Shown: positions 1 to 64,000 of the stretch, piece by piece
Position numbering within the stretch: the first letter of the stretch is position 1
Layout of the letters: each line of letters starts with the position of its first letter
Source of the DNA: Candidatus Wolfebacteria bacterium RIFOXYD12_FULL_48_21
Lineage (GTDB): Bacteria; Patescibacteriota; Minisyncoccia; UBA6257; UBA9933
Reading direction: 5' to 3'
Assembly (NCBI GenBank): GCA_001793945.1
Contig: MGIW01000003.1
Coordinates: forward strand, 65,630-129,629
Length of the DNA stretch: 64,000 nt
Notes under the pieces: generated by a model
Databases searched by the model: none
Seen by the model: the letters and a program-made list of their open reading frames with translations, nothing else
What the model was told of the DNA's origin: nothing
Made by a program: the position numbers and the translations under genes

Positions 1-842
1 AAAGCGAGAAACTATCCATTCGGCTCGCCGACCTGCAGGCCGAATGGGTCCGCAACGAACACGACCCAGCACAATTCGACACGCTCGCGGCGGCCGAAGG
101 TTTGGCCGATCACCAGCTTTCCGAACTGGAGCACCGCATATTCCGCTTGCGCGCGGAACTGCTTTCCATTGGCGAAGTGGATGAAACACTCATAGCCGAA
201 GCGGACGAAGTCGAGGTGCACCACGCGCATCTCGTTTCGCAATCAGCCGACCTTGAAAAGGCCTCCACCGACCTTGCGCAACTGGTCGAAGAACTGAAGC
301 GCGATGTGGCCGGAAAGTTCAACGGCGCATTCAAAGACATCAACGACCAGTTCAACCATTTCTTCCGATTGATGTTCGGTGGCGGGAGCGCGAAGATGAA
401 GATCAAGACGCGTAGTATCGAACACATTGTCGAAGACCTGAGCGGAGAGGTTTCCGAATTGGAAGACCAACCGCAAGCCGAGGAGCCAGTGCAATCGGGC
501 ATTGAGATAGAATTGAGCCTGCCGAAAAAACGCATCACCAGTCTCGATGTACTTTCCGGTGGTGAAAAAAGCTTGGTTTCCATTGCCGCGTTATTCGCAC
601 TCATTTCCGTGAGCCCTCCCCCGTTCCTTGTACTCGATGAAATAGACGCGCCGCTCGACGAACGCAACTCGGAACGCTTTGCGCATCTCATCAAAGAATT
701 TGCGCATAAGGTGCAGTTCATCGTGGTGACCCACAACCGCACCGTCATGGAAGTCGCCGATGTGCTCTACGGCGTGACTATGAACGAAGACGGCACATCA
801 AAACTGCTTTCCGTGAAATTTGACTCGCCGATTACCGTGTAA
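1..842 (+). CDS. smc: Chromosome segregation protein SMC, C-terminal coiled-coil and ATPase head (partial; gene starts upstream of window)
   Basis: Reading frame is open from position 3. ABC signature LSGGEKSLVSIAALFAL and Walker B LVLDEIDAPLD are present. A hairpin terminator follows at 846-878. Confidence 0.8.
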   Translation, partial: SEKLSIRLADLQAEWVRNEHDPAQFDTLAAAEGLADHQLSELEHRIFRLRAELLSIGEVDETLIAEADEVEVHHAHLVSQSADLEKASTDLAQLVEELKRDVAGKFNGAFKDINDQFNHFFRLMFGGGSAKMKIKTRSIEHIVEDLSGEVSELEDQPQAEEPVQSGIEIELSLPKKRITSLDVLSGGEKSLVSIAALFALISVSPPPFLVLDEIDAPLDERNSERFAHLIKEFAHKVQFIVVTHNRTVMEVADVLYGVTMNEDGTSKLLSVKFDSPITV

Positions 843-845
843 TCA

Positions 846-878
846 TATAAAAAGACGCATTGCGAAATGCGTCTTTTT
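846..878 (+). terminator. Intrinsic terminator after smc
   Basis: AAAAGACGCATTGCGAAATGCGTCTTTTTTG. Confidence 0.7.
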
Positions 879-1194
879 TGCCGGACAAAAATATTATATC
901 GTAAGTATCATACTGTTTGCTGTCCAAATGTACGACCGTACATTTGGACAGCACAAAAGCCCTCGTCATAACCATGGGACTTTTTGTTGTTATCTTTTGC
1001 GACCGCAAAAGATAACAACAAAAAACTGCCTGCACCCCAAAAGGGTGCAGGCAGTGAGTCAGACAACGAGGGTCACATCAACACTCCGAAACTGCCGGGG
1101 GGTTTGGCTTGATCCACCCCGCTCTCTCGGCTAATTTCGTCAGCAGGCGGACGAGGGGAATAGCAATCCGACAACACTACAGATTCCTCGGCAA

Positions 1195-1285
1195 GCTCGG
1201 AATGACAATATAGGCGATGAGTGTCATCCCGAGTGCAACGCAGCGGAGCGGAGTGAAATCGAGGGATCTGTAGTAAAAACCTATC
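1195..1285. repeat. MITE-like palindromic intergenic repeat (TGTCATYCC...GGRATGACA family)
   Basis: CTCGGAATGACAA ... TGTCATCCCGAGTGCAACGCAGCGGAGCGGAGTGAAATCGAGGGATCTG. Confidence 0.6.
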
Positions 1286-1392
1286 TCTAAAGCTACAGGG
1301 CAAAGCCTATCCGTAGATAATGGGCATTCCTCTGTCCACTAATGCTGTGGGGGCTTGCATTTTTCTAAGTTATTCAGTATTCTACTACAACT

Positions 1393-1848
1393 ATGTTAGC
1401 AATAAAGTTAAATCGAATCGGGAAGAAGCATCAGCCGACCTTCCGTATCGTGGTCGCGGAAAAGCGATCAAAAATGGGCGGAAAGTATGTTGAAGACCTC
1501 GGTTTTTGGAACCCGCGTGAAAAAACGAGCTCCATTAACAAGGATCGCGCAACTTACTGGATCGGCGTTGGCGCACAGCCGACCGATACGGTCCACAACA
1601 TTCTTGTAAAGGGCCAGATCATCAAGGGAAAGAAGCGCTCTTCGCATGACATTAAGGCGCACCAGGAAGCATTAGATGCTCCGCGTAAAGCTGCGGAAGC
1701 AAAGGAGAAAGCCGATGCGGAAGCCGCTGAAGCTGCAAAGGCCGCTAAGGCAGCCGAAGAGGCAGCCGCAAAGGAAGCAGCTGAGGCGGCGAAAGCTGCC
1801 GAAGCAACCGTTGAAGAGGCAGCTCCGGAAACTCCGGCAGCGGAATAA
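1393..1848 (+). CDS. rpsP: 30S ribosomal protein S16 with an Ala/Lys/Glu-rich low-complexity C-terminal extension
   Basis: N-terminus MLAIKLNRIGKKHQPTFRIVVAEKRSKMGGKYVEDLGFWNP matches the S16 family. C-terminal ~60 aa are AKAAE repeats. Terminator at 1866-1902. Confidence 0.9.
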   Translation: MLAIKLNRIGKKHQPTFRIVVAEKRSKMGGKYVEDLGFWNPREKTSSINKDRATYWIGVGAQPTDTVHNILVKGQIIKGKKRSSHDIKAHQEALDAPRKAAEAKEKADAEAAEAAKAAKAAEEAAAKEAAEAAKAAEATVEEAAPETPAAE

Positions 1849-1865
1849 CGGTTTAAACAGATGTA

Positions 1866-1902
1866 CTAAAAAAGGCGCATTATACTATGCGTCTTTTTTG
1901 TT
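1866..1902 (+). terminator. Intrinsic terminator after rpsP
   Basis: AAAAAAGGCGCATTATACTATGCGTCTTTTTTG. Confidence 0.7.
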
Positions 1903-1914
1903 GCACCCTGTTGC

Positions 1915-1955
1915 CTGCCAATAAAAAAGCCCGCCAAACGGCGGGCTTTACACAA
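1915..1955. terminator. Bidirectional hairpin terminator
   Basis: AAAAAAGCCCGCCAAACGGCGGGCTTTAC. Confidence 0.6.
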
Positions 1956-1970
1956 ACCATACAGACTACC

Positions 1971-2795
1971 CTACTCGGCGGACGGGATTGGGTCTTTTGA
2001 TCTGTAAAAAACAAATCGCTTCACCGCTTTCGCCAGCATGTAGCTGACCAACATCGTCAGCACTATGAACATCACATATTCCATCGATTGATTCGCATTA
2101 CGAAAGAATGACGCAGGGATGGCAGCGATAACCGTAGGGACAATCATCATGGACAGTGGTAGGTGCACGATGGCTTCGACAATGAACATACCGACCACCG
2201 CACCCACTATCACAAGCAATAAACCTACACGAAACCCTCCGGACCAAACGAACTCGGACATGTTAATCGCAAAGGCGACGCCCAACAGCGTAAACAGGAA
2301 ACTGCCTCGCAATCTCCCGTCGTCGATGCAGTACTTTTTCCTTTGCGCATTTATGCTCACGCTTGCCACCGTGACAACGACGATTGCCATGGCAAGCGTC
2401 ATGAGCCATGAAGATTCTTTTTCGGGTTCGCTTGCGTGGGTGTTCGGATTCCCCCACTGGCCGTTTTTGAAGCTGACCACGGTTTTAGCGGTCAGCTTCT
2501 CATGTACCATAGGCACTCCAAAGCGCCACCGGGATTTCTTTCCCTCTTTTACCACATATTCCCCTTCGCCCATGTCCACAATGGTGCGGATCTTGGGAAA
2601 ATCGTGAGCAGGCACTTCTACCGACGGCATGGCATACTGCTCTTTCTTGAGCACTGTCTTTTCGATCGTTCTTACCGTCAACATGCCGTTGTCAACGGCC
2701 GTTTCTTCCACTACCTCTCCTCGGACAACGCCGACATAGCACGATACGGCGAACAGCACCGCAAACAGCACTCCGATGACAACTTTTATTTTCAT
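1971..2795 (-). CDS. Hypothetical multi-pass membrane protein with signal peptide
   Basis: N-terminal signal and TM helix plus several C-terminal TM helices. No recognisable catalytic motif. Confidence 0.45.
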   Translation of the reverse strand: MKIKVVIGVLFAVLFAVSCYVGVVRGEVVEETAVDNGMLTVRTIEKTVLKKEQYAMPSVEVPAHDFPKIRTIVDMGEGEYVVKEGKKSRWRFGVPMVHEKLTAKTVVSFKNGQWGNPNTHASEPEKESSWLMTLAMAIVVVTVASVSINAQRKKYCIDDGRLRGSFLFTLLGVAFAINMSEFVWSGGFRVGLLLVIVGAVVGMFIVEAIVHLPLSMMIVPTVIAAIPASFFRNANQSMEYVMFIVLTMLVSYMLAKAVKRFVFYRSKDPIPSAE

Positions 2796-3082
2796 CCCCT
2801 TTCCTCCCCCCTGTCTGTATTGATATCACTATCGATTAAACGTTCTGTTTAATAGATAACCTTTATTCTCTATCTTGTCAAATTTTTACTGTGCATGCTA
2901 CACGATCCATATTCTTTACTCACGGCATGCAGTTAATAGGGCAATGCACTCTTGATCGCATTCCCTCTGTGAACTAATAACCGTGAACTGTGAACTACTT
3001 GCCATGGACTCTTTTGTTGTAATCCCATGCGATAATCCGTATACTTATACATATCAATAATTCAAAGGTCGCATAGCACATA

Positions 3083-3394
3083 GTGCAAGAACAGCAATCA
3101 GACATGACAGAAGAAAAAGACCAGGCATTCCTCGAGTTTCTCGTCAAATCGATCGTCGATCATCCCGAGGATGTCACGGTGGAACGAAAAGTCGACGAAA
3201 TGGGAGTCCTTCTTAGCTTGAAGGTGAACCCGCTCGATATGGGCCAGATCGTCGGCCGCCAAGGCGCGACCGCAAAGGCGATGCGGTCCCTACTCCGCAT
3301 CGTAGGCGTTAAGAACCATGCACGGGTGAACCTTAAGATCGTCGAACCCGACGGATCGACGAGAATGCCCAAAGAAGAGTCGCACGATATGTGA
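3083..3394 (+). CDS. KH-domain RNA-binding protein (UPF0109/YlqC-like)
   Basis: GXXG-type KH motif IVGRQGATAKAMRSLLRIVG. Size and location near rpsP are typical of the rpsP-ylqC neighbourhood. Confidence 0.75.
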   Translation: MQEQQSDMTEEKDQAFLEFLVKSIVDHPEDVTVERKVDEMGVLLSLKVNPLDMGQIVGRQGATAKAMRSLLRIVGVKNHARVNLKIVEPDGSTRMPKEESHDM

Positions 3395-3398
3395 CCAA

Positions 3399-3440
3399 AA
3401 CAAAAAGCCACTCCGCCGACCGGCGGAGTGGCTTTTTGTT
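3399..3440 (+). terminator. Intrinsic terminator after KH-domain gene
   Basis: AAAAAGCCACTCCGCCGACCGGCGGAGTGGCTTTTTGTTTT. Confidence 0.75.
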
Positions 3441-3490
3441 TTCCTTTCTCGCAAAGATCGGCGAAATTCTATATACTTTCATTATATTTC

Positions 3491-3558
3491 TGTCATTCCC
3501 GCGTAGGCGGGAATCCACTACAAAATGAAATGGATCCCCGCCTCCGCGGAGATGACAA
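3491..3558. repeat. MITE-like palindromic repeat, near-perfect copy
   Basis: TGTCATTCCCGCGTAGGCGGGAATCCA...TGGATCCCCGCCTCCGCGGAGATGACAA. Confidence 0.7.
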
Positions 3559-5249
3559 TGCAACTTATGGACGAAACACTTACCCAAAAACTTGAACGAA
3601 TAAAAAAGGAAGCGCAGGAGCGCGAAGCGCAACGCCGCGCCACCGCACTCGGAAAACAGCGGATATCCCTTTCGAAAACGCCCATCAGCATTGATGCGCT
3701 TTCTCTTATTTCTGAAGATATCGCCCGAGCCGCCGGCATTGCGGCCATTGAGCGCAAAGCGAGCAATGTTGCCATCGTCGCGCTCGACCCGAGCCGACCA
3801 CAAACAAAAAAAGTCGTCGATGATCTTACCGCGAAAGGCTACACGGTCGTCGAATATGTAGTAACCGCAGGCGATATGGAATATGCCCTCGGACACTACC
3901 GTTATGTATCAAAAGAAACCGAGAAGATCACCGGCAATGTAAAGATCGGGCAACGCATCAGCGAGCTTTCCGCATCGCTTACCTCCATCGCCGGAGCAAA
4001 AGAAGTTCTTTCGCATGAAGAGCTTGCGCCACACAAAGCCGGAGATATCCTCGAGATCATAGCCCATGCCGCCATGGGCACGCGCGCATCGGATATCCAC
4101 ATAGAGCCTTCCGAACATGATGGAAAGCTTCGCTTCCGCATCGACGGCAACTTGCACGATATTTTTGTATTTCCCAAAGAGTTTTACCCGTACTTACTTA
4201 CCCGCATCAAATTGCTTTCCAATTTAAAGTTGAATGTAACTAAAGAAGCGCAAGATGGCCGCTTTACCATTCGCTTTCCGCAAAAGGATGTGGAAGTTCG
4301 CGTCGCCATCGCTCCCGCGCAGTTTGGCGAAGTAGCGGTCATGCGCTTGCTTGACCCGGATGCTATTAAAATCACCTTGCCGCAACTTGGCCTGCGCGAA
4401 GACGATCTCGCGATCATCAATGTCGAGCTCAACCGCCCTAACGGCATGATCCTTAACACCGGTCCTACCGGTAGCGGTAAAACGACCACGCTTTATACTT
4501 TTCTTGGAGCAAAAGCCAGCCCGGAAGAAAAGGTGATTACCATTGAAGACCCAATCGAATACCGGCTGGAGGGCATCGAGCAGACTCAGATCAATGCAGC
4601 AACCGGATACACCTTTGCAAACGGACTGCGATCCATTATGCGTCAAGACCCGGACACCATTTTGGTCGGTGAAATCCGAGACCAGGAAACCGCCGAGATC
4701 GCCATTCAGGCGGCACTCACCGGACATCTTGTCTTCTCTACCCTGCACACGAACTCCGCAGCCGGCGCCATTCCCCGCTTGCTCGACCTCGATGTAAAAC
4801 CGCAATCCATCGGACCGGCGCTCACACTTGTCATAGCGCAACGCCTCGTACGCCGCTTGTGCACGGAATGTAAAACTCCCGTACAACTCGACGCCGATCT
4901 TGCAAAAAAACTCACGGCACTTGTCGATTCACTTCCGGCGCGCGTCAACAAAGCAGCCTATAAAGATACGGCTCTCTTCGCTCCGGTCGGTTGCGATGCG
5001 TGCAACAATACCGGTTATAAAGGCCGTGTAGCCATCTATGAACTGTTCACAAAACAGCCGGGGCTTGAAGACCTGATAGCCAGCGTTGCCGGCGAAGAGA
5101 CCTTTCTGAAGTTCGCACGCGAACGAGGCATGACGACCATGCAGGAAGACGGCATCCTTAAGGTTGCCACTGGCATAACCACCTTCGCCGAGGTCGAAGG
5201 AGTTACGGGGCCGATAGTGTGGCCGATGAATGTGAGTAACGAAAAATGA
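3525..5249 (+). CDS. pilB: Type IV pilus assembly / type II secretion ATPase, GspE/PilB family
   Basis: Walker A GPTGSGKTTTLY, Asp/His boxes and a C-terminal tetracysteine (CTECK...CDACNNTG) typical of PilB/GspE. Confidence 0.85.
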   Translation: MKWIPASAEMTMQLMDETLTQKLERIKKEAQEREAQRRATALGKQRISLSKTPISIDALSLISEDIARAAGIAAIERKASNVAIVALDPSRPQTKKVVDDLTAKGYTVVEYVVTAGDMEYALGHYRYVSKETEKITGNVKIGQRISELSASLTSIAGAKEVLSHEELAPHKAGDILEIIAHAAMGTRASDIHIEPSEHDGKLRFRIDGNLHDIFVFPKEFYPYLLTRIKLLSNLKLNVTKEAQDGRFTIRFPQKDVEVRVAIAPAQFGEVAVMRLLDPDAIKITLPQLGLREDDLAIINVELNRPNGMILNTGPTGSGKTTTLYTFLGAKASPEEKVITIEDPIEYRLEGIEQTQINAATGYTFANGLRSIMRQDPDTILVGEIRDQETAEIAIQAALTGHLVFSTLHTNSAAGAIPRLLDLDVKPQSIGPALTLVIAQRLVRRLCTECKTPVQLDADLAKKLTALVDSLPARVNKAAYKDTALFAPVGCDACNNTGYKGRVAIYELFTKQPGLEDLIASVAGEETFLKFARERGMTTMQEDGILKVATGITTFAEVEGVTGPIVWPMNVSNEK

Positions 5250-5269
5250 GATATGAGATAAGAGTGCAT

Positions 5270-5336
5270 ACAAAAACCCCCGCTTGCCTGCCCGCATTGC
5301 TATGTAAAGCGTTGCAGGCTTGCGCGGGGGTTTTGT
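5270..5336. repeat. 63-bp GC-rich palindromic repeat (AAAACCCCCGCTTGCCTGCCCGCATTGCTATGTAAAGCGTTGCAGGC..GCGCGGGGGTTTT), copy 1, flanking the HepT/MNT cassette
   Basis: Near-identical to 5989-6058, with 46 nt identical plus matching termini. Hairpin flanked by A-run and T-run, so it is terminator-like on both strands. Confidence 0.7.
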
Positions 5337-5671
5337 TACTGCCTCAGCAATTCTTCCAATTTATTCTTAAATCTGGGCAATTCGTTTTTAATGACATTCC
5401 ATACCAATTGTAGATCAATCGTAAAGTATTCGTGTACGATCACATCGCGCATGCCCGATGCCTTGCGCCATTCTATCTCCGCGTGCTGCTCACGATACTC
5501 ATACGGCAGATTCTTTACCGCTTCGCCGATCACCTGCAAGCGACGGATTGCCGCATCTTGCATCGGCACATCGTCATAGAAATCATTCTCAGTCGCATCT
5601 CCGATATTCTCCTCGATATATTCAATACTCTCGATGATATGTTCCAAAAATATACGCGGATCCTTTTTCAT
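5336..5671 (-). CDS. HepT-like (DUF86) toxin of a HepT/MNT toxin-antitoxin pair
   Basis: ~110-aa helical protein downstream of, and overlapping by 4 bp with, an MNT nucleotidyltransferase gene. This is the classic HepT/MNT arrangement. Confidence 0.65.
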   Translation of the reverse strand: MKKDPRIFLEHIIESIEYIEENIGDATENDFYDDVPMQDAAIRRLQVIGEAVKNLPYEYREQHAEIEWRKASGMRDVIVHEYFTIDLQLVWNVIKNELPRFKNKLEELLRQ

Positions 5672-5970
5672 AGAATAGGTACTTGTTCCCGCAACACGGT
5701 ATCCCGTATTAAAGGTGAAATGGAACGATAGGTAACGATATCCACATCGCTTCCCAACGCGCTCTCTAATTTCTGCTTCAGATCGACCAGATCGAACAAG
5801 CTCTTATCTTCCGGAAACTCGACGAGTATATCAACATCACTTTTCTCGTTCGCTTCGCCGCGAACGACCGATCCAAACAAAGCAGACCGCTTCACATGAG
5901 CGTCTTTCAATATCGGCACTATGGTCTTTTTTATATCTTCAATCGAAGCGTTCATACACTTATAGTACAC
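5668..5970 (-). CDS. MNT-type minimal nucleotidyltransferase (antitoxin of HepT/MNT pair)
   Basis: Motif GSVVRGEANEKSDVDILVEF is the nucleotidyltransferase GS-X9-DxD signature. 100 aa. Confidence 0.75.
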   Translation of the reverse strand: MYYKCMNASIEDIKKTIVPILKDAHVKRSALFGSVVRGEANEKSDVDILVEFPEDKSLFDLVDLKQKLESALGSDVDIVTYRSISPLIRDTVLREQVPIL

Positions 5971-5988
5971 TACTCAACACGCAGAATA

Positions 5989-6058
5989 CAACAAAACCCC
6001 CGCTTGCCTGCCCGCATTGCTATGTAAAGCGTTGCAGGCGGGCGCGGGGGTTTTGATT
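5989..6058. repeat. 63-bp GC-rich palindromic repeat, copy 2, flanking the HepT/MNT cassette
   Basis: Direct repeat of 5270-5336. A third, MITE-terminated variant of the same core lies at 6395-6445. Confidence 0.7.
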
Positions 6059-6062
6059 TCTA

Positions 6063-6228
6063 TCACCGGAGAAACACTCCTTGGTTCTGTGGGTGTAAAA
6101 ATTTTAGAAATCTTACACCAGTAAGAAATTTAGAATTTCTCCGAGGAGTGCCCCAGCCTGAACCAGAACATCCTGAGCCTAAAAGAAATTCCTTAAGAAC
6201 CCACAGAACCAAATAGTCTTTCCCTCAC
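6063..6228. repeat. Inverted-repeat element (~165 bp) of a distinct family
   Basis: Terminal inverted repeats GGAGAAACACTCCTTGGTTCTGTGGGTG ... CACCCACAGAACCAA / GAGGAGTG. Confidence 0.4.
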
Positions 6229-6394
6229 TGTTATAAATATATTATAACAAGTAATTTTTATTTGTCAAGAGCCTACACCACCTCCTGTGCCATTTGTCAA
6301 AGGCAAGCCTTATCACTATACAGGGTGCAAAATATTTGTCAAGTCCGAGTCTGTTATTACTACTAAGCCAGAAATCTATGACGCAATAGATTCC

Positions 6395-6492
6395 TGCTTC
6401 CCTGCCCGCAGTTGCTACAGCGTTGCAGACGGGCGCAGGAATGACAAAGAAAGGAGTGGGGACAACAAAAAGAGGCGGGAATGACAAAAGGG
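6395..6492. repeat. MITE-like repeat cluster
   Basis: GCAGGAATGACAAAG...GGCGGGAATGACAAAAGG. Carries the same inner core as the 63-bp repeats. Confidence 0.55.
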
Positions 6493-6545
6493 TGGGTTTT
6501 CCTCTATACTATAGAAGTATCCACGATCTCTAACTATTACACTCT

Positions 6546-7907
6546 ATGGAAATTACTTTTTTTGGTGCCTCTGAAGAGGTTACCGGCTCGAACTATCTAC
6601 TCGAAACACCCAATACAAAGATCCTTATCGATTGCGGATTGCTTCAGGGCGGCCGCTTCGTCAATCCCGAAAACTACGAACCGTTTCCGTTTGATGTAAA
6701 GGGTATCGATGCCACATTCATTACGCACGCGCACATCGATCACACCGGCAAGATACCCAAACTATACAAGGACGGCTTCCGTGGCAGGATTTATTCAACT
6801 TCGCCGACCAAAGATTTTGCCGAACAGCTACTCGTCGACTCCGAGCACCTGCTTTACCGCGACGCCATGGAGCAGGGAAAACCGCCTATTTACGACCTGA
6901 ATGATATAACAGGAGCCCTAAAGCTTTGGCAAGGCGTCAGCTATCACGAAAAGATCCATGTAAAGGATTTTGAGATCGAATTTTTTGATGCGGGCCACAT
7001 TCTCGGCTCTGCCGTCATCGTGGTTACCGAAAAAGAAACCGGGAAGCGCATTGCGTTTTCGGGTGATCTTGGCAACCAACCAGCCCCGCTCGTAAAGGAC
7101 ACCGAGGAACTCAGTGATATTGATTATCTTCTTGTTGAATCAACCTACGGCGACCGCATTCACGATAACCCGGGCACTCGCAGGGATCGATTAGAAGATG
7201 TCATCGAAGATGCCATGCGGCTTAACGGCGTGCTGCTCATTCCGGCGTTTGCCATGGAGCGCACACAGGAATTGCTTTATGAAATGGACGAATTGGTGGA
7301 AAACGGCCGCGTACCGGGAGCTCCAGTCTATGTAGACAGTCCCCTTGCCATCAAGCTTACTGCGATCTACAAAAAGTACTCCCAAGACCCGATGTACTTC
7401 GACGATGAGGCCATCGAACGCGCAAAGACGGGTATGGAACTTTTTGATTTCCCTCGTCTGCGCTTTACGCTGACCACCGAACAATCCAAATCAATCAACG
7501 ATGCGCCAATGCCGAAGATCATCATCGCCGGCTCGGGCATGTCCAACGGCGGACGCATTTTGCATCACGAACTGCGTTACCTATCCAATCCGAACACGAC
7601 CATTCTGTTTATCGGCTATCAGGCAAGAGGAACGCTTGGCCGCGCCATTCTTGATGGCGCTCCGGTCGTGCGCATCCTTGGCGAAGAAGTGCCGGTGCGC
7701 TGTAAAATGGCGACCATTTCCGGCTACTCGGCCCATGCCGACCAACCACTCCTACTTAAGTGGATCCACCCGATGCGGCAATCCCTTAAAAAGGTCTTTA
7801 TCGTGCACGGCGACATAGACCAAATGACCCCGTTCGCGCAAAAGATCCGCGATGAGTTTGCTCTTGATGCGGTTATTCCGGTTAAGGGCATGAAGGTGAC
7901 ATTGTAA
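6546..7907 (+). CDS. MBL-fold beta-CASP ribonuclease (RNase J / CPSF-like)
   Basis: HAHIDHTG metallo-beta-lactamase motif near the N-terminus, downstream beta-CASP histidines and a C-terminal RNA-specificity-like domain. 453 aa. Confidence 0.75.
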   Translation: MEITFFGASEEVTGSNYLLETPNTKILIDCGLLQGGRFVNPENYEPFPFDVKGIDATFITHAHIDHTGKIPKLYKDGFRGRIYSTSPTKDFAEQLLVDSEHLLYRDAMEQGKPPIYDLNDITGALKLWQGVSYHEKIHVKDFEIEFFDAGHILGSAVIVVTEKETGKRIAFSGDLGNQPAPLVKDTEELSDIDYLLVESTYGDRIHDNPGTRRDRLEDVIEDAMRLNGVLLIPAFAMERTQELLYEMDELVENGRVPGAPVYVDSPLAIKLTAIYKKYSQDPMYFDDEAIERAKTGMELFDFPRLRFTLTTEQSKSINDAPMPKIIIAGSGMSNGGRILHHELRYLSNPNTTILFIGYQARGTLGRAILDGAPVVRILGEEVPVRCKMATISGYSAHADQPLLLKWIHPMRQSLKKVFIVHGDIDQMTPFAQKIRDEFALDAVIPVKGMKVTL

Positions 7908-7979
7908 TGCAGTTTACAGTCAACAGTTCATGGTCCACGGATTAAAATTCAGCTCACTAGTAAATGCGCGTTTATGTAT

Positions 7980-8100
7980 TGTCATCCCGTGCTTTAGCCT
8001 GTCCGTCCACTGACGGAACACGGGATCCAGCTCCTCTATAAAAACCGCTTGCGCGGTTTTTATATTTATTCTCTGGATTCCGGCTTTCGCCGGAATGACA
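7980..8100. repeat. MITE-like repeat cluster (two units)
   Basis: TGTCATCCCGTGCTTTAGCC...CACGGGATCCAG and GGATTCCGGCTTTCGCCGGAATGACAA. Confidence 0.6.
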
Positions 8101-8119
8101 AACACGCTATACTATATAT

Positions 8120-9112
8120 ATGCTATCTTCCGATAATCATATTTCAGAGAAACTTTTTGAAACCGACGCAGAACAAAAGCCGACCCGCGACGGGTTTGGC
8201 ACAGGCTTACTCTATCTTGGCGAGACCAATCCGGATGTCGTAGTGCTTTCCGCCGACCTTAAGGAATCGACCCGCTGTGAAGCGTTTGCAAGCAAATACC
8301 CAAACCGCTTTTTTGAGTGCGGTGTTGCCGAGCAAAACATGATCACCATTGCCGCAGGGCTCGGCGTTTCCAATAAGATCCCGTTTGCTGCATCGTATGC
8401 CGTTTTCTCTCCGGGCAGAAATTGGGAGCAGATCCGCACGACCATTGCCTATAACGACGCAAATGTAAAAATAGCCGGCCACCATGCGGGCATTTCTACC
8501 GGCCCTGACGGCGCAACCCACCAAGCAATAGAAGATATTGCTACCATGCGGGTCATGCCAAACATGCGCGTCATCGTACCGATCGATTCCCTTGAGGCGC
8601 ATAAGGCGACCGTGGCCGCTTCGCAAATATGGGGGCCGATCTATCTTCGCTTTACGCGTGAAAAGTCTTCGGTCATCACCACCGAACAGACCCCGTTCAT
8701 CCCCGGCAAGGCGTACGAGTTATGGGAATCGAAAAAACCGCAGGTCGTCATCATCGGCTGCGGACCCATTTTGCACGAAGCACTTCTTGCGGCAAAGGAA
8801 CTCGAGAAGGAAAAGATCGGCACCGTTGTCTTGAACAGCCACACCATCAAGCCGCTTGATGAGAAAAAGATTACGACGCTCGCCAAAAAATACGGCGCGG
8901 TCGTGACCGTCGAAGAGCATAGCATCGTCGGCGGCCTCGGCGGAGCCGTTGCCGAGTGCCTCGCAAAATACCAGCCCACTCCAATCGAATTTGTGGGCAT
9001 GGCCGACACCTTCGGCGAAAGCGGCGAGCCCCACGAACTGCTGAAGAAATATAAGCTGGACGCCCATGCGATCAAGGAGGCAGTGAAGAAAGTCGTTGCA
9101 CGCAAAAAATGA
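8120..9112 (+). CDS. Transketolase C-terminal subunit (split transketolase; pyrimidine-binding plus C-terminal domains)
   Basis: Homology pattern of the transketolase Pyr and C-terminal domains. 330 aa. Terminator at 9098-9130. No N-terminal subunit gene lies adjacent. Confidence 0.8.
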   Translation: MLSSDNHISEKLFETDAEQKPTRDGFGTGLLYLGETNPDVVVLSADLKESTRCEAFASKYPNRFFECGVAEQNMITIAAGLGVSNKIPFAASYAVFSPGRNWEQIRTTIAYNDANVKIAGHHAGISTGPDGATHQAIEDIATMRVMPNMRVIVPIDSLEAHKATVAASQIWGPIYLRFTREKSSVITTEQTPFIPGKAYELWESKKPQVVIIGCGPILHEALLAAKELEKEKIGTVVLNSHTIKPLDEKKITTLAKKYGAVVTVEEHSIVGGLGGAVAECLAKYQPTPIEFVGMADTFGESGEPHELLKKYKLDAHAIKEAVKKVVARKK

Positions 9113-9130
9113 CCCATGGGGTCATTTTTT
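9098..9130 (+). terminator. Intrinsic terminator after transketolase C-subunit gene
   Basis: AAAAAATGACCCATGGGGTCATTTTTTG. Confidence 0.7.
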
Positions 9131-10186
9131 GTTATACTTATCCATATGTACGACATCATTACCATAGGAACTGCAACGCGGGATGTGTTCATCAAAAGCC
9201 CGCTGTTCACCAATGTGCATGACCCGAAGCACCTAAAAAAACTCGGGTTTCTCGACGGCGACGCCACCTGCTTTATGCCGGGTGCGAAGGTAGAAATAGC
9301 CGCCCCTATTTTTGCGACCGGAGGCGGAGCGACCAATACCGCGACCACATTCGCGCGCATGGGGCTCAAATCGGCAATCATCGGCAAAATAGGCGCCGAT
9401 GACGGAGGTGAGCGCGTGCTCGCCGAATGCAAGGCGGAAGGCATCGCTTCCCGCATCATTACCGACAAAAAACTTTCCACCGCCTATTCGGTCATTCTCG
9501 TACCGCTTGCGGGCGAACGCACCATTCTTACACATCGGGGCGCATCGGACAAACTCAAGCCCGCGGACATTAGCCGCGCATCCGCAAAAACTCGCTGGAT
9601 ATACATCGTACCCGGCAACATCCCCTACCCGACCATCATGCATGCGGTCAATGTGTTTTCGAAACAGGGTAGCATGATCGCGCTCAACCCATCAAAGCAT
9701 GTGGTTGAAAAAGGATTGCGCGCGCTCAAGCCGCTTCTCGTAAAAATCGATGTACTGATCATGAACCGCGAAGAAGCCGCGACAATGACCGGCATCGCTT
9801 ATGACCGCATCGATGCCATACTCGCCGCCATCACGAGCGCGTTTGGCGGGATCGTTGCCGTGACCGATGGGGCGCATGGCGCATTCATTATGGATCGCGA
9901 GCGCCGCTATGATTGCGGAGTATTCCCCAAAAAGGCCCTTTCCGACGCGACCGGAGCTGGCGATGCCTACGGTAGCGGTTTTGTAAGCAGCCTTATTCAT
10001 ACACAGAAGACGAAAAAAGGCGCCTTTCCCGAAGATGCCATCCGCGAAGCCATCCGGGTTGCGGCCGCCAACAGCGCCTCGGTCGTTGAGCATGTCGGTG
10101 CAAAACATGGTATACTTACCCGAGAAGCAGTCCTGCGGAATCCCCGCTGGAAGAAGCTCCCGATAAAGGTATCGCCTTTAAAATAA
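9116..10186 (+). CDS. PfkB-family carbohydrate kinase (ribokinase-like)
   Basis: C-terminal DATGAGDAYGSGF matches the PfkB DTxGAGD signature. N-terminal GG-containing sugar-binding region. The true start may be Met at ~9146. Confidence 0.75.
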   Translation: MGSFFVILIHMYDIITIGTATRDVFIKSPLFTNVHDPKHLKKLGFLDGDATCFMPGAKVEIAAPIFATGGGATNTATTFARMGLKSAIIGKIGADDGGERVLAECKAEGIASRIITDKKLSTAYSVILVPLAGERTILTHRGASDKLKPADISRASAKTRWIYIVPGNIPYPTIMHAVNVFSKQGSMIALNPSKHVVEKGLRALKPLLVKIDVLIMNREEAATMTGIAYDRIDAILAAITSAFGGIVAVTDGAHGAFIMDRERRYDCGVFPKKALSDATGAGDAYGSGFVSSLIHTQKTKKGAFPEDAIREAIRVAAANSASVVEHVGAKHGILTREAVLRNPRWKKLPIKVSPLK

Positions 10187-10195
10187 TCGACGCTT

Positions 10196-10340
10196 TGTCA
10201 TTCCGGAATTTACCCGACGACAGGAGGATAAATATCCGGAATCCAGTTCAAATAATGCTTTTATTGTATTCTGCTTCTCGCAGAAGGTTGAAATGGATTC
10301 CCGTCCCCCTGCCTACCGGCAGGCAGGCGCGGGAATGACA
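10196..10340. repeat. MITE-like repeat cluster
   Basis: TGTCATTCCGGAATTTACC ... GGATTCCCGTCCCCCTGCCTACCGGCAGGCAGGCGCGGGAATGACAA. Confidence 0.6.
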
Positions 10341-10379
10341 ATACCATTATTCATCATTCTTAATTCATAATTCTTACCC

Positions 10380-10994
10380 ATGATCAACGAAGCCCAAGTC
10401 TGCCACACCAACTTAGCCTATAAGATCTGCGTTTCCGGAGCCGCGGAAACCAAGCATTGCGGAGAAAAAGCGTTTGCACTCGGCGAAGAGATAGGCCGCG
10501 AGATCACCCGCCACAATGGCGTGTGCGTTACCGGCGCAACTACCGGGTTCCCGTATTGGGCCGCCAAAGGCGCAAAGCTTGAAGGCGGTTTCGTACTCGG
10601 CTTTTCTCCTGCCTCAACCGAAAAGGAACACATCGACCGCTTCAACCTTCCGACCGACAATCACGACATGATCGTCTACACCGGTTTTCATTACAGCGGA
10701 CGAAACCTCATCCTTACCCGTTCGTGCGATGCCGTCATCATCGGCTGTGGCCGCATGGGTACGATGAACGAATTTACGATTGCGTTCGAAGACAGCAAGC
10801 CGATCGGTATTTTAGAAGGCGATTGGGAGACCGATGAAGTATTGCGGGTCATGATCGAAAAGTCCCACCGCGCGGAAGAAATGAAAGATAAGATCGTTTT
10901 CTCTTCCGATCCAAAGGAACTGCTCGACAAATTGTGCGCCATTATCGACGAGGATAAGAAGGCTACTCACGAGAGCCACACCCTCAATAGATAG
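10380..10994 (+). CDS. TIGR00725/LOG-like Rossmann-fold nucleotide-binding protein
   Basis: N-terminal SGAAETKHCGEKAFALGEEIGREI...VCVTGATTG pattern fits the TIGR00725 (LOG/DprA-like) family. ~200 aa. Confidence 0.6.
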   Translation: MINEAQVCHTNLAYKICVSGAAETKHCGEKAFALGEEIGREITRHNGVCVTGATTGFPYWAAKGAKLEGGFVLGFSPASTEKEHIDRFNLPTDNHDMIVYTGFHYSGRNLILTRSCDAVIIGCGRMGTMNEFTIAFEDSKPIGILEGDWETDEVLRVMIEKSHRAEEMKDKIVFSSDPKELLDKLCAIIDEDKKATHESHTLNR

Positions 10995-11202
10995 TGCTAT
11001 CTATTTGGCGATCTGCTGCGTTGCGGGCCCCTGGCGGTTCGGTCGCCGTGCTACTTAGTACGCCTTCCTCACCGCCTCTCCCGCGCCTTGCATCTCATCC
11101 AAATATCTAAGCACTATTATATGAAGCAGCTCGACAAGGGCTGTTTTGTTTTCGATGCACCACAAATCAAGTATACTATTACCATAGTCTTGTTTTGCTC
11201 CA

Positions 11203-12392
11203 TGATCCACTTCGTTAAAAATTCAGTTCTTCCGGCGGGGTTTCTGATTGCCAACATCATCGGCGCGGGTATGTTTGCGCTCCCTTTTGTATTTCAACAA
11301 TCCGGACTTATGCCAGGGGTTCTTTACCTCGGTTTTTTTGGCATCCTTGCCGCGCTCATACATTTGATCTACGCAGATATCATCTTACGCACCCGTGAAA
11401 CGCGGCAACAGTTTCCCGGCTACATTCGTCAATACCTCGGGAAAAATGCCGGAATGTTTGCCGGGCTTCTTGTGTTTACAACACTCCTTTTTACACTTAC
11501 CGCATATCTTGTTCTTTCGGCAAGCTTTTTACATATTCTCATTCCCACCCTTTCTCCGATCATTGCAATGCTGTTCTTTTGGGTGCTTGCGACTGTTACC
11601 ATATTCATTACCATCAAACGCACCGCTGTGTTTGATACCGTTACGGCCGGCATCACGCTTGCCGTCATCGGTGTGCTATTTATTTACTGGGGGCTTGTAT
11701 TTCCTTTTGATTCCGATGCATTCCCCATTCTTACCACAAAAAATGTCCTTGTGCCGTTTGGCCCGGTTCTTTTTTCTTTTATCGGGTTCTCGGCCATTCC
11801 CGCACTGGTCGCCTATGTCCGTAAAGAATCCGTTCCATTTTCAAATATGAAAAAGGCGATCGTTGTCGGCTCGCTTACGCCGGCCCTGTTTTATTTTTTG
11901 TATGTCGTTGCCGTATGGGGCATGTCGCCCACCGTTTCCCCTGATTCCGTTTCCGGGCTTATCGGCAATGCCCCATTTTTTATATTGCTTGCGCTGAGTA
12001 TTCTTGGATTCATATCCCTTTGGGATTCCTATTCCGGCGTAGGGCGCGACATCAATAAGCTACTCGAATACGAATGGCACATTACCCCGCCCATTGCTCT
12101 TGCGATCACAGCCGGCGCTCCGCCCGCGCTCTACATGTTTGGTTTTCAAGATTTTATTGCGCTTATTAGCGCAGTCGGCGGCATCTTGTTCAGCATTTGG
12201 GGCATTCTTATCATCTTTGCATGGAAAAAGGCGATCAAGGTCAGTATTCCGAGCGTCAAGTTTTCCGAGATCTATATCCCCGATCGCGTTTATTCTATTA
12301 TCAATGATATTCCGACATTCGTGATCGATCTTCTTGTGCTTGTCTTTGTGGGAGGGATCATTTACGAATTAGCGAGCCTGCTAACCCGATAG
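11203..12392 (+). CDS. Amino acid permease-like polytopic membrane transporter
   Basis: ~11 predicted TM helices. The ORF is open from 11088, but the likely start is MIHFVKNSVL. Family assignment (aromatic amino acid permease-like) is tentative. Confidence 0.5.
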
Positions 12393-12456
12393 CGTTCACA
12401 GTTGACCGTTCATAGTTTATAGGCATGTGCCAACTTAAAAATCTGTACCGCGAACT

Positions 12457-13410
12457 GTGAACTATGAACCGTTAACGAACTTTCATATGGAAGGCATTTT
12501 TCTATTCTATAAGCCGATTGGGTGGACCAACAAATCAATCGTTGGTTCCCTTAAACGAATATTACAGGTCGGGAAACTCGGCCATGCGGGCACGCTTGAC
12601 CCGTTCGCAGAAGGGCTCATGGTGGTCGCAATAGGCAGAAAGTTTACCCGCGGACTGCACGACCTTCTTACCGCCAGCACCAAAGAATATATCGCGACGA
12701 TTGAGCTTGGTAAAACAAGCGATACTTTCGACAACACGGGAACCATAACCGTCACCAGCTCCGATGCGCGTCCGTCTATCGACGATGTGCGGCACATAAT
12801 TGAAACCCATCTGCTGGGCGAGCGCACACAAGTGCCGCCTGTTTATTCCGCAAAGAAATTTGCCGGCAAACGCCTGCGTGACATAGCCACCAAAGAAGGC
12901 GCCCACGAACTCGCCGCATCCCGCGCCAAACAGGTAACGCTCTATGATTACGATGTCATTTCGTATTCCTACCCCCTGCTTACCGTTCGCCTTTCCGTTT
13001 CTTCGGGCTACTATATACGCACATTCGGAAACGACCTTGGCAAACTACTTGGGACTGGTGCCTACCTTACCGGTCTTAAGCGCACCCGTATCAACGGTTA
13101 TTCCGCCGATGATGCGCTTGCGCCTGACGATCTCGAACATGTCATTCAAGCACAGGGCCTGTTGCTCGGCGCCGTGCAAGGCGTCGGATACCGCTACTCC
13201 ATTAAAAACCTCGCCGAGCGATACCATTGCACCGGGTATGTTCATAATCTTCCCGATGGATCCGTTTCCTTTTTGGCACAAGGAACCGTGCGCGATGTTT
13301 CTTCGTTTTTGCAATTCGTTCTTCCGGGCCCGTTTGCATCTCGCGTCGAGGATCATTCGTTTTTGATCACGAAGCCACATGAGCTGTTTTCCGAATTTTC
13401 CGCCCAGTAA
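12457..13410 (+). CDS. truB: tRNA pseudouridine(55) synthase TruB fused to a C-terminal acylphosphatase domain
   Basis: N-terminal part has the TruB catalytic region GHAGTLDPFAEGLMVV. C-terminal ~90 aa carry both acylphosphatase signatures (LLGAVQGVGYRY and GYVHNLPDGSVSFLAQG). Confidence 0.75.
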   Translation: MNYEPLTNFHMEGIFLFYKPIGWTNKSIVGSLKRILQVGKLGHAGTLDPFAEGLMVVAIGRKFTRGLHDLLTASTKEYIATIELGKTSDTFDNTGTITVTSSDARPSIDDVRHIIETHLLGERTQVPPVYSAKKFAGKRLRDIATKEGAHELAASRAKQVTLYDYDVISYSYPLLTVRLSVSSGYYIRTFGNDLGKLLGTGAYLTGLKRTRINGYSADDALAPDDLEHVIQAQGLLLGAVQGVGYRYSIKNLAERYHCTGYVHNLPDGSVSFLAQGTVRDVSSFLQFVLPGPFASRVEDHSFLITKPHELFSEFSAQ

Positions 13411-13413
13411 ACA

Positions 13414-13600
13414 ATGTGGTTATCCTGTCATCCCGAGCGCAACGCAGCGAAGCGAAGTGAAATCGACCGCGTGCCGCCATAGCTTTAGCGGTGGAGCAGG
13501 GATCTGCACTAAAAACAGATTCCTCGGCTCCGCGGAGTACCGCGGAGTTTACCCTGAGCTTGTCGAACGGGCTCGGAATGACAATGCTGTGGGGAATAAC
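13414..13600. repeat. MITE-like repeat cluster
   Basis: TGTCATCCCGAGCGCAACGCAGCGAAGCGAAGTGAAATCGA ... CTCGGAATGACAA. Confidence 0.6.
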
Positions 13601-13661
13601 CGATAACTAATGACTAATAACGGGGCAAGAGGTTGGAGGGTGGAGATGAGAGGTTAGGGGT

Positions 13662-13860
13662 TGGGGGGTGTCATCCCGAGTGCAACGCAGCGAAGTGGAG
13701 TGAAATCGAGGGATCTGCCGAATAGGCTCGGAATGACAATGCGGAATATTATACTCCTCCACATACCGGCAAATAAAAATCTCCATTTGATAAATGGAGA
13801 TTTTTATTCCGATAGAAGTGGATTCCCGCCTCCGCGGGAATGACAAAAAGAGGTGCGGGG
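13662..13860. repeat. MITE-like repeat cluster
   Basis: TGTCATCCCGAGTGCAACGCAGCGAAGTGGAGTGAAATCGAGGGATCTG ... GGATTCCCGCCTCCGCGGGAATGACAA. Confidence 0.6.
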
Positions 13861-13871
13861 ATGACAATACT

Positions 13872-14903
13872 TTAGAAGATTCTTAATACATCCTTCACAC
13901 TCACAACCATAATCAATCCGAGTAACAGCAACAAGCCAATGCCGTTCGCATACTGCTCGAACTTTTTTGGCAATGGCGAACCTTTTATTTTTTCTATGAC
14001 AAGAAATAGTACCCGTCCTCCGTCCAATGCCGGAAACGGCAATATGTTGAATGCCGCAAGATTGACAGATATCAACGCCATGAGGCTGAGCACATAAATA
14101 AACCCCGCTTCGCTTGCATCTATCGTTACCTTCACGATGCCGATCGGTCCTGCAACATTTTCCAGACTCCCCTTGCCGACCAATGCCGACCCAACCAGCC
14201 CTGCAATTCCTTTAAATGTCCCCTCGACGATCGCTATTGATTCGATAAAACCTCCCTTCACGGCACCCCACACCCCTTGCTGTTCGCGTCCGAGCGACTC
14301 GCCCAACACAACACCCAGCGGACCCTGCCCTGCCGGCGGATCTTTGCGCGGGGTCATTTGCACTGTCAGTTCTTCGCCTGCCCGCTCAATGCGCACGGCG
14401 ACCGCTTCCCCTGCATGGCTTTTGGTAAACGCCACAAAATCATCCGATCTTGTAAAATCAACCAACCTGTCGTTCGCCTGCAACCCAGCAACGCTTGCCG
14501 GGCCTCCTTCCTGCACCTGACTGATGAACAGCCCTGCCTCTGCGCCGATCATGAACACGATCGACAACAACATCCACCCAAGCAAAAAATTCATACCGAC
14601 ACCGCCGATCAATATCAAAAACCGCTTCCATGGCGCAATGCTACCAAACATCCGTTCCTTGGGAACATCCTTATTACCCTCGTCCTCGCCGTCCTCCCCG
14701 GCGATCTTCACATACCCGCCAAACGGCAACCAATTGATGCTGTACATGGTCTCTCCGATCTTTTTGCCCCATGCGCGCGGCGGCAGGCCAAGCCCGAACT
14801 CGCCCACGAACAATCCGAATCTTTTGGCCAGCAAAAAGTGGCCCAATTCATGGACAAGGATGAGTAGCGAAAGGAATGCGATGATGATAAGAGTGGTAAG
14901 CAT
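13872..14903 (-). CDS. rseP: RseP-type site-2 zinc metalloprotease (M50) with PDZ domain
   Basis: HELGHF zinc motif in TM1, a central PDZ-like segment, a C-terminal LDGG motif. The ORF extends to 14966, but MLTTLIII is the likely start. Confidence 0.8.
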   Translation of the reverse strand: MLTTLIIIAFLSLLILVHELGHFLLAKRFGLFVGEFGLGLPPRAWGKKIGETMYSINWLPFGGYVKIAGEDGEDEGNKDVPKERMFGSIAPWKRFLILIGGVGMNFLLGWMLLSIVFMIGAEAGLFISQVQEGGPASVAGLQANDRLVDFTRSDDFVAFTKSHAGEAVAVRIERAGEELTVQMTPRKDPPAGQGPLGVVLGESLGREQQGVWGAVKGGFIESIAIVEGTFKGIAGLVGSALVGKGSLENVAGPIGIVKVTIDASEAGFIYVLSLMALISVNLAAFNILPFPALDGGRVLFLVIEKIKGSPLPKKFEQYANGIGLLLLLGLIMVVSVKDVLRIF

Positions 14904-15006
14904 GTGGGTAGCAGGTATATAGTATAAGGTATTAAGTATACAGCAGCAGTATCGCTCTGCGGGCATTAAACATACCGTATACCTTATACCCTATACGATA
15001 TACAAT

Positions 15007-15582
15007 TTACTGCTCCATGATTTCTGCCGTCTTTTTTTCGAGCAGCTGGTCGAGCTCCTTGTTTCCCCTGTCGACGACCGCCTGGATCTGCTCCTTCAGT
15101 TTGAACTTTTCGTCTTCGGTAAAATTGCCCTCATCAGCCTCGCGGGCAACGCGCTTGTTCTCATCATCGCGAAGCGAGCGAACCTTTATCTTTGCCTCCT
15201 CGATCTCCTTTTTAACCATCTTAATGATCTCTTTGCGTCGCTCGTCTGTGAGTGCCGGAAGATTGATGCGGATCGTCATTCCGTCCACATTCGCGACCAC
15301 ATTCAAGCTTGACGACTCGATCGCCTTTGCCACGACATTGACCGCACCCTTATCCCAAACCGAAATGATGATCGATGCGGGCGGCTGTATGCTGATCGCT
15401 CCCACCTGCCGTACGGTCATGCGCTGGCCATAGACTTCTACCGCTATGTCTTCCACGAGCCGCGGAGACGGTCGATTCGAGCGCACGCCCATCATTTCCT
15501 GCCGGACAAACTCTATCAAGCTCGCCATTTTTTGTTCCAATTCTTTGATAATATCCATGGGTGGGTAATTTCTAATTGCCAA
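15007..15582 (-). CDS. frr: Ribosome recycling factor
   Basis: Full-length RRF-family match. 191 aa. Confidence 0.9.
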   Translation of the reverse strand: MAIRNYPPMDIIKELEQKMASLIEFVRQEMMGVRSNRPSPRLVEDIAVEVYGQRMTVRQVGAISIQPPASIIISVWDKGAVNVVAKAIESSSLNVVANVDGMTIRINLPALTDERRKEIIKMVKKEIEEAKIKVRSLRDDENKRVAREADEGNFTEDEKFKLKEQIQAVVDRGNKELDQLLEKKTAEIMEQ

Positions 15583-15697
15583 TTTCTAATTTATAATGGC
15601 TCATTGCCAATTTCTTGCTGCCCATACTGCTTAATTTCCTATACTATAGCGTTGTTTCGGGTAAAAATCAAAATGCGGCACCTGCGCCGCATGTTGA

Positions 15698-16156
15698 TCA
15701 CATTTTTATGATATCGTACCCTTCCGGGCCAAACAGTTCCTCGTTGAAAAACTTTATTTCCGACGGCGTTATTTTATATGCCTTGCATTCAAGAGCGCGC
15801 CTTTTTATCCGCTCAAGGCTGACATCTGCCTCGATGTCGAAGTTTTCCTTACTCCAAAATGCGAGCGCCGCTCCGATCTTTTCCAAGCCTGAAAGCTCGA
15901 CCGCTTTGCCCGTTATCTGCACGCCGATCTTTTTTACCGACATTGCCTGCCTACTGTCCGCGATCGAACAGGCGACCTCGGGATTTATGGAAATGTTTTT
16001 GCAATGCTCCGTTTCTGCGTTGCTTATAAAATAAAGATTCAAATCCTTGTCTGCGGAAAAATAAACGGTACAGAGCCGCACATGATGCCCATATGTCGCC
16101 AATGACATAATCTGCTGGGTACTGAGATATTCAAAAAGTTCCTTTTTTATATCCAT
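15698..16156 (-). CDS. Pyridoxamine 5'-phosphate oxidase-like FMN-binding split-barrel protein
   Basis: Motif pattern LATYGHHVRLCTVYF...LYFISNAETEHCKNI is typical of the PNPOx-like family. 152 aa. Confidence 0.55.
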   Translation of the reverse strand: MDIKKELFEYLSTQQIMSLATYGHHVRLCTVYFSADKDLNLYFISNAETEHCKNISINPEVACSIADSRQAMSVKKIGVQITGKAVELSGLEKIGAALAFWSKENFDIEADVSLERIKRRALECKAYKITPSEIKFFNEELFGPEGYDIIKM

Positions 16157-16201
16157 TGATACAATAATGTTAGCACATATTCACAGCCTTTGCTTTGTTC
16201 T

Positions 16202-16882
16202 TCATTTCTTCGCCCTCTTTCTCTCCGCAGGGGCCTTCGGTTTCTTTGCAATGCCATATTGCTCCGCATAGCCTTCGAGCAGCCGCATTTGCAGCGGCTT
16301 GTTCAGGTTGTACCGATCCATGGCCATCTTCCTGCGAATGATCTCGTGCGCGAGTGCGGTGTTTTTATCGAGATGTTTGCGCAATGCACCCAGCGTTTCA
16401 GAAAAGAAATCTTCTCCGCCTTTTTGATCTGCCGCCGGGAAATACACTTCGTGCACGCGCGATCGAATGGTCTGCATCATGCTGTCCATGGCGTGCGCCA
16501 CCAATATGATCAGTGCATCTTTCGGCGGTTCTTCGATGATCTTCAGCAGCGCACTTTGGCCTTCATCGGTGATCGCGTCGGCCGGGCACATGACCACCAT
16601 GCGTTTCGGTGATGCGACCGGACGCTGATACAAAAAGTTTTGTACGGCGCGAACTTCATCGATACCGATGCTTTCCTTTTCAAACGGAACGACATGCAAA
16701 AAATCATTTAGAAACTTGCCCTCGCCGTCGAATGACCCGTGCTCAAGCGCTTGCGCAAACCGTTTCGCAAATTCCATAATCGCCGCTTCGTCCTCGCCAA
16801 AAAATACATAGGCGTGGAACAGTGCCTTGGTATCGATGAGGTGCTTGAAATCTTTTTCGATTTTTTTATAGAACTCGTTCAT
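16202..16882 (-). CDS. holB: DNA polymerase III delta-prime-like clamp-loader subunit (degenerate AAA+)
   Basis: HAYVFFGEDE...LLKIIEEPP...TIRSRVHEVYF clamp-loader motifs (sensor/SRC-like). The ORF's N-terminal extension overlaps a MITE, so start assumed at MNEFYKK. Confidence 0.55.
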   Translation of the reverse strand: MNEFYKKIEKDFKHLIDTKALFHAYVFFGEDEAAIMEFAKRFAQALEHGSFDGEGKFLNDFLHVVPFEKESIGIDEVRAVQNFLYQRPVASPKRMVVMCPADAITDEGQSALLKIIEEPPKDALIILVAHAMDSMMQTIRSRVHEVYFPAADQKGGEDFFSETLGALRKHLDKNTALAHEIIRRKMAMDRYNLNKPLQMRLLEGYAEQYGIAKKPKAPAERKRAKK

Positions 16883-16899
16883 AGATATTGTGCGTTCCG

Positions 16900-17075
16900 C
16901 ACGAGGTTGAACTGGATTCCGGCCTCCGCCGGAATGACAATGCAATAGATTTTGTCATTCCGAGTGAAGCGTCCGCCGGCTGGCGGAGCGAAATCGAGGA
17001 ATCTGTTTTATGTTTACATACTGCAGATCCCTCGGCAAGCTCGGGATGACAATGCGAGGGGGCGCCGGCATGGCA
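16900..17075. repeat. MITE-like repeat cluster
   Basis: GGATTCCGGCCTCCGCCGGAATGACAA, TGTCATTCCGAGTGAAGC..., CTCGGGATGACAA. Confidence 0.6.
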
Positions 17076-17139
17076 GAGAAAGGTGCTGAAATGACACGGT
17101 CCTCTTTTATCTCGCGCCTCTCATCTCATATCTCCCATC

Positions 17140-17553
17140 TCACATCCATTTCAGCACATCCTTTCCGCTTACCGGAATGGCGCTGGCGCGGACCATTTTT
17201 AGCCCGTTATATTCCTTCGGATTGTGCGATGCGGTTATCGTAATGCCTCCCGCCGCCTTGTGCTTGTTTACCAAAAAATACAGCATGGGCGTAGTTATTA
17301 GCCCTGCTTGGATGACTTGTACGCCCTTTTCTTTCTCGAGAGCCTCGATACACGCCCCGTAGAGTTCCGGCGAGCTCAGACGGGCGTCATGGCCTAAAAC
17401 GACCATCTTAAGGCCTTTTTGGGGCATTGCGAGTGCCTTTACGATGGTCGGCATCACTTCCCGCACGGTTTCTGCATTTATTTGACTGGGGTATTTACCC
17501 CGGATGTCATATGCCCTGAAGATAGACTGGTCCATATCCAAAGTATACAGCAA
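17140..17553 (-). pseudogene. Phosphoglucomutase/phosphomannomutase N-terminal domain I fragment (truncated gene)
   Basis: Contains the TASHNP phosphoserine active-site loop. Only 137 aa versus ~450 aa for intact enzymes. The C-terminal three domains are missing and MITE repeats lie immediately downstream. Confidence 0.55.
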
Positions 17554-17607
17554 GTCTGCCTTATAAAAACAGCCCTGATTACTCGGGGCTGTTTTTCAAA
17601 TAAGTGA

Positions 17608-17664
17608 TAGATTCCTCCGCCAGCCCTGCCTGCCGACAGGCAGGTGGCGGACGGGAATGACACA
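17608..17664. repeat. MITE-like repeat
   Basis: GATTCCTCCGCCAGCCCTGCCTGCCGACAGGCAGGTGGCGGACGGGAATGACA. Confidence 0.55.
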
Positions 17665-17672
17665 GCATTACT

Positions 17673-19070
17673 CTATAGATTCTCCGTAAAGAATGCCTTC
17701 AGCTCGTCGATCTTAATGCGCTTCTGTTCCATGGTATCGCGGTCGCGGACCGTTACGGTATTGTCTTCGAGCGTATCGAAGTCTACGGTGATGCAGTACG
17801 GCGTGCCGATCTCGTCCTGGCGGCGATACCGCTTGCCGATGTTGCCGCTGTCGTCGAACTCGGTCATCCAATCTTCGCGCAATGTTTCATACAATCCACG
17901 CGCCTTTTCTACCAGCTCAGGCCTGTTCTTTAATAACGGAAACACGGCGATTTTTATCGGCGCCAACCGCTTATCGAACTTAAGCACCGTTCGAACATCT
18001 CCCTCTCCTACTTCCTCCTCGGTGTAAGCGTTATCCAGGAACATCAGGACTAAACGGTTTAATCCTACTGATGTTTCCATAATATGTGGAATGAAGCGTT
18101 CATTCTTTTCTTGATCATAATAATCAAGCGTCACTCCCGAGTACTTTGCATGCTGAGAAAGATCCCAATCCCCTCGCGCATGAATGCCTTCCACTTCCTT
18201 GAAACCTCCTAATGAGCGGAAATTGAATTCGATATCATACGCCTGCGATGCATAGTGTGCCAGCTTATCATGCTTATGCCACATCAGTTTATCTTCCGGA
18301 ATCCCGTATTTCAAATACCAATTCCACCGCGCCTGATGCCACATTTCATACGACTCCTCCATTTGGCTCGGATGCAAGAAGTACTGCATTTCCATTTGCT
18401 CGAACTCGCGCGTACGAAAAATGAACTGGCGCGCGATGATCTCGTTGCGGAATGCCTTACCTACCTGCGCGATGCCAAACGGCAACTTCGGGTGAAGCGA
18501 GTCCACCATGTTCTTATATTCCAAATAAATGCCGCCGCAAGTTTCCGGGCGAAGATATACCACATTTTCCTCGGTAAGCGCGTCGGTCGGCGAACCGATG
18601 TTCGACTTTACCATCAACGAAAATTGTTTCGCAGGCGTTAGGTCGGTCGAGCCGCAGTTGACGCACTTTAACTTGCCTTCCGTCTTGAGCTTGTCCAATT
18701 CCTGATTGATGTATTCGATCGGAGCCTTGTCGGCGTTGATATCGAATGCCTCAAGCAAATGATCGGCGCGCATGCGCGTTTTGCACTTGCGGCAATCCAC
18801 CTGCGGATCATCAAACCCGCCCACATGGCCGGAAGCGACCCATGTTTTGGGGTGCATAAAAATGGCGCTATCCAAACCAAGGACATCGTCGCGCAACTGG
18901 ACCATGTGCTTCCACCACGCCTGCTGGATGTTGTTCTTCAATAGAATGCCGTAATGGCCGTAATCATAGATCGCGGCAAACCCGCCGTAGATTTCCGACG
19001 ACGGAAATACGAACCCCCTGCGCTTTGCCAGCGATACCAACTTATCGATCATGTGATCTTTCTTTTCCAT
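17673..19070 (-). CDS. glyQS: Glycine--tRNA ligase (dimeric class II type)
   Basis: Class II motifs and the GlyRS-specific N-terminus MEKKDHMIDKLVSLAKRRGFVFPSSEIYGG. 465 aa. Confidence 0.9.
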   Translation of the reverse strand: MEKKDHMIDKLVSLAKRRGFVFPSSEIYGGFAAIYDYGHYGILLKNNIQQAWWKHMVQLRDDVLGLDSAIFMHPKTWVASGHVGGFDDPQVDCRKCKTRMRADHLLEAFDINADKAPIEYINQELDKLKTEGKLKCVNCGSTDLTPAKQFSLMVKSNIGSPTDALTEENVVYLRPETCGGIYLEYKNMVDSLHPKLPFGIAQVGKAFRNEIIARQFIFRTREFEQMEMQYFLHPSQMEESYEMWHQARWNWYLKYGIPEDKLMWHKHDKLAHYASQAYDIEFNFRSLGGFKEVEGIHARGDWDLSQHAKYSGVTLDYYDQEKNERFIPHIMETSVGLNRLVLMFLDNAYTEEEVGEGDVRTVLKFDKRLAPIKIAVFPLLKNRPELVEKARGLYETLREDWMTEFDDSGNIGKRYRRQDEIGTPYCITVDFDTLEDNTVTVRDRDTMEQKRIKIDELKAFFTENL

Positions 19071-19114
19071 ATCTTGTTATATCAATAATCTACTTGCCTT
19101 GTCCACACTGATAC

Positions 19115-19228
19115 TACTGGATCCCTCCGTCGGAGCACCTGCCGGCAGGCAGGCAGGGCTTGCGGGCGAATGGGCTGTAATGGCACAGACGGCAGATTCC
19201 TCGACAAGCTCGGAATGACAATGCGGGG
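19115..19228. repeat. MITE-like repeat cluster
   Basis: GGATCCCTCCGTCGGAGCACCTGCCGGCAGGCAGG ... CTCGGAATGACAA. Confidence 0.55.
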
Positions 19229-19465
19229 AGAAAAGCCAATCCAGCTATGCAAAGGTGCAAACCCATGCGGTTGAAGGAGGATAAAGAGAGCCCTCCTCCC
19301 GATGCCGCATGGGTTTGCGCGACGGCCGCATGTGTTTTACTTTGTAAAACACATGAAGTTGGATGAAGCGCGAGGCGCGGGAAAATCGATGAGGAAGCTG
19401 TACAGAAGTACTGCGACCGAATCGATAGGGGCCCGCAACAAAGCGATTCGCCAACTTCATGTGTT

Positions 19466-21280
19466 TTACTTTATTCCACTTGTTTGCAACCCCCTCACCT
19501 GCCTTGTTATTACTGCGCCCGTAAAGTCATCCACGGCGGTCAATGCGAAGTCTTTTGTAACATCGATCGTTCCGGTTTGCGTGATGTTCGGCGTTATTTC
19601 TATCTGAAAGGTTGCTTCCGTCGGCGATCCGATCACTCCCTTCGTCGCGACCACTTTGTCGATTGTCCATGCTATTTCGCCTGTGCGGTCATTGAAGACC
19701 GGCACCGATCCGTTACTCCCCTTTGCATTCCCCGTCCATGTGACGCCCGGTTGCAAGGAGCTCAATATCTTTATATCGCGCATGTCGGTGGCGTAGTTTT
19801 TAAGCGTCAGCGTTATGGTATATTTCGACGCCCTGTTCGCCTGCGGCAACGGGGTGCCCGGCAACCGCTCAACTTTCGCAAACAGCTCTATATTCCCGCC
19901 CACCTTTACCTCGCTTTCTGCAAAGCCTACCGTTCTGTCACTCGCTACCGCATAGGGAACCGTAGGCGAATTGATCTCTCCCGCAACCCGCAACAGATAG
20001 TTTTTATCAAAGAGCCTTTTGATCGGGTAGGCTTGCTTTGTCTGTATGCTAAAATCCACGCTTCCTTCCGCACCCGGAGCGATCAACTTCAACTCCGGCA
20101 CGGCCGAAGCGTTCCATGTCAAAACATTGGTGATCGAATTGAACGAACCCCTGCTTCGCACCGAAGGCATGTCGAACATTTCCCCGCGCAATTTCACGAC
20201 CACGATCGCATCGCTCAAACCAACATCCGTATTGTTTTTATATTTCAGCACATAAGAAATCGTATCATCTGTCTTTGCCACATACGCCGGATCGTTGTTC
20301 GCAACGATCTCAAGGCTGAGCGGAGATGCGGCAATGCCGATATTTGCCGTCTTTTCGTTGATGACATATTCGCGTCCGTTGATCATAACGACCACCTGAC
20401 TCTTTAACTCAAAGAACTCCTGGCTCGCTCCCTCGAATATGCCTTTGACCAATATCTCTTTTTCTTCCTGCGGTTTCAATTGCCCCACGACCCATGTTGC
20501 ATCGCCAATGTCCGCCTTTACCGAAGCGCTTTTGATTGCAACCTTCGGCGGAATGATCAGCCTGATCTGCGCATTCGAAAAATCTACGGTGGAAATATTG
20601 CGATACCGCATACCGGCGTCAAAGTTCTCCGTACTGAACACATTTTGTGGAGTCGTGAAATCGAGCGAAATGGCCGGCTGCCCGACACGCACCTCCAATG
20701 TTTCTTCACGCTCGAACCGTGTGTTTATCTTCTGCGGTAAATAGGAAAAGTTCACATCCAGCTTTTTTGTCGACTGTTCATCCTTTACCACTACCACCGA
20801 ATAGGTCCGTTCTATCATGTCGCCGGCGCTAAGGTCGCCCACCGAATCTTCAATCGCTTGCCGTTCCGTGCCGGCGTCCATGGCTATGATGCCGTCGGGC
20901 AATGTTACAAATACCCTTCCGTCGCGGAGCGTTACCTGTGATTTGTTTTCAATGGTGACCGTTATATCGAACGGTTGGGCGATCAAAATAGCGTCGACCG
21001 TTGCCGCATCGAACACAAGGTCCTTTGTTTTATAAAACGCAGAAATGTAATAGTAGGCAACGCTTCCCACGATCGCAATCGCCAGCAATGAACCGATCAC
21101 GACCCACTTTGCCGTGCCCTTCTTTGCTTGCCCCGCTGGCTTGCCGGCTTCATCTTCCGCAGCCCAATCGCTCGCCACACGCGGTCGTTCTTTTTTTACT
21201 TGTATCGCTTCTGCCGGATGCTCGGCGTCTTCTTTCCTATCGAGACCGTATAATTTTTTTTCAAGTTCTTCTAATGACAT
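19466..21280 (-). CDS. Membrane-anchored extracellular repeat protein (DUF11/Ig-like repeats), function unknown
   Basis: Cytoplasmic N-terminus, a single TM helix (WVVIGSLLAIAIVGSVAYYYI), then ~500 aa of beta-rich repeated segments. Confidence 0.4.
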   Translation of the reverse strand: MSLEELEKKLYGLDRKEDAEHPAEAIQVKKERPRVASDWAAEDEAGKPAGQAKKGTAKWVVIGSLLAIAIVGSVAYYYISAFYKTKDLVFDAATVDAILIAQPFDITVTIENKSQVTLRDGRVFVTLPDGIIAMDAGTERQAIEDSVGDLSAGDMIERTYSVVVVKDEQSTKKLDVNFSYLPQKINTRFEREETLEVRVGQPAISLDFTTPQNVFSTENFDAGMRYRNISTVDFSNAQIRLIIPPKVAIKSASVKADIGDATWVVGQLKPQEEKEILVKGIFEGASQEFFELKSQVVVMINGREYVINEKTANIGIAASPLSLEIVANNDPAYVAKTDDTISYVLKYKNNTDVGLSDAIVVVKLRGEMFDMPSVRSRGSFNSITNVLTWNASAVPELKLIAPGAEGSVDFSIQTKQAYPIKRLFDKNYLLRVAGEINSPTVPYAVASDRTVGFAESEVKVGGNIELFAKVERLPGTPLPQANRASKYTITLTLKNYATDMRDIKILSSLQPGVTWTGNAKGSNGSVPVFNDRTGEIAWTIDKVVATKGVIGSPTEATFQIEITPNITQTGTIDVTKDFALTAVDDFTGAVITRQVRGLQTSGIK

Positions 21281-21296
21281 GGATAAAAAATGTAAC

Positions 21297-21388
21297 TTGT
21301 CATCCTGAGCGTATCCGTCAGCTGACGGAGGAGCCGAAGGATCTGCAGCAGATTCCTCGACAGGCTCGGAATGACAATACGATATATC
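21297..21388. repeat. MITE-like repeat
   Basis: TGTCATCCTGAGCGTATCCGTCAGCTGACGGAGGAGCCGAAGGATCTGCAGCAGATTCCTCGACAGGCTCGGAATGACAA. Confidence 0.6.
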
Positions 21389-21405
21389 TCACAACCTCAT
21401 ATAAA

Positions 21406-21960
21406 CTATACTAATGATACCGCATTTGCGCCTGTTTTTGAAGCACACTCGGCGCAATAAAATCCGTGGTCGTCGTGCAAAAAATGCGCCACGCTTGCGC
21501 ACGCGCATGCGTTACATGTAGCGTACTGCGGATCGAAACCAAATGCCTTCAATAGAAACCGATACATTGTCGCCTCGTCCACTTCAACCTCGGCGAGCCG
21601 TTTGATTATGTGCCACAGATATTGATCGGGGTGCAATTCGCGGGTCATTCTATCGATGAACTCCGCCATGGCCAACAGCACGCCGCAATGGCGCGTGCTT
21701 TTTTTCTTGTCTCGAACCGATATCTCATGGTGTGGTAGCACATCTATGATCTGAAAGTAGCCGCTCTTCATATGCATAAGCCGAACGCGTACGAAATTGA
21801 ACGGCTCCAAGTGGGCGCTTGATTTTGAAAGTATTTTCTTCAGCCCTCGCGCGCGCGCCGATATTTTCCCCAACTCTTCGGTGTACAGCCGAACCATGCC
21901 ATCGTGCTCACGAAAGTCGCTTTTATCCAGCACAAATGCTTCGGTATAATGCTCGGTCAT
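21406..21960 (-). CDS. recO: DNA repair protein RecO
   Basis: N-terminal OB-fold region (AFVLDKSDFREHDGMVRLYTEELGKISARARG) and C-terminal zinc finger CNACA...CAECA. The ORF's 62-aa N-terminal extension is likely spurious. Confidence 0.7.
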   Translation of the reverse strand: MTEHYTEAFVLDKSDFREHDGMVRLYTEELGKISARARGLKKILSKSSAHLEPFNFVRVRLMHMKSGYFQIIDVLPHHEISVRDKKKSTRHCGVLLAMAEFIDRMTRELHPDQYLWHIIKRLAEVEVDEATMYRFLLKAFGFDPQYATCNACACASVAHFLHDDHGFYCAECASKTGANAVSLV

Positions 21961-22127
21961 ATGAATAGTATATGGCATGAGAGAGAAATAAGGTATGATG
22001 GAGGGTATAAAGTATACAGTATGAGGTATAAGGTATGGGAGGGGGAGTTTAGGTAGAGAGCATGAGGTAGTAGGTATACGGTATGGGATGGGTGGAATAA
22101 CTAATAACGGGATGTGGCAGGATGACA

Positions 22128-22332
22128 TACTCCCCTGTGTTGTCATTCCGGCGAAGGCCGGGGTCCAGTTCCATACTCTCTGGATACCGGCTTTCGCCGG
22201 GATGACACCCCCGTATTGTCATCCCGAGTGCAGCGGAGCGAAATCGAGGGATCTGCATACTACAGATTCCTCGGCTTCGCAGAGTACCCTGCCTACCGGC
22301 AGGCAGGTGCTTCGTTCGGAATGACAATGCCG
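22128..22332. repeat. MITE-like repeat cluster (three to four units)
   Basis: TGTCATTCCGGCGAAGGCCGGGGTCCAG, GGATACCGGCTTTCGCCGGGATGACA, TGTCATCCCGAGTGCAGCGGAGCGAAATCGAGGGATCTG, CGGAATGACAA. Confidence 0.6.
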
Positions 22333-22422
22333 AGGAACAGAAATAAGAGGCGAGAGGTACGGGGTGGGATACGAGATACGAAGTAAGAGGTGAGAGGTAC
22401 GAGAAAGAAAAAAGAGGGGGGT

Positions 22423-22460
22423 TGACAAGTTAATTTAAATAATGTATAAAGTATACAGAT
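22423..22460 (+). promoter_or_regulatory. Putative sigma70 promoter of the two-gene small-protein operon
   Basis: TTGACAagttaatttaaataatgTATAAA, followed by RBS GGAGG. Confidence 0.5.
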
Positions 22461-22497
22461 ACGCTTTACAATCCCATATCCTTTCAAGGAGGCAACT

Positions 22498-22815
22498 ATG
22501 ATTGCAAACCGCATGAGACTTAAGAGATTATCCACGATGTGCTCCTGTGGCGGATGGCTTATCGCCATCGGGTTCATCATTTGTTTCGTGGGCATGTTCT
22601 ACTCGAGGCCCGAAACGGCCGATGTGCTTGACCCCATGTTGGAAACCACGCAGGACGCGTGGCTGCTATTCATGGAGACCCACAGCTTCGACATAAGCCT
22701 CGGCGGGGTCGCACTGATGTTCATTGGCGCGGGCGTGATGTGCCTTGCCGATACGAACATGATGCACACCAAGAATAAGCTTATCGGCAAATGGCAGTGG
22801 AGGGTGTTGCTATGA
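22498..22815 (+). CDS. Small two-TM membrane protein, unknown function
   Basis: Good promoter (TTGACA-17-TATAAA at 22423-22460) and RBS caaGGAGGcaactATG. Two hydrophobic helices. Confidence 0.4.
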   Translation: MIANRMRLKRLSTMCSCGGWLIAIGFIICFVGMFYSRPETADVLDPMLETTQDAWLLFMETHSFDISLGGVALMFIGAGVMCLADTNMMHTKNKLIGKWQWRVLL

Positions 22816-23084
22816 TCGCCGGGGAATATGCCCGGGATACCAAGAACACCCCGCCGAACTGGGTTGAGATCGTGCATGGATGCACGGTCATCAAGTTCAT
22901 ACGGCAGGGCAAGGAGGTGCATGCCTCCTCGCGCTACTCCTTGAAGGAGTGCCGCGGAAGGACAAGCACCTACCTGCCTCCCGCGGAGTTCGAGGAGTGT
23001 CGCCGCATGGCATGCTCCATCCTCCACCCCTACTGCCGTCAGATTCGCGCTCGTCCCCATTGGATGGACGAGATAGATGATTGA
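22791..23084 (+). CDS. Hypothetical small Cys/His-rich protein (second gene of a two-gene operon)
   Basis: Overlaps the upstream gene's stop. Followed by intrinsic terminator at 23096-23127. GC-rich relative to surroundings. Confidence 0.35.
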   Translation: MAVEGVAMIAGEYARDTKNTPPNWVEIVHGCTVIKFIRQGKEVHASSRYSLKECRGRTSTYLPPAEFEECRRMACSILHPYCRQIRARPHWMDEIDD

Positions 23085-23095
23085 CGACCAAGAAG

Positions 23096-23127
23096 CCAAA
23101 TGGCCCGCACATGCGGGCCATTTTTTA
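23096..23127 (+). terminator. Intrinsic terminator after small-protein operon
   Basis: AAATGGCCCGCACATGCGGGCCATTTTTTATT. Confidence 0.75.
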
Positions 23128-23133
23128 TTATCC

Positions 23134-23556
23134 TTACAGACCGAAAACGATCGATGTCTGATATATGCCGTCTTTTCGGGCGATATGCACATCCTGATGC
23201 GTTACCGCCTTAATATCCTGCTCGAACGCAGGCACGATGTAACGGTGCATGGCTGCCTCTACTATCAGTTTGTCTTGCGCGCTGCTTAGCGTTGCGGTCC
23301 CGGGAATGAACACTGAACGCTCCGCATGGCTGCGGGTCAGCAGTTCGTTCAGCAGGTCCACCAGTGCCGCATCCCTGTCTACCGATTCCACGCGAATATG
23401 CTCCGTCGAAGCAATGTTCGCATAGCGATTGGGCGACAATATATCCGCCAGCGCTTCGGCCGCATTCACGAACAAATGCTCGACCGTATCACCGGACACT
23501 TGTATGCGCAGTTCCGCAGGGTTGCTTAGCTCCCGATGTGTTTTCATATGGTTCAT
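23134..23556 (-). CDS. Archease-like protein
   Basis: N-terminal ELRIQVSGDTVEHLFVNAAEALADIL and C-terminal IKAVTHQDVHIARKDG resemble archease conserved blocks. 140 aa. Confidence 0.5.
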   Translation of the reverse strand: MNHMKTHRELSNPAELRIQVSGDTVEHLFVNAAEALADILSPNRYANIASTEHIRVESVDRDAALVDLLNELLTRSHAERSVFIPGTATLSSAQDKLIVEAAMHRYIVPAFEQDIKAVTHQDVHIARKDGIYQTSIVFGL

Positions 23557-23635
23557 TATACCATTATTTTACCCGACAAAGGTATAAGGTATACGGTATG
23601 AGGTATGGGAGGGGAATTTCTAATAAGGATACAGG

Positions 23636-23800
23636 GAAAGTGTCACCCCGGCCCGTTCGGCAGGCTCAGGGTAAAACTCTGGCCGGGGTCCAGAGTTTTC
23701 TGCAGTAGCACCGCTTCGTGTCTGAGACTCTGGATCCCGTGTCCCCGCATCGTGGTACGGGGCAGGCTGTGCACGGGATGACAATGCGGAGAGAGATGAC
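23636..23800. repeat. MITE-like repeat cluster
   Basis: TGTCACCCCGGCCCGTTCGGCAGGCTCAGGG ... GGATCCCGTGTCCCCGCATCGTGGTACGGGGCAGGCTGTGCACGGGATGACAA. Confidence 0.5.
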
Positions 23801-23805
23801 AATTC

Positions 23806-25158
23806 TCATAATTTCCTCAACTCCTCCTCCACGATCTTCCGCTCGTCCCATGGGATGCGTTTTTCATTTTCGACCACCATTACCGTTTCACCGCCTTTTC
23901 CGGTAAGCACCACTGCATCGCCCGGCTGTGCCAGGGCAATCGCCTTGCGGATGGCTTCCCTACGATCAATGATCTCGTGAATATTTCCTTTTACGAGCGG
24001 CGCATGGTCGATGCCCTTTCGTATGTCGGCGATGATGCCTTTTTGATCTTCGTCGTACGGATCGTCGTTGGTGAGTATGACCTCATCGCAATACTGTGCG
24101 GCTATTTGCCCCATGACGGGCCGCTTCCATGTGTCGCGCCCTCCACCCGTAGCGCCGAATACGCAGATCAATTTTCCGCCCGTTTGCTTGATCCCCGTTT
24201 CGGTTGCCGCCTTATAGATTGCTTCGAGGCTTTTCTGCTCATGCGCATAATCTACAACAATGGCAAAGCCTTTGTTGTTCGGTACCAGTTCCATGCGCCC
24301 GGGAACGCCCGTAAAGTTCTCCAAACTCTTGCGCACCTGTTCCAGCGAAATGTTTTGCGAAAGCGCAACACAGATGGCCGCCCCCGCGTTTTGCACATTG
24401 AACTCGCCCAGCAACGGAAGCGTAAAATGTTCGTTCTTTACATCAAACTCCGAACCCGATGCATGCAAATGCACATTCTTCAGTTCCACCATGCGCCGTG
24501 AGCGTTCATAGGCGTGCGTAACATCGTGCGAGAATGTGTACCCGTATTGCACTTCTTGCGGTATGCCCAAAAAATGCGCTACATTTTCATCGTCGAAATT
24601 ATATACTCCAACGCTCCGTTTTTTGCGGGCCAGCTTGCCGAACAATTTCATCTTTGCCGCGCGATAATTTTCAAACCCTTTGTGCCGATCCAAATGTTCC
24701 GGCGACAGATTCAAAAATACGGCGACATCATAATCAACGAATGTATGCCGAAACTGCATGATGCCTTCCGACGATGTTTCCACTACCGCATATTCGCACC
24801 CTGCATCGGCCATACGGCGCAACATCTTTTGCAATTGAAACCGCCCGAGCATGGTCTGCTTTGCTTCGTTGCGCCACACCTTTTCCCCGATGCGAAAATT
24901 GACCGTGGTCGTCATGCCCGTTTTATGGCCCGCTTCCTGCAGCACATGCGCGATCATGTTGCATGCCGTCGTTTTTCCTTTCGTGCCCGTGACACCGATA
25001 ACCGTCATGCTTCGCGACGGAAACCAATAGAGCAACGCACCCGCGAACGCAAGTAGGAAATGATACGCCGGGCGAAAGAACTCGAACACCGGCCGCGGAA
25101 TGACCCGCCGCCCAATGCGCAACAATTCATTTTTCATGTTTCTTTTTTCTTGCTTCAT
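23806..25158 (-). CDS. murE: Mur ligase family protein (MurE/MurT-like UDP-MurNAc-peptide ligase)
   Basis: ATP-binding P-loop GVTGTKGKTT with a short N-terminal region. Mur-ligase central and C-terminal domains (DYAHE motif). Confidence 0.65.
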   Translation of the reverse strand: MKQEKRNMKNELLRIGRRVIPRPVFEFFRPAYHFLLAFAGALLYWFPSRSMTVIGVTGTKGKTTACNMIAHVLQEAGHKTGMTTTVNFRIGEKVWRNEAKQTMLGRFQLQKMLRRMADAGCEYAVVETSSEGIMQFRHTFVDYDVAVFLNLSPEHLDRHKGFENYRAAKMKLFGKLARKKRSVGVYNFDDENVAHFLGIPQEVQYGYTFSHDVTHAYERSRRMVELKNVHLHASGSEFDVKNEHFTLPLLGEFNVQNAGAAICVALSQNISLEQVRKSLENFTGVPGRMELVPNNKGFAIVVDYAHEQKSLEAIYKAATETGIKQTGGKLICVFGATGGGRDTWKRPVMGQIAAQYCDEVILTNDDPYDEDQKGIIADIRKGIDHAPLVKGNIHEIIDRREAIRKAIALAQPGDAVVLTGKGGETVMVVENEKRIPWDERKIVEEELRKL

Positions 25159-25696
25159 ATAATACTATGCTTGCCATTACGATGCCGGCACCAATGATGT
25201 TCATAAGCATATCGTCTGCGACATCGGGCCCGTTGCCAAGGCGCAGCATTTTCCCATGCACCCATGCGTCTTCCAGCCATTCTTCCACTTCATATGCCGT
25301 GCCGAGTAAGCTCGTTACGCCGACCACGAACCATACCTGCATACTTGGGCGCAATACACTTAGCGCACGCTCGGCGAGCACATAAACAAGATACGCAACC
25401 ACCGCCCCGCCGATCACATGCAATGCCCTATCGTACCATATGATCCGCGAATATAGCCGAAACACATCCCCTGCCATATCCAGCAGCACGGCCATGACCG
25501 CTATCGGCAATGCGATGCGTAACTTTTTTTCGTTTCCCGCTTTTCCGAACAGCAATTCGATCGACGCCCATGCCACGCCCGATGTAATGATCAGCCCAAA
25601 CCAGCTAAAATCCAACGGCACGCGCAACACGCCAAACCCGTTCAACAGTTCAAAAAGGATCACTATGGCGAATACTATTCTTGCGATGAAAATCAT
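25127..25696 (-). CDS. Hypothetical polytopic membrane protein
   Basis: 5-6 TM helices. The ORF N-terminal extension overlaps a MITE, so start assumed at MIFIARIV. Confidence 0.4.
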   Translation of the reverse strand: MIFIARIVFAIVILFELLNGFGVLRVPLDFSWFGLIITSGVAWASIELLFGKAGNEKKLRIALPIAVMAVLLDMAGDVFRLYSRIIWYDRALHVIGGAVVAYLVYVLAERALSVLRPSMQVWFVVGVTSLLGTAYEVEEWLEDAWVHGKMLRLGNGPDVADDMLMNIIGAGIVMASIVLYEARKKKHEK

Positions 25697-25715
25697 GCGT
25701 ATCTTTTTTATTCCC

Positions 25716-25776
25716 CTGTCATTCCCGTCCACCACCTGCCGGCAGGCAGGCGCTCCGCTCGGAATGACAATCGCTT
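25716..25776. repeat. MITE-like repeat
   Basis: TGTCATTCCCGTCCACCACCTGCCGGCAGGCAGGCGCTCCGCTCGGAATGACAA. Confidence 0.6.
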
Positions 25777-25777
25777 C

Positions 25778-26362
25778 TTATTGCTTATGTCCGCTGATCA
25801 ACTTGAGCGCCGCCTTTAAACGATCTTCTGTTCCGCGTGTTTCGGACGACATCGCCTTGAGCGCTTCGTCTATATCACGCTGTTTGTATCCCAAATGCTT
25901 TAGCGCCGCCTTGATGTCTTTGTCTCCTTCGTGAAACTCCACCGATTCTCCGGCACCCATTTTTTTAATCTTATCACGCAATTCGAGCACAATGCGATCC
26001 GCCTTCTTTTTCCCGACGCCCGGGAACTCCGCCAATGCATCGGACTTTTTTTGTTCTATCGCGGCCACCAATGTATCGGTACCTACTATTCCCACTATTC
26101 CTTGCGCCGTCTTGGGCCCCACCCCGCCAACCGTCATCAACAGTTCGCACATTTCCAGATCGCGTTCATCCGCAAATCCGTACAGCTCGATTCCGTCCTT
26201 TTTCACCGCCGTAATGCAAAACACCCGCGCGATAGACCCCACTGGCGACAATGCCGCGCTGTCGCGACCGGCAAGCGAAACGCGAAATCCGATCCCGTTC
26301 GCTTCTATAACCGCCCATGTTTCTTTTTTTGCGACAATGGTGCCGCTCAGCGAGTAGATCAT
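25778..26362 (-). CDS. ruvA: Holliday junction branch migration protein RuvA
   Basis: MIYSLSGTIV OB-fold N-terminus, central helix-hairpin-helix motifs (GVGPKTA) and C-terminal domain. Confidence 0.8.
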   Translation of the reverse strand: MIYSLSGTIVAKKETWAVIEANGIGFRVSLAGRDSAALSPVGSIARVFCITAVKKDGIELYGFADERDLEMCELLMTVGGVGPKTAQGIVGIVGTDTLVAAIEQKKSDALAEFPGVGKKKADRIVLELRDKIKKMGAGESVEFHEGDKDIKAALKHLGYKQRDIDEALKAMSSETRGTEDRLKAALKLISGHKQ

Positions 26363-26506
26363 TACAACCAGTATACTGTTACCAGCGCCATGCGACAAGG
26401 AAATTTCCACCCTGCTGGACAATCCCCCTGTTTAGGTTTACTTTGATTGAGCACCTTTACATTCCCGAACGCTCTCGGGGTATATAACATTCGCAAGGAG
26501 TTTTCC

Positions 26507-27079
26507 ATGAAGAAACCTTTGGCTCCTCCACCCGGTACCGCATCCGGCCCGCTTCATATTTACCGAGGGAACGATGCGCGCGTTGGCATCTTCATTGATG
26601 CCGAAAATCTGTTCATCTCGCTTCAGCAAAGTTCTCCCAGTAAAGCACGCCCCAGAAAGCTCAATTATCGGAAGATCCTTGAGCGTTGCCTTAGTGGTCG
26701 CACGGCATATTGTGCCCGTTTTTATGACATTACATCGGAATACCAGCCCGGAAAGGTGGCATTCTTTACCGCCATCGAACAGCATTTCGAAGTGCTTACC
26801 AAGCCGTTACGCACCTACCCCGACGGGGCTACCAAAGGCGACTGGGATATCGGAATCGCCGTAGATATGATCGACATGGCTACCAAGCTCGATGTCGTCG
26901 TACTTGGCTCCGGAGATGGAGACTTTATTCCGGTGGTCAAATATTTGCAACAAAAAAAGCATTGCCGCGTAGAAGGGATTTCTTTTGGGCACAGTACCCA
27001 TCCCGATCTTCTCAAAGCACTTGATTCGCATATCGATCTCGCCGCGAATGCAGCGGCTAATTTGTACAAAAAATGGTGA
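26507..27079 (+). CDS. NYN-domain (LabA/DUF88-like) putative RNase
   Basis: Motifs VGIFIDAENL and DVVVLGSGDGDF are characteristic of NYN/LabA PIN-like domains. Terminator at 27081-27118. Confidence 0.65.
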   Translation: MKKPLAPPPGTASGPLHIYRGNDARVGIFIDAENLFISLQQSSPSKARPRKLNYRKILERCLSGRTAYCARFYDITSEYQPGKVAFFTAIEQHFEVLTKPLRTYPDGATKGDWDIGIAVDMIDMATKLDVVVLGSGDGDFIPVVKYLQQKKHCRVEGISFGHSTHPDLLKALDSHIDLAANAAANLYKKW

Positions 27080-27080
27080 T

Positions 27081-27118
27081 CGTTTAAAAAACCGACAGAG
27101 GCGTCTGTCGGTTTTTTG
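27081..27118 (+). terminator. Intrinsic terminator after NYN gene
   Basis: AAAAAACCGACAGAGGCGTCTGTCGGTTTTTTG. Confidence 0.75.
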
Positions 27119-27206
27119 TTGCTTGACATATTTACTTTATTGGTGTTTACTATACACAGAACATACGCCCAATCCCGGGCCAAACAATTTTATATGGAGG
27201 TGTACC

Positions 27207-27914
27207 ATGCAACGATTTCTTATGGCATGCGCGTTGAGCTTTATCTGGTCGCTCGTTTCGCTTGAACTTGGTTCCCTGTGGTGGATCGGCCTGATCAGCG
27301 GTTTCGTTGCCGGCTATATCGGTTACGATGCTCGCGGTGCGGCCGATGCCGTTTCGCGCGCATGGGTGGTAGCACAAAGCGGCGTGCTGACTTCTCAACT
27401 GCCTAAGGAACGCTTGCGTCTCTGTTGTTATTTATTCGGCGGAGGCGCATCGGTCATGTTATCCATCATCACTTTGTTCTTTATCGTGGGAGTGACGAAG
27501 GGTATTTTACACAAAGTTCCTTTCGAGGCGCTTGGAGTGTTTTCGTTATTCATGTCAGCGATCTATGCAATACCCGCCCGTTGCGATAATATCGCAAGCG
27601 CATCCAAATGCATTATGGCTACCCATCCGATTCCACTCTTCTTCTGGCATATTCCGCGCGGGTTCATTTGGGTCATCGCGCGCATTCCCACTGCCGGAGC
27701 GATTGCGTATCTCTTTTGCTCGTCGTTCATTTGCACGACATTCAAGTATGTCCACTCGAATGCACGCCTGCTGTTTGGCATCGATGTCGCCATCGGCGTT
27801 GCCGTTGGCTATTATACCGGCAGCGCGCTGATCGGCGGGCTCGCCGGCGGCATATGGTGGCTCTTGGACTGGCATTTGATCTCGATCAAGGTCATGGGCC
27901 TGAAAGCCGCCTAA
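27207..27914 (+). CDS. Hypothetical polytopic membrane protein
   Basis: RBS GGAGGtgtaccATG at 27207. ~7 TM helices. Terminator at 27925-27965. Confidence 0.45.
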   Translation: MQRFLMACALSFIWSLVSLELGSLWWIGLISGFVAGYIGYDARGAADAVSRAWVVAQSGVLTSQLPKERLRLCCYLFGGGASVMLSIITLFFIVGVTKGILHKVPFEALGVFSLFMSAIYAIPARCDNIASASKCIMATHPIPLFFWHIPRGFIWVIARIPTAGAIAYLFCSSFICTTFKYVHSNARLLFGIDVAIGVAVGYYTGSALIGGLAGGIWWLLDWHLISIKVMGLKAA

Positions 27915-27981
27915 CCCGCCTCCGTATCGTTTCCCCTAAGCCGCGACCCTGTCGCGGCTTTTTTCCTTTTATAGTAGAAAG

Positions 27982-28065
27982 GGTATTTGTCACCCCGGCG
28001 AAGGCCGGGGTCCAGAAGCGCAGATACATGGCTCTGGATACCGGCCTCCGCCGGTATGACAATGC
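27982..28065. repeat. MITE-like repeat
   Basis: TGTCACCCCGGCGAAGGCCGGGGTCCAG ... GGATACCGGCCTCCGCCGGTATGACAA. Confidence 0.6.
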
Positions 28066-28239
28066 AGGGGTGGCGTATGTACGCCTTCGCAAGGCGTACA
28101 TATGGCTATTAAAGACTGAACTAACAATGCCCTTTGTTGCCGTATTTTGTCATATGTTATTCGTCATCTGTCATTAGTTAACCCCGGTTGACATCCCGGG
28201 GCGAAAAATGTAGTATGGAAACACTATTTATCAGACACT

Positions 28240-28506
28240 ATGCCAAATACAAAGACAGCAGAAAAGGCAAATCGCCAGAATACACGCCGCAAGATCCGCA
28301 ATGTAAAGCAAAAAGATATCTTGAAGGGCTCCATCAAGGAATACAAGAAGCTTGTTGCCGGAAACCAAACGGAGGCCGCCGAAAAGCAGCTTTCCACGGT
28401 CTTCAAGAAACTCGACAAGGCCGCCAAGACCAATATCATCAAGAAGAACAAGGCAAGCCGGTTGAAGTCACGACTTTCAAAGAAGGTCAGTACTCCTGCC
28501 AAATAA
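28240..28506 (+). CDS. rpsT: 30S ribosomal protein S20
   Basis: MPNTKTAEKANRQNTRRKIRN N-terminus is typical of S20. 88 aa. Terminator at 28508-28545. Confidence 0.85.
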   Translation: MPNTKTAEKANRQNTRRKIRNVKQKDILKGSIKEYKKLVAGNQTEAAEKQLSTVFKKLDKAAKTNIIKKNKASRLKSRLSKKVSTPAK

Positions 28507-28507
28507 A

Positions 28508-28545
28508 AAAATCCTTCGTCATATGACGAAGGATTTTTTTATTTA
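28508..28545 (+). terminator. Intrinsic terminator after rpsT
   Basis: AAAAAAATCCTTCGTCATATGACGAAGGATTTTTTTA. Confidence 0.75.
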
Positions 28546-28547
28546 AC

Positions 28548-28800
28548 CATATTGCAGTGGATTTCCGTCTCCACGGGAATGGCAATGCGGGGGAAATAAC
28601 CTATGACTAATAACCTATGACTAATAACGGGATGCGGGGAGGGTGGCAATGCGAGACGCCGGTCATTCCGAGTGAAGCACCTGCCTGCCGGTAGGCAGGG
28701 CACTCTGCGGAACCGATGAATCTGCAGCAGATCCCTCGATTCCTCCGTCCGCCAGCCGGCGGACGGATCCACTCGGGATGACAAACACGACGGTGTCTTA
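28548..28800. repeat. MITE-like repeat cluster (composite with ATAACCTATGACTAATAAC submotif)
   Basis: GGATTTCCGTCTCCACGGGAATGGCAA, GGTCATTCCGAGTGAAGCACCTGCCTGCCGGTAGGCAGG, CTCGGGATGACAA. Confidence 0.55.
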
Positions 28801-31185
28801 TTTCTCGTGTCCGCTTATTCCCCCTTCCAGTTCTTTCAATACTTCCTCGAGGGATTTTCCTTTTATTTCCTTTTCCGTGCCCGAATGCGGCCACTCGACC
28901 TGCTTCACTTCTTCATTGATCGGCCTTCGTGGTTCGCGATCCTCGTTTCGCGGATGACGGCTACCGCCCAAACCCGGACGGCGGTCGCCATGAGTTCGTC
29001 CTCCGCCATGGCCTCCCCGCTCAGGGCGCGGACCTTCGCCGCGCGCATCGCGCGACAGCTCATCGCGCTGTGGGCCGCGATCTTCCTTTGGGATCATCGC
29101 CTTTACCGACAGCGAGAGCTTGCCCTGTTCGGCGCGGATGACCTTGGCCACCACTTCATCGCCGATGCTCGCCACATCGCTTATCTTTTCCACAAATCCG
29201 TTCTTGAATTCAGAGATGTGCACCATGCCATCACGGCCTCCGCCAATGTCTACGACGGCTCCGAAATCGAGCAACTTAATGATCTTTCCGCTTACAACCT
29301 CGCCTACTTCAAATTCCTTCAATAGACTTTCTATGACACGCTTTGCGGCCTCCGCCTTTTCATATCCGATCGAAGCGATCGAGACCGTGCCGTCGTCTTC
29401 GATGTTAATGGTAATGACGCCCGTATCGGCAATGATGCCGTTAATCGTCTTTCCGCCTGATCCGATGACTGTACCGATCTTTTCCGGATCGATCTTCATA
29501 GATATGATCGACGGAGCGTACGGCGACAACTGCTTGCGCGGTTCCGCTATGGCACCCTTCATGACATCGAGTATCTGCAAGCGCGCCTTCTTTGCCTGTA
29601 CCAATGTATCTTTCAATATCTGCACGGTAATACCTTCGATCTTCACATCCATCTGCATGGCTGTGATGCCGTCGGTCGTTCCTGCAACTTTGCAGTCCAT
29701 GTCTCCATAATGATCTTCCGGGCCTTGAATGTCGGTCAGCACCTTATAGTTTCCCGCATGATCCATGACCATGCCCATGGCGATGCCGCCAACAGGCTTT
29801 TTAAGCGGAACACCCGCGTCCATGAGCGACAAGGTCGCCGCACAGGTGGTCGCCATGGAAGACGAACCATTTGATGCGAGCACTTCCGACACTACGCGAA
29901 TGATATACGGAAATTCTTCCTTAGTCGGGAGCATCCATTCGATTGCCTTTTTGGCCAATGAACCATGCCCGAGTTCGCGGCGGCCTACTCCGCCCATGCG
30001 CTTTACCTCGCCAACGGAATACGGCGGGAAGTTATAGTGCAACATGAAACGCTTCTTTCCTGATGTTTCGATCGTTTCCACAAGCTGTTCGTCGCCCGGT
30101 GCGCCCAGCGTCGTTACTGCCAACGCCTGCGTTGCTCCGCGCATAAACAAGCCGGTTCCGTGCAGTCGCTTAAACAAACCGACTTCACCATACAGCGAAC
30201 GAATCTCATCCATCGCGCGGCCATCCGGCCTGCGACCTTGTTCCAAAATGTTCCTGTGCATCAATGCATCGATCTCCGCTTCGAGGATTGCGGCAACTCC
30301 AGCCAAATCTTCATACCCCGCCTCTTTGAGATGGGTTTCCATATCCGTTTTAATGCCATGCATTTTGCGCTTCAATTCAACCTTATCGGTGCCATATACG
30401 CCATCCTCCAGCTTGCCCTCCAAAAATGCGTGTACCCGTTTTACCAACTCTTCGTTGCGCGGCACAAATACATCATCGAGCTTTTTCTTGCCGAGCTTTG
30501 CCTGCACTTCCTTTTGGAATACGCACATTTTCTTGATCGCTTCATGCGCCTGCGCAAACCCTTCCACTACTTCGTCTTCGGTCGCTTCGTTGCCCGCAAG
30601 CTCGATCATGTTGATGCGATCTTCTGTCGCGCCGATGAATGCCTCATAGGCAACCTTTGTCTTGTCTTCTATCTTCGTGTTTTCCGGGTTCAGCATGAAC
30701 TCGCCGTCTTTCGTCTTTGCCATGCGCACGCCGCCGATAGGTCCATTCCACGGAATATCGGACATCATCAACACGGACGACGCCGTCAAAAATGCCACAA
30801 AATCCGGATCGTTCTCTCCGTCGTATGACAAGATCGTGATGATCACCTGCACATCGCGGCGCAGGTCGTGGTTAAACAACGGGCGTATGGCCCGATCGAT
30901 CATGCGGCCCGAAAGCACCGCCTCGTCGGACGGTCGCCCTTCGCGGCGCATAAAGCGGCTGCCGAGGATCTTCCCAGCGGCATAAAACCGCTCCTCGTAA
31001 TCAACGGTAAGCGGAAAGAAGTCCGTCGGGCGATTAGAGTCGCCCATGACCGCGGTTACCAGCACCGCGGTGTCGCCATAACTTCCGATGGCGGAGGCGT
31101 TTGCCTGATTCGCCAAACTTGAAACCGTCAGCGTGAACGGCTTACCTGCAACATCGAGTATAAACTCTTGCTTTGGTAACTGCAT
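28798..31185 (-). CDS. pnp: Polyribonucleotide nucleotidyltransferase (PNPase) with Arg/Gly/Glu/Pro-rich C-terminal tail
   Basis: Two RNase PH domains, KH and S1 domains (GEVVSGKIIKLLDFGAVV). Low-complexity ~120-aa C-terminal extension. Start assumed at MQLPKQEF. Confidence 0.9.
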   Translation of the reverse strand: MQLPKQEFILDVAGKPFTLTVSSLANQANASAIGSYGDTAVLVTAVMGDSNRPTDFFPLTVDYEERFYAAGKILGSRFMRREGRPSDEAVLSGRMIDRAIRPLFNHDLRRDVQVIITILSYDGENDPDFVAFLTASSVLMMSDIPWNGPIGGVRMAKTKDGEFMLNPENTKIEDKTKVAYEAFIGATEDRINMIELAGNEATEDEVVEGFAQAHEAIKKMCVFQKEVQAKLGKKKLDDVFVPRNEELVKRVHAFLEGKLEDGVYGTDKVELKRKMHGIKTDMETHLKEAGYEDLAGVAAILEAEIDALMHRNILEQGRRPDGRAMDEIRSLYGEVGLFKRLHGTGLFMRGATQALAVTTLGAPGDEQLVETIETSGKKRFMLHYNFPPYSVGEVKRMGGVGRRELGHGSLAKKAIEWMLPTKEEFPYIIRVVSEVLASNGSSSMATTCAATLSLMDAGVPLKKPVGGIAMGMVMDHAGNYKVLTDIQGPEDHYGDMDCKVAGTTDGITAMQMDVKIEGITVQILKDTLVQAKKARLQILDVMKGAIAEPRKQLSPYAPSIISMKIDPEKIGTVIGSGGKTINGIIADTGVITINIEDDGTVSIASIGYEKAEAAKRVIESLLKEFEVGEVVSGKIIKLLDFGAVVDIGGGRDGMVHISEFKNGFVEKISDVASIGDEVVAKVIRAEQGKLSLSVKAMIPKEDRGPQRDELSRDARGEGPRPERGGHGGGRTHGDRRPGLGGSRHPRNEDREPRRPINEEVKQVEWPHSGTEKEIKGKSLEEVLKELEGGISGHEK

Positions 31186-31334
31186 TTTTATTGTCGTCCC
31201 CTTGCTTCCCGATACTGAAATACCGGACACATTACAACCACACTGCAGTCCATAATTTAAAATTTTAAATTTTAAATTTAAAATTGGGTTTGCCCTGCAG
31301 GGCAATTGGCTCTGTCCACTATTTCACATACGGT

Positions 31335-31868
31335 TCAGCGGGACTGTTTACTAATCCTTGTTTTTAATAATATCCTTGGTATATCCTTGAGGTCAATGTA
31401 CAGGTCGGTCGCTTCGCGCAGCTTTGCGCTTGTCGTGCGCCCAAACCCGGCCACTTCCACCAATTTTCCCTTTCCCCACTTCAGATACTCCACCAACGGA
31501 GCAAAATCTCCGTCGCCGGTGACCAAAATGACCACATCGAGCGAGTCCGCCATGCGGATCGCATCGACTGCCATACCTACATCCCAGTCTGCCTTTTTCA
31601 TGCCACCCGGGTACACCTGCAGGTCTTTCATGCGCAGATCGATGCCTGCTTTTAACAACGCATCAAAAAACGAAGCCTCAGCGGTGAGTTCTTCGTTTTG
31701 TGATTCGCTCTTTACCACATAGCCGAGCGCGCGGATAAGTTTCCGCTCGCCTACCAAGCTCTTCATCAGCTCTTGGTAGTTGATCCGGCTATGATACAGA
31801 TTTTTTGCCGAATGATAGAGATTCTGAACATCGATAAAAATGCCGATTCGTTGTTCTCTATGCCTCAT
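31335..31868 (-). CDS. NYN-domain (LabA-like) protein, second paralog
   Basis: IGIFIDVQNL and DVVILVTGDGDFAPL motifs. Sits between rpsO and pnp. Confidence 0.65.
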   Translation of the reverse strand: MRHREQRIGIFIDVQNLYHSAKNLYHSRINYQELMKSLVGERKLIRALGYVVKSESQNEELTAEASFFDALLKAGIDLRMKDLQVYPGGMKKADWDVGMAVDAIRMADSLDVVILVTGDGDFAPLVEYLKWGKGKLVEVAGFGRTTSAKLREATDLYIDLKDIPRILLKTRISKQSR

Positions 31869-32134
31869 TATTTCTTGAGATTAAGCTTTTTGAGGATCTT
31901 TTCGTATCCTGCTGTGTTGGTCTTGGAAAGGTAGGCCAACAGTCTCTTTCTTTTTCCTACCATTTTCAAAAGACCTCTTCGGGAATGATTATCCTTCGGG
32001 TTTATCTTCAGGTGGTCGGTGAGTTCGGCGATCTGCCGGGTGAGCATCGCGATTTGCACATCAGCGGAGCCGGTGTCGGCGTCGCTTGTTTTGTGCTCTT
32101 TTACGATATTCGCTTTTGTTCGTTTTGTAAGCAT
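31868..32134 (-). CDS. rpsO: 30S ribosomal protein S15
   Basis: C-terminal [28 protein letters not shown] is S15-specific. The ORF N-terminal extension overlaps the upstream gene, so start assumed at MLTKRTK. Confidence 0.85.
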
Positions 32135-32216
32135 CGGATTTACTATAGCAGAATACCCTAAATAATGCAAGCCCCTTATGCGGGGGGGGTGCGACATACT
32201 CCAGACATGCAGCCCG

Positions 32217-33098
32217 TTACCTAACCCTGCAACAAGTCGCAATGCAAGTCGGACCGGGGCAATTAACCCTATCCATCATGGACAGGTAATAACCGTTACT
32301 ACAAGTTGCCCTTGATGAGGCGTCCACATTATAACAGCTGCCCCATGTATCCGTTATGGCCCCCATCTGTGTTATCGTCTTGCAACTTGATCCATTTATA
32401 TCGCAATAATTTCCGGAATTGATTTGCGTTGCCTTTGCGGTTCCGTTAACATCGAGTCTATACCCCGGCGTCGCCGTACCAATACCAACATTTCCACCCA
32501 TAGCATTGATGGCCAATGGTCGCGTTGAAAAACTTGTGCCTTGTTGAGCTGACTGTATGTAGGCTATGTCATTTGTTGCATCGGCTCCAAGTAGTAATTC
32601 GCTATCTGTTGACGCAGAGTATAGCGCTATGCCGGCAGTGTTTTCTGTACTATATGTCGAGGCTTTGTTTATTTGCAACATTCCTTGTGTAGGATTAGTT
32701 GTCCCGATACCGACATTGCCGGCTTTCATATAAAAATCGCTGTTCGTTCCGGTGCGGCTGATCAAAAAATCAATACCATCCTTGTTGGACAAATAATATT
32801 TTTCCGTTCCCGCATTTGCAAAAACCAAAGAAAGGTCCCCGCTTCCGCCGCCATCGGCATCGTTAAAAATTATTTTTGGTGCCAAAGATGCAGAAACATG
32901 CAGAATGCCTTGCGGGGCCGCCGTGCCAATGCCGATATTACCACCGCTTGCCTTGAGCGTTCCCGAACCTAACGGCGGATTGCTTGTAGGGCTCGTCCAC
33001 GCAAGGCCCTCGCGGGCTACCAATGCAATGCCAACACTCATCGTAGCTATTGCGAACAATTGCAAACCGAGTTTTATGTTGGTGTTCATTGAATACAA
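32217..33098 (-). CDS. Secreted protein with phage tail-fibre-like GNVGIGT repeats and Cys-rich C-terminus
   Basis: Signal peptide. Repeats [16 protein letters not shown] / [17 protein letters not shown] / [17 protein letters not shown]-terminus [21 protein letters not shown] is shared with the adjacent pilin-like paralog. Confidence 0.45.
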
Positions 33099-33124
33099 TA
33101 TACCATATTTTAGTATGTTATTCC

Positions 33125-33250
33125 TGCGAAATCAGCCCGTCGGCTGACGGATATATCGGCTCTATAGATTCCTGCCGGAGTTTATCCCGTACTTGATACG
33201 GGACCCGCGTTCGGAATGACAAACGGGGCGGGAATGACTCCGTAAAGTCC
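33125..33250. repeat. MITE-like repeat cluster
   Basis: CGTCGGCTGACGG ... CGGAATGACAAACGGGGCGGGAATGAC. Confidence 0.5.
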
Positions 33251-33406
33251 GCCATTGGCGGGCTGCGGGGCAAGCAAAGAGAAGATTAAAGATAATAAAA
33301 AAACTGTGAGTGCAAATTCAAAAATCCTTTCTATGAATATACCAAAACCGCATGCAAATTGCATGCGGCCCCACATCTTCATTGACGCCATAGATTGGCG
33401 AGGTCA

Positions 33407-34480
33407 TCAATAACAATACGCTGCTATTCCTACATGGGTATAATAGCAAGCGACATTGTACGCACCGTTATAGTTATATGTCGTTATGCAAGATTTTCCA
33501 ACTGATACACATATTGCGTCTCCTGTCGTGTTCGCACCAGCGAAACTTACTGCAGTGATTGTACTCCCCCCCATCGCCGCTATCGTTTTGCAGTTTGAGC
33601 CGCTATCATCGCAATAATTTCCGGAATTGACCTGCGTTGCCTTTGCGATTCCGTTTACATCCAATTTCGCCCCGGGATTTGTCGTCCCAATCCCCACATT
33701 CCCCGCTACATTGGAATACATATTCGTAGACGTGGCGAGCCACAACGAAGAACCGAGGTCGCCCCATGTGCCATTTGCCTTGCCGCGGAAGGACTTGCTG
33801 GTGGAATTATAATAGATGGAGCCGTCTATGCCGGATGGGTCGCTGGAAATGACGCCCAGGTTAAGGAGGTTAGAGAGGGATATGTTCTTCCATCGCTTGG
33901 TTCCGGAAAAACCGACCTCGTAGCTATTGTCCGCATTGGGGAGCAGGTCGGAGTCAAAGGTAGCGGCGGAAACACGGGAAATGCCTGAACGCAATGCACG
34001 GGATATTTTACTGGGGCCGGTGGCGGTATTGGAAAACTGCAGGTCGACCGCAACTTGGTCGTGGCCGCCGGGGAACTCTACGCGCTTGAAAAATGCGGTG
34101 TCGACGATGACTTTACTGGTGGTGAGGTCGGTGGATGCGGATGCGCAGTTCTGCTTTTGAAATTCATCTGGGCCGGAAGACATCTTTAAGACACCATCTT
34201 CTACAAAGATGCAGGTTGGGTCAAGCGCGGGATCATTCATGCGCAGCTTGAGCGTGCCGGTTGTAGTGGTAGCCGTTTCTATGGCCGAAGATTCACGGAC
34301 CAAACGGGAAACCGTTTCCATGGCGAACTGCAGTTGACTGGAAACTTCATCGCCCGATATTTCCTGCGTGGAAATGCGGACCACATTGGTAAGAATGCCA
34401 AACAACGATCCACCGATGATGGCGAAGATGCCGAGGTACAACAATGTTTCCAACAAAGAGAAGCCGCGGGTGCGTTTCAT
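33407..34480 (-). CDS. Type IV pilin-like protein (class III signal peptide) with large C-terminal tail-fibre-repeat / Cys-rich domain
   Basis: N-terminus MKRTRGFSLLETLLYLGIFAIIGG resembles a prepilin leader and hydrophobic helix (G-F-S-L-L-E). C-terminal [45 protein letters not shown] is paralogous to 32217..33098. Confidence 0.55.
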   Translation of the reverse strand: MKRTRGFSLLETLLYLGIFAIIGGSLFGILTNVVRISTQEISGDEVSSQLQFAMETVSRLVRESSAIETATTTTGTLKLRMNDPALDPTCIFVEDGVLKMSSGPDEFQKQNCASASTDLTTSKVIVDTAFFKRVEFPGGHDQVAVDLQFSNTATGPSKISRALRSGISRVSAATFDSDLLPNADNSYEVGFSGTKRWKNISLSNLLNLGVISSDPSGIDGSIYYNSTSKSFRGKANGTWGDLGSSLWLATSTNMYSNVAGNVGIGTTNPGAKLDVNGIAKATQVNSGNYCDDSGSNCKTIAAMGGSTITAVSFAGANTTGDAICVSVGKSCITTYNYNGAYNVACYYTHVGIAAYCY

Positions 34481-34551
34481 GGGGTTATTATAGCATATTG
34501 GGGGCGGGGAGGTATAAGGTATAGGATATACGGTATACGGTATGGGAGGGA

Positions 34552-34995
34552 GTGTCATCCCGAGTGCAATGCAGCGAAGCGGAATGAAATCGAGGGAGCT
34601 GCAGTAAAAAACAGATTCCTCGACAAGCTCGGAATGACATACAAACTACTGCAGATTTCTCGACTGCGCGGAGTACCCTGCCTACCGGCAGGCAGGCGCT
34701 CCGCTCAGAATGACAATTCGCGGAGGGGCGGCAATGCAAAACACTGGATTCCGGATCAAGTCCGGAATGACAAGGCGGGAAAATAACCGATGACTGATAA
34801 CCGATGACTAATAACAGGATGCCTCGGGCGAACCACAGGGCAAGTAATGCGGGGAGGGGTGTCATCCCGTGCCACGACACGGGATCCAGAGTTTTCTGCA
34901 GTAGCGACGCTTAAGCATATAGAATCTGGATACCGGCCGGAGTTTATCCTGATCCGCCAGCCGGCGGACGAATGAGCCGGTATGACAATGCAAAT
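34552..34995. repeat. Large composite MITE-like repeat cluster (~440 bp, at least 5 units)
   Basis: TGTCATCCCGAGTGCAATGCAGCGAAGCGGAATGAAATCGAGGGAGCTG, CTCGGAATGACAT, CTCAGAATGACAA, GTCCGGAATGACAA, TGTCATCCCGTGCCACGACACGGGATCCAG, GCCGGTATGACAA. Confidence 0.6.
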
Positions 34996-35014
34996 GTAAC
35001 GACGTCCGACATCG

Positions 35015-35695
35015 TTACATTGTCCTTTTCCCGTACTGCGCGCGCCATGCGTCTATTTTTTTATGATCGCCTGAAACCAATACCGGTGGGACTTTATATT
35101 TTTTTCCTTTAAACACAAACTCGCTTGGGCGCGTATATGCCGGTACGCCGACGCCGTGGCGCAATTCTTCGAGCGACTCACCTTTCCCTAATACGCCGCC
35201 GATCTTACGCGAAAGCGCATCTACTAGCACCATGGCCGGCAATTCTCCGCCGGTCAACACATATGGCCCGATGGACAATTCTTCCGTTTTAAATCCCATA
35301 TCCTTTACGATCTTTTTCACACGCTCGTCCATGCCTTCATAATGCGCGCAGATCAATATGAGCCGTTTTATTTTTTTTGCGGTCTTATTTGCGTACGCAT
35401 CGTCGATTTGCTTGCCGCCCGGGGCAAAAAATACGACGCTCGTTTCCTTTTCGAATTTTTTGGTTTTTTTTGCCACCGCCGCAATGGCCTTTATGAGCGG
35501 CTCGATCTTCATGACCATGCCCGGTCCGCCGCCAAACGGCCTGTCATCCGTTTTATGGTGCTTGTCGGTGGCATACGCCCGCAAGTCATGTACATGTATT
35601 TGTATCAGTTTCTTTTCCTGCGCCCGCTTTAAAATAGACTCATTCAGATATGAGTCGAATATATGCGGGAAAATTGTGATGATGTCGAAACGCAT
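35015..35695 (-). CDS. trmD: tRNA (guanine37-N1)-methyltransferase
   Basis: SPOUT-fold TrmD motifs (MRFDIITIFP..., YEGMDERV, VLTGGELPAMVLVDA). Confidence 0.9.
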   Translation of the reverse strand: MRFDIITIFPHIFDSYLNESILKRAQEKKLIQIHVHDLRAYATDKHHKTDDRPFGGGPGMVMKIEPLIKAIAAVAKKTKKFEKETSVVFFAPGGKQIDDAYANKTAKKIKRLILICAHYEGMDERVKKIVKDMGFKTEELSIGPYVLTGGELPAMVLVDALSRKIGGVLGKGESLEELRHGVGVPAYTRPSEFVFKGKKYKVPPVLVSGDHKKIDAWRAQYGKRTM

Positions 35696-35870
35696 AAGGG
35701 GGCAGAGATTAGAGGTTGGAGATATGAGGTGAGAAATACTAAAGCAGGTTTACTTATTTGCTGATTTCTCTTTTGTCGTATACCCTTATAATATCGATAT
35801 GTGGTGAATTTGCAATCGACCCCCATCTTCCCTCACACCTCTAATCTCCGTTCTCCTATCTCTCATTCCC

Positions 35871-36713
35871 ATGATTCACTTCCTCCATGGTGCCGACGCC
35901 TATCGGCGCGAACACCGCCTCCGCGAACTGATTGCGGCATATCAAAAAAAATATGACACCCGCTCGGTCGGCAGGTTTGATTTCGATACCGAAGACGATA
36001 TTTTGCGCTTCAAGGATTTTTGCGCCCAGCAGACGATGTTCGAGACCAAACGCCTTGCCGTGATCGATGCCGTGTTTTCCATCAAAGGGTCCGAGGAGGC
36101 GCAGCATATTCTTAAAGCAACGCTAAGCAACAAAGATGTGATCGTTTTCATATCCGAGCTTACCGACGAGACCAACCCGCGCCCGCGGGAACGGGTGCTT
36201 GTTCCTAAAGATCTGCTTTTTTTGCTCAACGCTCCGGCGATCGCCGAAATGTTCGAACCGCTTTCCGACGCAAAGCTCGCTTTCTTTATTTCCGCCGAGG
36301 CAAAGAAGCACTCGATCGCGCTTTCTCCAGAAGCAGCCGATTTTCTTGTATTCGCATTGCGCCGCGATACGCAACTCATTATGAACGAATTGGAAAAGAT
36401 CGCGCTCTATTACAACGAACCTTCGCGGGAACTCTCGCGCCAAGATGTCGAGCTGCTCGTTGACTACCTTGAGTCCCCCGACATATTCGCCTTTACCAAC
36501 GCGGTATCCAAGCAGGGCCCGCTTGCGAGCCGGCTTACACCGCTGGAACGCCTATTCATGAACCGCGAAGAATCCGCAAAAATATTCAACATATTTGCAA
36601 AAAACCCATTCATCGATCTGGCGACCGTGCGCATGTTGGCCGATCACGACATTCTCATAAAATCCGGCAAGCTCGATTACGAAACCGCTTTGCTTGACTG
36701 CTGCTTTAAATAA
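35871..36713 (+). CDS. holA: DNA polymerase III delta subunit
   Basis: N-terminal MIHFLHGADAYRREHRL resembles the HolA start. 280 aa with a winged-helix C-terminal region. Confidence 0.6.
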   Translation: MIHFLHGADAYRREHRLRELIAAYQKKYDTRSVGRFDFDTEDDILRFKDFCAQQTMFETKRLAVIDAVFSIKGSEEAQHILKATLSNKDVIVFISELTDETNPRPRERVLVPKDLLFLLNAPAIAEMFEPLSDAKLAFFISAEAKKHSIALSPEAADFLVFALRRDTQLIMNELEKIALYYNEPSRELSRQDVELLVDYLESPDIFAFTNAVSKQGPLASRLTPLERLFMNREESAKIFNIFAKNPFIDLATVRMLADHDILIKSGKLDYETALLDCCFK

Positions 36714-36811
36714 CCGATAACCTAAAACCAATAACCCATAACAAAAATGCCGCGTAATGCGGTATTTCATATTCCTTGCTCTCTTTAAAATCTCCTTGTG
36801 TTGATTTTGTC

Positions 36812-36882
36812 ATTCCCGCGGAGGCGGGAATCTATTATAATACTGGATCCCCGCCTCCGCGAGGATGACACAGGGGCAATGT
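36812..36882. repeat. MITE-like repeat
   Basis: TGTCATTCCCGCGGAGGCGGGAATC...GGATCCCCGCCTCCGCGAGGATGACA. Confidence 0.65.
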
Positions 36883-36899
36883 GTTACTTAGAGATGAGT

Positions 36900-37052
36900 T
36901 TATTCCCCACTATACAATGCCAATGCTTCGTCAAGATTTTCCAAGGCTTCCTTTTTTGTCTTTCCAAAGCTGGAAATATCAACATTAAGACACTGAGCAA
37001 CATAATATTTCCCCTCTTTCCATATTGCTATTTTTAGATCTATTTTTCGCAT
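36900..37052 (-). CDS. HicB-like (UPF0150) antitoxin, orphan
   Basis: 50-aa ORF below the ORF-track cutoff: MRKIDLKIAIWKEGKYYVAQCLNVDISSFGKTKKEALENLDEALALYSGE. It matches the HicB N-terminal fold pattern (YyyAxCpelpGcxsqGxTxEEALeNxkEAlxLY). No hicA partner is adjacent and a MITE lies immediately downstream. Confidence 0.5.
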   Translation of the reverse strand: MRKIDLKIAIWKEGKYYVAQCLNVDISSFGKTKKEALENLDEALALYSGE

Positions 37053-37129
37053 ATTTGTAGCCTTATTCATATATCTTATAACAAAGAGGTGTGTTTAGTC
37101 AAAAATAACGACATCGTAAGTCGTTATTT

Positions 37130-37657
37130 TTATTTCAGCATTCCCAATTCTTTGAGTGCCTTTTCGTAGATGGTTATGATATTCCACCCCTCTTTTGCGG
37201 TCAGTGAAAGTGCTGGTTCCTTTTGCGTCCGTACCACCAACCGATGCGCTTCGCGCACCTCCCGTATATTTATCACGCGCATCTCGTCCGTTTTGGCGAG
37301 CCGTTCATCCATGTCCTTTCCGACGATGCCCGCATTTTTGAGCGCTTCATCCAATATCTTATTCGCATCTCCAAGCGCCTTTTTCAGCTTCGCGCCGCTT
37401 CCTTTTGCCGCTTCAACTTGCAGGTCTTTCCACATGCGCCGCTGTTTTTCTTTTGATAGATCAATGACGCCCCATTTCATCAAAAACTTATCCCGTTTCA
37501 TTCCGAGCGTCTTCAAGCGTCGCATCATGATCACCACAAAAAACAACAGTACGCCCGTGATGACCAACGAAAATGCCCGCAAGGCCGGAAGCTTGCTTAG
37601 ATATGCGTCAAACAGATAGACGCCCACTTTTGTTAGTCCCTCAACGAATTCGTTCAT
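37130..37657 (-). CDS. Hypothetical membrane-associated protein
   Basis: One N-terminal TM helix and a charged helical C-terminal part. Translationally coupled to gatA (4-bp overlap). Confidence 0.4.
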   Translation of the reverse strand: MNEFVEGLTKVGVYLFDAYLSKLPALRAFSLVITGVLLFFVVIMMRRLKTLGMKRDKFLMKWGVIDLSKEKQRRMWKDLQVEAAKGSGAKLKKALGDANKILDEALKNAGIVGKDMDERLAKTDEMRVINIREVREAHRLVVRTQKEPALSLTAKEGWNIITIYEKALKELGMLK

Positions 37658-39129
37658 AGTTCAACAGGCTCACTATTTCTCAGTCGTTCATACATTTGTC
37701 CTATTCCTAAAATGTCCGCTTCGCGAAACGGCTTTCCTATTAGCTGAAATCCGACCGGTAATTCACCTCCTTCATATGCGCGCACCGGGATCGAAATACC
37801 CGGCAACCCTGCCAAGTTTAGCGGAATGGTAAATATATCAGACAGATACATTTGCAAAGGATCGCTTGTTTTTTCGCCAATCTTGAACGCGGTGGTCGGA
37901 GCGACCGGCGTCAATATGACATCAACTTCCTTGAATGCGTTGTCGAAATCTTCTTTGATCAACTTGCGCACCTTTTGCGCTTTCGCATAGTAGGCGTCGT
38001 AATAACCGGACGACAGCACATAGGTTCCCAACATAACGCGCCTGCGCACTTCGCGCCCAAACCCTTTGCCCCGCTGCGCGTGGTATATGCCAAGCAAATT
38101 CTTCGGCTCATGTTCCTGCAGTTCGTCCAAGCGGCCATATCGTATGCCGTCGAAGCGCGCTACATTCGAGCTTACTTCCGCAGGCATGATGATATAGTAG
38201 CATGACAATGCGTGTTTTGTATTTGGCAAGCTGATCTCCTTTACCTCGATGCCGAGGCTCTTGATCTTTTCTATGGCCGCGCCGATTTCCTGCTTTGTGC
38301 GCTCGTCGATACCTTCTATAAAATATTCCTTGGGCAGACCTACGCGCAACTTTTTTATATTCTCTAATCGCGGATGTAGCAGCTCGTCGCTATACTCAGC
38401 ATCGACGCTTGTCGCATCGAGCGGATCTTTTCCTTTGATTGCGTTAAACAATATCGCCGCGTCTTCGACCGTTTTTGTCAACGGACCAATCTGATCAAGA
38501 CTCGACGCCATAGCTATGGCACCCGAACGCGATACCGCACCATAGGTCGGCTTCAACCCGACCACGCCGCACAAACTTGCCGGCTGGCGAATGGAACCGC
38601 CTGTGTCGGTACCGAGCGCCGCCACGGCCATGTGCGCCGCGACCGCCGCGGCGGAACCTCCCGACGAACCTCCCGGCACGCGCTCGAGGTCGTGCGGATT
38701 CTTTGTCACCTTAAATGCCGAGTTTTCCGTAGACGAACCCATGGCGAATTCATCCATGTTCGTTTTGCCCAAAAATATCGCACCCGCTTCCTTGAGCTTC
38801 TTGATTACGGTCGCATCATATGCGGCGGTATACTTTTCCAACATTTTCGATGCGGCGGTCGCGGGCAGACCTTTCACCAGTAAGTTGTCCTTGATTGCCA
38901 TTGGCACACCTGCCAACGGCCCGATGTCTTCGCCTTTTGCGATAGCAACATCGACGGCTGTGGCTGCGGCCAACGCACCATCTTTATCCAAACTCAAATA
39001 CGCCTGCACTTCCGCATCACGCGTTTCGATATAATCAAAAAACTCCTTCGTCAATGCAAAGGCGGTAAACTCCTTGTTCTTCAATCCTTCCTGGATCTTT
39101 TTAATTGTTAAATCTTTTAGAAAAAGCAT
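37654..39129 (-). CDS. gatA: Glutamyl-tRNA(Gln)/aspartyl-tRNA(Asn) amidotransferase subunit A
   Basis: Amidase signature GGSSGGSAAAVAA and Ser-cisSer-Lys triad region. 491 aa. Confidence 0.9.
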   Translation of the reverse strand: MLFLKDLTIKKIQEGLKNKEFTAFALTKEFFDYIETRDAEVQAYLSLDKDGALAAATAVDVAIAKGEDIGPLAGVPMAIKDNLLVKGLPATAASKMLEKYTAAYDATVIKKLKEAGAIFLGKTNMDEFAMGSSTENSAFKVTKNPHDLERVPGGSSGGSAAAVAAHMAVAALGTDTGGSIRQPASLCGVVGLKPTYGAVSRSGAIAMASSLDQIGPLTKTVEDAAILFNAIKGKDPLDATSVDAEYSDELLHPRLENIKKLRVGLPKEYFIEGIDERTKQEIGAAIEKIKSLGIEVKEISLPNTKHALSCYYIIMPAEVSSNVARFDGIRYGRLDELQEHEPKNLLGIYHAQRGKGFGREVRRRVMLGTYVLSSGYYDAYYAKAQKVRKLIKEDFDNAFKEVDVILTPVAPTTAFKIGEKTSDPLQMYLSDIFTIPLNLAGLPGISIPVRAYEGGELPVGFQLIGKPFREADILGIGQMYERLRNSEPVEL

Positions 39130-39145
39130 GGATTTTGTTATTCCG

Positions 39146-39278
39146 GCCTCCGTTATGTGTCATTCCTGCGAAAGCAGGGATCTATGTATTGTCATCCCGG
39201 GCGAAGTGGAACGGAGTCGAGGGATCTGCTACAGATTCCTCGGCTCCGCAGAGTACCGCTCCACTCGGAATGACATAC
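39146..39278. repeat. MITE-like repeat cluster
   Basis: TGTCATTCCTGCGAAAGCAGGGATC, TGTCATCCCGGGCGAAGTGGAACGGAGTCGAGGGATCTG, CTCGGAATGACAT. Confidence 0.6.
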
Positions 39279-39279
39279 C

Positions 39280-39591
39280 TTACTCTTGCTCCCCAAAAAC
39301 CGCAGGAACTTTCAAATACCCGCGTGCATGTTCCGGAAACGCATCAATAATATCTTTCGATGACCCATTCATCTCGCTTCGCGTATCCGCGTCGTCTTCA
39401 CGAAACACATTCCGCTGGGCGGTTCCTCCGGTCATCGGCTCCACATTCGTGGTATCCACTTCGTTCAATTCCTCAAAGTGGGTCAGGATTTCTTCCAGAT
39501 CTCCTGCGATTTTCTTTTTCTCGCCCCCCTCAAGGTCCATACGGGACAGTTTTGCCAGATATTCAACTGTCTCCTCGGTAATATGCGTCAT
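39280..39591 (-). CDS. gatC: Glu/Asp-tRNA amidotransferase subunit C
   Basis: Size, position immediately upstream of gatA, and N-terminus MTHITEETVEYLAKLSRMDL. Confidence 0.8.
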   Translation of the reverse strand: MTHITEETVEYLAKLSRMDLEGGEKKKIAGDLEEILTHFEELNEVDTTNVEPMTGGTAQRNVFREDDADTRSEMNGSSKDIIDAFPEHARGYLKVPAVFGEQE

Positions 39592-39695
39592 AGTTTCATT
39601 CTATATGATTTACATAAGGATGCAACATCCGATAAAAAAGACCTATTTATCATTGCGGACCATATCCGCAAATCAAAACAGGTTTTACTTTCCCA

Positions 39696-40160
39696 TTATC
39701 CACATAGTGGGCCGCGAAAGATAAATTGCCTACCGATGGACCACTCGCCCGGCGCATCTTTCGAAAATGCGTGTATGCTCCACCCATTAAGAATCCACTC
39801 AATGCGAATGGCGTACTCCGCGATAAAAAATACTTGTCGAGTCTGCTTGCTTAGCTTGCCGCTACGCAACGCACCAAGCAGATCCCCGTAGCTCGTTTGC
39901 GCCTTTTCACCGCAGCCTATCTCGGCGATGATATCGCGACTCGGCACAGCTCGCCGCAACACAGTACGGCTAAGCCGCGTGCCACTTTGAGCGCATACTC
40001 TTTCATTTTTGGTGATGTCCCGGAATGATGGGTCAATGTATGCTATCCCATTCTTTCCCATCACAAACTCATCGCCGACCAAGCACTCTTTGATTTGCGC
40101 TACGCGTATCAAACCTACACATCTCAATAACCTCATGGATATATCCTCCTTGACCGCCAT
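39696..40160 (-). CDS. Hypothetical protein
   Basis: 154-aa ORF with acceptable codon usage. Weak, unconvincing resemblance to 3-methyladenine DNA glycosylase blocks. Confidence 0.3.
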   Translation of the reverse strand: MAVKEDISMRLLRCVGLIRVAQIKECLVGDEFVMGKNGIAYIDPSFRDITKNERVCAQSGTRLSRTVLRRAVPSRDIIAEIGCGEKAQTSYGDLLGALRSGKLSKQTRQVFFIAEYAIRIEWILNGWSIHAFSKDAPGEWSIGRQFIFRGPLCG

Positions 40161-40207
40161 TTAAAATATCTTCACTTAGCGTATATCCCCGCTACTCCCT
40201 CGTCAAG

Positions 40208-40984
40208 TCACAGCACGAACAGCAAGAACAACACCGCTACGGCGATGCGGTACACGCCGAACGAAACGAATGTATTCCGTTGCACATAGCGAAGCAGCCA
40301 TTTGATGCTTACCAACGCCACGAAAAACGAAACAATGAAACCAACCGCCAGTACATCAAACTGGTCGGCTGAAAAATCTTTGTAGCTTTTAGACAGGTCG
40401 AGCACCGTGGCCGCCAGCATGGTCGGCACGGCAAGCAGGAACGAAAACTCCACGATAGTCTTGCGCTTCAAGCCCGCCAACATGCCACCCACAATGGTCG
40501 CCGCCGAGCGCGACACGCCCGGGACCATGGCGACCGATTGTGCTACGCCGATCAATGCCGCGCGCCAGTACGACAGGTGTGCCACATCTTCCACCGCATC
40601 TTCTTTTTCATTATGCGCAAACTCGAATGCGATCAACAATATACCGCCGACTAACAACGACAGCACCACTGTCATATTACTACTCAACAAGTATTGTTTT
40701 ACGAACCCGTGCAACAGCAATCCGAGTATGCCGGTCGGAATGAACGCCACGGCGATGCGCTTCATTACTTCCCGCTTTACGAACAGCGACTTCCAATACA
40801 ACACCACCACCGACAAAATGGCGCCGAACTGAATGGCTATCTCGAATGACTTCAGGAAGGTTGTCTGTTCAAGCTGGAGCAGTTTCGCCGTCAGTATTAA
40901 ATGCCCCGTCGAAGAGATCGGCAAAAATTCCGTAATTCCTTCGACGATTCCGAATATGATTGCTTGGAGTAGATTCATTTCCAT
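40208..40984 (-). CDS. uppP: Undecaprenyl-diphosphate phosphatase
   Basis: GITEFLPISSTGHL and C-terminal PGVSRSAATI motifs of the BacA/UppP family. Confidence 0.85.
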   Translation of the reverse strand: MEMNLLQAIIFGIVEGITEFLPISSTGHLILTAKLLQLEQTTFLKSFEIAIQFGAILSVVVLYWKSLFVKREVMKRIAVAFIPTGILGLLLHGFVKQYLLSSNMTVVLSLLVGGILLIAFEFAHNEKEDAVEDVAHLSYWRAALIGVAQSVAMVPGVSRSAATIVGGMLAGLKRKTIVEFSFLLAVPTMLAATVLDLSKSYKDFSADQFDVLAVGFIVSFFVALVSIKWLLRYVQRNTFVSFGVYRIAVAVLFLLFVL

Positions 40985-40997
40985 ATAACAAATAATG

Positions 40998-41098
40998 ATT
41001 TGTCATCCCGAGCGAATCCGTCAGCCGACGGAGGAGCCGAGGGATCTGCTACAGATTCCTCGGCTACGCGGAGTACCGTTTCGCTCGGAATGACAAGC
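40998..41098. repeat. MITE-like repeat
   Basis: TGTCATCCCGAGCGAATCCGTCAGCCGACGGAGGAGCCGAGGGATCTG ... CTCGGAATGACAA. Confidence 0.6.
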
Positions 41099-41101
41099 TC
41101 C

Positions 41102-41878
41102 TTAAATTCCAAACGCACTCTTTGCATTTTGTACCGTCTGCTTGCACACTTCTTCAAATGGCGCCTTTCGTACTCCCGCGAGCGCCCGGGCGACTTCTAT
41201 TACATAGGAAGGCTCATTGCGCTTTCCCCGATATGGCTCAGGTGCCACGAACGGTGCATCTGTTTCGATCAATATGCGCTCCTTCGGAATGTACCGCAGT
41301 ATCTCGTCGAATTCCCGATTAAATGTGATCAGCCCGCCGAAGGTGAACGAGAAACCAAAATCCAAAAATGTTTTTGCGTCTTCCTTTGTTCCGGTAAAGA
41401 AATGCAGGATGCCCGGCACTTCTGCCGGCATGTCGGCTATCTGTTTTTTTATGACGCTTTTTACATCCGAAAATGCATCGCGGCAATGCACCATGAGCGG
41501 CTTTTCCAGCTCTATTGCCAATGCGATGTGCTGTTCGAACAGTTCTATTTGTCGCTCGCGCTCTTCGTTGAACAAATGCGGTTCCACGCGAAAATAATCC
41601 AACCCGCACTCGCCGATGGCTACCACCTTTGCATGCTTGCCTGTTTTTACATACCAATCGTAATCAAACACCTCCCGCTCATCGGGGTGCTGGCCGATAG
41701 TCGCAAAAACGCCCTCCGGATAGGCATTACACAAGTCAACCGCAGCTTGGGAATCCTTGCGGGTCGTTCCCACATTGACCATCCATATCTCTTTTTCAAG
41801 CGCTCGTTTGACGACCTCGTCCCGATCGGGATTGAATTGTTTTAGTTGCACATGCGTGTGCGAATCGATAAGTTTCAT
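41102..41878 (-). CDS. tatD: TatD-family metal-dependent DNase/hydrolase
   Basis: LIDSHTHV metal-binding start and further conserved His/Glu/Asp residues. ~258 aa. Confidence 0.8.
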   Translation of the reverse strand: MKLIDSHTHVQLKQFNPDRDEVVKRALEKEIWMVNVGTTRKDSQAAVDLCNAYPEGVFATIGQHPDEREVFDYDWYVKTGKHAKVVAIGECGLDYFRVEPHLFNEERERQIELFEQHIALAIELEKPLMVHCRDAFSDVKSVIKKQIADMPAEVPGILHFFTGTKEDAKTFLDFGFSFTFGGLITFNREFDEILRYIPKERILIETDAPFVAPEPYRGKRNEPSYVIEVARALAGVRKAPFEEVCKQTVQNAKSAFGI

Positions 41879-41895
41879 CTGTTTATAATTTGTTC

Positions 41896-42000
41896 TTGTC
41901 ATCCCCGTCTCAGCCGCTTGTCATCCCTGCGAAAGCAGGGATCTATACCACCGCAGATTCCTTCCGCCAGCAAGCGGACTAAAGGCACAGGAATGACAAA
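41896..42000. repeat. MITE-like repeat cluster
   Basis: TGTCATCCCCGTCTCAGCC, TGTCATCCCTGCGAAAGCAGGGATC, CAGGAATGACAA. Confidence 0.55.
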
Positions 42001-42054
42001 AAGTAAGTATTTTTTTATTTCTCGTACCTCTTACCTCTCATCTCCCACCTCTTG

Positions 42055-43053
42055 TTACAGCGTCGCTTGTCGGTGTTTGCGTGCGGCAAAATCATCTACC
42101 AGTTCCTGCACGACCACCACAAATGGAATGGCGAGGATCACGCCGATAAGCCCATACAGTTGATACCCCGCCACAATGGACAGTGCCACGATGACCGGGT
42201 GGATGCCCGTTGTTTTGCGCATCACCAGCGGAAGCACGATATGCGCTTCAAGTTGATGAATGACAAAAAACAGTATCAGCGTTGCTATGCCCAGCGTCAT
42301 GGATTGGGAGATTGCGATCAGAAACGCCACTGCGCCAGCCACAATAGGCCCAACGAATGGAATGATCTCCAACGCGCCCGCCAAAAGTGCGAGCACCAAC
42401 GCGTAGTTTACGCCAAGCAGTTTTAATCCGATGAACGATGTGATCGCTACGATCAAACTTAAAAATATCTGCCCCTCGAGCCACTTGCCTATTTTCTTTC
42501 GCGCACGATGCATGACCCCAATTGCATACCCTTCATATTCGATCGGCAACACGGCACGCAAAAACCCTTCAATGCCGTCGCGATACCATGCGAGATAAAT
42601 AGATATAACCACAACCGTGACGAACATGACCATATTCTCGAACAACTGCGGTATGAACTTGCCGATGGAAAATCCACCCGCGGTCAATGAATCACCCAGC
42701 CCGCTCAAGCCTCCGCCGATATTCGGTATGCCGACCAAACTGCCAAGTGCCGCTTCAAGCATGCCGACATTGTCCGCAAGGTCCTTCATTTCAATAAGCA
42801 CGATTGGCACGACCGTGTAGATTAGCAGTGCGACAATCGAAAATGCGGAAGCCATCATGAACAGAATCCCCATGATGCGCGGGATCTTTTGCTTTTCAAG
42901 CCAATTAAGTGGAGCATCCAGCGCGGACGAAATGACGATAGCCAAAAACAATACGGCAAACACTTCCCGCATGAAATACACCATACTGGCCGCCGTGACC
43001 ATAATCACGATACGCCACAACGAGTTCCAGGTTATATCCAAGTTCCGCTCCAT
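42055..43053 (-). CDS. AI-2E family (PerM/UPF0118) transporter
   Basis: 8 TM helices with a long central loop. Family-typical C-terminal region. Confidence 0.7.
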   Translation of the reverse strand: MERNLDITWNSLWRIVIMVTAASMVYFMREVFAVLFLAIVISSALDAPLNWLEKQKIPRIMGILFMMASAFSIVALLIYTVVPIVLIEMKDLADNVGMLEAALGSLVGIPNIGGGLSGLGDSLTAGGFSIGKFIPQLFENMVMFVTVVVISIYLAWYRDGIEGFLRAVLPIEYEGYAIGVMHRARKKIGKWLEGQIFLSLIVAITSFIGLKLLGVNYALVLALLAGALEIIPFVGPIVAGAVAFLIAISQSMTLGIATLILFFVIHQLEAHIVLPLVMRKTTGIHPVIVALSIVAGYQLYGLIGVILAIPFVVVVQELVDDFAARKHRQATL

Positions 43054-43092
43054 GGCTCCATTGTACTTTGTGCTTGACCTTTTTTCAATTGA

Positions 43093-43130
43093 CTGTCATT
43101 CCCGTCCGCCAGCTGGCGGAGGAATCCACT
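43093..43130. repeat. MITE-like repeat (single palindrome)
   Basis: TGTCATTCCCGTCCGCCAGCTGGCGGAGGAATCCA. Confidence 0.55.
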
Positions 43131-43173
43131 TCATCATCTCGCCGCTCGCGGCAATTTAATTATTGCTATTTTG

Positions 43174-43244
43174 TCAGGCTGCCGGGAATCGAACCCGGAC
43201 CGCAAGACCCCCAGCCTTGAATACTACCACTATACGACAGCCTG
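43174..43244 (-). tRNA. tRNA-Pro (anticodon GGG)
   Basis: Manually folded: acceptor stem CAGGCTG/CAGCCTG, U8, A14, G18G19, anticodon stem CAAGG/TCTTG, loop CTGGGGG (U33, G37), T-arm CCGGG-TTCGATT-CCCGG, discriminator A. No encoded CCA. Confidence 0.75.
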
Positions 43245-43296
43245 TTTTATTACTCATCCACCATACCGAACTTCGGTTCTTTTTTCAATAAAAGTT

Positions 43297-43390
43297 TTGT
43301 CATTCCGATCCGTCAACTGACGGACGAGGAATCTGCCTTCAGATCCCTCGGCTCCTCCGCCAGCTGGCGGATTCACTCGGGATGACAATG
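43297..43390. repeat. MITE-like repeat
   Basis: TGTCATTCCGATCCGTCAACTGACGGACGAGGAATCTG ... CACTCGGGATGACAA. Confidence 0.6.
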
Positions 43391-43395
43391 CAATA

Positions 43396-43425
43396 AAAAA
43401 TCCGCCATAGGGCGGATTTTTTTAC
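43396..43425 (-). terminator. Intrinsic terminator after rpmB
   Basis: Minus strand GTAAAAAAATCCGCCCTATGGCGGATTTTTTATTGC. Confidence 0.65.
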
Positions 43426-43625
43426 TTTGCCGTTGCTTCAGCTTCTTTCTTCTTTACGGTGCGGATGCACTGGGTGCATGCGTTAACACGCAGACCTTCC
43501 ATAACGGTCAGCTTCTGAAGATTCGGATATCGTCTTGTTCGGACGGTCGGGTTGTAGTTGCCGCGGAGCTTTTTGCGCGCGCCGTGCATCATGGAACCTT
43601 TTCCGCAAATTTCACACTGTCTCAT
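43422..43625 (-). CDS. rpmB: 50S ribosomal protein L28
   Basis: 67 aa. MRQCEICGKGSMMHGARKKLRGNYNPT matches the L28 N-terminus. Terminator at 43396-43425. Confidence 0.8.
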   Translation of the reverse strand: MRQCEICGKGSMMHGARKKLRGNYNPTVRTRRYPNLQKLTVMEGLRVNACTQCIRTVKKKEAEATAK

Positions 43626-43854
43626 AGTTTTCGTATATTACCTTAGATTTTTCCACTTGTAAAGCCCCTCGCGGGGCCTTGCAAGTGAATATCGGCTTCG
43701 TGATATCCCGACTGTAAGTCAGGTGGGTGAGTTCAACCGAAGCCCTAAGACCTCGATACTATTACTCTCCCAAATCAACATTGATAACTCGAGAATCATT
43801 GCCGATATTCTATATTCAGTATAGCAGTTCCCCGTAAAAAGAAACACCCCAACT

Positions 43855-43996
43855 TCTGTCATTCCGGCCCACGAGCCGGAATCCACTGCCATTCTCGTGC
43901 GAAACGCACATTATGGTATACATTCCGCATTGGGTTGAACTGGATCCCGGATCACTTCGACAAGCTCAGCGCAAGGTAAGTCCGGGATGACAATGT
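43855..43996. repeat. MITE-like repeat cluster
   Basis: TGTCATTCCGGCCCACGAGCCGGAATCCA ... GTCCGGGATGACAA. Confidence 0.55.
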
Positions 43997-44007
43997 GGAC
44001 GCATACC

Positions 44008-44040
44008 AAAAACGCCCCGAGGGGCGTTTTTGCAAAATCA
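44008..44040 (-). terminator. Intrinsic terminator after ndk
   Basis: AAAAACGCCCCGAGGGGCGTTTTTG, hairpin with flanking A/T runs. Confidence 0.65.
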
Positions 44041-44640
44041 TTCCAATATTCCATCCAAATTCACATCGTACAAAACCTTGTCTTGCACCAGCTTGTAATC
44101 AATCAATTCTTCCTTTTTGAACCAGAGCTCTATTTCCTTGTGCGCATCATCCACGGTTCCCGATGCGTGAAGCAGGTTGCGAATCGCGCGCTTATCTATG
44201 TCGGCCAACTGATATGAATCAATGACATAATCTCCACGGATCGTTCCCACATCCGAGGAAAGCGGCTCGGTCGAACCGGTCAGCTTGCGCACGATTTTTA
44301 CCGCGTGCACACCTTCCCACACCATCGCAACCACCGGACCCGAGGTCATGAATGTTTTTAAATGTCCGAGAATAATTCCCGTGATCTCATGCGGATCTTC
44401 AGACGGAGGCGTTTGCCCCTTATCCCGATAGCCCTTAATGGTCTTTTCGCCCGTGATGCGGCGCCATTCCGGATCTATCGTGTAATGCTTTTCGATGAAA
44501 GCAGGATCGGCAACCATCATTTTCATACCCGCCAACTTGAGCCCCGATCGTTCAAAACGCTTTATGATCTCGCCAATGAGCGAGCGTTGCACTCCGTCCG
44601 GTTTTACCACAACCAATGTTCGTTCTTTTTTCATGTTCAT
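44038..44640 (-). CDS. ndk: Nucleoside diphosphate kinase with ~50-aa internal insertion
   Basis: LVVVKPDGVQRSLIGEII and catalytic-His region NLLHASG. 200 aa versus ~140 aa canonical. Terminator at 44008-44040. Confidence 0.8.
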   Translation of the reverse strand: MNMKKERTLVVVKPDGVQRSLIGEIIKRFERSGLKLAGMKMMVADPAFIEKHYTIDPEWRRITGEKTIKGYRDKGQTPPSEDPHEITGIILGHLKTFMTSGPVVAMVWEGVHAVKIVRKLTGSTEPLSSDVGTIRGDYVIDSYQLADIDKRAIRNLLHASGTVDDAHKEIELWFKKEELIDYKLVQDKVLYDVNLDGILE

Positions 44641-44747
44641 GAGTATTCGCGAATAATGCGAATTTAAAATTTAATAATGCGAATCATCCAATTCTACATT
44701 TCTATTAGCATTATTTGCCTACGATTTGCATTATTGGCGATCACTCC

Positions 44748-46145
44748 TTATTTTTTCTTATCTACCTTAATTTGCAATTCCTTCAACTGCTTTTCCGTGA
44801 ACTCCGATGGGGCGTCGACCATCAGGTCGCGGCCATCGCCGGTCTTCGGGAATGCGATGACTTCGCGAATGTTCGGTTCGTTCTGCAGGATCATGACGAT
44901 GCGGTCGATGCCCGGGGCGATGCCGCCATGGGGCGGAGTGCCCAGCTTGAACGCATCAAGCATGTGCCCATAATCGGCTTGGATCTTTTCGTCTGAATAG
45001 CCCATGATCTCCAACACCTTATGTAACGCTTCAGGGCGATGGTTGCGGATACTTCCTCCACCGATCTCGTATCCGTTCAATACAATGTCGTATTGATCGG
45101 CCAATATCTCGGCGATGCTTTCCTTGTTCATCAGCGAATCCATGTGCTCAGGTTGCGGAGCGGAAAACGGATTGTGCGTAAAGGTCCACCCGCCCGTCTC
45201 TTCGTCCTTTTCAAAAAACGGGAAATCGATGACCCAACAGAATGCGAGCAGGTCCGGATCGTTCTTGTCTTCACGAATGTCGGGCCTGTCGTTGCCGTAC
45301 TTTTCCATCGATTCCTTGTAGGTGATTCGCGGGAACGGTTTTTGCTGGATGCGCTTGTTCGGATAGTGCGTTTCAACAAGCTTGATGAGCATGTCTTCGA
45401 TGATGTCCATTACTTCCCCGCTTTTGGCAAAGCTCATTTCCATATCGAGCTGAGTGAACTCCGGCTGGCGGTCACCACGGGTGTCTTCATCGCGGAAACA
45501 GCGGGCTATTTGAAAGTATCGTTCCAACCCGGCCACCATCAGCAACTGCTTATATTGCTGGGGCGATTGCGGCAATGCATAACACTTACCCGGATAGATG
45601 CGCGACGGCACCAAGTAATCGCGGGAGCCCTCCGGTGTGGCCTTGCCGAGCGCCGGGGTTTCCACTTCGATAAAGTCGAGCTCGGACAAATAATTTCTGA
45701 AAAAGTTCACCACCTTTGCGCGCATCTTCAAGTTTTTTTCCATGCGCTCGCGCCGCAGATCGAGCGGGCGATATTTCATGCGGGCCTCTTCGCTGATCTC
45801 CCGGCCATCGGTATCGATCGGGATCGGCAGCTCTTCCGCTTTGTTCAATATTTCCAATCCTTCGGCAAGTATTTCATATGCCCCGAATTCCTGATCGGCG
45901 TTTACCATGTTGTCGGGCCTCTTGTTCACCTTGCCCGTCAAACGCACCACCCATTCGGCGCGCAATTCACTTGCCGCCTCGTGCACTTCCTGCGGTTTCG
46001 GCAAAAAAACAACCTGCACCAGACCACTTCTATCTTTCAGGTCGATAAAAATTAGCTTCCCGTGGTCGCGACGGTTTCGCACCCACCCTTCAAGCACGAC
46101 AGACTCGCCCTCTTTGGCGATCATTTCTCTAATAAGTGTCCGCAT
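44748..46145 (-). CDS. aspS: Aspartate--tRNA ligase, short archaeal/eukaryal-like form without GAD insertion (probably non-discriminating)
   Basis: N-terminal OB-fold and class II motifs 1-3 (FRDEDTRGDRQPEFTQLD, GGGSIR). 465 aa. gatCA is present in the window. Confidence 0.9.
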   Translation of the reverse strand: MRTLIREMIAKEGESVVLEGWVRNRRDHGKLIFIDLKDRSGLVQVVFLPKPQEVHEAASELRAEWVVRLTGKVNKRPDNMVNADQEFGAYEILAEGLEILNKAEELPIPIDTDGREISEEARMKYRPLDLRRERMEKNLKMRAKVVNFFRNYLSELDFIEVETPALGKATPEGSRDYLVPSRIYPGKCYALPQSPQQYKQLLMVAGLERYFQIARCFRDEDTRGDRQPEFTQLDMEMSFAKSGEVMDIIEDMLIKLVETHYPNKRIQQKPFPRITYKESMEKYGNDRPDIREDKNDPDLLAFCWVIDFPFFEKDEETGGWTFTHNPFSAPQPEHMDSLMNKESIAEILADQYDIVLNGYEIGGGSIRNHRPEALHKVLEIMGYSDEKIQADYGHMLDAFKLGTPPHGGIAPGIDRIVMILQNEPNIREVIAFPKTGDGRDLMVDAPSEFTEKQLKELQIKVDKKK

Positions 46146-46184
46146 AGTGGTACAACATTAGCATTTTTGCACCTCCTTCGCAAC

Positions 46185-46218
46185 AAAAAAAATCGCACTC
46201 ACCTTTCGATGAGTGCGG
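46185..46218 (-). terminator. Intrinsic terminator ending the cassette transcription unit, upstream of the aspS promoter/RBS
   Basis: Minus strand CGCACTCATCGAAAGGTGAGTGCGATTTTTTTTG. Confidence 0.7.
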
Positions 46219-46224
46219 TTACTA

Positions 46225-46297
46225 CGCTTCGTCAATTTTTTAGATAGTGTGGTTTTATTCCACCTTTAGCGTCGGTTATGCGTGCTCAAGCCCGACG
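46225..46297 (-). repeat. Cassette 3' trailer module, copy 1 (palindrome CGTCGG-N16-CCGACG plus GGTGG..CCAC stem plus A-run with TTGACG)
   Basis: CGCTTCGTCAATTTTTTAGATAGTGTGGTTTTATTCCACCTTTAGCGTCGGTTATGCGTGCTCAAGCCCGACG. ~85-90% identical to the copies at 46573-46646, 49686-49761 and 49981-50051. Confidence 0.65.
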
Positions 46298-46304
46298 AGT
46301 ACCG

Positions 46305-46451
46305 CTACCCGTTGTAATCAACGATTAGCGGACATGTTACTATCGCCACAACCCCCACCAGGATTACAGCTGGGATCCAATGCCCGAACCCGAGTATTGA
46401 TATCCCCATACAAACCGCCATGGTAGCGGCCCACTGATATATAATTTTCAT
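46305..46451 (-). CDS. 48-aa hydrophobic small peptide (cassette ORF-1; type I toxin-like or bacteriocin-like)
   Basis: MKIIYQWAATMAVCMGISILGFGHWIPAVILVGVVAIVTCPLIVDYNG. Strong RBS GGAGGcagtATG immediately preceded by the hairpin GCCCGGcaaCCGGGC. The ORF-track 80-aa version includes leader sequence. Confidence 0.4.
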   Translation of the reverse strand: MKIIYQWAATMAVCMGISILGFGHWIPAVILVGVVAIVTCPLIVDYNG

Positions 46452-46452
46452 A

Positions 46453-46570
46453 CTGCCTCCTCGCCCGGTTGCCGGGCAATGTTTTTTTAAATGTGCACTT
46501 CCTTCGAATTCCCGTTCTGTGAACCGAAACTCGATGAGAAGGGGCAAGCGATAAAACTATCACTTGCCCA
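46453..46570 (-). promoter_or_regulatory. Conserved cassette leader module, copy 1: TTGACG, GGGCAAG hairpin, CGGTTCACAGAACGGGAATTCGAAGG box, RBS-adjacent hairpin GCCCGGcaaCCGGGC, GGAGG
   Basis: Read on minus strand. Repeated with the same order at 46949-47070 (partial), 49581-49671, 49862-49940 (degenerate) and 50150-50290 (degenerate). Confidence 0.55.
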
Positions 46571-46572
46571 CA

Positions 46573-46646
46573 CGCTTCGTCAATTTTTTAAACAGTGTGG
46601 TTTTCTTCCACCTTTAGCGTCGGTTATGCGTTCTCAAGCCCGACGG
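46573..46646 (-). repeat. Cassette 3' trailer module, copy 2
   Basis: CGCTTCGTCAATTTTTTAAACAGTGTGGTTTTCTTCCACCTTTAGCGTCGGTTATGCGTTCTCAAGCCCGACGG. Confidence 0.65.
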
Positions 46647-46666
46647 TGCAACCACTATCACAAGGG

Positions 46667-46948
46667 TCAGATCCTTCTTACCCTTGAGACATAGCACAGC
46701 TCTACTCTTCTTTCTCCGCAGAGGCACTCCCCTGTGTCGAACACGACACGCCCTTCCTCCGTGAGCTTTCTAAACTTGCCGGTGCATGTTCTGCACCGTA
46801 GCCTCCCCGGCTCTTCCGGGTCCCTCTCTACCTCGATTTTCTCCCCCGGCAGGAGGTTTAGCTTACGAACCTCCTCCGCCATCTTTATAGACTTCTGGCG
46901 ATAGGGCCTGTCAGAAAACAAACTCAAGAACTTTTGAGATCCTTTCAT
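46667..46948 (-). CDS. 93-aa basic small protein with CxxC...CxC zinc-ribbon-like motif (cassette ORF-2)
   Basis: Same conserved RBS/leader hairpin as ORF-1. Followed by the conserved 3' trailer module. Confidence 0.4.
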   Translation of the reverse strand: MKGSQKFLSLFSDRPYRQKSIKMAEEVRKLNLLPGEKIEVERDPEEPGRLRCRTCTGKFRKLTEEGRVVFDTGECLCGERRVELCYVSRVRRI

Positions 46949-47035
46949 ACTGCCTCCTCGCCCGTTTACCGGGCAATGTTTTTGGAAAGATCAAATGTTA
47001 GGTTGGTTGTTTTTTACACTTCCATCCTTACACCC

Positions 47036-47068
47036 TTACAATACCAGTATTCACAAAATGTGTCAACT
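47036..47068 (-). promoter_or_regulatory. Putative sigma70-type promoter for the cassette ORF-2/ORF-1 transcription unit
   Basis: Minus strand TTGACA-17 nt-TATTGT, ~80 nt upstream of the ORF-2 ATG. Divergent from the TrmB promoter at 47125-47155. Confidence 0.4.
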
Positions 47069-47124
47069 ATTCCGTCAAACTCTTAGTTTACTTTTCTTTC
47101 CTTTCTTATTTTTCCGCATAAACA

Positions 47125-47155
47125 TTGACAAAATCCTTGCTTTTGGTAGTATATA
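47125..47155 (+). promoter_or_regulatory. Putative promoter of TrmB-family regulator gene
   Basis: TTGACA-17 nt-AGTATA(TA). Confidence 0.45.
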
Positions 47156-47227
47156 AAAAACGGTCCTTTCGTCGACATATTCATATAATTACATTTATAT
47201 CATCTCTAATTAATACATTCCCTTTGT

Positions 47228-47292
47228 GTCATCCCCGCGAAGGCGGGGATCCAGTATTATATGGATTCCCGCCTTCGCGGGAATGACAAGAT
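47228..47292. repeat. MITE-like repeat
   Basis: TGTCATCCCCGCGAAGGCGGGGATCCAG...GGATTCCCGCCTTCGCGGGAATGACAA. Confidence 0.65.
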
Positions 47293-47331
47293 TCGGAACT
47301 GTTTAATTAGACTTGGTATTGTATCGCTGCC

Positions 47332-48060
47332 ATGCTTACAAAAAACCTGCAAAAGATCGGGCTCAATGAAAAGGAGGCAAAGGTCTATCTCGCTTCCCTT
47401 GAATTGGGGGAAGCCAATATTCAGCGTATCGCCAAAAAGGCGGGCATCAAGCGCACCACCGCCTACGATATTCTTGCCTCCCTTAAAGAAAAGGGCCTTA
47501 TCAGTACGGTTAAAAAAGATAAACGCTTCTATTATTATGCCGAAAACCCTTCATCATTGATGGCCGATCTGGAGGAAAAGCAGGAGGCACTAAAGAAGAT
47601 CATGCCCGAGCTTCTTTCGTTCGATAACCTCTTGGACCGCAAACCAAAGATCCGCTATTTCGAAGGAGCGCAGGGACTGAAAGAAGTCTATATGGACACA
47701 CTCGGCTATCCGGACCGGGAAATGCTTTCGTGGGTCGCCGAAGAAGCGTTTTATGATTTTGATGTTGATTTTCTTGAATCCCGTTATCACCCCACACGGA
47801 TCAAGAAAAAAATCTGGACCCGCGAGATCGCATCTGATGACCCTGCAACACGCGCCTATCAGGCGAAAGACGCAAGCAGTCTGCGCAAAACAAAGCTGCT
47901 TCCTTCGAAGCCGTTTCCCTTGGATGTTGGCATCAGCATCTATGGCGACAACAAGGTAGGAATCGTTTCCTTCAAAGAAGAGCTTGGTCTTATCATCGAA
48001 AGCGACAAGATCCACAACACGCTCAAAAGCATGTTTGAGTTCTTTTGGGAAAAGCTTTGA
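47332..48060 (+). CDS. TrmB-family transcriptional regulator (N-terminal wHTH plus C-terminal domain), paralog 1
   Basis: N-terminus IGLNEKEAKVYLASLELGEANIQRIAKKAGIKRTTAYDILASLKEKGLIS matches the TrmB HTH. Plus-strand promoter TTGACA-17-AGTATA at 47125-47155. Confidence 0.7.
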   Translation: MLTKNLQKIGLNEKEAKVYLASLELGEANIQRIAKKAGIKRTTAYDILASLKEKGLISTVKKDKRFYYYAENPSSLMADLEEKQEALKKIMPELLSFDNLLDRKPKIRYFEGAQGLKEVYMDTLGYPDREMLSWVAEEAFYDFDVDFLESRYHPTRIKKKIWTREIASDDPATRAYQAKDASSLRKTKLLPSKPFPLDVGISIYGDNKVGIVSFKEELGLIIESDKIHNTLKSMFEFFWEKL

Positions 48061-48111
48061 CCCCTCTGAATTACAAAACCCCCCTTGTCTTGCCGTAAAC
48101 CTGACTATTGT

Positions 48112-48235
48112 CATTCCGAGCCCATTCGTCCGCCAGCTGGCGGATCAGGGTAAACCGTAGTCGAGGAATCCGCAGTGCTTTTACTACAGATCCCTCGGCT
48201 CCGTTTCACTCCACTCGGGATGACATGCCGAGTTT
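48112..48235. repeat. MITE-like repeat (last copy in window; none downstream of 48.3 kb)
   Basis: TGTCATTCCGAGCCCATTCGTCCGCCAGCTGGCGGATCAGGG ... CTCGGGATGACAT. Confidence 0.6.
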
Positions 48236-48261
48236 CGTAATTTAAAGTTGATAAGAATAAA

Positions 48262-48300
48262 AAAAGGCGGAAAACTTTTTAGGTTTTCCGCCTCGTACTA
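48262..48300 (-). terminator. Intrinsic terminator after REC/Zn-ribbon gene
   Basis: Minus strand GAGGCGGAAAACCTAAAAAAGTTTTCCGCCTTTTTTTATT. Confidence 0.7.
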
Positions 48301-48453
48301 CTCTACCTTTCTTGGTGGCTCCTCTGATCATCTGTCGCTTTTATTGCGTCCTTTTAGGACCTTTATTACACAACTCCGACGATCTCCATTGCCTTCCCCC
48401 GGCGCGGTTGCGTTTACCCGGGGCATACTTTCCAAGAGTGCAGACCTAGACCG

Positions 48454-49134
48454 TTATTCTTCCTGTTCGCCACTGGTGAGGCGATTCAGGATATCTTTCC
48501 AGTCTTTTCCCTTCTCGGCGTAGTCCACACCGGTAGCGTGGCAGGTGTAGCAATCGTATGTGCTGTCGTTAGCACGCCGACACTTGCCCGTGCCGCCACA
48601 TTCCCGGCAAGGCCCTTCGGTGCCCGTTATGCCAACCCTTTTTACATGATTGGTAAACAGCGCCTTGGCGCCTGCAACCGGGAACACTCCACGGTCCATG
48701 CGGTCGAGCATGGCGCTCGCCGGATGACTGTGGTGATCCATGTCGGTAACAACCGCCACGAACTTCGCGCCTTCCAGTGCCGCATCAATGGCGAGCGCCC
48801 AGCCGATCGGCATTTCTGTGCCGACATACTGCAGGCCATTGCCCCCTTGGGTTTTCCTACCCGCGGGCATCAGCAAATCAGAGAGCACCGCATCCCAGTA
48901 GGGAAGCTTACACTCTTCCATGGCCTTCGCCCACACTTCGCCGCACCAGCCATAGCCTGCCGCTTCTGCCTCTGCCTTGAGTCGCAGAAGTTTTTCCCTG
49001 TCACACGGCTTTTCCCGCACGAGCTCTACCGCTTCGTCGTGGCTTCCCACCACGGTAAGCTCATGCTCGTGGCCGAGCGTCTGGTAGGCTGCCTTCCGGT
49101 GAGACGGGTTGTCATCGATAACGAGGATCTTCAT
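48454..49134 (-). CDS. Atypical receiver (REC)-like domain protein with C-terminal Cys-rich zinc-ribbon, no recognisable output domain
   Basis: MKILVIDDNPSHRKAAYQTLG...DAVLSDLLMP is receiver-like with insertions. C-terminus CRECGGTGKCRRANDSTYDCYTCHATG. GC ~58%. RBS aggagaaagaccATG lies 20 nt after the upstream ORF. Confidence 0.5.
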   Translation of the reverse strand: MKILVIDDNPSHRKAAYQTLGHEHELTVVGSHDEAVELVREKPCDREKLLRLKAEAEAAGYGWCGEVWAKAMEECKLPYWDAVLSDLLMPAGRKTQGGNGLQYVGTEMPIGWALAIDAALEGAKFVAVVTDMDHHSHPASAMLDRMDRGVFPVAGAKALFTNHVKRVGITGTEGPCRECGGTGKCRRANDSTYDCYTCHATGVDYAEKGKDWKDILNRLTSGEQEE

Positions 49135-49154
49135 GGTCTTTCTCCTGAGTTGGT

Positions 49155-49514
49155 TTACGCCAGCCCTTTGCCGGCGATGTGATTCGTAAATCTCTTCATC
49201 TCTTCTCCATCTTTCCCGATGAAGGAGATAGTGAATACTGAAAGCAGCTCCTTGAAACGCTCGTTCTTGCCAAGCGCTTCCGCGCTCTTTTCAATATTAT
49301 TCCCCTCACCTACTCCGATGGCGAACAATATTACCCTTTTCCCGGCCAGCAGGAGGTCGAGCGCTTCGTTGACATTGGTGCAAAGCACCTCGTCTGCAGA
49401 AGCCATATCCTCAACAACCCTGCCCAGCGCGCAGGCAATCAGCACGCCGAGAGTATTTTTTATCGGACCGTCCTCGGTGTTTATATACACCTTTTTCCTT
49501 TTTAAGCCGTCCAT
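49155..49514 (-). CDS. Hypothetical 119-aa protein (first gene of cassette operon with the REC/Zn-ribbon protein)
   Basis: RBS ggaggcgaagg. Preceded by the conserved leader module. The ORF-track 167-aa version reads through the leader. Confidence 0.4.
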   Translation of the reverse strand: MDGLKRKKVYINTEDGPIKNTLGVLIACALGRVVEDMASADEVLCTNVNEALDLLLAGKRVILFAIGVGEGNNIEKSAEALGKNERFKELLSVFTISFIGKDGEEMKRFTNHIAGKGLA

Positions 49515-49580
49515 TCTTCCTTCGCCTCCATTAAATATCCCGTAATACGGGCTGCGCACGATCGCGCTAATTTTTAAAAG

Positions 49581-49671
49581 TACCACTCCCTTCGAATTCC
49601 CGTTCTGTGAACCGAAACTCGATAAGGAGGGCAAGTGAATTCTCCAACTAGATTTCACTTGCCCGACCCTC
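49581..49671 (-). promoter_or_regulatory. Conserved cassette leader module, copy 3 (upstream of the 119-aa ORF / REC operon)
   Basis: CCCTTCGAATTCCCGTTCTGTGAACCGAAACTCGATAAGGAGGGCAAGTGAAttctccaactagaTTTCACTTGCCC. Confidence 0.55.
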
Positions 49672-49685
49672 CGTCGAGGGCGCCA

Positions 49686-49761
49686 CGCTTCATCAATTTT
49701 TTACTGTGGTTGTGGTTTTCTTCCACGATTACCGTCGGTTATGCGCGCGCAAGCCCGACGG
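49686..49761 (-). repeat. Cassette 3' trailer module, copy 3 (belongs to an ORF-less decayed cassette)
   Basis: CGCTTCATCAATTTTTTACTGTGGTTGTGGTTTTCTTCCACGATTACCGTCGGTTATGCGCGCGCAAGCCCGACGG. The cassette upstream has only an RBS followed by a 4-codon ORF (MPPM). Confidence 0.6.
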
Positions 49762-49861
49762 TGAAGTTTTTGAGAAAAACTTCACCAAAAACTCTTTTAC
49801 ATGGGTGGCATAGCCTCTCCTTGTTTGTTTGCCCTTTCGGACCGATTCCTTCAAAACCATG

Positions 49862-49940
49862 TAAAACCTCTACGGGTCCCCGTTCTTACGAACCGGAATC
49901 CGATAGAAGGGGCAAGTGATGATATCACCGCTTGCCCACC
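49862..49940 (-). repeat. Degenerate cassette leader/hairpin module, copy 4
   Basis: GTCCCCGTTCTTACGAACCGGAATCCGATAGAAGGGGCAAGTGATGATATCACCGCTTGCCC. Confidence 0.5.
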
Positions 49941-49980
49941 TTTCCACTGGCACATCATGCACCGCCGGAAAGGGTAGTAA

Positions 49981-50051
49981 CGCCGTCAATTTTTTAGATA
50001 GTGTGGTTTTATTCCACCTTTAGCGTCGGTTGCGTTACCATTGCCCGACGG
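49981..50051 (-). repeat. Cassette 3' trailer module, copy 4
   Basis: CGCCGTCAATTTTTTAGATAGTGTGGTTTTATTCCACCTTTAGCGTCGGTTGCGTTACCATTGCCCGACGG. Confidence 0.6.
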
Positions 50052-50149
50052 GAACTTTGCTCAAAATCTTGGGCAAAATCCCGATTCCTCTCCCCTCTCG
50101 TGGCCATGTTGGGTCGTGGCCAGCGAATAAGGGGTCAACCTCCTTTTCC

Positions 50150-50290
50150 CCGATATTTTATCTGTCGGCCTCGGGTGGCTGTTATTTTTCCAAGGTGCTT
50201 TGCAAGGATGCTTTCCTTTCCTTCATCCTTACGCCCCCACAATAACTTTTTTATGTCAACCAGTCAATAATTTTGCCAAATTCTTTTTTT
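50150..50290 (-). repeat. Degenerate copy of the cassette-2 upstream region (RBS hairpin plus promoter-like segment), no intact ORF
   Basis: CTTCATCCTTACGCCCCCACAATAAC and TGTCAACCAGTCAATAATTTTGCC parallel CTTCCATCCTTACACCCTTACAATACC and TGTGTCAACTATTCCGTCAAAC at 46997-47070. Confidence 0.4.
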
Positions 50291-50481
50291 CGCTTTATGT
50301 ATAACCTCATTTATATAGCATAAATACTATATAAATTGACTAACTTTAGTAAAAATAAAAAATGACCCTTTCGGCGTCATAATGTTCCCATGCGTAATTT
50401 TATCGATCTTTCACTCAAAATAGCGCCCGTATGCACAGCTCATTACCAAGCGCTATCCTCTACCCGCCCCCTCTTTTATGG

Positions 50482-51201
50482 CTACTTCCCTAAAAATACC
50501 TTTCCTAAAATATCGCTTTTTGCTATTACATCCGCATCGCCACCAACAGCAATCTTTCCTTTGTCCAAAACATACGCCGTTTGGGCGATATCCAAGATCG
50601 ATCGTATGTTATGCTCCACCACTATGATTGCCGTGTGTTTAACTTCGTTGATCTCGCGGATCTTTTCAAATACTTCTTTTACGATCTTTGGCGCAAGCCC
50701 GAGTGATGGCTCATCGAGCAATAACACCTTGGGGTCGATCATCAATCCACGCGCGAGCGCCACCATCTGCTGCTCCCCTCCGGAAAGCATCCCCGATTTC
50801 ATATTCCGCTTGCGTTTCAATACAGGGAACAGTTCCATTACATCGTGCTTGCGCGCATGTCGCTCGTCTTTATCCTTTACAATTATCCCGCCAATGTCGA
50901 GATTTTCCTCGACTGTCAGGCTTTGAAACACGCGACGGCCTTGCGGCACAAATGCGACTCCCTTGCGCGCCATCTTGTGTGGAACCGGAATAACCTTCTC
51001 GCCTCTCCATATAATATGGCCCGCGTGCAATGGCGTGATGCCAAAGATGGCCTTCAGTACCGTCGATTTCCCCGCGCCGTTTGGGCCCATGAGCGCAACA
51101 AGCTCACCCTCATGAATGTCGATATCAACGCCATCAAGGGCATGCACGCCGCCATAATGAACGGACACATTCTTTAGTTGCAGTAGGGGTTCGTTTTGCA
51201 T
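50482..51201 (-). CDS. livF: Branched-chain amino acid ABC transporter ATP-binding protein (LivF-like)
   Basis: Walker A GPNGAGKST, signature LSGGEQQMVALARGL, Walker B LLLDEPS. Start assumed at MQNEPLL. Confidence 0.8.
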   Translation of the reverse strand: MQNEPLLQLKNVSVHYGGVHALDGVDIDIHEGELVALMGPNGAGKSTVLKAIFGITPLHAGHIIWRGEKVIPVPHKMARKGVAFVPQGRRVFQSLTVEENLDIGGIIVKDKDERHARKHDVMELFPVLKRKRNMKSGMLSGGEQQMVALARGLMIDPKVLLLDEPSLGLAPKIVKEVFEKIREINEVKHTAIIVVEHNIRSILDIAQTAYVLDKGKIAVGGDADVIAKSDILGKVFLGK

Positions 51202-51208
51202 ATCTATT

Positions 51209-51305
51209 GACAAAAACTGGTAATCATCTATACTAATAGTACATTATGCTCCAGCAATGGAGTTCCGAGAAACCCCTTCGAGAGAAGGGGTTTCGTTTTA
51301 TACGA
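51209..51305 (+). ncRNA. Candidate small RNA: promoter TTGACA-16/17-TATACT followed ~40 nt later by an intrinsic terminator
   Basis: TTGACAaaaactggtaatcatcTATACT ... GAAACCCCTTCGAGAGAAGGGGTTTCGTTTTAT. Divergent from livF. Could alternatively encode a ~32-aa peptide (MLQQWSSEKPLREKGFRFIRAPLASLLYPHNR). Confidence 0.3.
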
Positions 51306-51749
51306 GCTCCTTTAGCTTCACTTTTATACCCCCATAATCGGTAGTATTCAATTTACCTATTTTCCTAATAAATCGCTTATTACTGATCGCTCGCAGTTGT
51401 GACAGAATTATTACATTCTGTTCTCCTTGGGTATTAGTAAATGGGAAATAATATTTACCTTCCTTCATTTTCGTTTATTTCTACTCCGATATTTTGCCCT
51501 AAACTTGCCCACCAAATTTGCCTTTCCCGAGGAAAACTTCTTATATCTGAAGCATGTATATGTATTTTTGACTTAGTCTAATGCGCAAATACTTCGACAA
51601 GTTCTTTTGTAATTTTTATACTCATAAAATAAATCGACTCTTCGCCTTTATTCTTTCTCAATCTTACCAAATTCCATTCTCTTTATAAACTGATTGGATT
51701 TTGTTAACCTTTATAAAATGGCTTCGGCTCTCCCTTGCGTGAGTAGGGG

Positions 51750-51790
51750 TAACAAAAAACAGCCCTCTACGAAGGGCCGTTTTTTATGGT
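51750..51790 (-). terminator. Intrinsic terminator after substrate-binding protein gene
   Basis: Minus strand AAAAAACGGCCCTTCGTAGAGGGCTGTTTTTTGTT. Confidence 0.7.
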
Positions 51791-51805
51791 TTGAACATAG
51801 TGCGG

Positions 51806-52954
51806 TTATTTTCCTACAAATACCGGCATCATATTTTCCAGTCTAAACAATCGCACAAGGATCCCGCTCACTCGTCCATCTTCTTTCATTGTGAGGTTTC
51901 CCGTCACGCCTTTGAAGTTTTCGACATTCTTCATTGCGGTTATCTTCTGATTCAACTGTCCCTTTTTCGTGCTTGCGGTCACTTTCGGCAGCACCTCGGT
52001 GATCAATACCTTGGCCGAGTCGTATGCCTGGTCGCTGGCGACGAACACAAAGGGGGTCCTGCCATACTTCGCCTTAAAGTCATTGTGAAACTTTACAGCA
52101 ACCTGGTTCCCTTCGATTGGAGCATAGAACGAGAAGTGGATTCCATCAATCGCCTTGCCCGCAGCCGCCTGAATGGACGGGGTCGTGGCAACGGTAGGAA
52201 TCGTGAGATAATTCTTTCCTATGTTCAAGTTCTTTGCCTCCTTGATCGCGATTCCGATTTCGTCATAGCCAAGGAATACGATCGCATCCTTATCCTTGAA
52301 CTTCAGTAGCGATGTTTTGAAGTCGGTCGTTCCCGGCTTATAGCTCTCTACCTGCACTGAAGCCGCATTTCCTATTCTAACTACGAATTCATCGGAAACA
52401 GACTGCATGAAGTTATCGACGGTGGAATGCAAGATTCCGATATTCTTATAACCCTGTTCCTTTGCATAATCAGCGATTACATCGGCTAAGTCATTTGTTT
52501 CCTTGGCGATGCAAAATATATTTTCCGGAAGATTGGCGAGTGCCTGATCACAATCCAACGAGTCTACTATCAATACATTGTCTCGCTGCGCCCGTTCGGC
52601 CAAGGCCATGACGCCGCCATAGGTGGACATGATGATCGTATCGACACCATCGATGGTTACCATCTTTTCATATGCACTGATCGCTTTTGCCGTATCGTAT
52701 TGATCATCCTCCACTACGAGCTTTATTTGTCGGCCGTTTATGCCTCCGCTTGCGTTTGCTTCATCAACCGCGAGTTGTATCGATTTGGAAGCTTCTTCTC
52801 CCAATATCGCCACATCTCCCGTTAGTGGGCCGATATAGCCGAGCATATACGCCCCTTCCACCTGTGCGCCGTTACCCCATTTAAACAGATATCCGGCAGC
52901 TATTACCGCTATGACCACTGCAATTCCGATAATGCTATTTTTTTTGTCATTCAT
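51806..52954 (-). CDS. ABC transporter substrate-binding protein (LivJ/branched-chain amino acid binding family, type I periplasmic binding fold)
   Basis: Signal-anchor N-terminus and family-wide similarity to Leu/Ile/Val-binding proteins. Terminator at 51750-51790. Confidence 0.75.
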   Translation of the reverse strand: MNDKKNSIIGIAVVIAVIAAGYLFKWGNGAQVEGAYMLGYIGPLTGDVAILGEEASKSIQLAVDEANASGGINGRQIKLVVEDDQYDTAKAISAYEKMVTIDGVDTIIMSTYGGVMALAERAQRDNVLIVDSLDCDQALANLPENIFCIAKETNDLADVIADYAKEQGYKNIGILHSTVDNFMQSVSDEFVVRIGNAASVQVESYKPGTTDFKTSLLKFKDKDAIVFLGYDEIGIAIKEAKNLNIGKNYLTIPTVATTPSIQAAAGKAIDGIHFSFYAPIEGNQVAVKFHNDFKAKYGRTPFVFVASDQAYDSAKVLITEVLPKVTASTKKGQLNQKITAMKNVENFKGVTGNLTMKEDGRVSGILVRLFRLENMMPVFVGK

Positions 52955-53170
52955 GTAATTTTTATTATTTTATTATTTTTCTCACGCGCGTTCACTTGTT
53001 AATCATGATAACAACATTATGCGGTTATATTGTCAAACAGTCAACAAATGTATTTCTAATTTTTCTTATCCAACCCCCCACTCTCCTTTAATATGCCTTT
53101 AATATTGACTTTTTTTGCTGTTTTGCTACTATTAAAATAGTGACGGAATTATCGTTATTTATATATACTT

Positions 53171-53905
53171 ATGGTCATACAACAACTCCAAGACGCCGGT
53201 CTAACAAAAAAAGAGGCTCAAATCTACCTTGCCCTATTAGAGTTGGGGGAGGCAAATATCGCTCAGATAACAAAGAAATCGGGCATTAAACGATCGACTG
53301 TCTATGAAATGCTCGATATTCTGAAGAAAATGGGCCTTGCAAGCCAGGGTCGCCTTAAAAAACGGACCGTTTTTTATGCAGAAAGCCCAAAAAAGATCCC
53401 CGAGGCGCTGGATGCAAAAAAACGCGCCATAGAAGAGGCAATGCCCGAATTGCTGTCCATGATGAATCTATTGGATAAAAAGCCCAAGATAAAATATTTT
53501 GACGGCATTGCGGGTTTACGGGAAGTATTTGAAGACACCCTAAGATATCCGGACCAGGAAATACTCACCCTATTCCCCTACCCATACATAAACCTGGGTG
53601 AAGATTATTTTCAGGGACATTATTTGCCGGAACGAGTAAAGCGGAAGATATGGTCGCGCGCCATTATCCCCGATACTCCGGAGAATAGGGTCTTTGCCAA
53701 GTATCTCCAAGAAAATGCCATCACAACGACGCGATTCTCCTCCGATGCAGCCTTTAAACTATTCGACATCGAGATCAAGATCTATGGCGGAAATAAGCTC
53801 GGGATCATTTCCTATAAAGAAGACCTCGGGTTGATCATAGAGAGCACAAAGGTATCCGAAGGCCTTAGGGCCATATTTGAAACAATGTGGAACTTACTAA
53901 AATAA
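53171..53905 (+). CDS. TrmB-family transcriptional regulator, paralog 2
   Basis: AGLTKKEAQIYLALLELGEANIAQITKKSGIKRSTVYEMLDIL is colinear with paralog 1. Terminator at 53905-53945. Confidence 0.7.
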   Translation: MVIQQLQDAGLTKKEAQIYLALLELGEANIAQITKKSGIKRSTVYEMLDILKKMGLASQGRLKKRTVFYAESPKKIPEALDAKKRAIEEAMPELLSMMNLLDKKPKIKYFDGIAGLREVFEDTLRYPDQEILTLFPYPYINLGEDYFQGHYLPERVKRKIWSRAIIPDTPENRVFAKYLQENAITTTRFSSDAAFKLFDIEIKIYGGNKLGIISYKEDLGLIIESTKVSEGLRAIFETMWNLLK

Positions 53906-53945
53906 GCCAGCCAAAAAATCCGCCGAAGCGGATTTTTTTAGTTAT
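53905..53945. terminator. Bidirectional terminator between trmB paralog 2 and SBP gene
   Basis: AAAAAATCCGCCGAAGCGGATTTTTTTAG. Confidence 0.7.
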
Positions 53946-53951
53946 TACTTA

Positions 53952-55094
53952 TTACATACCGATGGTCTGTCCATTCTTTATGACCTTCACTGTAAACCCA
54001 ATGTCTGAATTACCACTCTGATCAAGAGAATATGTTCCCATAAATCCGTTGTAATTCTTCACATTCGTCGTCAGCCAATCACGCACCTTTGCGCTGTCGT
54101 CTCCAACTGTTGCGATTGCCGTTGCGAGCAGCTGCATATCGTCATAGGTAGCCGCACTGTGGAATGGCACCACTGGATCTTTGCCGTACTTTGTCTTATA
54201 TGCGGCGAAGAAATCCCTAAGCCCTGCATTGTTTGCGTTGTATGACGGATCTGCGAAATGGATCCCCTCGAACGATCCGAGTATCTTTTTTACATCGGCG
54301 TTCAAAACCAGTAGGAAATCGGAGAATACCGGGGCCTTTACACCGATAGTATTCATCTGTTTGATTAAGTTTCCTCCACTGATACCCGTCTGTGACGCCA
54401 CCAGTATCGCATCCAGATTCTCCGCCTTAATCTTGCTCGCGATTGTCCTGAAGTCTGTTGTGTTTGGCTGGAATTCTTCTGCAATGACCACGGTCATGCC
54501 CAGCTCCTGCGCTTTCTGCTCAAAACTCTTTTTAATGTCTATTGTGTATTCGGTCGTTTCAGCAATCACACCCACCTTCTTATATCCTTTCTTTGCCATT
54601 GCTTCTGCAATGTTGCGCCCTGCCAAAAGATCTGAGTTGGCTGTTCTAAAGATATACTCACCCGCTTCATCTACATTTCTTCCGCCGGTGACCGGCGTCA
54701 TCAGAACTACCTTGTTCTGATTGGCGATCGGCGCTGCCGCAATCGTGCCATTACTACACATACCTCCAATGATATACTTTACCTTGTCAGTATTTACGAG
54801 CTTCGATACGGCCGACAATCCAGTCTTGCTGTCGCATTTTGCGTCCTCGACGACCAATTGAATCTGTCGTCCATTGATGCCTCCCTTTGCGTTAATCTCA
54901 TCTGCTGCTAATTGAGCAGTGTTTGCAATATTTTCACCAAGTGCCGCGAGATCACCGCTCATAAATGTTGAAACTCCGATCTTGATCGGTCCAGTTTCTA
55001 CCGATATATCCTTTTTATTTGCCAATATATATCCTCCCAATATCACCGCTATCACGGCAACAATACCGAAAACCAATTTTGTATTTTTTGTCAT
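53952..55094 (-). CDS. ABC transporter substrate-binding protein (LivJ-like), paralog
   Basis: Same fold and family as 51806..52954. Signal anchor MTKNTKLVFGIVAVIAVILGGYILA. Confidence 0.75.
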   Translation of the reverse strand: MTKNTKLVFGIVAVIAVILGGYILANKKDISVETGPIKIGVSTFMSGDLAALGENIANTAQLAADEINAKGGINGRQIQLVVEDAKCDSKTGLSAVSKLVNTDKVKYIIGGMCSNGTIAAAPIANQNKVVLMTPVTGGRNVDEAGEYIFRTANSDLLAGRNIAEAMAKKGYKKVGVIAETTEYTIDIKKSFEQKAQELGMTVVIAEEFQPNTTDFRTIASKIKAENLDAILVASQTGISGGNLIKQMNTIGVKAPVFSDFLLVLNADVKKILGSFEGIHFADPSYNANNAGLRDFFAAYKTKYGKDPVVPFHSAATYDDMQLLATAIATVGDDSAKVRDWLTTNVKNYNGFMGTYSLDQSGNSDIGFTVKVIKNGQTIGM

Positions 55095-55276
55095 GTTTAT
55101 AATTATTTCCTCTTAATTAATAATTTTAGCCTGGCGTAAGGTAACGCAATTAAGATAAATCCTTACTTTTATCTTATTACTCGACTATTATGCCATTATA
55201 TGACATAATAACAATAGATTTCTTGTATTTTTTTAAATTATGTCCTACATTGATACTATAATTATAAAATTTAAAA

Positions 55277-56299
55277 ATGAATGTAACAGAACTTGACAAA
55301 AAAATACTTTTTCAACTTGATATGGATGGGCGCGCCAGCTTCTCTGAAATAGCCCGTTCTATTGGCTCCACCCCTCAGGTCGTCAAGTATCATTACGAAC
55401 AATTGATGGGGCGTGGCATTATCAAGCACTTTTGGGCATACATCGACTACGACAAGGCCGATTATTCATTTTTCTGGGGCTACTGGTTCAAATTTGCCGG
55501 CCTTACCAAGGTGATCGAGGATGAGATGTATACGCGCCTGAACGCAGACCCCAATGTTCCAATCATCATGCGCGCAGACGGATATGCGGATGTCCAACTT
55601 GCATTCATCAGTAAAGACATCTTCAACCACAACGAAATGTTGCAGAATTTTTTTACCCGTTACGGACAATATGTGGTTTCTACCGATATTTTTGTTGGCC
55701 TCGGATTTATAAAATTCCCCAGAATGTATTTAGTAGGGGAGGAAAACAAACCGCAAACAAGTGCTCTGTCTGGTGGGACCACTAAAAAGATCCGCCTCAC
55801 CGAAATCGATCGGAAAATGATGTCGCTCCTTCTTATAGACGGCAGAATGGAATTCACAAAAATTGCTAATATTTTAGGCGTGTCCGTCGGGTTGGTACAT
55901 AAACGCTATGCGAAACTCAGGGATACGGGCGTCATCACCAAAATATCCTTCACGATCGACTACCCCAAAATAGGCCTTCTCCTCTACCGCGTCTGCTTCA
56001 AGATCACGCAGTTCGATCACAAGCGCATTGATGACCTCTATGAGTTTTGCTCCCTCCATCCTAATATCATCGATTACGTAAAGGGCATGGGTAGTTGGGA
56101 GCTGCTTCTGGATATCGAGATAGAAGATCGTGCGTCCCTTCGCAACCTCATCCGCGAGCTAAAAACTAAATTCAAGGATATCTTTCAGCGGGTGGAGATA
56201 AACGAGATATACCAGATGGATAAATTCACGCAGATGGCTATGGAATATCCGGAGATGGCCAAATATGCCCGCCCTTCTTCTTTGATCATGTACGATTAA
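55277..56299 (+). CDS. Tandem (duplicated) Lrp/AsnC-family transcriptional regulator
   Basis: Two successive HTH_AsnC-like segments (LDKKILFQLDMDGRASFSEIARSIG... and IDRKMMSLLLIDGRMEFTKIANILG...), each followed by a RAM-like domain. 340 aa. Confidence 0.55.
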   Translation: MNVTELDKKILFQLDMDGRASFSEIARSIGSTPQVVKYHYEQLMGRGIIKHFWAYIDYDKADYSFFWGYWFKFAGLTKVIEDEMYTRLNADPNVPIIMRADGYADVQLAFISKDIFNHNEMLQNFFTRYGQYVVSTDIFVGLGFIKFPRMYLVGEENKPQTSALSGGTTKKIRLTEIDRKMMSLLLIDGRMEFTKIANILGVSVGLVHKRYAKLRDTGVITKISFTIDYPKIGLLLYRVCFKITQFDHKRIDDLYEFCSLHPNIIDYVKGMGSWELLLDIEIEDRASLRNLIRELKTKFKDIFQRVEINEIYQMDKFTQMAMEYPEMAKYARPSSLIMYD

Positions 56300-56319
56300 T
56301 CTCTGCTTTCTATCGTATA

Positions 56320-56355
56320 AAAAATGCCCCGCCGTATTGGCGGGGCGCATTACCT
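56320..56355. terminator. Bidirectional terminator between AsnC-like gene and hypothetical gene
   Basis: AAAAAATGCCCCGCCGTATTGGCGGGGCGCATT. Confidence 0.65.
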
Positions 56356-56467
56356 CCTTTTTTTGCTTATTCCTTATTCCATTTTCGTGCTTCGCGCTCT
56401 ACTCCCCCCAAATACGCCTCGATGACTTCCCGTCTTACAAACACTTCTTCTGGCTTGTCTTCGCCCC

Positions 56468-57418
56468 TTACTTCTCTTCCAAGTGCTCCTTTAACAGCAT
56501 TTCCATCGGACAGAGCCCGTTAAGACTTTCATGGGGAAAATAATTCCACGCATCGTTCAGTAGTCGAAAACCCTCTTCGTCGAAAAATCCTGTCTTGTCG
56601 AGTAATGCGTTGAAATTATGGTGCGCATCATCCTCTTCATAAATCATATGCTCTATGTCTTCGAATTTCATCGACACGCTCCTTTCTTTTAGTAGCCGCG
56701 AAATAGCTTCCCGCAACAGCTTCTGTTGTGGAAGCACATTTGTCTCATGGAAGTAGCTTTTATATGCTTCCCTGCCGGCAGCATGCGATTTCTTACTACC
56801 CCTTCCTTTTACCGATAGCATACCTTTTTCTTCCCGTATAAATTCCTCAAATATATTCTCATGCAGTTCGCCTCGGAGCAAGTGGTCATTTAGTAATACC
56901 TGTAAACTCTTATACACGCTCGGGGGTAGGCTGGCAATATATTTGTATCTCGAATACTCTTTGCGATAATTCCAGTCGAGGAGCTGTGACACCTTGTATG
57001 CAAATTCACAAAACCGCTTCCTATCGCGTTCTATTTCTTCATCCGATATATTCTTCATCCATGAACTTCTCGTTATGTGCAGAGTCATATCGAGCCAATC
57101 AACTGCGTTGAGAAGCGCCTGCCGTATCTTTCCCGATGGATTCTGAATTTGCCTAATTACGAACTCCTCACATTCCTTGAAATAATCACTCCCAAGATAT
57201 ATAAACGCCCACTTTACTGTATTGATAAAATATGTCTGATGATCAATATCTTTTATTTGATCAAATGTTTTCATCTCGCCGATAAAAGCCCATAGCTCTT
57301 TCTTGAGTGCGTTTCTATCAAGCGTGCGGTCATTGGCTACTTTTGCAACCTGCTTTTGCGCTTCTTTTACCGCTGCCTTGTCGCCGGTTTTTATTATCTT
57401 TATTAATTGGGAAATCAT
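56468..57418 (-). CDS. Hypothetical 316-aa protein adjacent to AbiE module
   Basis: AT-rich, helical, no recognisable motifs. Terminator at 56320-56355. Confidence 0.35.
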   Translation of the reverse strand: MISQLIKIIKTGDKAAVKEAQKQVAKVANDRTLDRNALKKELWAFIGEMKTFDQIKDIDHQTYFINTVKWAFIYLGSDYFKECEEFVIRQIQNPSGKIRQALLNAVDWLDMTLHITRSSWMKNISDEEIERDRKRFCEFAYKVSQLLDWNYRKEYSRYKYIASLPPSVYKSLQVLLNDHLLRGELHENIFEEFIREEKGMLSVKGRGSKKSHAAGREAYKSYFHETNVLPQQKLLREAISRLLKERSVSMKFEDIEHMIYEEDDAHHNFNALLDKTGFFDEEGFRLLNDAWNYFPHESLNGLCPMEMLLKEHLEEK

Positions 57419-57442
57419 GATTCAATTCTTGCAATTGAGTAT

Positions 57443-58153
57443 TTATTTTAGCGAAGAGATATAATTTTTTACCATGAATATGGTATCGGTTTTTAGGCTT
57501 TTTTTAACCCATCTTTTTTCTTTCTCGGAGAGTAGCTCGCCAAGACCGCGTAAAACTTGGCTATCTTTTATCTGTTCTATGAACACCACGCATTCACCGA
57601 GATACTCCTTTACTGTTTTTTCTGTTCTACTTTGTATCACCATTGCATCAATATCCCAATGCTGTTTCGCGAAAAAGTGAATGTCGTATACATCCCGCAT
57701 GGCCGTTTCCGTCCGAGAAGTAAGCGCTGCCAGCTTGCTCGCAAATAAATACTCTTTTTTTGCAACGAGCATCGAAATTCCTATATACTCCTTGATTTCG
57801 TAGTACTTCCTAATATTCTCGACGAGTATTCTTGTGTTTATCTCCACTTTTATATTATGATCGGCATCCCCATATGAAAGCACTACAAGCACGGTATATC
57901 TTTTAATCCATTGATCTTTTATTATCCCATATTTGCTTAAGATGCCAATAATCTTTTTATAAACAACCTCTTGATTCTCTTGGCTTGTTTCCAACAGGTC
58001 AAAATCGAGATCCACCGAAAACCTTGGGAGGTTATAGAAGAAGTAAGCGCATGTTCCTCCTTTAAACCCCAGTAACGGGGCAATGGAGGTGTCTTCGTAG
58101 ATATCTTTTAATATCTGCCCCATGATCAGTTGATGTTTTTCGTTATTGAGCAT
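57443..58153 (-). CDS. AbiEii/AbiGii-family nucleotidyltransferase toxin (type IV TA / abortive infection)
   Basis: LGFKGGTCAYFFYNLPRFSVDLDFDLLE matches the AbiEii signature (KGGTAL...RFSEDIDF). Confidence 0.75.
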   Translation of the reverse strand: MLNNEKHQLIMGQILKDIYEDTSIAPLLGFKGGTCAYFFYNLPRFSVDLDFDLLETSQENQEVVYKKIIGILSKYGIIKDQWIKRYTVLVVLSYGDADHNIKVEINTRILVENIRKYYEIKEYIGISMLVAKKEYLFASKLAALTSRTETAMRDVYDIHFFAKQHWDIDAMVIQSRTEKTVKEYLGECVVFIEQIKDSQVLRGLGELLSEKEKRWVKKSLKTDTIFMVKNYISSLK

Positions 58154-58715
58154 GAGTGTCGTAATATTTTTTGAGGCGATTTTCGAGCTGTTTGTTTTTA
58201 TATATCCCTACCATCTCAAAACATTTATCCCAATCCAATGGCCTTAAATTATCAAAATAGTAGCCCGGAAAGAGGTATATCATGTCTAAAAATGCGCGCT
58301 CAGGCGTTGCGATACTATAATTATCTTTATTTCTAATACCTGTCGCGTTATAGAGTACGATATCTTTTAATTTTCTAAATGTAACCGTTCGCCCGTCAAT
58401 TGTTACCGTCTTTGCCATCCTACTCGCCACGAATACTGTTTTGTAATACTGAAATATCATACCCGCCTCAAGCAGGGCCGTTTCGAAGCTTATATATGCC
58501 GGCGTATATATGCTCGTTGCGAGCTCCCTTGGCTCATACTGCACATCTTTTGCGAATATGCCTCTCGTAAGACTTAGTAGCGACCCTTGCTTTACATAAT
58601 ATGCTATCTTTGCTTTTAAGTTATTTTTATTCGTTTCTCCCCACGCTAAAGCCATGTCATTCGTCGTTAAAATGGTTTTTTTTAATTTATATACACTTGT
58701 GAGCGAACTATCCAT
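58143..58715 (-). CDS. AbiEi-family antitoxin / transcriptional regulator
   Basis: N-terminal wHTH with RGIF motif (LLSLTRGIFAKD). Overlaps the AbiEii start (ATGA-type coupling). Confidence 0.65.
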   Translation of the reverse strand: MDSSLTSVYKLKKTILTTNDMALAWGETNKNNLKAKIAYYVKQGSLLSLTRGIFAKDVQYEPRELATSIYTPAYISFETALLEAGMIFQYYKTVFVASRMAKTVTIDGRTVTFRKLKDIVLYNATGIRNKDNYSIATPERAFLDMIYLFPGYYFDNLRPLDWDKCFEMVGIYKNKQLENRLKKYYDTHAQ

Positions 58716-58832
58716 ATAATATACCTCTGAAGTAAGCCTTTATCTTACTTCCAGTATAAATTATTGCTATTTACTTGTCAAATGCATTCCTCATTCCTTA
58801 TTGCTTACTCCCTTTTGCCTATTACCCACTCC

Positions 58833-59591
58833 CTATTCCCCCAAATATGCCTCGATAACTTCCCGTTTCGCGAGGACATGGTCCGGCTTCCCTTCGGCGA
58901 GTAATTTTCCGCTATCCATGACGATCAGGTGGTCGCACAGTTCGCGAATCAAATTCATATTATGTTCGATCAGAATGACCGTTTTGCCTGCTTCCTTCAA
59001 CTCTTTAATTACCGACACAATGACCTTGATCATTTCCGGAAACAATCCCGCAAATGGCTCGTCGAACAAAAAGATACTCGCATCCTGCCCAATATGGTCG
59101 GAATGCGTCATCGCCAGCACCCGAGCTATCTCTAATAGCTTTCTTTGCCCGTAGGAGAGGTTGTGAGCCAGTTGGCTTCGCTTTTCCCATAACCCTACGC
59201 GCGTCAATACCGTTTCCACCTTTTTCATATGCCCCGCGTTATGCCGCTCGAACAGCGAACCCCACACGCTGCGCTCAGTCAACACAACCAGAATGTTATC
59301 CAGCACGGTCATTTGCTCGAAAAGTCGCACCTCCTGAAATGTTCGCGTGATTCCATGGTAGGCGGTGTCAGATGCCCGCAACCCTTTCATCTCCCGTTCT
59401 CCGCCGATGACCATCACTCCTGCGGTCGGCGGAAGCATGCCACTCAGCACATTGACCAAGGTCGTTTTGCCGGAACCGTTCGGCCCCACAACTCCCGTTA
59501 CCTTGCCTTGCTCGAATGCAACCGAAAGACCGTCGATGGCAGCGACACCGCTAAAATGCTTATGTAGTTCTTTTGTTCGTATTGCGTCCAT
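58833..59591 (-). CDS. livG: Branched-chain amino acid ABC transporter ATP-binding protein (LivG-like)
   Basis: Walker A GPNGSGKTT, signature LSYGQRKLLEIARVL, Walker B FLFDEPFAG. Confidence 0.8.
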   Translation of the reverse strand: MDAIRTKELHKHFSGVAAIDGLSVAFEQGKVTGVVGPNGSGKTTLVNVLSGMLPPTAGVMVIGGEREMKGLRASDTAYHGITRTFQEVRLFEQMTVLDNILVVLTERSVWGSLFERHNAGHMKKVETVLTRVGLWEKRSQLAHNLSYGQRKLLEIARVLAMTHSDHIGQDASIFLFDEPFAGLFPEMIKVIVSVIKELKEAGKTVILIEHNMNLIRELCDHLIVMDSGKLLAEGKPDHVLAKREVIEAYLGE

Positions 59592-59714
59592 ATAAATTAG
59601 TAGTTAGTAGATGGCAGTAAGTAATAAGCAAATAGGGATTCTGTTTTTTATTACTATATCCACTATCCTTTTCCCTTTCCCTCTTCCTTTTTTCTTATTT
59701 TTTTTCCTTATTTC

Positions 59715-60584
59715 TTATTTCACCTCGTACTCCCCAATAAACCCTTTGGGTCTATAGAGCATCAGTAGCACCAGTATCGCTCCATAAATGATCTGACGCA
59801 TCTGCGCCGCTATATCCGTGGGCAATCCTACGAATCGCAGTATTTCGGGCAAAAGAATAAGAAACAATGCGCCTGCCAGCGTTCCGCGGAGGCTCCCCAA
59901 CCCGCCCATGATGACAATTGCCAGAATAAATATGGATTCGTTAAGCGAAAATGATGACGGGTCGATATAGGTGATATATGAAGCGAACAACGACCCGGCA
60001 ATCGACGCCATGGCGGCTCCTATTACGAATATCGCCAGTTTGAAATAGGCAACTTTGTACCCGAACACCTCCAGCGCCTTTTCATCCTCGCGGATCGCTT
60101 TAAGCACCCGCCCAAATGACGAGTTTGCAATGAAGTGCGCAAGCGCATACACAGCGCCGAACAATACAACGGCTAACGCAAGAAATGTTTCATTCGCCGA
60201 GAATGTGAACCCGAACAAACTCGGTCGGTCGATCCCGGGAATACCCAACGGACCCTTGGTCACACTTTCCCAATTGAGAAAAATACTGAATGCGATCACA
60301 TTAAATCCAAACGACGCAAGCGCATAGTAATCATCCTTGAATTTACTCAGCACCATACCCGCCAACAAGCTCACGATCGCCGTGATTACTATCCCCAGTA
60401 TGACCGAGGCAAAAAAGCCGAGCCCGTAGTGGGCCAGCGCGACCGCGGTCGCGTATGCGCCGATGCCATAAAAGGCGGCATGGGTCACCGACAGCAATCC
60501 CGCATATCCGACGATCAAATTCAACCCGACGCCAAGAATAGCGTAAATAAAAAATAGTATTGCTATGTGAATAAGATATGGCAT
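59715..60584 (-). CDS. livM: Branched-chain amino acid ABC transporter permease (LivM-like)
   Basis: 8-9 TM helices. Family-typical GYAGLLS and C-terminal permease motifs. Confidence 0.75.
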   Translation of the reverse strand: MPYLIHIAILFFIYAILGVGLNLIVGYAGLLSVTHAAFYGIGAYATAVALAHYGLGFFASVILGIVITAIVSLLAGMVLSKFKDDYYALASFGFNVIAFSIFLNWESVTKGPLGIPGIDRPSLFGFTFSANETFLALAVVLFGAVYALAHFIANSSFGRVLKAIREDEKALEVFGYKVAYFKLAIFVIGAAMASIAGSLFASYITYIDPSSFSLNESIFILAIVIMGGLGSLRGTLAGALFLILLPEILRFVGLPTDIAAQMRQIIYGAILVLLMLYRPKGFIGEYEVK

Positions 60585-60586
60585 GG

Positions 60587-61453
60587 CTATTTTTTAAATA
60601 TACCTTGAGGGCGAAATAAGAGAAAGATTATTAAAATAATAAATGCGATCGCGTCCTTCCATTCGCCCGAAAACTGCCATACACCGAAGTTCTCCGCGAA
60701 CCCAAGCAGGAATGCTCCGGCAAATGCCCCGTGCATCGTGCCGACGCCGCCGATGATCGCCGCGATTACGCCCTTGAGCAGCAAGTGCATACCCATGGTC
60801 GGCTCCAACCCCGTGTCGAATCCAACCAAAATACCCGATAGCCCCGCGATAGCCGACCCTATGAAAAATACCCATCCGATGATCTTGTCCGTATGAATGC
60901 CAACCATCTTTGAGACTTCTTCATCGTCACTCACCGCGTTGACCGCCCGGCCAAACATCGTCTTTTTTAACATAAGCGTCAGCAATGCGAGGACTACAAT
61001 TCCACAAATCAGAATGATAGCCTGTGTCTGCGTAATGATACCCCCCGCTATAGTGTAAACACGGCTCTCTGTCGAATTATTGGCAAGTGTCTGAAATTGG
61101 CTCGTGAACAAGATTGCGATGATCGCCTGAATGACCGTCAAGAGACCAAGTGAGGCGACCAGAAACACCATTTGCGACGCCTTGCGCAGGCGCAGCTGCC
61201 GAAATATAGCCTTATCCAAAATATATCCGACAAACCCCGCAAACACTATCGCCAATACGGCACTTGCGTATACATTCCATCCGAGTTCCTTGTACAGGAA
61301 GAACATGGCATATCCGCCGACGACTGTCAGCGCACCGTGGGCCAAGTTAAAAAACTTTGTCGTGCGATAGATCAGGTTAAAGCCCAACGCGATCAATGCG
61401 TAAATCGCTCCTGCGATGATACTGTTTGCGATTATCTGCGGAATAATACCCAT
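60587..61453 (-). CDS. livH: Branched-chain amino acid ABC transporter permease (LivH-like)
   Basis: 8 TM helices. Immediately upstream of livM with a 2-nt gap. Confidence 0.75.
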   Translation of the reverse strand: MGIIPQIIANSIIAGAIYALIALGFNLIYRTTKFFNLAHGALTVVGGYAMFFLYKELGWNVYASAVLAIVFAGFVGYILDKAIFRQLRLRKASQMVFLVASLGLLTVIQAIIAILFTSQFQTLANNSTESRVYTIAGGIITQTQAIILICGIVVLALLTLMLKKTMFGRAVNAVSDDEEVSKMVGIHTDKIIGWVFFIGSAIAGLSGILVGFDTGLEPTMGMHLLLKGVIAAIIGGVGTMHGAFAGAFLLGFAENFGVWQFSGEWKDAIAFIILIIFLLFRPQGIFKK

Positions 61454-61480
61454 TAGGGTTAATTATACTTTATTTCTTTC

Positions 61481-61512
61481 TTAAACTAAAAAGCGGCTCT
61501 GGGCCGCTTTTT
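61481..61512 (-). terminator. Intrinsic terminator after SBP gene (upstream of livH)
   Basis: Minus strand AAAAAGCGGCCCAGAGCCGCTTTTTAG. Confidence 0.65.
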
Positions 61513-61522
61513 AGCAAGTATT

Positions 61523-62662
61523 TTATTTCAATTCCTCTATCTTGCCATCTTTGATGATCTTCACGGTCATCGGCTCGATGCCAACCACATCTCCGTTCGC
61601 ATCAAACTTGTATGATCCGAGCACACCGTCATAATTGCCCATAGCATAAAGATAATCCTTCATACATTCCGAATCTTCACCACACTGCTTAAGAGCCCCT
61701 GCGATGATAAACACGGTGTCATATCGAGCGCCTACATCGAATGTGTTGCCTGCGATATTCCCGTATATCGGAACATACTTGTCCAATAAGGCCTTTCCCT
61801 TTTCTCCGGACAATCCCACGACATCAAAGAATACAACATCATTGGCAGCAGTTCCCGCCGCCTTTATTCCGTCTTCTCCTCCGAATGTATAGGTGCTAAA
61901 GATTGGCGCCGTTATCCCTGCCTCTCTTATTTGCTTGATGGCCGTGCCTCCGGTTGCGCCTGCCTGCGGGTTCACAAAAACCGCTTGCGGGTTGGCCGCC
62001 TTGATCTTTGCGATCATTCCCCTAAAATCCCGCTCGCCCTGCTTGAACATTTCATCGGTAGTCACCGTTCCGCCGAGATTATTCATCTCATCTACAAATA
62101 CCTTCCTTACGCCAACCCCATACTCGGTGTTTTCCGAGAGTATCGCAACATTCTTATACCCTTTCTTATTCACGATATAATTTGCGTATCCCTTTGCAAC
62201 ATCAAGATCGGAAGGAGAGTTTCTGAATATATAATCTCCAGCCGCGGTGATATCGGGACTACTTGAGAATGCGGACATAACGATAACCTTGTTCTGCTCT
62301 GCAATCGGGGCGATGGCAAGCGTTTCTCCGCTGCATGTTCCACCCAAAATCACTTTTACCTTATCAACACTGATAAGCTTTTGCGCTGCAGTTGTAGCAT
62401 CTTTCCCTGCGCACTTTCCGTCTTCATATACCACGGCCAATGTCTTCCCGTTGATCCCTCCTGCTTCATTTATTTCCTTGAGCGCAAGTGTTATTGCGTT
62501 CTTCTCCTCTGCGCCATAGACCGCAGCATCGCCGGTCAACGGGCCTACAAATCCTATTGTTATCGTTCCGCCGGCAGCCGGCTTACCCATAAGCGCATAT
62601 CCTCCCCAGATGATTACTACCACGACAATGACTCCTACGATTATTTTTGTTATTTTATCCAT
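61523..62662 (-). CDS. ABC transporter substrate-binding protein (LivJ-like), third paralog
   Basis: Signal anchor MDKITKIIVGVIVVVVIIWGGYA and type I periplasmic binding fold. Terminator at 61481-61512. Confidence 0.75.
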   Translation of the reverse strand: MDKITKIIVGVIVVVVIIWGGYALMGKPAAGGTITIGFVGPLTGDAAVYGAEEKNAITLALKEINEAGGINGKTLAVVYEDGKCAGKDATTAAQKLISVDKVKVILGGTCSGETLAIAPIAEQNKVIVMSAFSSSPDITAAGDYIFRNSPSDLDVAKGYANYIVNKKGYKNVAILSENTEYGVGVRKVFVDEMNNLGGTVTTDEMFKQGERDFRGMIAKIKAANPQAVFVNPQAGATGGTAIKQIREAGITAPIFSTYTFGGEDGIKAAGTAANDVVFFDVVGLSGEKGKALLDKYVPIYGNIAGNTFDVGARYDTVFIIAGALKQCGEDSECMKDYLYAMGNYDGVLGSYKFDANGDVVGIEPMTVKIIKDGKIEELK

Positions 62663-62918
62663 TTTTATTAATTATTTATTATTGCGACGGTTAATTTTAT
62701 TATTATACGAGACACCCATTAACTACCCTGATTATTGTTGATACATGGTACTGTATTAGTGATTTTCTCTATAGTAGCACCTTGTTGTTTATTTGTCAAT
62801 AGGTATCGTCATATTATGCCAGTTTTATAAATTTTCCTTTTAATTACTGCACATATTGCCTTATTTTTGTGGAAAGATATTGACACAATTATACATATTG
62901 CTTACACTGAGAATACAA

Positions 62919-63680
62919 ATGATCAATTATAAGCATTTAACCGAATTGGGGTTTAGCCACAAAGAAGCGACCGTCTATCTGTCGCTTTTAGAGCTGGGCC
63001 CGTCGAGCGCTACAGAGATTGCCCGGAGGGCAAAAATAAACCGCACAACCAGCTATGATATCCTCGAATCCCTCTCTAGCGAAGATCTTGTCCGTCTGAC
63101 GGGCAAAGCAAAGATCAAAAAGTATGCGGCAGAGAACCCAGCCAAGGTCATTTCATTTCTGGAAGGCCGCGTCGAACAGGCAAAGGGAAACCTGCATGCC
63201 GCAACCGCGCTCCTTCCCCAGCTGCTTTCTATTTATAACACCAAGGAAAAACCGCGGGTTAAGTTTTACGAAGGCATCGACGCCCTTAAAGAAGCGTTCG
63301 AGGATACCCTCACCGCAAAGGGTGAGATCGTGGCATACGCCGTCGGGGGCGATATGTTCAACGCCGTTTCGGAAAAATACTTCCGCGACTACTTTAAAAA
63401 GCGGGCTGAGAAAAAAATCCATATCAGGGTTATCGTTCCGGCAGATAAAGAAACAAGGAGTATCGTCGTGAACGACAAGGAGGAGCTTCGGACATCGATA
63501 CTTGTCCCGAAGGGCATGTTCGATTTTTCCATCGAAACAAATATCTATAACAACAAAGTGATGATCGCCTCGTGGCGCGAAAAGTTTGCGGTGATCATTG
63601 AGAGCGCCGAGATAGCCAATGCCCAGCGAAACATATTTGAGCTGTCATGGGAAGGCGCCAAAAAGTTCAGCGTAAAGTAG
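62919..63680 (+). CDS. TrmB-family transcriptional regulator, paralog 3
   Basis: LGFSHKEATVYLSLLELGPSSATEIARRAKINRTTSYDILESL. Promoter TTGACA-17-TACACT at 62880-62908. Terminator at 63765-63805. Confidence 0.65.
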   Translation: MINYKHLTELGFSHKEATVYLSLLELGPSSATEIARRAKINRTTSYDILESLSSEDLVRLTGKAKIKKYAAENPAKVISFLEGRVEQAKGNLHAATALLPQLLSIYNTKEKPRVKFYEGIDALKEAFEDTLTAKGEIVAYAVGGDMFNAVSEKYFRDYFKKRAEKKIHIRVIVPADKETRSIVVNDKEELRTSILVPKGMFDFSIETNIYNNKVMIASWREKFAVIIESAEIANAQRNIFELSWEGAKKFSVK

Positions 63681-63764
63681 TCTTACACCGGCTAATATTT
63701 GAAATATATTCTTCCCAATGTCTTCAAATCGATGTTCGATATTATTTGGAATACTGTTTTGTAA

Positions 63765-63805
63765 AAAAGAACGGTCCGTCAGCTGACGGACCGTTCTTTT
63801 TTACT
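63765..63805. terminator. Bidirectional terminator after trmB paralog 3
   Basis: AAAAAAGAACGGTCCGTCAGCTGACGGACCGTTCTTTTTTAC. Confidence 0.75.
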
Positions 63806-63821
63806 CGCTATTGCAATGAAG

Positions 63822-64000
63822 TTATTCCGCTTTCACGAATACTCCGCCCTTCAATGTCTTTATCACAATATCCTTTTTCGCATCTCCATTCTGATCGAAC
63901 GACAACGATCCTCCCGCACCCGCAAAATCCTTTATGGTTCCCATATATTCTTTTGCCTCCTGCGTATCGTCGCCCACCACCGCGATCGTTTTCGCCAAGA
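63822..64000 (-). CDS. ABC transporter substrate-binding protein, C-terminal fragment (gene continues beyond window end)
   Basis: Minus-strand ORF open to the window edge, ending ...GGVFVKAE*. Composition and neighbourhood are like the other liv SBPs. Confidence 0.45.
   Translation of the reverse strand, partial: LAKTIAVVGDDTQEAKEYMGTIKDFAGAGGSLSFDQNGDAKKDIVIKTLKGGVFVKAE

Follow-up and report, generated by a model that had tools for sequence, protein, structure and literature searches.

The DNA analyzed here, a 64,000-nucleotide stretch of a contig from a Candidatus Wolfebacteria bacterium of groundwater (the window), carries a family of palindromic repeats in its intergenic gaps from position 1180 to 48225, in agreement with the range first given for them. 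The original prediction that such a family saturates the intergenic DNA of the first 48 kb is borne out: TGTCATYCC occurs 52 times against 1.09 expected (shuffle maximum 4), and the full half-site TGTCATYCC-N6-36-GGRATCYR 36 times against 0.01 expected. We cataloged ∼63 hairpin units of 27–100 nt each, counting degenerate and half units, which total 2,503 nt; from 1 to 48.3 kb, this amounts to 25% of the intergenic sequence and 5.2% of the sequence overall. They lie in 25 intergenic gaps by the strict motif, or ∼27 with degenerate copies, at one to six units per unit-bearing gap. Beyond either end of the window, units go on at similar density. The low-GC block at 48.3–64 kb is devoid of them. 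With even the best in-window copies only 87–92% alike, there is no sign of a very recent burst.

The basic unit is an oriented hairpin that reads (GYWT)TGTC, ATYCC-stem-loop-stem-GGRAT, and then C(Y)(R). What had been described as one element with terminal inverted repeats consists of two oriented units facing one another, TGTCATYCC-stem/loop-GGRATC(Y) and its mirror image. This inverted “+ then −” doublet, in which the GGRATC ends face each other, makes up 14 of the window's 21 pairs of adjacent units. It dominates in two independent locus sets as well (42/54 and 43/52 adjacent pairs). Solo units are strand-biased, with 14 on the − strand and 4 on the + strand.

Two subfamilies coexist. Subfamily 1 (sf1) is NTS-like, with a fully Watson-Crick 8-bp stem and a GNAG or GAAA loop. 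Its stem covaries: 98.4% of cells are paired, changes on both sides are found in five of eight pairs, and none of 500 shuffles reaches the observed value; the changes are partly G-U-compatible. Subfamily 2 (sf2), TGTCATYCCGAG...CGAGGRATCTG, forms five Watson-Crick pairs followed by would-be tandem G·A pairs and is as common as sf1. The hairpin of the sf2 unit on its own is not significant in the DNA energy model (z = −0.06). The relevant structure for sf2 could instead be the doublet-level palindrome. A doublet as a whole is palindromic and folds into a single long hairpin. In both subfamilies, nested palindromes in the loop often make the unit longer. Among the submotifs once thought to be combined in a mosaic, CCGCCAGCTGGCGG and CCTGCCTACCGGCAGGCAGG are real and prove to be such nested palindromes, whereas the 7/14-nt tandem repeat ATAACCGATGACTAATAAC is distinct from the units and adjoins them.

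Table 1. Positions of hairpin units and unit clusters in the window.
Position	Strand	Feature	Details
1180–1270	.	Two back-to-back units, no doublet	sf2 1180–1207 (−), sf2 1222–1270 (+); then a GTAAAAACC leader resembling the ssnA leader of L038
3491–3556	.	sf1 (NTS-like) inverted doublet	3491–3517 (+), degenerate 3530–3556 (−); abuts start of pilB-like gene
6387–6486	−	Long unit with nested hairpin	Unit 6387–6446; upstream 5′ half-unit “stutter” 6475–6486
7980–8100	.	Doublet	7980–8029 (+), 8074–8100 (−); spacer holds ordinary terminator-like hairpin and T-run, about 8035–8065
10196–10340	.	Doublet, long units	Nested CCTGCCTACCGGCAGGCAGG insert in right unit
13426–13866	.	Cluster, convergent truB/M50 gap	sf2 doublets 13426–13506/13516–13583 and 13669–13717/13719–13738 (degenerate); ordinary bidirectional terminator 13775–13810; sf1 unit 13819–13845 (−); half unit 13855–13866
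16913–17051	.	sf1 solo and sf2 doublet	Solo 16913–16939 (−), then doublet 16953–17005/17024–17051
17608–17662	−	Long solo unit, nested double palindrome	DNA fold −20.3 kcal/mol, z = −6.5
19118–19220	−	Degenerate unit and sf2 unit	sf2 unit 19193–19220; upstream of glyS; synteny break of strain L012
21298–21376	.	sf2 doublet, hyp604/recO gap	Orthologous L249 gap is 5 nt
22141–22326	.	sf1, then sf2 doublet	22141–22207, then 22217–22326
23641–23783	.	Doublet of long sf1-type units	
25717–25769	.	Hybrid single hairpin	Outer ends on both sides (TGTCATTCC...GGAATGACA), without inner ends
27988–28061	.	sf1 doublet	Variants GTCACCCC / GTCATACC
28556–28783	.	sf1 degenerate unit, 14-nt tandem run, doublet	Unit 28556–28582; doublet 28661–28724 (degenerate)/28728–28783
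33165–33239	−	Long unit and half unit	Unit 33165–33221 with nested CCGGAGTTTATCCCGTA..TACGGG insert
34553–34987	.	Largest cluster	sf2 doublet 34553–34639; units 34652–34715 (−), 34745–34772 (−); 14-nt tandem run; doublet 34860–34888/34927–34987; adjoins pilin-like cluster missing in L247
36808–36870	.	sf1 doublet	Same gap in relative L247 holds a HicA toxin gene instead
39158–39275	.	sf1 solo and sf2 doublet, gatC/gatA gap	Solo 39158–39184 (+), doublet 39190–39228/39232–39275
41001–41095	.	sf2 doublet, tatD/bacA gap	DNA fold −37 kcal/mol, z = −9.7
41897–41998	.	Half unit, then doublet	41897–41908, then 41919–41945/41954–41998
43094–43128	+	Solo unit with CCGCCAGCTGGCGG insert	Adjoins tRNA-Pro
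43298–43387	.	Doublet, tRNA-Pro/rpmB gap	Then ordinary terminator-like hairpin, about 43395–43420
43857–43992	.	Doublet, rpmB/ndk gap	Missing in relative L247
47227–47288	.	Near-perfect NTS-like sf1 doublet	DNA fold −29.6 kcal/mol, z = −9.7; within 117-nt segment 47202–47318 missing in L247 and L157, bounded by GATAYA direct repeat
48109–48225	.	Last doublet	Border of unit-free low-GC block

Because the hairpins are strong and covarying, in part through G-U-compatible changes, and because most units sit in gaps whose flanking genes run in the same direction (18 of 38 such gaps bear them), the units might act primarily at the RNA level, as terminators, attenuators, mRNA-stabilizing 3′ hairpins, or a small-RNA family. 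They will certainly fold in transcripts. However, the stem is not followed by a U-tract, and only two units pass even a lenient terminator scan, such that the terminator role originally suggested finds no backing; ordinary terminators stand beside or between units in the same gaps. Moreover, units are found in either orientation relative to transcription, in divergent promoter gaps, in the likely operon interior between gatC and gatA, and a few nucleotides before start codons, and they have no match in Rfam. Orthologous gaps also work without units in L249, a more distant Wolfebacteria relative (about 73% nucleotide identity) that has no full unit in 21 kb and whose gaps measure 5–100 nt and carry plain terminators. 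We consider a primarily RNA-level role unlikely.

In a close relative, most gaps hold different units, and the presence or absence of whole doublets is seen against L247, L157, L006, and L012. Since the distant relative is unit-free at the same gaps, these sequence comparisons indicate lineage-specific expansion and fast turnover of units. Strain-level indels, a synteny break, and the presence or absence of gene clusters all map to unit-bearing gaps, which lends circumstantial support to the proposal that the repeats are recombination hot spots. Nonetheless, almost every long gap has units, and therefore this association is not independent. The notion that inserted genes are flanked by related repeats fares less well: HepT/MNT has units on one side (6387–6486) and none on the other, and at the head of the cassettes at 46–50 kb stands a 74-nt repeat that is unrelated to the units.

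The units might also be attachment or target sites of a site-specific recombinase or phage that persist through their use by mobile elements. Neisseria dRS3 provides a precedent, being the integration site of filamentous prophages via an IS110-like transposase (cited in PMC11893778). In addition, strains differ in gene content at unit-bearing gaps, among them those at the HicA toxin gene, the pilin-like cluster, the synteny break, and the low-GC block borders. With nearly every long gap bearing units, however, such co-location may be trivial, and Pfam tables for the window and its flanks list no gene of a recombinase, an integrase, or a prophage. We give this reading little credence, although it is compatible with the explanation favored below.

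The resemblance to Neisseria dRS3/NIME repeats is stronger than the original prediction held, because the short units carry the dRS3 pattern itself and are not merely analogous. The exact pattern ATTCCCN8GGGAAT has four matches in the window (0 expected), and six units match the 28-nt Neisseria NTS at two to three mismatches (0 expected). The published expression for Ssn-related motifs (SRMs) matches eight units against 0.22 expected; it fits only those eight, as most units exceed its allowed length. These definitions of SRM, NTS, and dRS3 are those of Chenal et al. 2025 (PMC11893778), in which Neisseria repeats of the dRS3/NTS kind were shown to be targets of small Ssn GIY-YIG single-stranded DNA nucleases. 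The bases reported there as critical, a GTC on the 5′ side of the stem and a C immediately after its 3′ end, are invariant among the window units. Ssn reportedly cuts 5′ of the unit (PMC11893778), and this is the side on which 5′ half-unit “stutters” adjoin full units.

Some similar units in other bacteria stand beside a GIY-YIG gene. We found sf2 units in >119 stretches from >12 phyla, and the inverted doublet likewise in >12 phyla. Three Acidobacteriota-type loci (L038, L251, and L252) have the order left unit, GIY-YIG gene, right unit, with the right unit supplying the TGA stop; the L038 gene matches PF01541 (E = 3×10−14). Another locus (L193) has a unit directly after the stop of its GIY-YIG gene. 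CPR includes Ssn-type proteins, and in a CPR Roizmanbacteria locus (L253) a doublet lies 7 nt upstream of the GIY-YIG gene ATG, while the unit downstream of this ssnA contains the same nested insert as window unit 33165–33221. The spacer CTGCACGTAAAACC beside ssnA in L038 resembles window spacers at 1262, 13500, and 34594. The associated gene encodes a single-domain GIY-YIG protein of ∼100 amino acids, a candidate member of the Ssn family, which PMC11893778 defines by CDD cd10448. Across the unit-bearing loci of other taxa (1.6 Mb in total), there are only four GIY-YIG genes, three Ssn-like and one (L192) YhbQ/SLX1-like, and thus one gene corresponds to many repeats.

By analogy with these loci, where a GIY-YIG gene stands beside or between such units, the Wolfebacteria doublets are best read as gene-less miniature counterparts of an SRM-ssnA-SRM cassette. 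We think it likely overall that the repeats are SRMs, of the kind first known as Neisseria dRS3/NTS, and that such doublets have multiplied in the intergenic DNA of a single Wolfebacteria lineage, where turnover continues. An Ssn-type GIY-YIG gene or remnant was sought in the window and in ∼130 kb of unique lineage sequence (∼15% of the ∼0.9-Mb genome), and by a targeted metagenome scan, and none was found, so that Ssn action in the Wolfebacteria genome is inferred. No transposase or RAYT gene turned up in the same ∼130 kb.

Two transposon-type readings bear on the same architecture. Classical MITEs, of which the Correia element is an example, are non-autonomous DNA transposons that depend on a DDE transposase for movement; they have terminal inverted repeats and are flanked by target-site duplications. 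The single-hairpin fold of doublets and the GATAYA direct repeat bounding one window-specific 117-nt insertion (Table 1) would suit this type. However, only the central 62 nt of that insertion are repeated, with unique flanks; in the other filled/empty comparisons, the gap is replaced as a whole with no duplication, and target-site duplications at units are not consistent. No transposase lies near units in the window, and the same 28-nt unit occurs in >12 phyla, unlike lineage-bound MITEs. The MITE label first applied therefore holds only loosely, given that the supposed terminal repeats are two self-contained units of 27–100 nt and that solo and half units are frequent, as are nested inserts; a MITE origin proper seems very improbable. 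Mobilization of REP/REPIN-type doublets in trans by RAYT, an IS200/IS605-like Y1 transposase, as for Pseudomonas and Escherichia coli BIMEs, would account for oriented units in inverted doublets and intergenic mosaic clusters, operon interiors included, and the strand bias of solo units is as expected under mobility based on single-stranded DNA. REPs carry a GTAG-type 5′ tetranucleotide, however, which is missing from the units, and no Y1 transposase is present in the window or neighboring gene tables. In four loci of other taxa, the gene between or beside units encodes a GIY-YIG nuclease and not RAYT. This mode of mobilization is most unlikely.

Under the favored SRM reading, each unit would fold when DNA becomes single-stranded, during replication or uptake by the competence machinery (ComEC, DprA, a PilB-like ATPase, and pilin are encoded). 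An Ssn nuclease might bind the folded unit and nick a few nucleotides 5′ of GTC, and repair or recombination at the nick could spread, delete, and reshuffle units. Such nicking would also modulate the integration of incoming DNA. We know of no copying mechanism that operates via a hydrolytic nuclease. Transcript hairpins, spurious ORFs, and changes to the 5′ and 3′ untranslated regions would be by-products. As proposed, ORFs 13607–13867 and 22049–22327 cross unit clusters, and the recO and holB ORFs exceed the public gene calls in length; the rpsO extension (32135–32242), in contrast, contains no unit. One public gene call (L003, 14344–14796; window 34334–34786) is itself an ORF spanning a unit cluster.

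Compared with known systems, the repeats share with REP/BIME/REPIN and RAYT a build of oriented hairpin units that form inverted doublets and mosaic clusters, as well as the relation of one gene, flanked by its own repeats, to many copies. They differ in sequence family, and the product of the SRM-associated gene is a hydrolytic nuclease of the GIY-YIG type, not an HUH Y1 transposase. Like Correia elements, they are short and palindromic, lie between genes, give rise to spurious ORFs, and change the ends of genes, but they are modular, extremely widespread taxonomically, and without fixed length or consistent target-site duplication. NIMEs are blocks of repeated RS sequences with dRS3 boundaries. 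The Wolfebacteria clusters resemble them in the exact dRS3 pattern and in forming intergenic mosaics that adjoin variable genes, whereas the DNA between units is mostly short and unique and the hairpin units themselves are the repeats.

The closest counterparts are SRM/NTS repeats with SsnA (PMC11893778). Both have the core GTCATTCCCGCG-loop-CGCGGGAATC and the oriented flanks 5′ GTC and 3′ C, and both are hairpin-forming, intergenic, present at hundreds per Mb, and distributed across phyla. Both flank a small GIY-YIG gene, here in the Acidobacteriota-type and CPR Roizmanbacteria loci; a cognate gene is so far missing from the ∼130 kb of the Wolfebacteria lineage. Most Wolfebacteria units are far longer than the 20–50-nt motif because of their nested palindromes, sf2 with its non-Watson-Crick GAG/CGA step is an additional form, and the inverted doublet is the rule. 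The present host belongs to CPR (Patescibacteria), which PMC11893778 does not mention. As the repeats are of the same kind as the known Ssn cut sites of Neisseria, what is new is the host in which this known repeat system occurs and not the kind of element.

The motif at the outer end of the repeat, TGTCATYCC, occurs 52 times in the window, compared with 1.09 matches expected and a maximum of 4 in any of 100 shuffles, and nearly all of these matches fall within 1.2-48.2 kb. By inspecting every such site and assigning a matching inner end to each outer end, we defined the repeat unit as an oriented intergenic hairpin whose consensus, read site by site across the window, is TGTC followed by ATYCC, a stem and loop, GGRAT and C(Y)(R). 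The full half-site TGTCATYCC-N6-36-GGRATCYR is found 36 times, against 0.01 expected. Our catalogue holds ∼63 units, with degenerate copies and half units (5′ fragments of a unit) counted in, and these cover 2,503 nt, or 25% of the intergenic DNA and 5.2% of the first 48.3 kb. Units extend past both ends of the window and are absent from a low-GC block at 48.3-64 kb. The proteins encoded in the window match, without any difference, those of Candidatus Wolfebacteria MAGs from the Rifle aquifer (RIFOXYD12_FULL_48_21 and relatives), and its GatA recurs on contigs of up to 893 kb. According to public gene calls of identical contigs, units are present in 18 of 38 co-directional, 4 of 6 convergent and 2 of 5 divergent gaps, and they also occur between gatC and gatA and a few nucleotides ahead of start codons. 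Seven of ∼60 outer-end motifs lie within gene calls, and these are mostly chance 9-mers or dubious calls. Because the motif counts and the gap survey agree with them, the coordinates, counts and examples of the palindromic repeat given in the original prediction are correct.

The units form two subfamilies with identical ends, an NTS-like one (sf1) and a second one (sf2). An sf1 unit (for example, TGTCATTCCCGCGAAGGCGGGAATCCA) consists of a stem of 8 bp closed by a 4-nt loop. Across 16 aligned sf1 units, 98.4% of cells are paired and changes on both sides are seen in five of the eight pairs; this level of pairing was reached by none of 500 shuffles, and slid registers do not come close either. 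The sf2 pattern TGTCATYCCGAG...CGAGGRATCTG is present in 15 copies in the window, with 0 expected. Units of this subfamily have five Watson-Crick pairs and then GAG opposite CGA, a step that would comprise tandem G.A pairs plus one G-C pair, and the fold of the 28-nt sf2 unit is not significant under the energy model (z = -0.06). Many units of both subfamilies are longer because their loops harbor nested palindromes (CCGCCAGCTGGCGG, CCTGCCTACCGGCAGGCAGG, CCGGAGTTTATCCCGTA..TACGGG).

Adjacent units usually form a facing doublet, in which a + unit is followed by a - unit so that their GGRATC ends are turned toward each other (14 of 21 adjacent pairs in the window), and such a doublet folds as a single long hairpin (-29.6 and -37 kcal/mol, z ∼ -9.7). 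The element with terminal inverted repeats described in the original prediction is therefore palindromic as a whole, but it is really two oriented units that face each other. The two units of the sf1 doublet at 47227-47288 differ by a compensated pair inside each unit. Because this difference leaves each unit hairpin perfect while introducing mismatches into the long hairpin, selection seems to act on the single unit. Some full units are preceded, at a distance of 9-10 nt, by truncated 5′ half units (TGTCATYCCCGY), and the four bases ahead of TGTC are weakly conserved as GYWT. The closest copies inside the window are only 87-92% identical, and thus no very recent burst is visible. Solo units, which lack a partner, number 14 on the - strand and 4 on the + strand. 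GC skew is negative across the whole window; should the - strand serve as lagging-strand template here, the strand bias of solo units would agree with a mechanism based on ssDNA. This bias is confounded with gene orientation.

A full-text search with the dRS3 pattern and pieces of the unit led to the work of Chenal et al. 2025 (PMC11893778). In that study, about half of Neisseria dRS3 repeats are a 28-nt oriented hairpin, the Neisseria Transformation Sequence (NTS; CGTCATTCCCGCGMAVGCGGGAATCYRG), and Ssn-related motifs (SRMs) are spread over many phyla. SsnA, a 94-aa single-domain GIY-YIG nuclease, binds both only as ssDNA and cuts them a few nucleotides upstream, on one strand; cleavage and binding depend critically on the GTC that precedes the stem and on the C that follows it. 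The repeats usually flank the ssnA gene, which is present in 81% of genomes with >200 SRMs (PMC11893778).

The published SRM expression, HGTCWYN(0-2)YYVSBRHN(0-5)WNVSBRGN(0-2)RNCYNB, matches the window 8 times, compared with 0.22 expected from 100 shuffles; the other ∼50 units share both ends and carry loops or inserts longer than this expression permits. The dRS3 pattern ATTCCCNNNNNNNNGGGAAT has four exact matches (0 expected). Six units lie within 2-3 mismatches of the NTS, again with 0 expected: the best, at 47261-47288, has two mismatches and five have three, and all six begin with T, not C. The paper's definition of an NTS allows at most one mismatch, and so the window units are not NTS copies in the strict sense. 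GTC 5′ of the palindrome and C 3′ of it are present in 36 of 36 full half-sites, and the sf1 alignment shows no variation at T1 G2 T3 C4 A5 or at the C that follows GGRAT. The hairpin-forming semi-palindrome expected of an SRM or NTS is evident in sf1, the hairpin of the single sf2 unit being weak, and the clustered, intergenic and rarely genic placement expected of these repeats is likewise observed. On the basis of the dRS3, NTS and SRM matches together with the invariant GTC and C, the sf1 units are, as judged from their sequence, members of the SRM/NTS kind of repeat.

The comparison with Neisseria dRS3 in the original prediction was thus apt. Its extension to NIMEs applies only in part: NIMEs are blocks of repeated RS sequences (50-150 bp) bounded by dRS3, and although the dRS3 pattern is present exactly, the repeat families of the window are the units themselves, separated by short and mostly unique spacers.

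A primary role at the RNA level, for example as the terminators proposed in the original prediction, does not hold. Intrinsic terminators consist of a GC-rich hairpin and a U-tract, but the U-tract is missing after the stem, and only two units (39162 and 34768) pass a lenient terminator scan of 33.0-48.5 kb. Moreover, ordinary terminators adjoin units in the same gaps, units occur in both orientations, and a unit-free relative manages without them. Rfam searches of the whole window at the gathering score and of 43-50.3 kb at E ≤ 1 returned only tRNA-Pro and chance matches, and hence nothing corresponding to the units.

This unit-free relative (L249/L250) is a more distant Wolfebacteria, with ∼73% nucleotide identity in shared genes and a GlyRS that shares a 90% protein cluster with that of the window. 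Over 21 kb it lacks any full unit, and its orthologous gaps measure 5-100 nt and hold ordinary terminators; the alignment of intergenic gaps with it is too poor to define clean insertion sites. The closer relative L247 (84-96% identity) is unit-rich like the window, but has different units at most gaps. The doublet at 43857-43992 is missing in L247, and the asnS-ndk gap has a doublet in L247 and in locus L006 and none in the window. The doublet at 47227-47288 lies in a 117-nt segment that is missing from L247 and from locus L157 and is bounded by a 6-nt direct repeat, GATAYA. These presence/absence differences, the divergent units of L247 and the unit-free relative indicate a lineage-specific expansion with ongoing gain, loss and replacement of units.

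The GATAYA repeat is the one feature among the comparisons of filled and empty gaps that resembles a target-site duplication. A classical MITE or Correia-like element, one of the comparisons drawn in the original prediction, would have a fixed length, terminal inverted repeats and a constant target-site duplication. This reading fails: unit lengths vary, solo and half units are present, and the single 6-nt flanking repeat has unique flanks. When the outer flanks of the 117-nt insertion were tested as part of a larger element, they proved unique in the window and in all loci.

Larger differences also coincide with units. A pilin-like cluster at 32176-35022 (a 357-aa N-methyl protein plus 69-aa and 290-aa ORFs) has unit clusters at its borders and is missing in L247, where trmD is directly followed by rpsO (14313-14387). 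L247 carries a HicA toxin gene beside its DUF7387 gene (12371-12583), and the window has the doublet 36808-36870 instead (within 36714-36899). Strain L012, which comes from another sample, loses synteny with the window within the unit-bearing gap that precedes glyS (window ∼19135) and has different genes upstream of glyS at 9640-10000 (thioredoxin reductase and others); a similar GGAGGAGGGCTCT hairpin is kept in this gap in both strains. The recombination hot spots of the original prediction accordingly find indels, a synteny break and gene presence/absence at unit-bearing gaps in their favor. However, because nearly every long gap has units, this co-location is compatible with recombination at units and is not proof of it. 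The HepT/MNT insertion, said to be flanked by relatives of the repeat, has units on one side only (6387-6486 beside the gene pair at 5336-5955). A possible additional role of the units is as recombinase or phage attachment sites.

Several other features stand out in the window (see the table). Read on the - strand, a 74-nt repeat combines a CGTCGG..CCGACG hairpin with an A-tract and a -35-like box, TTGACG. It precedes asnS and small unannotated ORFs (46318-46563, 49155-49658) by 30-80 nt and resembles a promoter or leader module repeated at the head of cassette-like genes. The ∼200-nt leader of rpmB (L28) at 43626-43830 lacks an Rfam match and is ∼98% identical to L247 amid intergenic DNA that cannot be aligned, which suggests a conserved structured leader. 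Tandem runs (AATAACC/GATGACT, AGGTATA, TAATTTC, CTCCCATCTCACAT) adjoin gene starts and often the outer ends of hairpin units, and a 15-nt analogue follows the nuclease cassette of an Acidobacteriota-type locus (L251). The low-GC block spans 48300-64000 and continues to ∼65.9 kb (position 6797 of L009), with a GC content of 41-44% compared with ∼50%. Its genes include those for three TrmB-type regulators, an AbiEii toxin and several periplasmic-binding-protein/ABC transporters. Unit clusters mark its two borders, and it is probably a recently acquired island.

Positions of half units and other repeats in the window, and in L247 where indicated
Feature	Positions	Remark
Half unit	13855-13866	
Half unit	6475-6486	
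Half unit	33228-33239	
Half unit	41897-41908	
74-nt repeat	46224-46297, 46572-46645, 49687-49760, 49978-50051; L247 2664-2738, 3011-3084	Unrelated to hairpin units
Tandem runs, period 7 or 14 nt	14913-15003, 15566-15615, 17118-17146, 22004-22037, 23579-23606	
Tandem runs, period 7 or 14 nt	28595-28628, 31254-31285, 34510-34543, 34782-34815, 36709-36742	

When the sf2 pattern was scanned across species-representative genomes, it was found in at least 119 stretches. The taxa among the matches listed are mostly Acidobacteriota, with Planctomycetota, Burkholderiales, Bacteroidota, Chloroflexota, Gemmatimonadota, Nitrospirota, Omnitrophota, Firmicutes and others also represented. A second scan, for units with the CCGCCAGCTGGCGG insert and aimed at Wolfebacteria contigs, yielded 115 metagenome loci, in which the insert is widespread across many metagenomes rather than singling out Wolfebacteria. 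The facing doublet dominates in both sets (42 of 54 and 43 of 52 adjacent pairs, respectively).

Some of these repeats adjoin nuclease genes. In a Terriglobia locus (L038), a left and a right sf2 unit exactly bracket a 108-aa GIY-YIG ORF (PF01541, E = 3e-14). The same layout recurs in two homologues retrieved together with their surroundings (L251 and L252), where the TGA stop codon is supplied by the right unit, and L252 carries a half-unit stutter as in the window. A unit directly follows the stop codon of a GIY-YIG gene in a groundwater contig, and in a CPR Roizmanbacteria locus a doublet ends 7 nt ahead of the start codon of another. The downstream unit of the latter locus has a nested CCGGAGTTTA..CCCGTA insert that is shared with window units 33165-33221 and 34927-34987. 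Furthermore, the left-unit spacer of L038, CTGCACGTAAAACC, resembles the window doublet spacers CTGCACTAAAAAC (13500), CTGCAGTAAAAAAC (34594) and CTGTAGTAAAAACC (1262). The doublet architecture of the window is the same as that at the flanks of GIY-YIG genes elsewhere. From these resemblances, we read the window doublets as gene-less counterparts of a unit-ssnA-unit cassette.

Given their size, single-domain build and context, the GIY-YIG proteins of these loci are putative members of cd10448, the family of the published nuclease. PDB and NCBIfam searches with them returned only UPF0213 structures and a weak group I intron endonuclease match, and no SsnA name. Homologues named Roizmanbacteria and 'Patescibacteria group' in protein searches indicate that the family exists in CPR bacteria. 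Most Ssn-type homologues in the protein collection sit on contigs of 0.5-2 kb, which suggests that Ssn cassettes and repeats regularly break metagenome assemblies.

We searched for a cognate enzyme in this lineage by phmmer, using GIY-YIG seeds and later real Ssn-type proteins, by tblastn, and by Pfam scans of 40 window ORFs and one flank ORF (L007) combined with inspection of precomputed Pfam tables. The ∼130 kb of unique sequence covered in this way (the window, 10 kb on either side and further contigs of the lineage, roughly 15% of the genome) yielded no Ssn-type gene or remnant and no RAYT, transposase or integrase, and thus neither the cognate transposase nor the dRS3-like integrase raised in the original prediction was recovered there. 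REP/REPIN elements mobilized by a RAYT would follow the same logic, but represent the wrong gene and sequence family: the gene flanked in other taxa is GIY-YIG, not RAYT, and the Y1 transposase domain (PF01797) is absent from the scanned ORFs and the Pfam tables of window and flanks. Metagenomes scanned specifically for a YVYI start behind a left unit of the Wolfebacteria type gave 0 matches, and two protein searches for Ssn homologues returned Acidobacteria, Roizmanbacteria and 'Patescibacteria', with no Wolfebacteria name among the best 120. The unannotated ORFs 1971-2795 and 35871-36713 (∼275 aa each), considered as a multi-copy gene, are unrelated to each other.

In the SRM/NTS interpretation, an Ssn nuclease would recognize units of the Wolfebacteria genome as hairpins in ssDNA and nick them 5′ of GTC, and repair of the nick might copy, truncate and reshuffle them. 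The half-unit stutters sit where the Ssn cut reportedly falls. Competence genes are encoded (ComEC, DprA, a PilB-like ATPase and a pilin), and nicking of units could affect the integration of DNA imported by this machinery. More speculatively, and in our view improbably, the gene-less doublets might be true non-autonomous elements of an unrecognized transposon type, with a ∼100-aa GIY-YIG Ssn protein as the enzyme and copying through host repair of ssDNA nicks. If so, a quarter of the intergenic DNA of one CPR lineage stems from a burst, the stutters of half units on the 5′ side of full ones are footprints of the reaction, and the lineage might have lost the nuclease or might obtain nuclease or repeats through DNA uptake.

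For annotation, the units matter as a cause of spurious ORFs and wrong start codons in public CPR entries, and they probably break metagenome assemblies as well. They make up 5% of a streamlined genome, which is unusual at such a small genome size. A unit-rich lineage, a close relative with different units and a unit-free relative together constitute a natural experiment on repeat spread.

Whether SRM-ssnA-SRM is or was a mobile element has been left as an open suggestion (PMC11893778). Our data support this suggestion, because the inverted doublet equals the ssnA flanks in several phyla, and the contrast between unit-rich and unit-free Wolfebacteria, together with the relation of doublet to cassette, offers a useful case for testing the mobility of Ssn cassettes. 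The host range of Ssn and SRMs, described in 2025 mainly in Neisseria, Wolbachia and other Proteobacteria, now extends to CPR. The repeats of the window are of the kind described in that year, in a new and unusual host, a CPR/Patescibacteria member with a small genome, where the variants are longer, nested and dominated by doublets.

Follow-up and report, generated by a model that had tools for sequence, protein, structure and literature searches.

Two neighboring genes on the minus strand of the DNA analyzed here (a stretch of 64,000 nucleotides from a tiny, symbiotic Wolfebacteria genome, hereafter the window) encode fiber proteins that share one module and are built on different carriers. 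Gene B (33407-34480, minus strand, 357 aa) encodes a modular type IV pilin with a fiber tail, and gene A (32217-33089, minus strand, 290 aa from its ATG) encodes a signal-peptide fiber protein similar to the mosaic adhesive trimers (MATs) of Bdellovibrio, without S74. On balance, we favor a view of B as a minor type IV pilin of modular build that carries a trimeric receptor-binding fiber at the pilus tip and is partnered with the secreted fiber A. The combination of pilin and fiber joins two known designs and has the look of exchangeable equipment for recognizing hosts. It is an open question by what means ultrasmall Patescibacteria locate their hosts and stay attached to them, and beyond Saccharibacteria most lineages are uncultured; if the pilin-borne and secreted fibers are receptor-binding proteins, their mosaic tips would provide a handle on host specificity readable from sequence, as do the tail fibers of phages.

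The full open reading frame of B extends over 33407-34558 (minus strand), and the start at 34480 (MKRTRGFSLLETL...) agrees with the starts of its homologs, of which the homolog search found 469, and with the ENA gene call. Both reading frames were found on the minus strand where the preliminary description had placed them; for A, which it gave as 32217-33098, the frame is real, but 33098 is the mechanical TTG start and the ATG lies at 33089. The first 30 residues of B (34391-34480, minus strand) comprise a class III (prepilin) signal peptide and a hydrophobic α1N helix, with a leader reading MKRTRG|FSLLE, and thus combine the basic leader, the G or A before the cleavage site, the F or M at +1, and the Glu at +5 that mark type IV pilins. 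In 87 homologs, the residue at -1 is Gly in 67 and Ala in 18, Phe stands at +1 in 82, and all 86 members that have a residue at +5 carry Glu there, so that the G/F-x-x-x-E register, and with it the proposal of a prepilin-type leader, is borne out by conservation. The Pfam N_methyl profile matches 72 of the 87 family members and scores 21.3 bits on B itself, against a cut-off of 21.2. Past the leader, Pfam finds no domain in B, which means that domain-based catalogs would overlook it. A prepilin peptidase would be expected to take MKRTRG off B, and the hydrophobic helix to keep the protein in the membrane and permit its entry into a type IV pilus.

The leader is part of a pilin module (aa 1-170; 33971-34480, minus strand), for which the AF2 model predicts a long helix spanning aa 9-63 and, after it, a β-sheet reaching approximately aa 170; most of the stretch from aa 11 to 170 has a pLDDT above 90. 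Foldseek comparison of the B model with the PDB gave no significant match (best E 0.08); the weak, non-significant fold matches were to GspJ, EpsJ, XcpW (E at least 0.28 for these three), and Streptococcus sanguinis PilB, their weakness being due to crystal structures that lack α1N. B could not be assigned to a named class of minor pilins: with the NCBIfam profiles it scored 21.8 bits for ComGE (cut-off 49), 15.6 for ComGF (cut-off 80), and 11.4 for GspJ (cut-off 64.85), all of these scores coming from the N-terminal helix only. Between B and its paralog P0003, the carrier shows a dN/dS of 0.10 at a dS of 0.34.

The remaining 187 aa, C-terminal to the pilin module, form the fiber tail, and B therefore has the layout of a modular pilin, in which the N-terminal pilin is followed by an extra C-terminal module of a kind not specific to pilus biology. 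The tail begins with a junction, RVSAATFDSDLLP...G......W (aa 169-197; 33890-33976, minus strand), that holds all the columns invariant among 87 sequences (A172, F175, D176, P181, G190, and W197) and is modeled with pLDDT below 50 in the AF2 monomer. It is followed by a small β domain (YYN..FRG..G.W; aa 200-257; 33710-33883, minus strand; AF2 pLDDT 66-90), which is conserved in the family consensus and belongs to the constant region in close relatives of B, and which is absent from some short members. The module common with A, a capping loop and neck ATQVNSGNYCDDSGSNCKTIAAMG (aa 258-299; 33584-33709, minus strand), contains the only GNVGIGT copy of B, at aa 260. The protein ends in a Cys-containing tip (aa 300-357; 33410-33583, minus strand; AF2 pLDDT below 50), a variable cassette that occurs also in P0002, and not in P0003 or others.

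A has a different beginning. Its constant head (aa 1-56; 32922-33089, minus strand) consists of a Sec-type signal peptide, a conserved peptide, and the first capping loop; aa 3-26 are modeled as a helix, and the signal peptide would be cleaved after GLA, to judge from the sequence. The head is 77-80% identical to those of P0122-P0125, whereas the remainder of A is only 12-23% identical to these proteins. GN[VI]GIGT occurs three times, at aa 50, 124, and 199; the second capping loop (aa 123-138; 32676-32723, minus strand) was delimited by motif scan and alignment to MAT loops, and the third (aa 198-240; 32370-32498, minus strand) lies together with the neck in the module common with B. The Cys-rich tip (aa 241-290; 32220-32369, minus strand) was covered only by the cluster of A itself among the best 150 of 11,111 cluster representatives. 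In that search, made with the neck and tip of A, capping-loop matches in giant fiber proteins dominated. A is 100% identical to the Wolfebacteria protein A2524_03290.

The segment common to the two proteins is 67 aa long and 58% identical (A197-263, B258-324; BLASTP E 1e-19), and it can be followed at the DNA level as a direct repeat of 136 nt with 76% identity (D1). All four GN[VI]GIG motifs found in the six frames of the 64-kb window lie in A and B, and the motif NSGNYCDxxGSxCKTI is present in both. The three repeat copies, the shared Cys motif, and the C-terminal tail reported for A in the preliminary description were thus all recovered, but its term "paralogous pair" overstates the relationship: at the sequence level, homology is confined to one capping loop and the neck, and the N-terminal halves and Cys-rich tips are unrelated. 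The possibility that A and B form a heterotrimer via the common neck was rejected, since the tips differ and partners at other loci have no common necks.

Profile comparisons identify the GNVGIGT...P...L repeat as the capping loop of the trimeric β-helix of Bdellovibrio MAT fibers. The A-family profile matches the MAT crystal structures Bd2133, Bd3182, Bd1334, and Bd2439 with E values of 6e-26 to 1.6e-06, and the B-family profile matches the same structures with 2.3e-24 to 2.7e-05 (PDB entries 8ond, 8ojn, 8oml, 8ol4, and 8on4), Bd2133 being matched at 6e-26 and 2e-24, respectively; both profiles also match the MyRF S74 stalk. When the A model was compared with the PDB by Foldseek, the top 14 matches were all Bdellovibrio MAT fibers, with Bd2133 first (E 5e-6); T4 gp34 and the tail fibers of Mu came next. 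Single-sequence phmmer searches of the PDB with A and B were not significant (A, E 0.06), and the designed "Pizza" propellers retrieved for B (phmmer E 0.0016-0.35) were discarded as apparently compositional. Capping-loop and β-helix homology thus places both proteins with the MAT superfamily, the assignment of B coming from one loop and family membership, so that its putative link to MATs runs through the family profile and a single capping loop. The monomer AF2 models are poor in the fiber parts (pLDDT below 50 for B 282-357), which would be expected if the fiber folds only as a trimer, yet proves nothing. Searching for homologs with the neck and tip of B alone (aa 259-357) gave no matches, probably because of a word-index limit.

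MATs, as described by Caulton et al. (2024, PMC10769870), form obligate trimers of intertwined chains whose tips can be swapped, and they are structural relatives of the S74 fibers of phages K1F and T5; trimer formation is enforced by the S74 chaperone. The A and B families share with MATs the capping-loop motif, the β-helix repeat unit, the division between S74 and non-S74 tips, tips of the C1q/TNF-like and small β-knob types, and the combination of a constant N-terminal carrier with exchangeable tips; Bdellovibrio is, moreover, likewise a small bacterium that has to recognize the surface of another. In contrast, the MATs described there are approximately 1000 aa long and start with a Sec signal peptide and a conserved β-rich anchoring domain of about 130 aa, while B is carried by a type IV pilin module and A by no more than a signal peptide and some 25 residues, both fibers have only 1-3 capping loops and are thus very short, and the organism is a Patescibacterium. 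The β-rich domain itself is absent, only about 20 residues separating the signal peptide of A from its first loop and the pilin module standing in its place in B; A and B are consequently MAT-like fibers mounted on other carriers and fall outside the Bdellovibrio family if this is strictly defined. Neither the YCDxxGxNC neck nor the Cys-rich tips figure among the MAT tip types mentioned in the consulted passages of that work (PMC10769870). A and B extend the MAT concept to a second bacterial group living on other cells. We propose that the C-terminal part of B is a short fiber of the MAT type, composed of junction, β domain, one capping loop, disulfide neck, and Cys knob, that three copies would intertwine into a trimeric β-helical fiber, and that the Cys knob may be the receptor-binding end directed towards the host cell. 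A would be a fiber of the same kind on a Sec signal peptide and short constant head, exported separately and encoded directly downstream.

Phages use comparable fibers. The S74 tailspikes (K1F endosialidase, T5 pb1) and the T4 gp34 and Mu fibers likewise have a trimeric β-helical stalk with tips exchanged by recombination, and in S74 fibers the same capping loop precedes the S74 chaperone. It could be argued that A and B are tail-fiber genes of a phage or prophage, that is, virion receptor-binding proteins lying in the chromosome, which would accord with the PHROGs tail-fiber match of A (E 1.4e-8), the S74 chaperone among relatives, T4 gp34 and the Mu fiber among the structural matches of the A model, and the rve integrase adjoining the gene of paralog P0003. 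We regard this as highly improbable. The genes surrounding A and B are housekeeping genes (trmD, rpsO, PNPase, and gatCA), with NYN also among them; these neighbors include no gene for a capsid, portal, terminase, or baseplate, the annotation of the window contains no phage genes, and the GC content of A and B equals that of their surroundings; a prophage origin was discarded on this context. Furthermore, several Wolfebacteria carry the family at conserved chromosomal loci of the type polA-pilin-eno, a prepilin leader or Sec signal peptide is not expected on virion proteins, and Foldseek found nothing significant between the B model and viral structures. Unlike phage fibers, A and B stand outside a virion gene set, bear export signals, and have no S74 domain (no match to PF13884, Peptidase_S74, in either). 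The description of the repeats as phage tail-fiber-like consequently holds in that they are MAT capping loops akin to S74 fibers, a trimeric β-helix element and not an unrelated β-helix, but their nearest characterized relatives are cellular fibers of a predatory bacterium and not virion tail fibers, and neither A nor B is phage-borne.

The genomic setting bears also on whether B enters a pilus at all. The PilB-type assembly ATPase noted earlier at 3525 was confirmed (3525-5249, plus strand; T2SSE E 6.5e-117) and is the sole pilus-machinery gene in the window, its neighbors not being pilus genes; the window and approximately 10 kb past either end yielded no PilD, PilC, PilM, or PilT, and the 64-kb window holds no other pilin gene. 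Type IV pili are reported to be nearly universal in the Patescibacteria phylum (PMC11623550). B could be a membrane-anchored surface fiber that never joins a pilus, its helix serving, once the leader is cleaved, only as an anchor or as a short pseudopilus stub, with three anchors trimerizing through a fiber that projects through the thin envelope. Such an arrangement would agree with the solitary position of the gene, distant from the pilus machinery, with the existence of short family members of just 230-280 aa, and with the Bdellovibrio MATs, which are described as cell-surface fibers with an N-terminal anchoring domain (PMC10769870), and it would avoid a mismatch between the C3 symmetry of the fiber and the helical symmetry of the filament. 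We consider it unlikely, since the entire globular domain of the pilin, and not the helix alone, is under strong purifying selection (dN/dS 0.10), the E5 conserved throughout the family is typical of subunits entering a filament, and CofB provides a precedent for a trimeric pilin on a pilus (PMC6048534). Conservation of E5 is compatible with any assembled pilin and lends no specific support to the tip position.

If B is assembled, it might instead be the major, filament-forming pilin, whose fiber tails would decorate the whole pilus. A canonical leader with E5 and the lack of a second pilin gene in the 64-kb window would fit that role, which nevertheless appears very unlikely: a filament-forming subunit is not expected to vary in length between about 190 and 1665 aa or to have interchangeable tails, obligately trimeric tails would be incompatible with the spacing of subunits, the Patescibacteria studied have small major pilins, their large pilins being minor (PMC11623550), and modular pilins are modeled as tip-located (PMC8179133).

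A minor pilin at the tip, the reading that we prefer, has several published counterparts. Modular pilins include a pilin-S74 architecture (IPR012902-IPR030392), which with 29 proteins is the sixth most common (Raynaud et al. 2021, PMC8179133) and is found also in 16 of 87 B-family members. The proposal of a pilin with an adhesin tip agrees with this concept: as in S. sanguinis PilB and PilC, a functional module is grafted C-terminally onto a pilin module, and a tip location and adhesive role are predicted, although S. sanguinis PilB carries a monomeric vWA module (PMC8179133). That study interpreted the pilin-S74 combination as a "predicted peptidase" and not as a trimeric fiber with a self-cleaving chaperone; if our reading holds, the catalogued "pilin + S74 peptidase" would be a self-chaperoned trimeric fiber and not an enzyme. 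Fig. 8 of the same study shows an example from Wolfebacteria, whose assignment to the pilin-S74 architecture is conjectural, as the supplement lists architecture counts only (PMC8179133). Among Patescibacteria, the Saccharibacteria PilX1 and PilX2 are large minor pilins that have been put forward as possible tip proteins, PilX2 being a candidate adhesin for binding the host (PMC11623550). PilX1 and PilX2 of TM7x resemble B as large minor pilins with accessory C-terminal domains, and differ from it in that these domains are a β-jelly roll and a β-propeller, the signal peptides are non-canonical, and the genes lie in pilus loci.

A functional analogy may be seen in CofB, a minor pilin whose C-terminal domains homotrimerize at the pilus tip and hold the secreted CofJ (PMC6048534); tip trimers of the CofB/TcpB type initiate pilus assembly. 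Like CofB and TcpB, B has a pilin domain followed by β-rich C-terminal domains, and by analogy with the trimer at the tip shown for CofB, a B homotrimer might occupy the tip of the pilus; however, no sequence similarity of CofB or TcpB to B was detected, and in place of a MAT β-helix CofB has a β-repeat and an H-type lectin domain. How a C3 fiber would be mounted on a helical pilus is a structural question that this reading raises. CofJ and TcpF are co-encoded with their pilins and bind via a short N-terminal peptide, to which the order B-then-A and the constant peptide of A may be compared. A signal-peptide fiber gene lies at most 2.3 kb downstream of the pilin gene on the same strand at 9 of 59 loci, and upstream of it at 0 of 63; this synteny is suggestive of pairing of the CofB type, and that A binds B is purely conjectural. 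In its strongest form, the comparison would make A and B a two-part pilus-tip device, in which a B trimer caps a retractile pilus and A docks onto it, a reading that we hold to be rather improbable. The A family would then dock via its constant N-terminal peptide, a putative binding element, possibly onto the invariant junction of B, SAATFDSDLLP...G...W, in the manner of CofJ on CofB or of the β-strand complementation of PilY1 on minor pilins. Were it true, the pilus would be a harpoon with exchangeable phage-like receptor-binding fibers, and host range in Patescibacteria of the class Paceibacteria could be read from the tips.

The B family comprises 128 loci, all in genome assemblies of the Patescibacteria type, and its genes are usually solitary and outside pilus operons. 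Its members, approximately 190 to 1665 aa long with short ones of 230-280 aa, share the constant pilin carrier and the invariant junction, to which 0-14 capping loops and swappable tips are added; besides the C-terminal Peptidase_S74 domain, whose SDxxxK motif is intact in all six S74-ending members inspected, these tips include C1q, LamG, and disulfide (Cys) knobs of 40-50 aa. A is a member of a second, parallel family, in which the signal-peptide head is the constant part. The mosaic breakpoints can be seen between B and P0003, which are 89.9% identical over nt 1-809, lose identity at the capping loop, regain it in the neck (82%), and have different tips. Diversifying point selection, for which the preliminary description had advised a comparison, was rejected, as dN/dS is 0.10-0.21 across all alignable parts, which points to cassette replacement as the source of diversity; a diversity-generating retroelement was likewise rejected, the annotated neighborhood containing no reverse transcriptase. 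We suggest that in both families purifying selection maintains the carrier, and that fiber length and tip are swapped as cassettes at the joints of capping loop and neck, and such exchange would supply a symbiont with a changeable set of host-recognition proteins.

The spacer between B and A (33099-33406) contains hairpin repeats of the GGAATGACA type and a weak promoter-like site (33321-33292, minus strand), the promoter and terminator scan being uninformative. The neck common to A and B was found in five pilin-type and four signal-peptide-type proteins. It occurs also in a protein of Nanoarchaeota, which hints that DPANN archaea may use the same cassettes.

Gene B lies on the minus strand at 33407-34558, where an ATG at 34480 opens a 357-aa pilin-fibre protein beginning MKRTRGFSLLETL, this start being the one used in all close homologues and in the ENA gene call. 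Tail-to-head with it on the same strand stands gene A (32217-33089), which encodes a signal-peptide fibre protein of 290 aa; Candidatus Wolfebacteria RIFOXYD12_FULL_48_21 has a protein with 100% identity to it. The preliminary description took the two for a paralogous pair; the sequence features behind that claim are real, but the homology is confined to one 67-residue module (A197-263 vs B258-324, 58% identity, E 1e-19; as DNA, 136 nt at 76% identity), with no alignment elsewhere between the proteins, so that A and B are two genes with one common module. The shared piece comprises a single GNVGIGT loop and the neck sequence LDVNGxAKATQxNSGNYCDxxGSxCKTIxxMG, and the N-terminal parts and Cys-rich ends of A are unrelated to those of B. 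In a six-frame translation of the 64 kb, GN[VI]GIG occurs four times, three times in A and once in B. The neck, as YCDxxGxNC, connects fibre with tip on both carriers, namely five pilin-type and four signal-peptide-type proteins, one of these nine from a Nanoarchaeota assembly.

B reads as a modular minor pilin. Pfam N_methyl barely passes its cut-off on B (21.3 vs 21.2 bits) and matches 72 of 87 B homologues. The prepilin leader proposed earlier was borne out by these 87 proteins, in which the register is kept: position -1 is G in 67 and A in 18, +1 is F in 82, and +5 is E in all 86 with a residue there; this register is stronger evidence for a pilin than the N_methyl score of B. The AlphaFold2 model built from the homologue alignment has a helix (aa 9-63) packed on a beta-sheet that ends near residue 170; most of this pilin part scores pLDDT >90, and the stretch from aa 9 to about 170 is, as modelled, a pilin 'lollipop'. 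No named minor-pilin family was matched among NCBIfam ComGE, ComGF and GspJ, whose scores were far under the cut-offs, and Foldseek comparison of the B model with EpsJ, GspJ, XcpW and Streptococcus sanguinis PilB gave E values of at least 0.28.

The GNVGIGTxxPxxxL repeat is the capping loop of the mosaic adhesive trimer (MAT) fibres of Bdellovibrio. According to Caulton et al. (2024; PMC10769870), MAT fibres are intertwined beta-helical trimers that have relatives in the Peptidase_S74 (S74) proteins of phages K1F and T5; the 'capping loop' motif lies on the beta-helix edges, the tips are either S74 self-cleaving chaperones or diverse adhesive domains, and 'tip swapping' is proposed for these fibres. 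One profile per family was compared with crystal structures, including Bdellovibrio bacteriovorus fibres. The A- and B-family profiles matched Bd2133 (8ond) at E 6e-26 and 2e-24, respectively; 8ojn/8onb/8onc (Bd3182), 8oml (Bd1334), 8ol4/8onf (Bd2439) and 8on4 at E 2.1e-13 to 1.6e-06 and 8.1e-10 to 2.7e-05; and the MyRF S74 stalk (7dc3) at E 0.00027 and 0.037. The AlphaFold2 model of A is of low confidence (pLDDT 64.7), yet its best 14 PDB fold matches are all MAT fibres, headed by Bd2133 (E 5e-6, probability 1.00); gp34 of phage T4 and the Mu tail fibre come next. Because single-sequence searches with A or B gave nothing significant, the MAT link rests on the family profiles, the A fold match and the motif, which is very common (11,111 matching cluster representatives, mostly giant proteins, median 13 loops). 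The earlier assignment of the repeat to phage tail fibres is partly upheld by the K1F/T5 S74 relatives and the T4 gp34 and Mu fold matches, but the best matches are Bdellovibrio MAT fibres. With phage fibres among the matches, a prophage origin of A and B comes into question and is judged unlikely; the gene neighbours are housekeeping (trmD upstream; rpsO, an NYN-domain gene and PNPase downstream), and the GC content of the locus equals that of its flanks.

The B family comprises 469 matches in the protein database and 128 loci among 185,579 species genomes; of the 80 loci retained, three bear other or generic labels and the rest carry those of Patescibacteria-type MAGs (Wolfe-, Colwell-, Harrison-, Lipton-, Jorgensen- and Brennerbacteria, Paceibacterota). 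Its layout runs from a constant pilin module through an invariant junction and a tail to a variable end. The only invariant columns of the junction, which spans aa 169-197 of B and for which the monomer model predicts disorder, are A172, F175, D176, P181, G190 and W197. Tail length varies from 23 up to 1466 residues and the number of capping loops from 0 up to 14, and the ends include S74 in 16 of 87 members (SDxxxK being kept in the six examined), C1q, LamG and Gly_rich_2 in one case each, and in many members knobs of 40-50 residues with one disulfide. The pilin module would also be compatible with B being the major pilin, a reading that we consider unlikely beside such tails and ends. In the A family, a constant head (signal peptide, conserved peptide and first loop) is 77-80% identical among Wolfebacteria relatives, and the remainder of the protein 12-23%; less close relatives come from Bacteroidota, Verrucomicrobiota and DPANN archaea. 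A Nanoarchaeota MAG protein of 403 aa (P0158) has capping loops, a YCDENGANCK neck and a Cys tip, which suggests either that ultrasmall symbionts of both domains, bacterial and archaeal, have fibre cassettes in common or that this contig was mis-binned.

Mosaic evolution can be followed within the genome itself. P0003, a pilin paralog of B, is placed about 20 kb past the window start by the overlap of neighbourhoods L085 and L002. Identity between the two genes (89.9% over nt 1-809) breaks off at the capping loop; there P0003 carries 413 additional nt, which encode two more repeats; the necks are again 82% identical, and the tips differ. Diversifying point substitution was rejected as the source of diversity on dN/dS values of 0.10 for the carrier (dN 0.033, dS 0.338) and 0.14-0.21 for the necks, and these low values, together with the breakpoints, therefore indicate cassette replacement on a strongly constrained carrier. 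At the P0003 locus (L002, 6181-7383), between R3H and polA, a tandem pair of signal-peptide mini-fibre genes encodes proteins of 178 and 180 aa with near-identical heads and neck regions and different Cys-rich tips, a clear local case of tip swapping. An rve-family integrase (IS element; L002, 11546-12622) is inserted between P0003 and enolase; L005 and L007, the syntenic loci in other Wolfebacteria, lack it.

The B-family pilin gene is usually solitary. Of the 59 loci with at least 3 kb of downstream sequence, 9 have a signal-peptide fibre gene on the same strand within 2.3 kb after the pilin gene, and none of the 63 with upstream sequence has one before it. The order of B and A agrees with this rule, as does that of other Wolfebacteria (polA, pilin-fibre, eno, signal-peptide fibre). 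At L078, L079, L081 and L083 the family pilin is short (265-332 aa), with a single capping loop and a disulfide knob, and 1-2.2 kb downstream of each comes a giant signal-peptide fibre of 847-1735 aa that has as many as 17 capping loops.

We propose that the leader of B would be processed, that three copies of its tail would together fold into a trimeric fibre of the MAT type, and that the homotrimer would sit at the pilus tip and present its knob to a host surface, which it may bind; A would be a Sec-exported version of the same kind of fibre. A precedent for a trimeric B at the tip is CofB (a minor pilin of type IVb), whose C-terminal domains homotrimerise into the tip and initiator complex and hold the secreted, co-encoded CofJ via the CofJ N-terminal peptide (PMC6048534). 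Type IV pili are nearly universal in the phylum, and Saccharibacteria have large minor pilins with accessory domains, put forward as possible tip proteins and one of them as a candidate adhesin (PMC11623550). The main rival, to which we give perhaps one chance in a handful, is that B is a membrane-anchored fibre never entering a pilus. Less probable still, and drawn by analogy, is that the constant peptide of A docks CofJ-like on the B trimer, which would explain the invariant junction, the retention of A after export and the conserved downstream position of signal-peptide fibres.

Both MAT fibres (PMC10769870) and modular pilins have been published, the latter including 29 pilin-S74 proteins read as 'peptidase' (PMC8179133). 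Four proteins in Dataset S1 of Raynaud et al. (2021; PMC8179133) combine pilin, YadA-like head (IPR008640) and S74, a further case of a trimeric adhesin module carried on a pilin. We found no paper uniting modular pilins with MAT fibres or describing pilin-borne MAT-like fibres in Patescibacteria; a 2026 preprint reports a 'tail fibre-like protein' co-localised with a different, chaperone-usher-like CPR pilus. By the strict MAT definition, B lacks the conserved N-terminal anchoring domain, for which reason it is set apart from the Bdellovibrio family, and it also lacks S74; we file it as a combination of two known kinds, modular pilin and MAT-type fibre.

The pilB noted earlier at 3525 was confirmed (3525-5249; T2SSE, E 6.5e-117). 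This PilB-type ATPase is an orphan with no pilus genes beside it, and it adjoins a HepT/MNT toxin-antitoxin pair (minus strand, 5336-5955) as well as a KH-domain gene; PilD, PilC, PilM and PilT were found neither in the window nor in the roughly 10 kb past either end. Hairpin repeats (GATTCC...GGAATGACA) fill the intergenic gaps at 33100-33400 and 34560-35010, occur also at about 36800-36900, and generate spurious minus-strand ORFs (e.g., 33182-33391 and 34488-34880); they possibly represent a REP-like element found throughout the genome, and a strict pattern search gave no further copies elsewhere in the window. A 604-aa ORF without a Pfam family lies between proS and recO (19466-21280, minus strand). 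From about 50000 to 63700, GC drops from about 0.50 to 0.41-0.44 across a region with five Peripla_BP_6 binding proteins in an amplified array, each paired with a TrmB regulator, together with ABC transporter genes and an AbiEii toxin; this is possibly a nutrient-uptake island, acquired or in expansion. About 4 kb past the window end lies a ComEC-type competence channel gene (L086, 4177-5616), which bears on the alternative DNA-uptake role of Patescibacterial type IV pili.

What the first reader, a model, noticed from the sequence alone, without database searches (positions are those of the whole stretch)
46150..50300. Tandem array of cassette-like units: different small ORFs each embedded in the same ~200-bp trailer/hairpin/leader module, with decayed ORF-less copies
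Every unit on the minus strand is built from the same five parts in the same order:
- a 3' trailer with the palindrome CGTCGG-N16-CCGACG, a GGTGG..CCAC stem and an A-run carrying TTGACG;
- a GGGCAAG-loop-CTTGCCC hairpin;
- a CGGTTCACAGAACGGGAATTCGAAGG box;
- a hairpin (GCCCGGcaaCCGGGC) directly abutting a perfect GGAGG RBS;
- the ORF.

What sits inside differs in each unit:
- a 48-aa hydrophobic peptide at 46305-46451;
- a 93-aa zinc-ribbon protein at 46667-46948;
- a 119-aa unknown protein plus a GC-rich REC/zinc-ribbon protein at 48454-49514;
- at least three decayed cassettes where only the RBS and a 4-32 codon remnant remain (49770-49860, 50050-50150, 48360-48400).

The trailer copies are ~85-90% identical and sit at 46225-46297, 46573-46646, 49686-49761 and 49981-50051. 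The array ends with a clean intrinsic terminator at 46185-46218, directly upstream of aspS.

A TrmB-family regulator (47332-48060) is transcribed divergently from a back-to-back promoter pair at 47036-47155.

The arrangement is a constant recombination/regulatory module around variable cargo, with empty cassettes. It sits at the border between the MITE-rich core and an AT-rich island.

It resembles an integron cassette array / CALIN, or a family of identically regulated (leader-controlled) genes such as type I toxin or bacteriocin loci. It matches neither cleanly: there is no intI, no GTTRRRY core sites, and the conserved part includes the promoter and RBS. It could be an undescribed cassette or regulatory system.
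Basis: seen in the sequence. Interest (0 to 1): 0.85.

Follow-up and report, generated by a model that had tools for sequence, protein, structure and literature searches.

The report
Small genes packaged by repeated RNA modules
In this groundwater bacterium (Candidatus Wolfebacteria), several unrelated small genes are each wrapped in the same folded RNA "packaging" sequences, which in related bacteria sit alongside self-cutting hammerhead ribozymes, so they most likely cut and stabilise individual messages and let genes be swapped in and out.

Summary
Only one unit has all five parts.

Cargo really varies. A ~95%-identical strain carries an unrelated 99-aa membrane ORF exactly between the leader and the trailer, where this window has ORF93 - trailer - hpC-hpD - ORF48.

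It is not an integron, MITE, or any Rfam family. The locus belongs to a Patescibacteria-wide type: a TrmB regulator, a receiver/zinc-ribbon protein and small ORFs.

- hpC-hpD recurs before ORFs in about 12 organisms, with many compensatory base-pair changes.
- A covariance model trained only on another organism's copies ranks the three window copies first.
- Close relatives carry type III hammerhead ribozymes in these arrays, one directly before the same hairpin+RBS.
- The trailer is a highly conserved pseudoknot candidate that sits in front of terminators.

Best reading, at about 0.55 confidence: these are RNA-level modules that process, insulate and stabilise each cistron, and their shared sequence also lets cassettes be exchanged by homologous recombination. 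Cleavage itself is inferred, not shown.

Both motifs appear to be undescribed.

The parts
50239..50267 (-). Promoter P1 (TTGACT-17-TATTGT), homologous to P2
   Evidence: Consensus scan.
50139..50232 (-). P1 leader. It holds a 5'-terminal hairpin (AAGGAUG..CAUCCUU, about 50204-50230), a CCCGA..UCGGG hairpin (50148-50175) and the SD AAGGAGG (50139-50145). The start codon is lost, so this is a decayed first cistron.
   Evidence: it aligns with the L058 leaders that end in GGAGGAAGTATG plus an ORF. The window has GGAGGTTGACCCC instead. Sequence.
49978..50051 (-). Trailer copy U1 (hairpin A, hairpin B, A-run, 7-9-bp pseudoknot GUAACGC/GCGUUAC)
49864..49936 (-). hpC-hpD copy U1 (two abutting hairpins)
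   Evidence: Model R2 scores it 20.1 bits, E = 6e-4.
49797..49820 (-). SD (GGAGAGG) plus a 4-codon ORF remnant (MPPM*)
   Evidence: Read from the sequence
49687..49760 (-). Trailer copy U2
49584..49663 (-). hpC-hpD copy U2, leader of ORF119
   Evidence: Model R2 scores it 30.5 bits, E = 6e-7.
49155..49514 (-). ORF119, unknown protein. Homologues sit directly upstream of the receiver/Zn gene in L020 and L025.
48454..49134 (-). 226-aa receiver-like domain plus C-terminal CxxCxGxG zinc ribbon. This is the conserved anchor gene of the locus type.
   Evidence: 306 homologues in Patescibacteria. AF2 model pLDDT 93.7 with receiver-domain fold matches at probability 0.99-1.0. Weak Response_reg and Anti-TRAP hits.
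48370..48425 (-). Hairpin (CCCCGG..CCGGGG) plus SD plus a 7-codon ORF: a possible third decayed unit
   Evidence: Read from the sequence
48264..48294 (-). Intrinsic terminator of the P1 operon
   Evidence: 12-bp stem plus T-run
47332..48060 (+). TrmB-family regulator, divergent from P2. TrmB is divergently paired with the receiver/Zn gene in most related loci.
47038..47066 (-). Promoter P2 (TTGACA-17-TATTGT with TG)
46946..46976 (-). hpE hairpin abutting GAGGAGG, then the ATG of ORF93
46667..46948 (-). ORF93, a Cys-rich orphan protein (cargo)
46572..46646 (-). Trailer copy U3
46496..46569 (-). hpC-hpD copy U3
   Evidence: Model R2 scores it 14.9 bits, E = 0.018.
46449..46479 (-). hpE hairpin abutting GAGGAGG, then the ATG of ORF48
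46305..46451 (-). ORF48, a small hydrophobic protein (cargo). Its C-terminal motif T-C/S-P-x-V/I-x-D/E-Y-N/S is shared with the 55-aa ORF of L019.
   Evidence: by eye
46224..46297 (-). Trailer copy U4
46186..46217 (-). Intrinsic terminator of the P2 operon, upstream of aspS

Best explanation
The region holds two operons of a Candidatus Wolfebacteria genome. They are driven by near-identical promoters, P1 and P2, next to a TrmB regulator.

**Proposed unit layout.** Each cistron is packaged by modular structured RNA elements that act at the RNA level, in this order:
1. A 5' end, made either by the promoter plus a 5'-terminal hairpin or by the intercistronic two-hairpin element hpC-hpD. hpC is a GC-rich hairpin of variable sequence. 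It directly abuts hpD, an ~18-20-bp hairpin with a central mismatch or bulge, a pyrimidine-rich 5' base and a purine-rich 3' base, followed by a single-stranded U-then-A tract.
2. A GC hairpin (hpE) abutting a strong SD and ATGAA.
3. The ORF.
4. A ~75-nt trailer: two invariant hairpins, an A-run, and a pseudoknot between loop A and the tail. It is followed either by an intrinsic terminator or by the next hpC-hpD.

**Proposed action (inferred).**
- hpC-hpD is an endonucleolytic processing and insulating site. It would most likely be cut by a host double-strand- or AU-specific RNase; self-cleavage is less likely. It would do what the hammerhead ribozymes do in sister loci.
- After the cut, the upstream message ends in the trailer and hpC. 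The downstream message starts with a protective hairpin in front of its RBS.
- The trailer is a 3'-UTR element that fixes or stabilises the 3' end, or binds a factor.

**Consequence.** Every cistron carries the same flanks, so homologous recombination between flanks can replace, duplicate or delete the enclosed ORF. That yields strain-specific cargo and ORF-less remnants.

**Shown:** the repeats, their structures and covariation, their phylum-wide recurrence before ORFs, the hammerheads in relatives, and the cargo swap.
**Inferred:** cleavage, the nuclease, the stabilising role, the TrmB control and the recombination route.
For: **Repeats**
- The repeats are present and locus-specific.

**Structure**
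- The module RNAs fold better than shuffled versions, with z = -3.9 and -6.7.
- hpC always abuts hpD with 0 nt between them, in 24 copies from 8 organisms.
- Window-type versus L021-type alignment: 93.9% of cells are paired. 18 of 26 pairs change on both sides. 0 of 500 shuffles reach this, and slid controls give at most 55%.
- L027-type alignment: 92.2% of cells are paired and 9 pairs have double changes.
- G-U pairs are common. Reverse-strand hits score 27-40 bits against 52-102 bits for the sense strand. So the sense RNA is the constrained molecule.

**Independent membership test**
- Model R2 was built from six copies in L021 only. Its top three hits in window 40-56 kb are exactly the three window copies: 30.5, 20.1 and 14.9 bits.
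- R2 also finds copies in L026-L028, L031 and L040.

**Position**
- The motif lies 7-77 nt upstream of an SD-led start codon in most of the 23 copies examined, and further upstream in a few. It is often 6-22 nt after the previous stop.

**Hammerheads in relatives**
- L021: 49.9 and 44.7 bits.
- L019: 36.9 bits, E = 3e-6, 27 nt before the same GC-hairpin + GAGGAGG + ATG, and its ORF is followed by the same trailer plus a terminator.
- The hammerhead core was also found in L020, L049 and L051.
- In L021, GUUCUUUCAA follows both the hammerheads and hpD.
- Clustered hammerheads flanking variable genes are proposed to cut polycistronic RNA into gene-length mRNAs, and were shown to cleave in vitro (PMC3088659).

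**Trailer**
- All 14 variants can form the pseudoknot. The fourth pair is A-U, U-A or G-U.
- The trailer precedes terminators in the window, L012, L019 and L058.

**Cargo swap**
- Breakpoints fall at ATGAAAG and at the start of the trailer.
- The P1 leader has lost its ORF.

**Gene neighbourhood**
- TrmB is paired with the receiver/Zn gene in most of 30 loci.
Against: - No cleavage, RNA ends or expression data are available; the processing step is an analogy.
- hpC-hpD is almost entirely Watson-Crick helix with variable loops. That leaves little room for a catalytic core, so a protein nuclease has to be assumed. None is identified, and there is no RNase III signature in the window.
- In L021 a hammerhead and an hpC-hpD can lie in the same long spacer, so they are not strict alternatives.
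- The window-type copies lack the GUUCUUU tract and the mini-hairpin of the commonest type. Model R1, built from that type, does not find them.
- The trailer hairpins never vary, so only the pseudoknot carries covariation, and that comes from 3-4 lineages.
- The very high sequence conservation of the trailer loops fits ligand or protein binding as well as a stabiliser role.
- The cargo swap rests on two alleles in one population.
Confidence: 0.55

Rival explanations
1. The modules are cis-regulatory sensors, with no cleavage. The trailer and/or hpC-hpD would bind a small ligand or a protein, for example the co-encoded receiver/zinc-ribbon protein or ORF119. That binding would switch termination or translation of the next cistron, so all cargo genes answer the same signal.
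For: - The trailer has near-invariant loops plus a covarying pseudoknot, as aptamers do. It sits directly before terminators.
- In the commonest hpD type, the 3' strand can pair alternatively with a downstream GGGA..UCCC / CUUUGACAAA segment, a three-strand switch layout. This was seen by eye.
- The motif always lies just upstream of an RBS.
- The locus always encodes two regulator-like proteins.
Against: - In L058 both trailers end monocistronic units, with only convergent genes behind the terminator, so there is nothing to regulate downstream.
- hpD and hpE do not sequester the SD.
- There is no match to any riboswitch family. The only hit was a 19-bit SAM-II match at E = 3.9.
- The window-type copies lack the alternative pairing.
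- The hammerheads in sister loci point to cleavage.
Confidence: 0.25
2. The units are DNA-level recombination sites of an integron-like or novel site-specific cassette system. hpD or the trailer would fold as single-stranded DNA, as attC does.
For: - There is an array of different small ORFs between conserved imperfect palindromes.
- ORF-less units exist.
- The ORF is replaced exactly between strains.
- hpD has a conserved base, a variable centre and a bulge or mismatch, which superficially resembles attC.
Against: - No tyrosine or serine recombinase is among the called genes within about 10 kb in any of the strain contigs, or in 30 related loci with their Pfam notes.
- The units include the promoter, SD and start codon.
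- The orientation always matches transcription.
- Only the sense strand keeps the pairs, through G-U.
- The swap breakpoints lie inside long shared homology, which ordinary homologous recombination explains.
Confidence: 0.05
3. The repeats are neutral leftovers of recent local tandem duplications of one small gene with its UTRs. The ORFs later diverged or were lost, and the repeats have no special function.
For: - The repeats are confined to one locus.
- Two copies of each part are 87-95% identical.
- ORF-less copies exist.
Against: - The ORFs between the repeats are unrelated to each other.
- The same two-hairpin architecture is kept with compensatory changes in organisms whose anchor protein is only 50-60% identical.
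- The trailer sequence is nearly unchanged in organisms with 29-68% identical anchor proteins.
Confidence: 0.08
4. The array is a type I toxin-antitoxin or bacteriocin/immunity array. The small hydrophobic ORFs would be toxins controlled by structured UTRs and antisense RNAs.
For: - ORF48, the 99-aa ORF of L012 and the 55-aa ORF of L019 are small hydrophobic proteins with strong RBSs and structured UTRs.
- On the opposite strand, hpE looks like a terminator.
Against: - No promoter-like site is placed to make an antisense RNA over ORF48 or its trailer.
- Other cargo is soluble: ORF93, ORF119 and the receiver protein.
- No PADLOC, PHROG or Pfam hits were found.
- The same modules flank the receiver gene in L058 and L021.
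Confidence: 0.05

Closest known systems
Clustered hammerhead ribozymes flanking single genes or short gene blocks in bacterial or prophage operons (Perreault et al. 2011, PMC3088659)
   Same: - A repeated structured RNA lies between cistrons whose identities are not constant.
- It is proposed to cut long transcripts into gene-length mRNAs.
- Sister loci of this array carry type III hammerheads (L019, L020, L021, L049, L051). In L019 one sits directly before the same hairpin+RBS.
   Different: - The window has no hammerhead core.
- Its elements are a two-hairpin motif and a pseudoknotted trailer with no Rfam match.
- The locus is chromosomal and syntenic, not a prophage. Two viral-contig scans were empty.
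- The flanks also include a conserved 3'-UTR element.
Integron cassette arrays / CALIN
   Same: An array of variable small ORFs separated by conserved, imperfectly palindromic elements, with empty units and strain-to-strain cassette differences.
   Different: - No IntI and no R/L core sites.
- The elements carry promoter, SD and ATG.
- They are constrained as sense RNA.
- Exchange is explained by homologous recombination in the long shared flanks.
Intercistronic RNase III or RNase E processing hairpins and 3' stabiliser hairpins (phage T7 early operon, rpsO-pnp, REP/BIME). Recalled from general knowledge, not tested here.
   Same: - An ~18-20-bp hairpin with an internal mismatch lies between cistrons, next to an AU-rich single strand.
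- A stable GC hairpin is left at the upstream 3' end.
- A hairpin sits just 5' of the RBS.
   Different: - Sequence-conserved across a phylum and tied to one locus type (TrmB plus receiver/Zn-ribbon).
- Combined with a conserved pseudoknotted trailer.
- No cleavage is demonstrated.
Highly conserved RNA motifs followed by intrinsic terminators and tied to neighbouring genes (DUF3800-I, drum, skipping-rope, FuFi-1; Weinberg et al. 2017, PMC5737381)
   Same: - The trailer is a compact, highly conserved structured RNA followed by a Rho-independent terminator.
- It is not in a 5' UTR and is associated with a particular gene neighbourhood.
- L019 has a DUF3800 gene plus a DUF3800-V RNA about 4 kb away.
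   Different: - The trailer matches none of those Rfam families.
- It lies on the same strand directly after an ORF.
- It can be followed by hpC-hpD instead of a terminator.
RiboJ-type synthetic insulators (ribozyme plus hairpin upstream of an RBS). Recalled from general knowledge.
   Same: The L019 unit is hammerhead, then spacer, then GC hairpin abutting the SD. The window unit has hpC-hpD in the place of the ribozyme. Both would give a context-independent 5' UTR.
   Different: This one is natural and repeated per cistron. Its function is inferred only.

Membership tests
Integron / CALIN | IntI tyrosine recombinase nearby (integron), or at least two attC sites with R''/L''-L'/R' boxes and the GTTRRRY core (CALIN) | tested here: not met
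   - No integrase domain is among the called genes within about 10 kb.
- The hairpin bases read CCUUCUCAUC/GAAGG and CGUCGG/CCGACG, not RYYYAAC/GTTRRRY.
- No dedicated attC model was available.
Integron / CALIN | Sites are recognised as folded single-stranded DNA of the bottom strand, and cassettes are promoterless with no RBS in the site | tested here: not met
   - The modules contain SD and ATG and promoters.
- Pairing with G-U is kept only on the transcribed sense strand.
Hammerhead ribozyme (Rfam RF00008 / CL00010) | CUGAUGA...GAAA core with three stems and a cleavage triplet | tested here: not met
   - The window has no hit at the gathering score or at E <= 10, and no core by regex.
- The feature is met in relatives: L021 (49.9 and 44.7 bits) and L019 (36.9 bits).
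Any Rfam 15 family (riboswitches, ribozymes, leaders, sRNAs) | Score at or above the family's gathering threshold | tested here: not met
   - The only window hit is a tRNA.
- The best in-region hits have E > 1.
- The SAM-II match scored 19.2 bits against a threshold of 44.
- The commonest hpD type also has no hit.
Patescibacterial hpC-hpD intercistronic motif (defined here) | A GC-rich hairpin of variable sequence directly abutting (0 nt) a 40-49-nt hairpin with a central mismatch or bulge, a pyrimidine-rich 5' base and a purine-rich 3' base | tested here: met
   - All three window copies show it.
- 93.9% of cells are paired and 18 of 26 pairs have double changes against the L021 copies.
Patescibacterial hpC-hpD intercistronic motif (defined here) | Recognised by a covariance model built without the window's own sequences | tested here: met
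   - Model R2 (L021 copies only) ranks the three window copies as its top three hits: 30.5, 20.1 and 14.9 bits.
- Model R1 (L027-type only) does not find them, so they are a divergent subtype.
Patescibacterial hpC-hpD intercistronic motif (defined here) | Lies on the coding strand upstream of an SD-led ORF, in a locus with a TrmB gene and a receiver/Zn-ribbon gene | tested here: met
   and the window map.
Self-cleaving ribozyme (any class) | Site-specific self-scission in vitro, and a conserved unpaired catalytic core | not testable with these tools
   - hpC-hpD has variable loops and almost no conserved unpaired bases, which argues against self-cleavage.
- The trailer has conserved loops and a pseudoknot, which allows it.
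Riboswitch / cis-regulatory leader | A conserved aptamer in a 5' UTR, coupled to an expression platform that overlaps a terminator or SD | tested here: inconclusive
   - The trailer is aptamer-like, but it lies 3' of ORFs and before terminators with nothing downstream in L058.
- The SD is not sequestered in the predicted folds.
MITE / dispersed repeat | Many dispersed genomic copies with terminal inverted repeats and target-site duplications | tested here: not met
   - There are no copies outside the locus in 64 kb.
- Only this locus matched in a 220-kb contig of the same species.
- A true MITE-like element of another family sits at 47201-47319.
Type I toxin-antitoxin | A small hydrophobic toxin ORF plus an overlapping antisense RNA gene with its own promoter | tested here: inconclusive
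   A hydrophobic 48-aa ORF is present. No promoter-like site is positioned for an antisense RNA. No expression data are available.

The most novel reading that the evidence does not exclude
Patescibacteria may have a natural 'plug-and-play' system for small genes. In this reading, a phylum-wide set of interchangeable RNA modules gives every inserted ORF its own processed, stabilised message. The modules are hammerheads, the hpC-hpD element and at least two 3'-UTR motifs. At least one non-hammerhead module would be a new class of catalytic or ligand-binding RNA. The pseudoknotted, near-invariant trailer is the best candidate. The module would work together with the always-present TrmB and receiver/zinc-ribbon pair.
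Probability: 0.2. Interest if true: 0.9.

Novelty: new variant of a known kind. Interest (0 to 1): 0.68.

Why it matters
**1. Two conserved structured RNAs that appear to be undescribed.** Rfam 15 does not hold the hpC-hpD element (found in about 12 Patescibacteria species here) or the ~75-nt pseudoknotted trailer. Both sit in the gene neighbourhood where hammerhead ribozymes occur. That kind of neighbourhood is where earlier searches found new ribozyme classes (PMC5737381), so these are concrete, cheap candidates for cleavage and ligand assays.

**2. A simple route to gene-content variation in organisms with tiny genomes.** Identical UTR modules around each cistron allow ORF replacement by homologous recombination. 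No integrase is needed.

**3. A defined locus to study in Candidate Phyla Radiation (CPR) bacteria.** It gives a conserved TrmB plus receiver/zinc-ribbon locus with orphan small proteins as a tractable unit.

**4. A possible tool for synthetic biology.** A natural insulator layout (processing element, hairpin, RBS, ORF, 3' element) would be useful there.

Tried and rejected
- **Rfam.** I searched the window at the gathering score and the region at E <= 10. I also searched 24 related loci. Nothing turned up except hammerheads, one DUF3800-V RNA, and tRNAs/tmRNA in relatives.
- **SAM-II.** The 19-bit match to trailer U2 was rejected: E = 3.9, only one copy matched, and the trailer lies 3' of ORFs.
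- **tRNA-like reading.** ARAGORN finds only tRNA-Pro at 43173.
- **Protein families.**
  - Pfam, PHROGs and PADLOC gave nothing for any cargo protein.
  - PDB sequence searches gave only weak receiver and DnaJ/anti-TRAP zinc-finger matches.
- **Homologues of the cargo.** ORF93 and the alternative 99-aa ORF exist only in this species cluster. Tracing cassettes to other genomes was therefore impossible. L059 showed only the same allele with a different 9-nt repeat number.
- **Metagenome scan for the trailer.** It returned only 6 stretches, 4 from the same species. The trailer is narrowly distributed (nhmmer).
- **Viral contigs.** There were no matches to the trailer or hpD patterns.
- **Model R1** (commonest hpD type) did not detect the window copies. 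RNAalifold on the mixed MAFFT alignment recovered only hpC, because the subtypes are out of register.
- **RNase III signature.** A search of the window found none, which is uninformative for the whole genome.
- **Selection test on ORF93 and ORF48 against L023.** There were too few differences to judge, 3 and 1 nt.
- **Papers.** Nothing on ribozymes or such arrays in Patescibacteria is in the held library. The twister and 2015 ribozyme papers are not held.

Full report
**What is there**

All features below are read on the minus strand of window 46180-50300.
- Four copies of a ~75-nt trailer lie at 46224-46297, 46572-46645, 49687-49760 and 49978-50051.
- Three copies of a GGGCAAG hairpin are each followed by the CGGTTCACAGAACGGGAATTCGAAGG box.
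- Two copies of a GCCCGG..CCGGGC hairpin abut GAGGAGG-N4-ATG.
- Two promoters share TTGAC-N17-TATTGT..GTAAGGATG.
- None of these patterns occurs elsewhere in the 64 kb or in shuffled sequence.
- Only the unit in front of ORF48 has all five parts, so the 'same five parts in every unit' claim is overstated.

The map, in the direction of transcription, is:
- P1 - leader without an ORF - trailer - hpC-hpD - SD + 4 codons - trailer - hpC-hpD - ORF119 - receiver/Zn-ribbon gene - hairpin + SD + 7 codons - terminator.
- TrmB on the other strand.
- P2 - hairpin/RBS - ORF93 - trailer - hpC-hpD - hairpin/RBS - ORF48 - trailer - terminator - aspS.

**Source and close relatives**

Exact-protein look-ups place the window in Rifle groundwater MAGs. 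The species representative is Candidatus Wolfebacteria RIFOXYB1_FULL_54_12.

A strain that is 94-98% identical along the flanks (L012, and also L059) differs in one respect. The segment from the third codon after the P2 hairpin/RBS up to the first base of the last trailer is replaced.
- The window has ORF93 - trailer - hpC-hpD - hairpin/RBS - ORF48 there.
- L012 has a single 99-aa hydrophobic ORF with no similarity to either.
- Deletion between the internal repeats cannot produce that ORF, so this is a true replacement.
- ORF93 and the 99-aa ORF have no homologues outside this species cluster among 5.8 billion proteins.

This confirms variable cargo between constant flanks.

**The wider locus type**

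The 226-aa protein has 306 homologues, all in Patescibacteria where a source names the organism. A confident AlphaFold model (pLDDT 93.7) has a receiver-domain fold plus a C-terminal zinc ribbon.

I fetched 30 species-level loci plus four metagenomic ones.
- In most of them a TrmB gene lies divergently next to this gene.
- Small ORFs with no Pfam, PHROG or PADLOC match follow it in the loci examined.
- Many of these loci have their own direct repeats in the spacers.

**The two-hairpin element (hpC-hpD)**

- hpC is a GC-rich hairpin whose sequence varies.
- hpC is followed, with no nucleotide in between, by hpD. hpD is a 40-49-nt hairpin of about 18-20 bp with a central mismatch or bulged U.
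- hpD has a pyrimidine-rich 5' base (CCUUCUCAU, AUCUUUAU, UCCCUUUCA) and a purine-rich 3' base.
- A U-then-A single strand follows.

The same architecture recurs several times per locus in L020, L021/L024, L025, L026, L027, L028, L031, L034, L036 and L040.

Pair counts support it.
- Commonest subtype: 92.2% of cells paired and 9 pairs with changes on both sides.
- Window subtype versus L021 subtype: 93.9% paired, 18 of 26 pairs with double changes, 0 of 500 shuffles as good, and slid controls at most 55%.

G-U pairs are frequent, and reverse-strand matches score far lower. The constrained molecule is therefore the sense RNA.

As a membership test, a covariance model built only from the six L021 copies ranks the three window copies as its top three hits in 16 kb. 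With filters off, they score 30.5, 20.1 and 14.9 bits. A model of the commonest subtype misses them, so the window copies are a divergent subtype.

The element lies 7-77 nt upstream of an SD-led start codon in most of the 23 copies examined, and further upstream in a few. It is often only 6-22 nt after the preceding stop.

**Hammerheads in sister loci**

- L021 has two type III hammerheads, at 49.9 bits (above the Rfam threshold) and 44.7 bits.
- L019, the closest relative outside the species (68% identical anchor protein), has one at 36.9 bits, E = 3e-6.
- The L019 hammerhead lies 27 nt upstream of the same GC-hairpin + GAGGAGG + ATG as in the window. Its 55-aa hydrophobic ORF is followed by the same trailer and a terminator.
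- The same hammerhead core is present in L020, L049 and L051.
- In L021 the sequence GUUCUUUCAA follows both the hammerheads and hpD.
- The window itself has no hammerhead.

Perreault et al. described multiple hammerheads flanking single genes of varying identity. They proposed that long transcripts are cut into gene-length mRNAs, and they showed cleavage in vitro (PMC3088659). That is the closest known arrangement.

**The trailer**

I collected fourteen distinct variants, from the Wolfebacteria strains, L019 and an AT-rich unrelated organism (L055/L058).
- Hairpin A (CGUCGG/CCGACG), hairpin B (GUGG/CCAC) and their loops hardly vary.
- In all 14 variants, the 3' part of loop A (..NNCGC) can pair with the tail after UUGACGAA (GCGNN..).
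- That pairing is 4-9 bp long, and its fourth pair is A-U, U-A or G-U in different lineages.
- This suggests a pseudoknot that encloses hairpin B and the A-run. The evidence rests on 3-4 lineages.

The trailer follows an ORF directly. After it comes either an intrinsic terminator (window U4, L012, L019, both L058 units) or the next hpC-hpD.

In L058 the units are monocistronic: promoter, 5'-terminal hairpin, hairpin/RBS, ORF, trailer, terminator. Only convergent genes lie behind them. That argues against a classical 5' riboswitch.

The window's P1 leader aligns with those L058 leaders, but the ATG after the SD is lost. This supports the 'decayed cassette' idea.

**What it is not**

- Not an integron. 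There is no integrase within about 10 kb, there are no core sites, the units contain promoter, SD and ATG, and the pairing is strand-specific.
- Not a MITE. Copies occur only at this locus. A real MITE-like palindrome of another family is inserted at 47201-47319 and is absent from L012.
- Not phage-borne as far as can be seen.
- Not any Rfam family.

**Most likely mechanism**

*Shown:* conserved sense-strand RNA structures between cistrons and at 3' ends; their recurrence in a phylum-wide locus type; hammerheads in sister loci; and exact ORF replacement between the shared flanks.

*Inferred:*
- hpC-hpD is a processing and insulating site. Its length matches a two-turn double-strand RNase substrate, and it sits next to an AU-rich single strand. 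Its variable loops leave little room for a ribozyme core.
- After cutting, the upstream message ends in the trailer and hpC. The downstream message starts with a hairpin in front of a free SD.
- In the commonest subtype, the 3' strand of hpD could then refold with the downstream GGGA..UCCC segment into a new 5' hairpin. This was seen by eye.
- The trailer sets or stabilises the 3' end, or binds a factor.
- P1 and P2 share their promoter and initial transcribed hairpin, so they are probably co-regulated by the adjacent TrmB.
- Identical flanks make ORF exchange by homologous recombination easy.

I put this at about 0.55. A no-cleavage sensor or regulator role is about 0.25. DNA-level site-specific cassettes are about 0.05. 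Neutral duplication is about 0.08. A toxin or bacteriocin array is about 0.05.

**Novelty and interest**

Ribozyme-punctuated operons and intercistronic processing hairpins are already known.

What appears new:
- the hpC-hpD family;
- the pseudoknotted trailer, absent from Rfam 15 and from the papers I could search;
- their combination into complete per-cistron packaging;
- the resulting cassette-like gene turnover in a Candidate Phyla Radiation (CPR) bacterium.

I rate it a new variant of a known kind, with interest 0.68. The boldest reading still open is that one module, most plausibly the trailer, is a new catalytic or ligand-binding RNA class. I put that at about 0.2.

Noticed in passing
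window 47201-47319: A MITE-like palindromic element (TGTCATCCCCGCGAAGGCGGGGATCCA / TGGATTCCCGCCTTCGCGGGAATGACA) is inserted between TrmB and P2. It is absent at this spot in the ~95% identical strain L012. Related copies lie at about 39213-39275, 41000-41095 and 43325-43388. It gives only a weak FtrB sRNA match (23 bits, E = 1.7).
   Followed up: partly
window 46129-46180: aspS (ATG at 46145) has no SD of its own. A strong GGAGG lies at about 46172-46176. It is followed by an ATG at 46164 that opens an 11-codon ORF (MLMLYHYADTY*) overlapping the aspS start out of frame. In L012 the mini-ORF is only 4 codons (MLLL*). This looks like translational coupling through a leader mini-ORF.
   Followed up: partly
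window 50500-60000: This is an AT-richer block (GC 0.41-0.44 against about 0.50). It carries ABC and LivK-type transport genes, a second TrmB paralogue (53171-53905), an AsnC-type HTH gene and an AbiEii gene. It lies upstream of P1. In L012 and L019 the array is instead preceded by ComEC and a metallo-beta-lactamase-fold gene, so the block is an insertion or rearrangement. A third TrmB paralogue lies at about 62919-63680.
   Followed up: partly
L021 4373-4458, 5488-5573, 6681-6766 (also in L024): Another repeated post-ORF RNA motif (..GGAGCCCAAGGGAAGCAGAGCCCUCCGGUUGACACACCGAGACAAAAUGUCG..) takes the place of the trailer in this organism. Twice it directly precedes a hammerhead. It has no Rfam match.
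   Followed up: no
L021 about 4690-4740 and about 6790-6830; L020 3989-4040 and 4386-4437: Extra 'AAGCUGAUGAGA' hammerhead-like cores lie in long ORF-free spacers of L021. They fail the simple stem II test. In L020 two hammerheads flank about 350 nt without an ORF, which could be an excised non-coding RNA or a decayed cassette.
   Followed up: no
L019 9737-9835 (minus strand): A DUF3800-V RNA (56.5 bits, above threshold) lies next to a DUF3800 gene, about 4 kb from the hammerhead/trailer unit. DUF3800 motifs are themselves unexplained RNAs linked to this kind of neighbourhood.
   Followed up: no
L039 5800-16200: Seven TrmB paralogues and two receiver/Zn genes lie within 10 kb. Five copies of a repeated terminator-like module (GGCAGUACC..GCUUGGAGGAGCUUUCCGCACAAAACUGCC-U run) separate them. 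This is a striking local expansion of the regulator pair.
   Followed up: no
L012 12300-12340 versus L059 1205-1222: The 99-aa alternative cargo ORF contains a 9-nt tandem repeat (GTGGGCCTA, coding VGL). It has 4 copies in L012 and 2 in L059, so the protein length varies within the population.
   Followed up: partly
window 46463-46487 and 46960-46984 (plus strand): Read on the opposite strand, the hpE hairpins are followed by a T-run and score as intrinsic terminators. They could stop antisense transcription into the leaders.
   Followed up: no
window 46300-47100 versus L023 9913-10710: The ORFs of the P2 unit are about 99% identical between the window and L023: 3 differences in 282 nt for ORF93 and 1 in 147 nt for ORF48. 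The neighbouring receiver gene is 95% identical and the aspS/ndk flank 93% overall. This hints at a recent recombinational sweep of this unit.
   Followed up: partly
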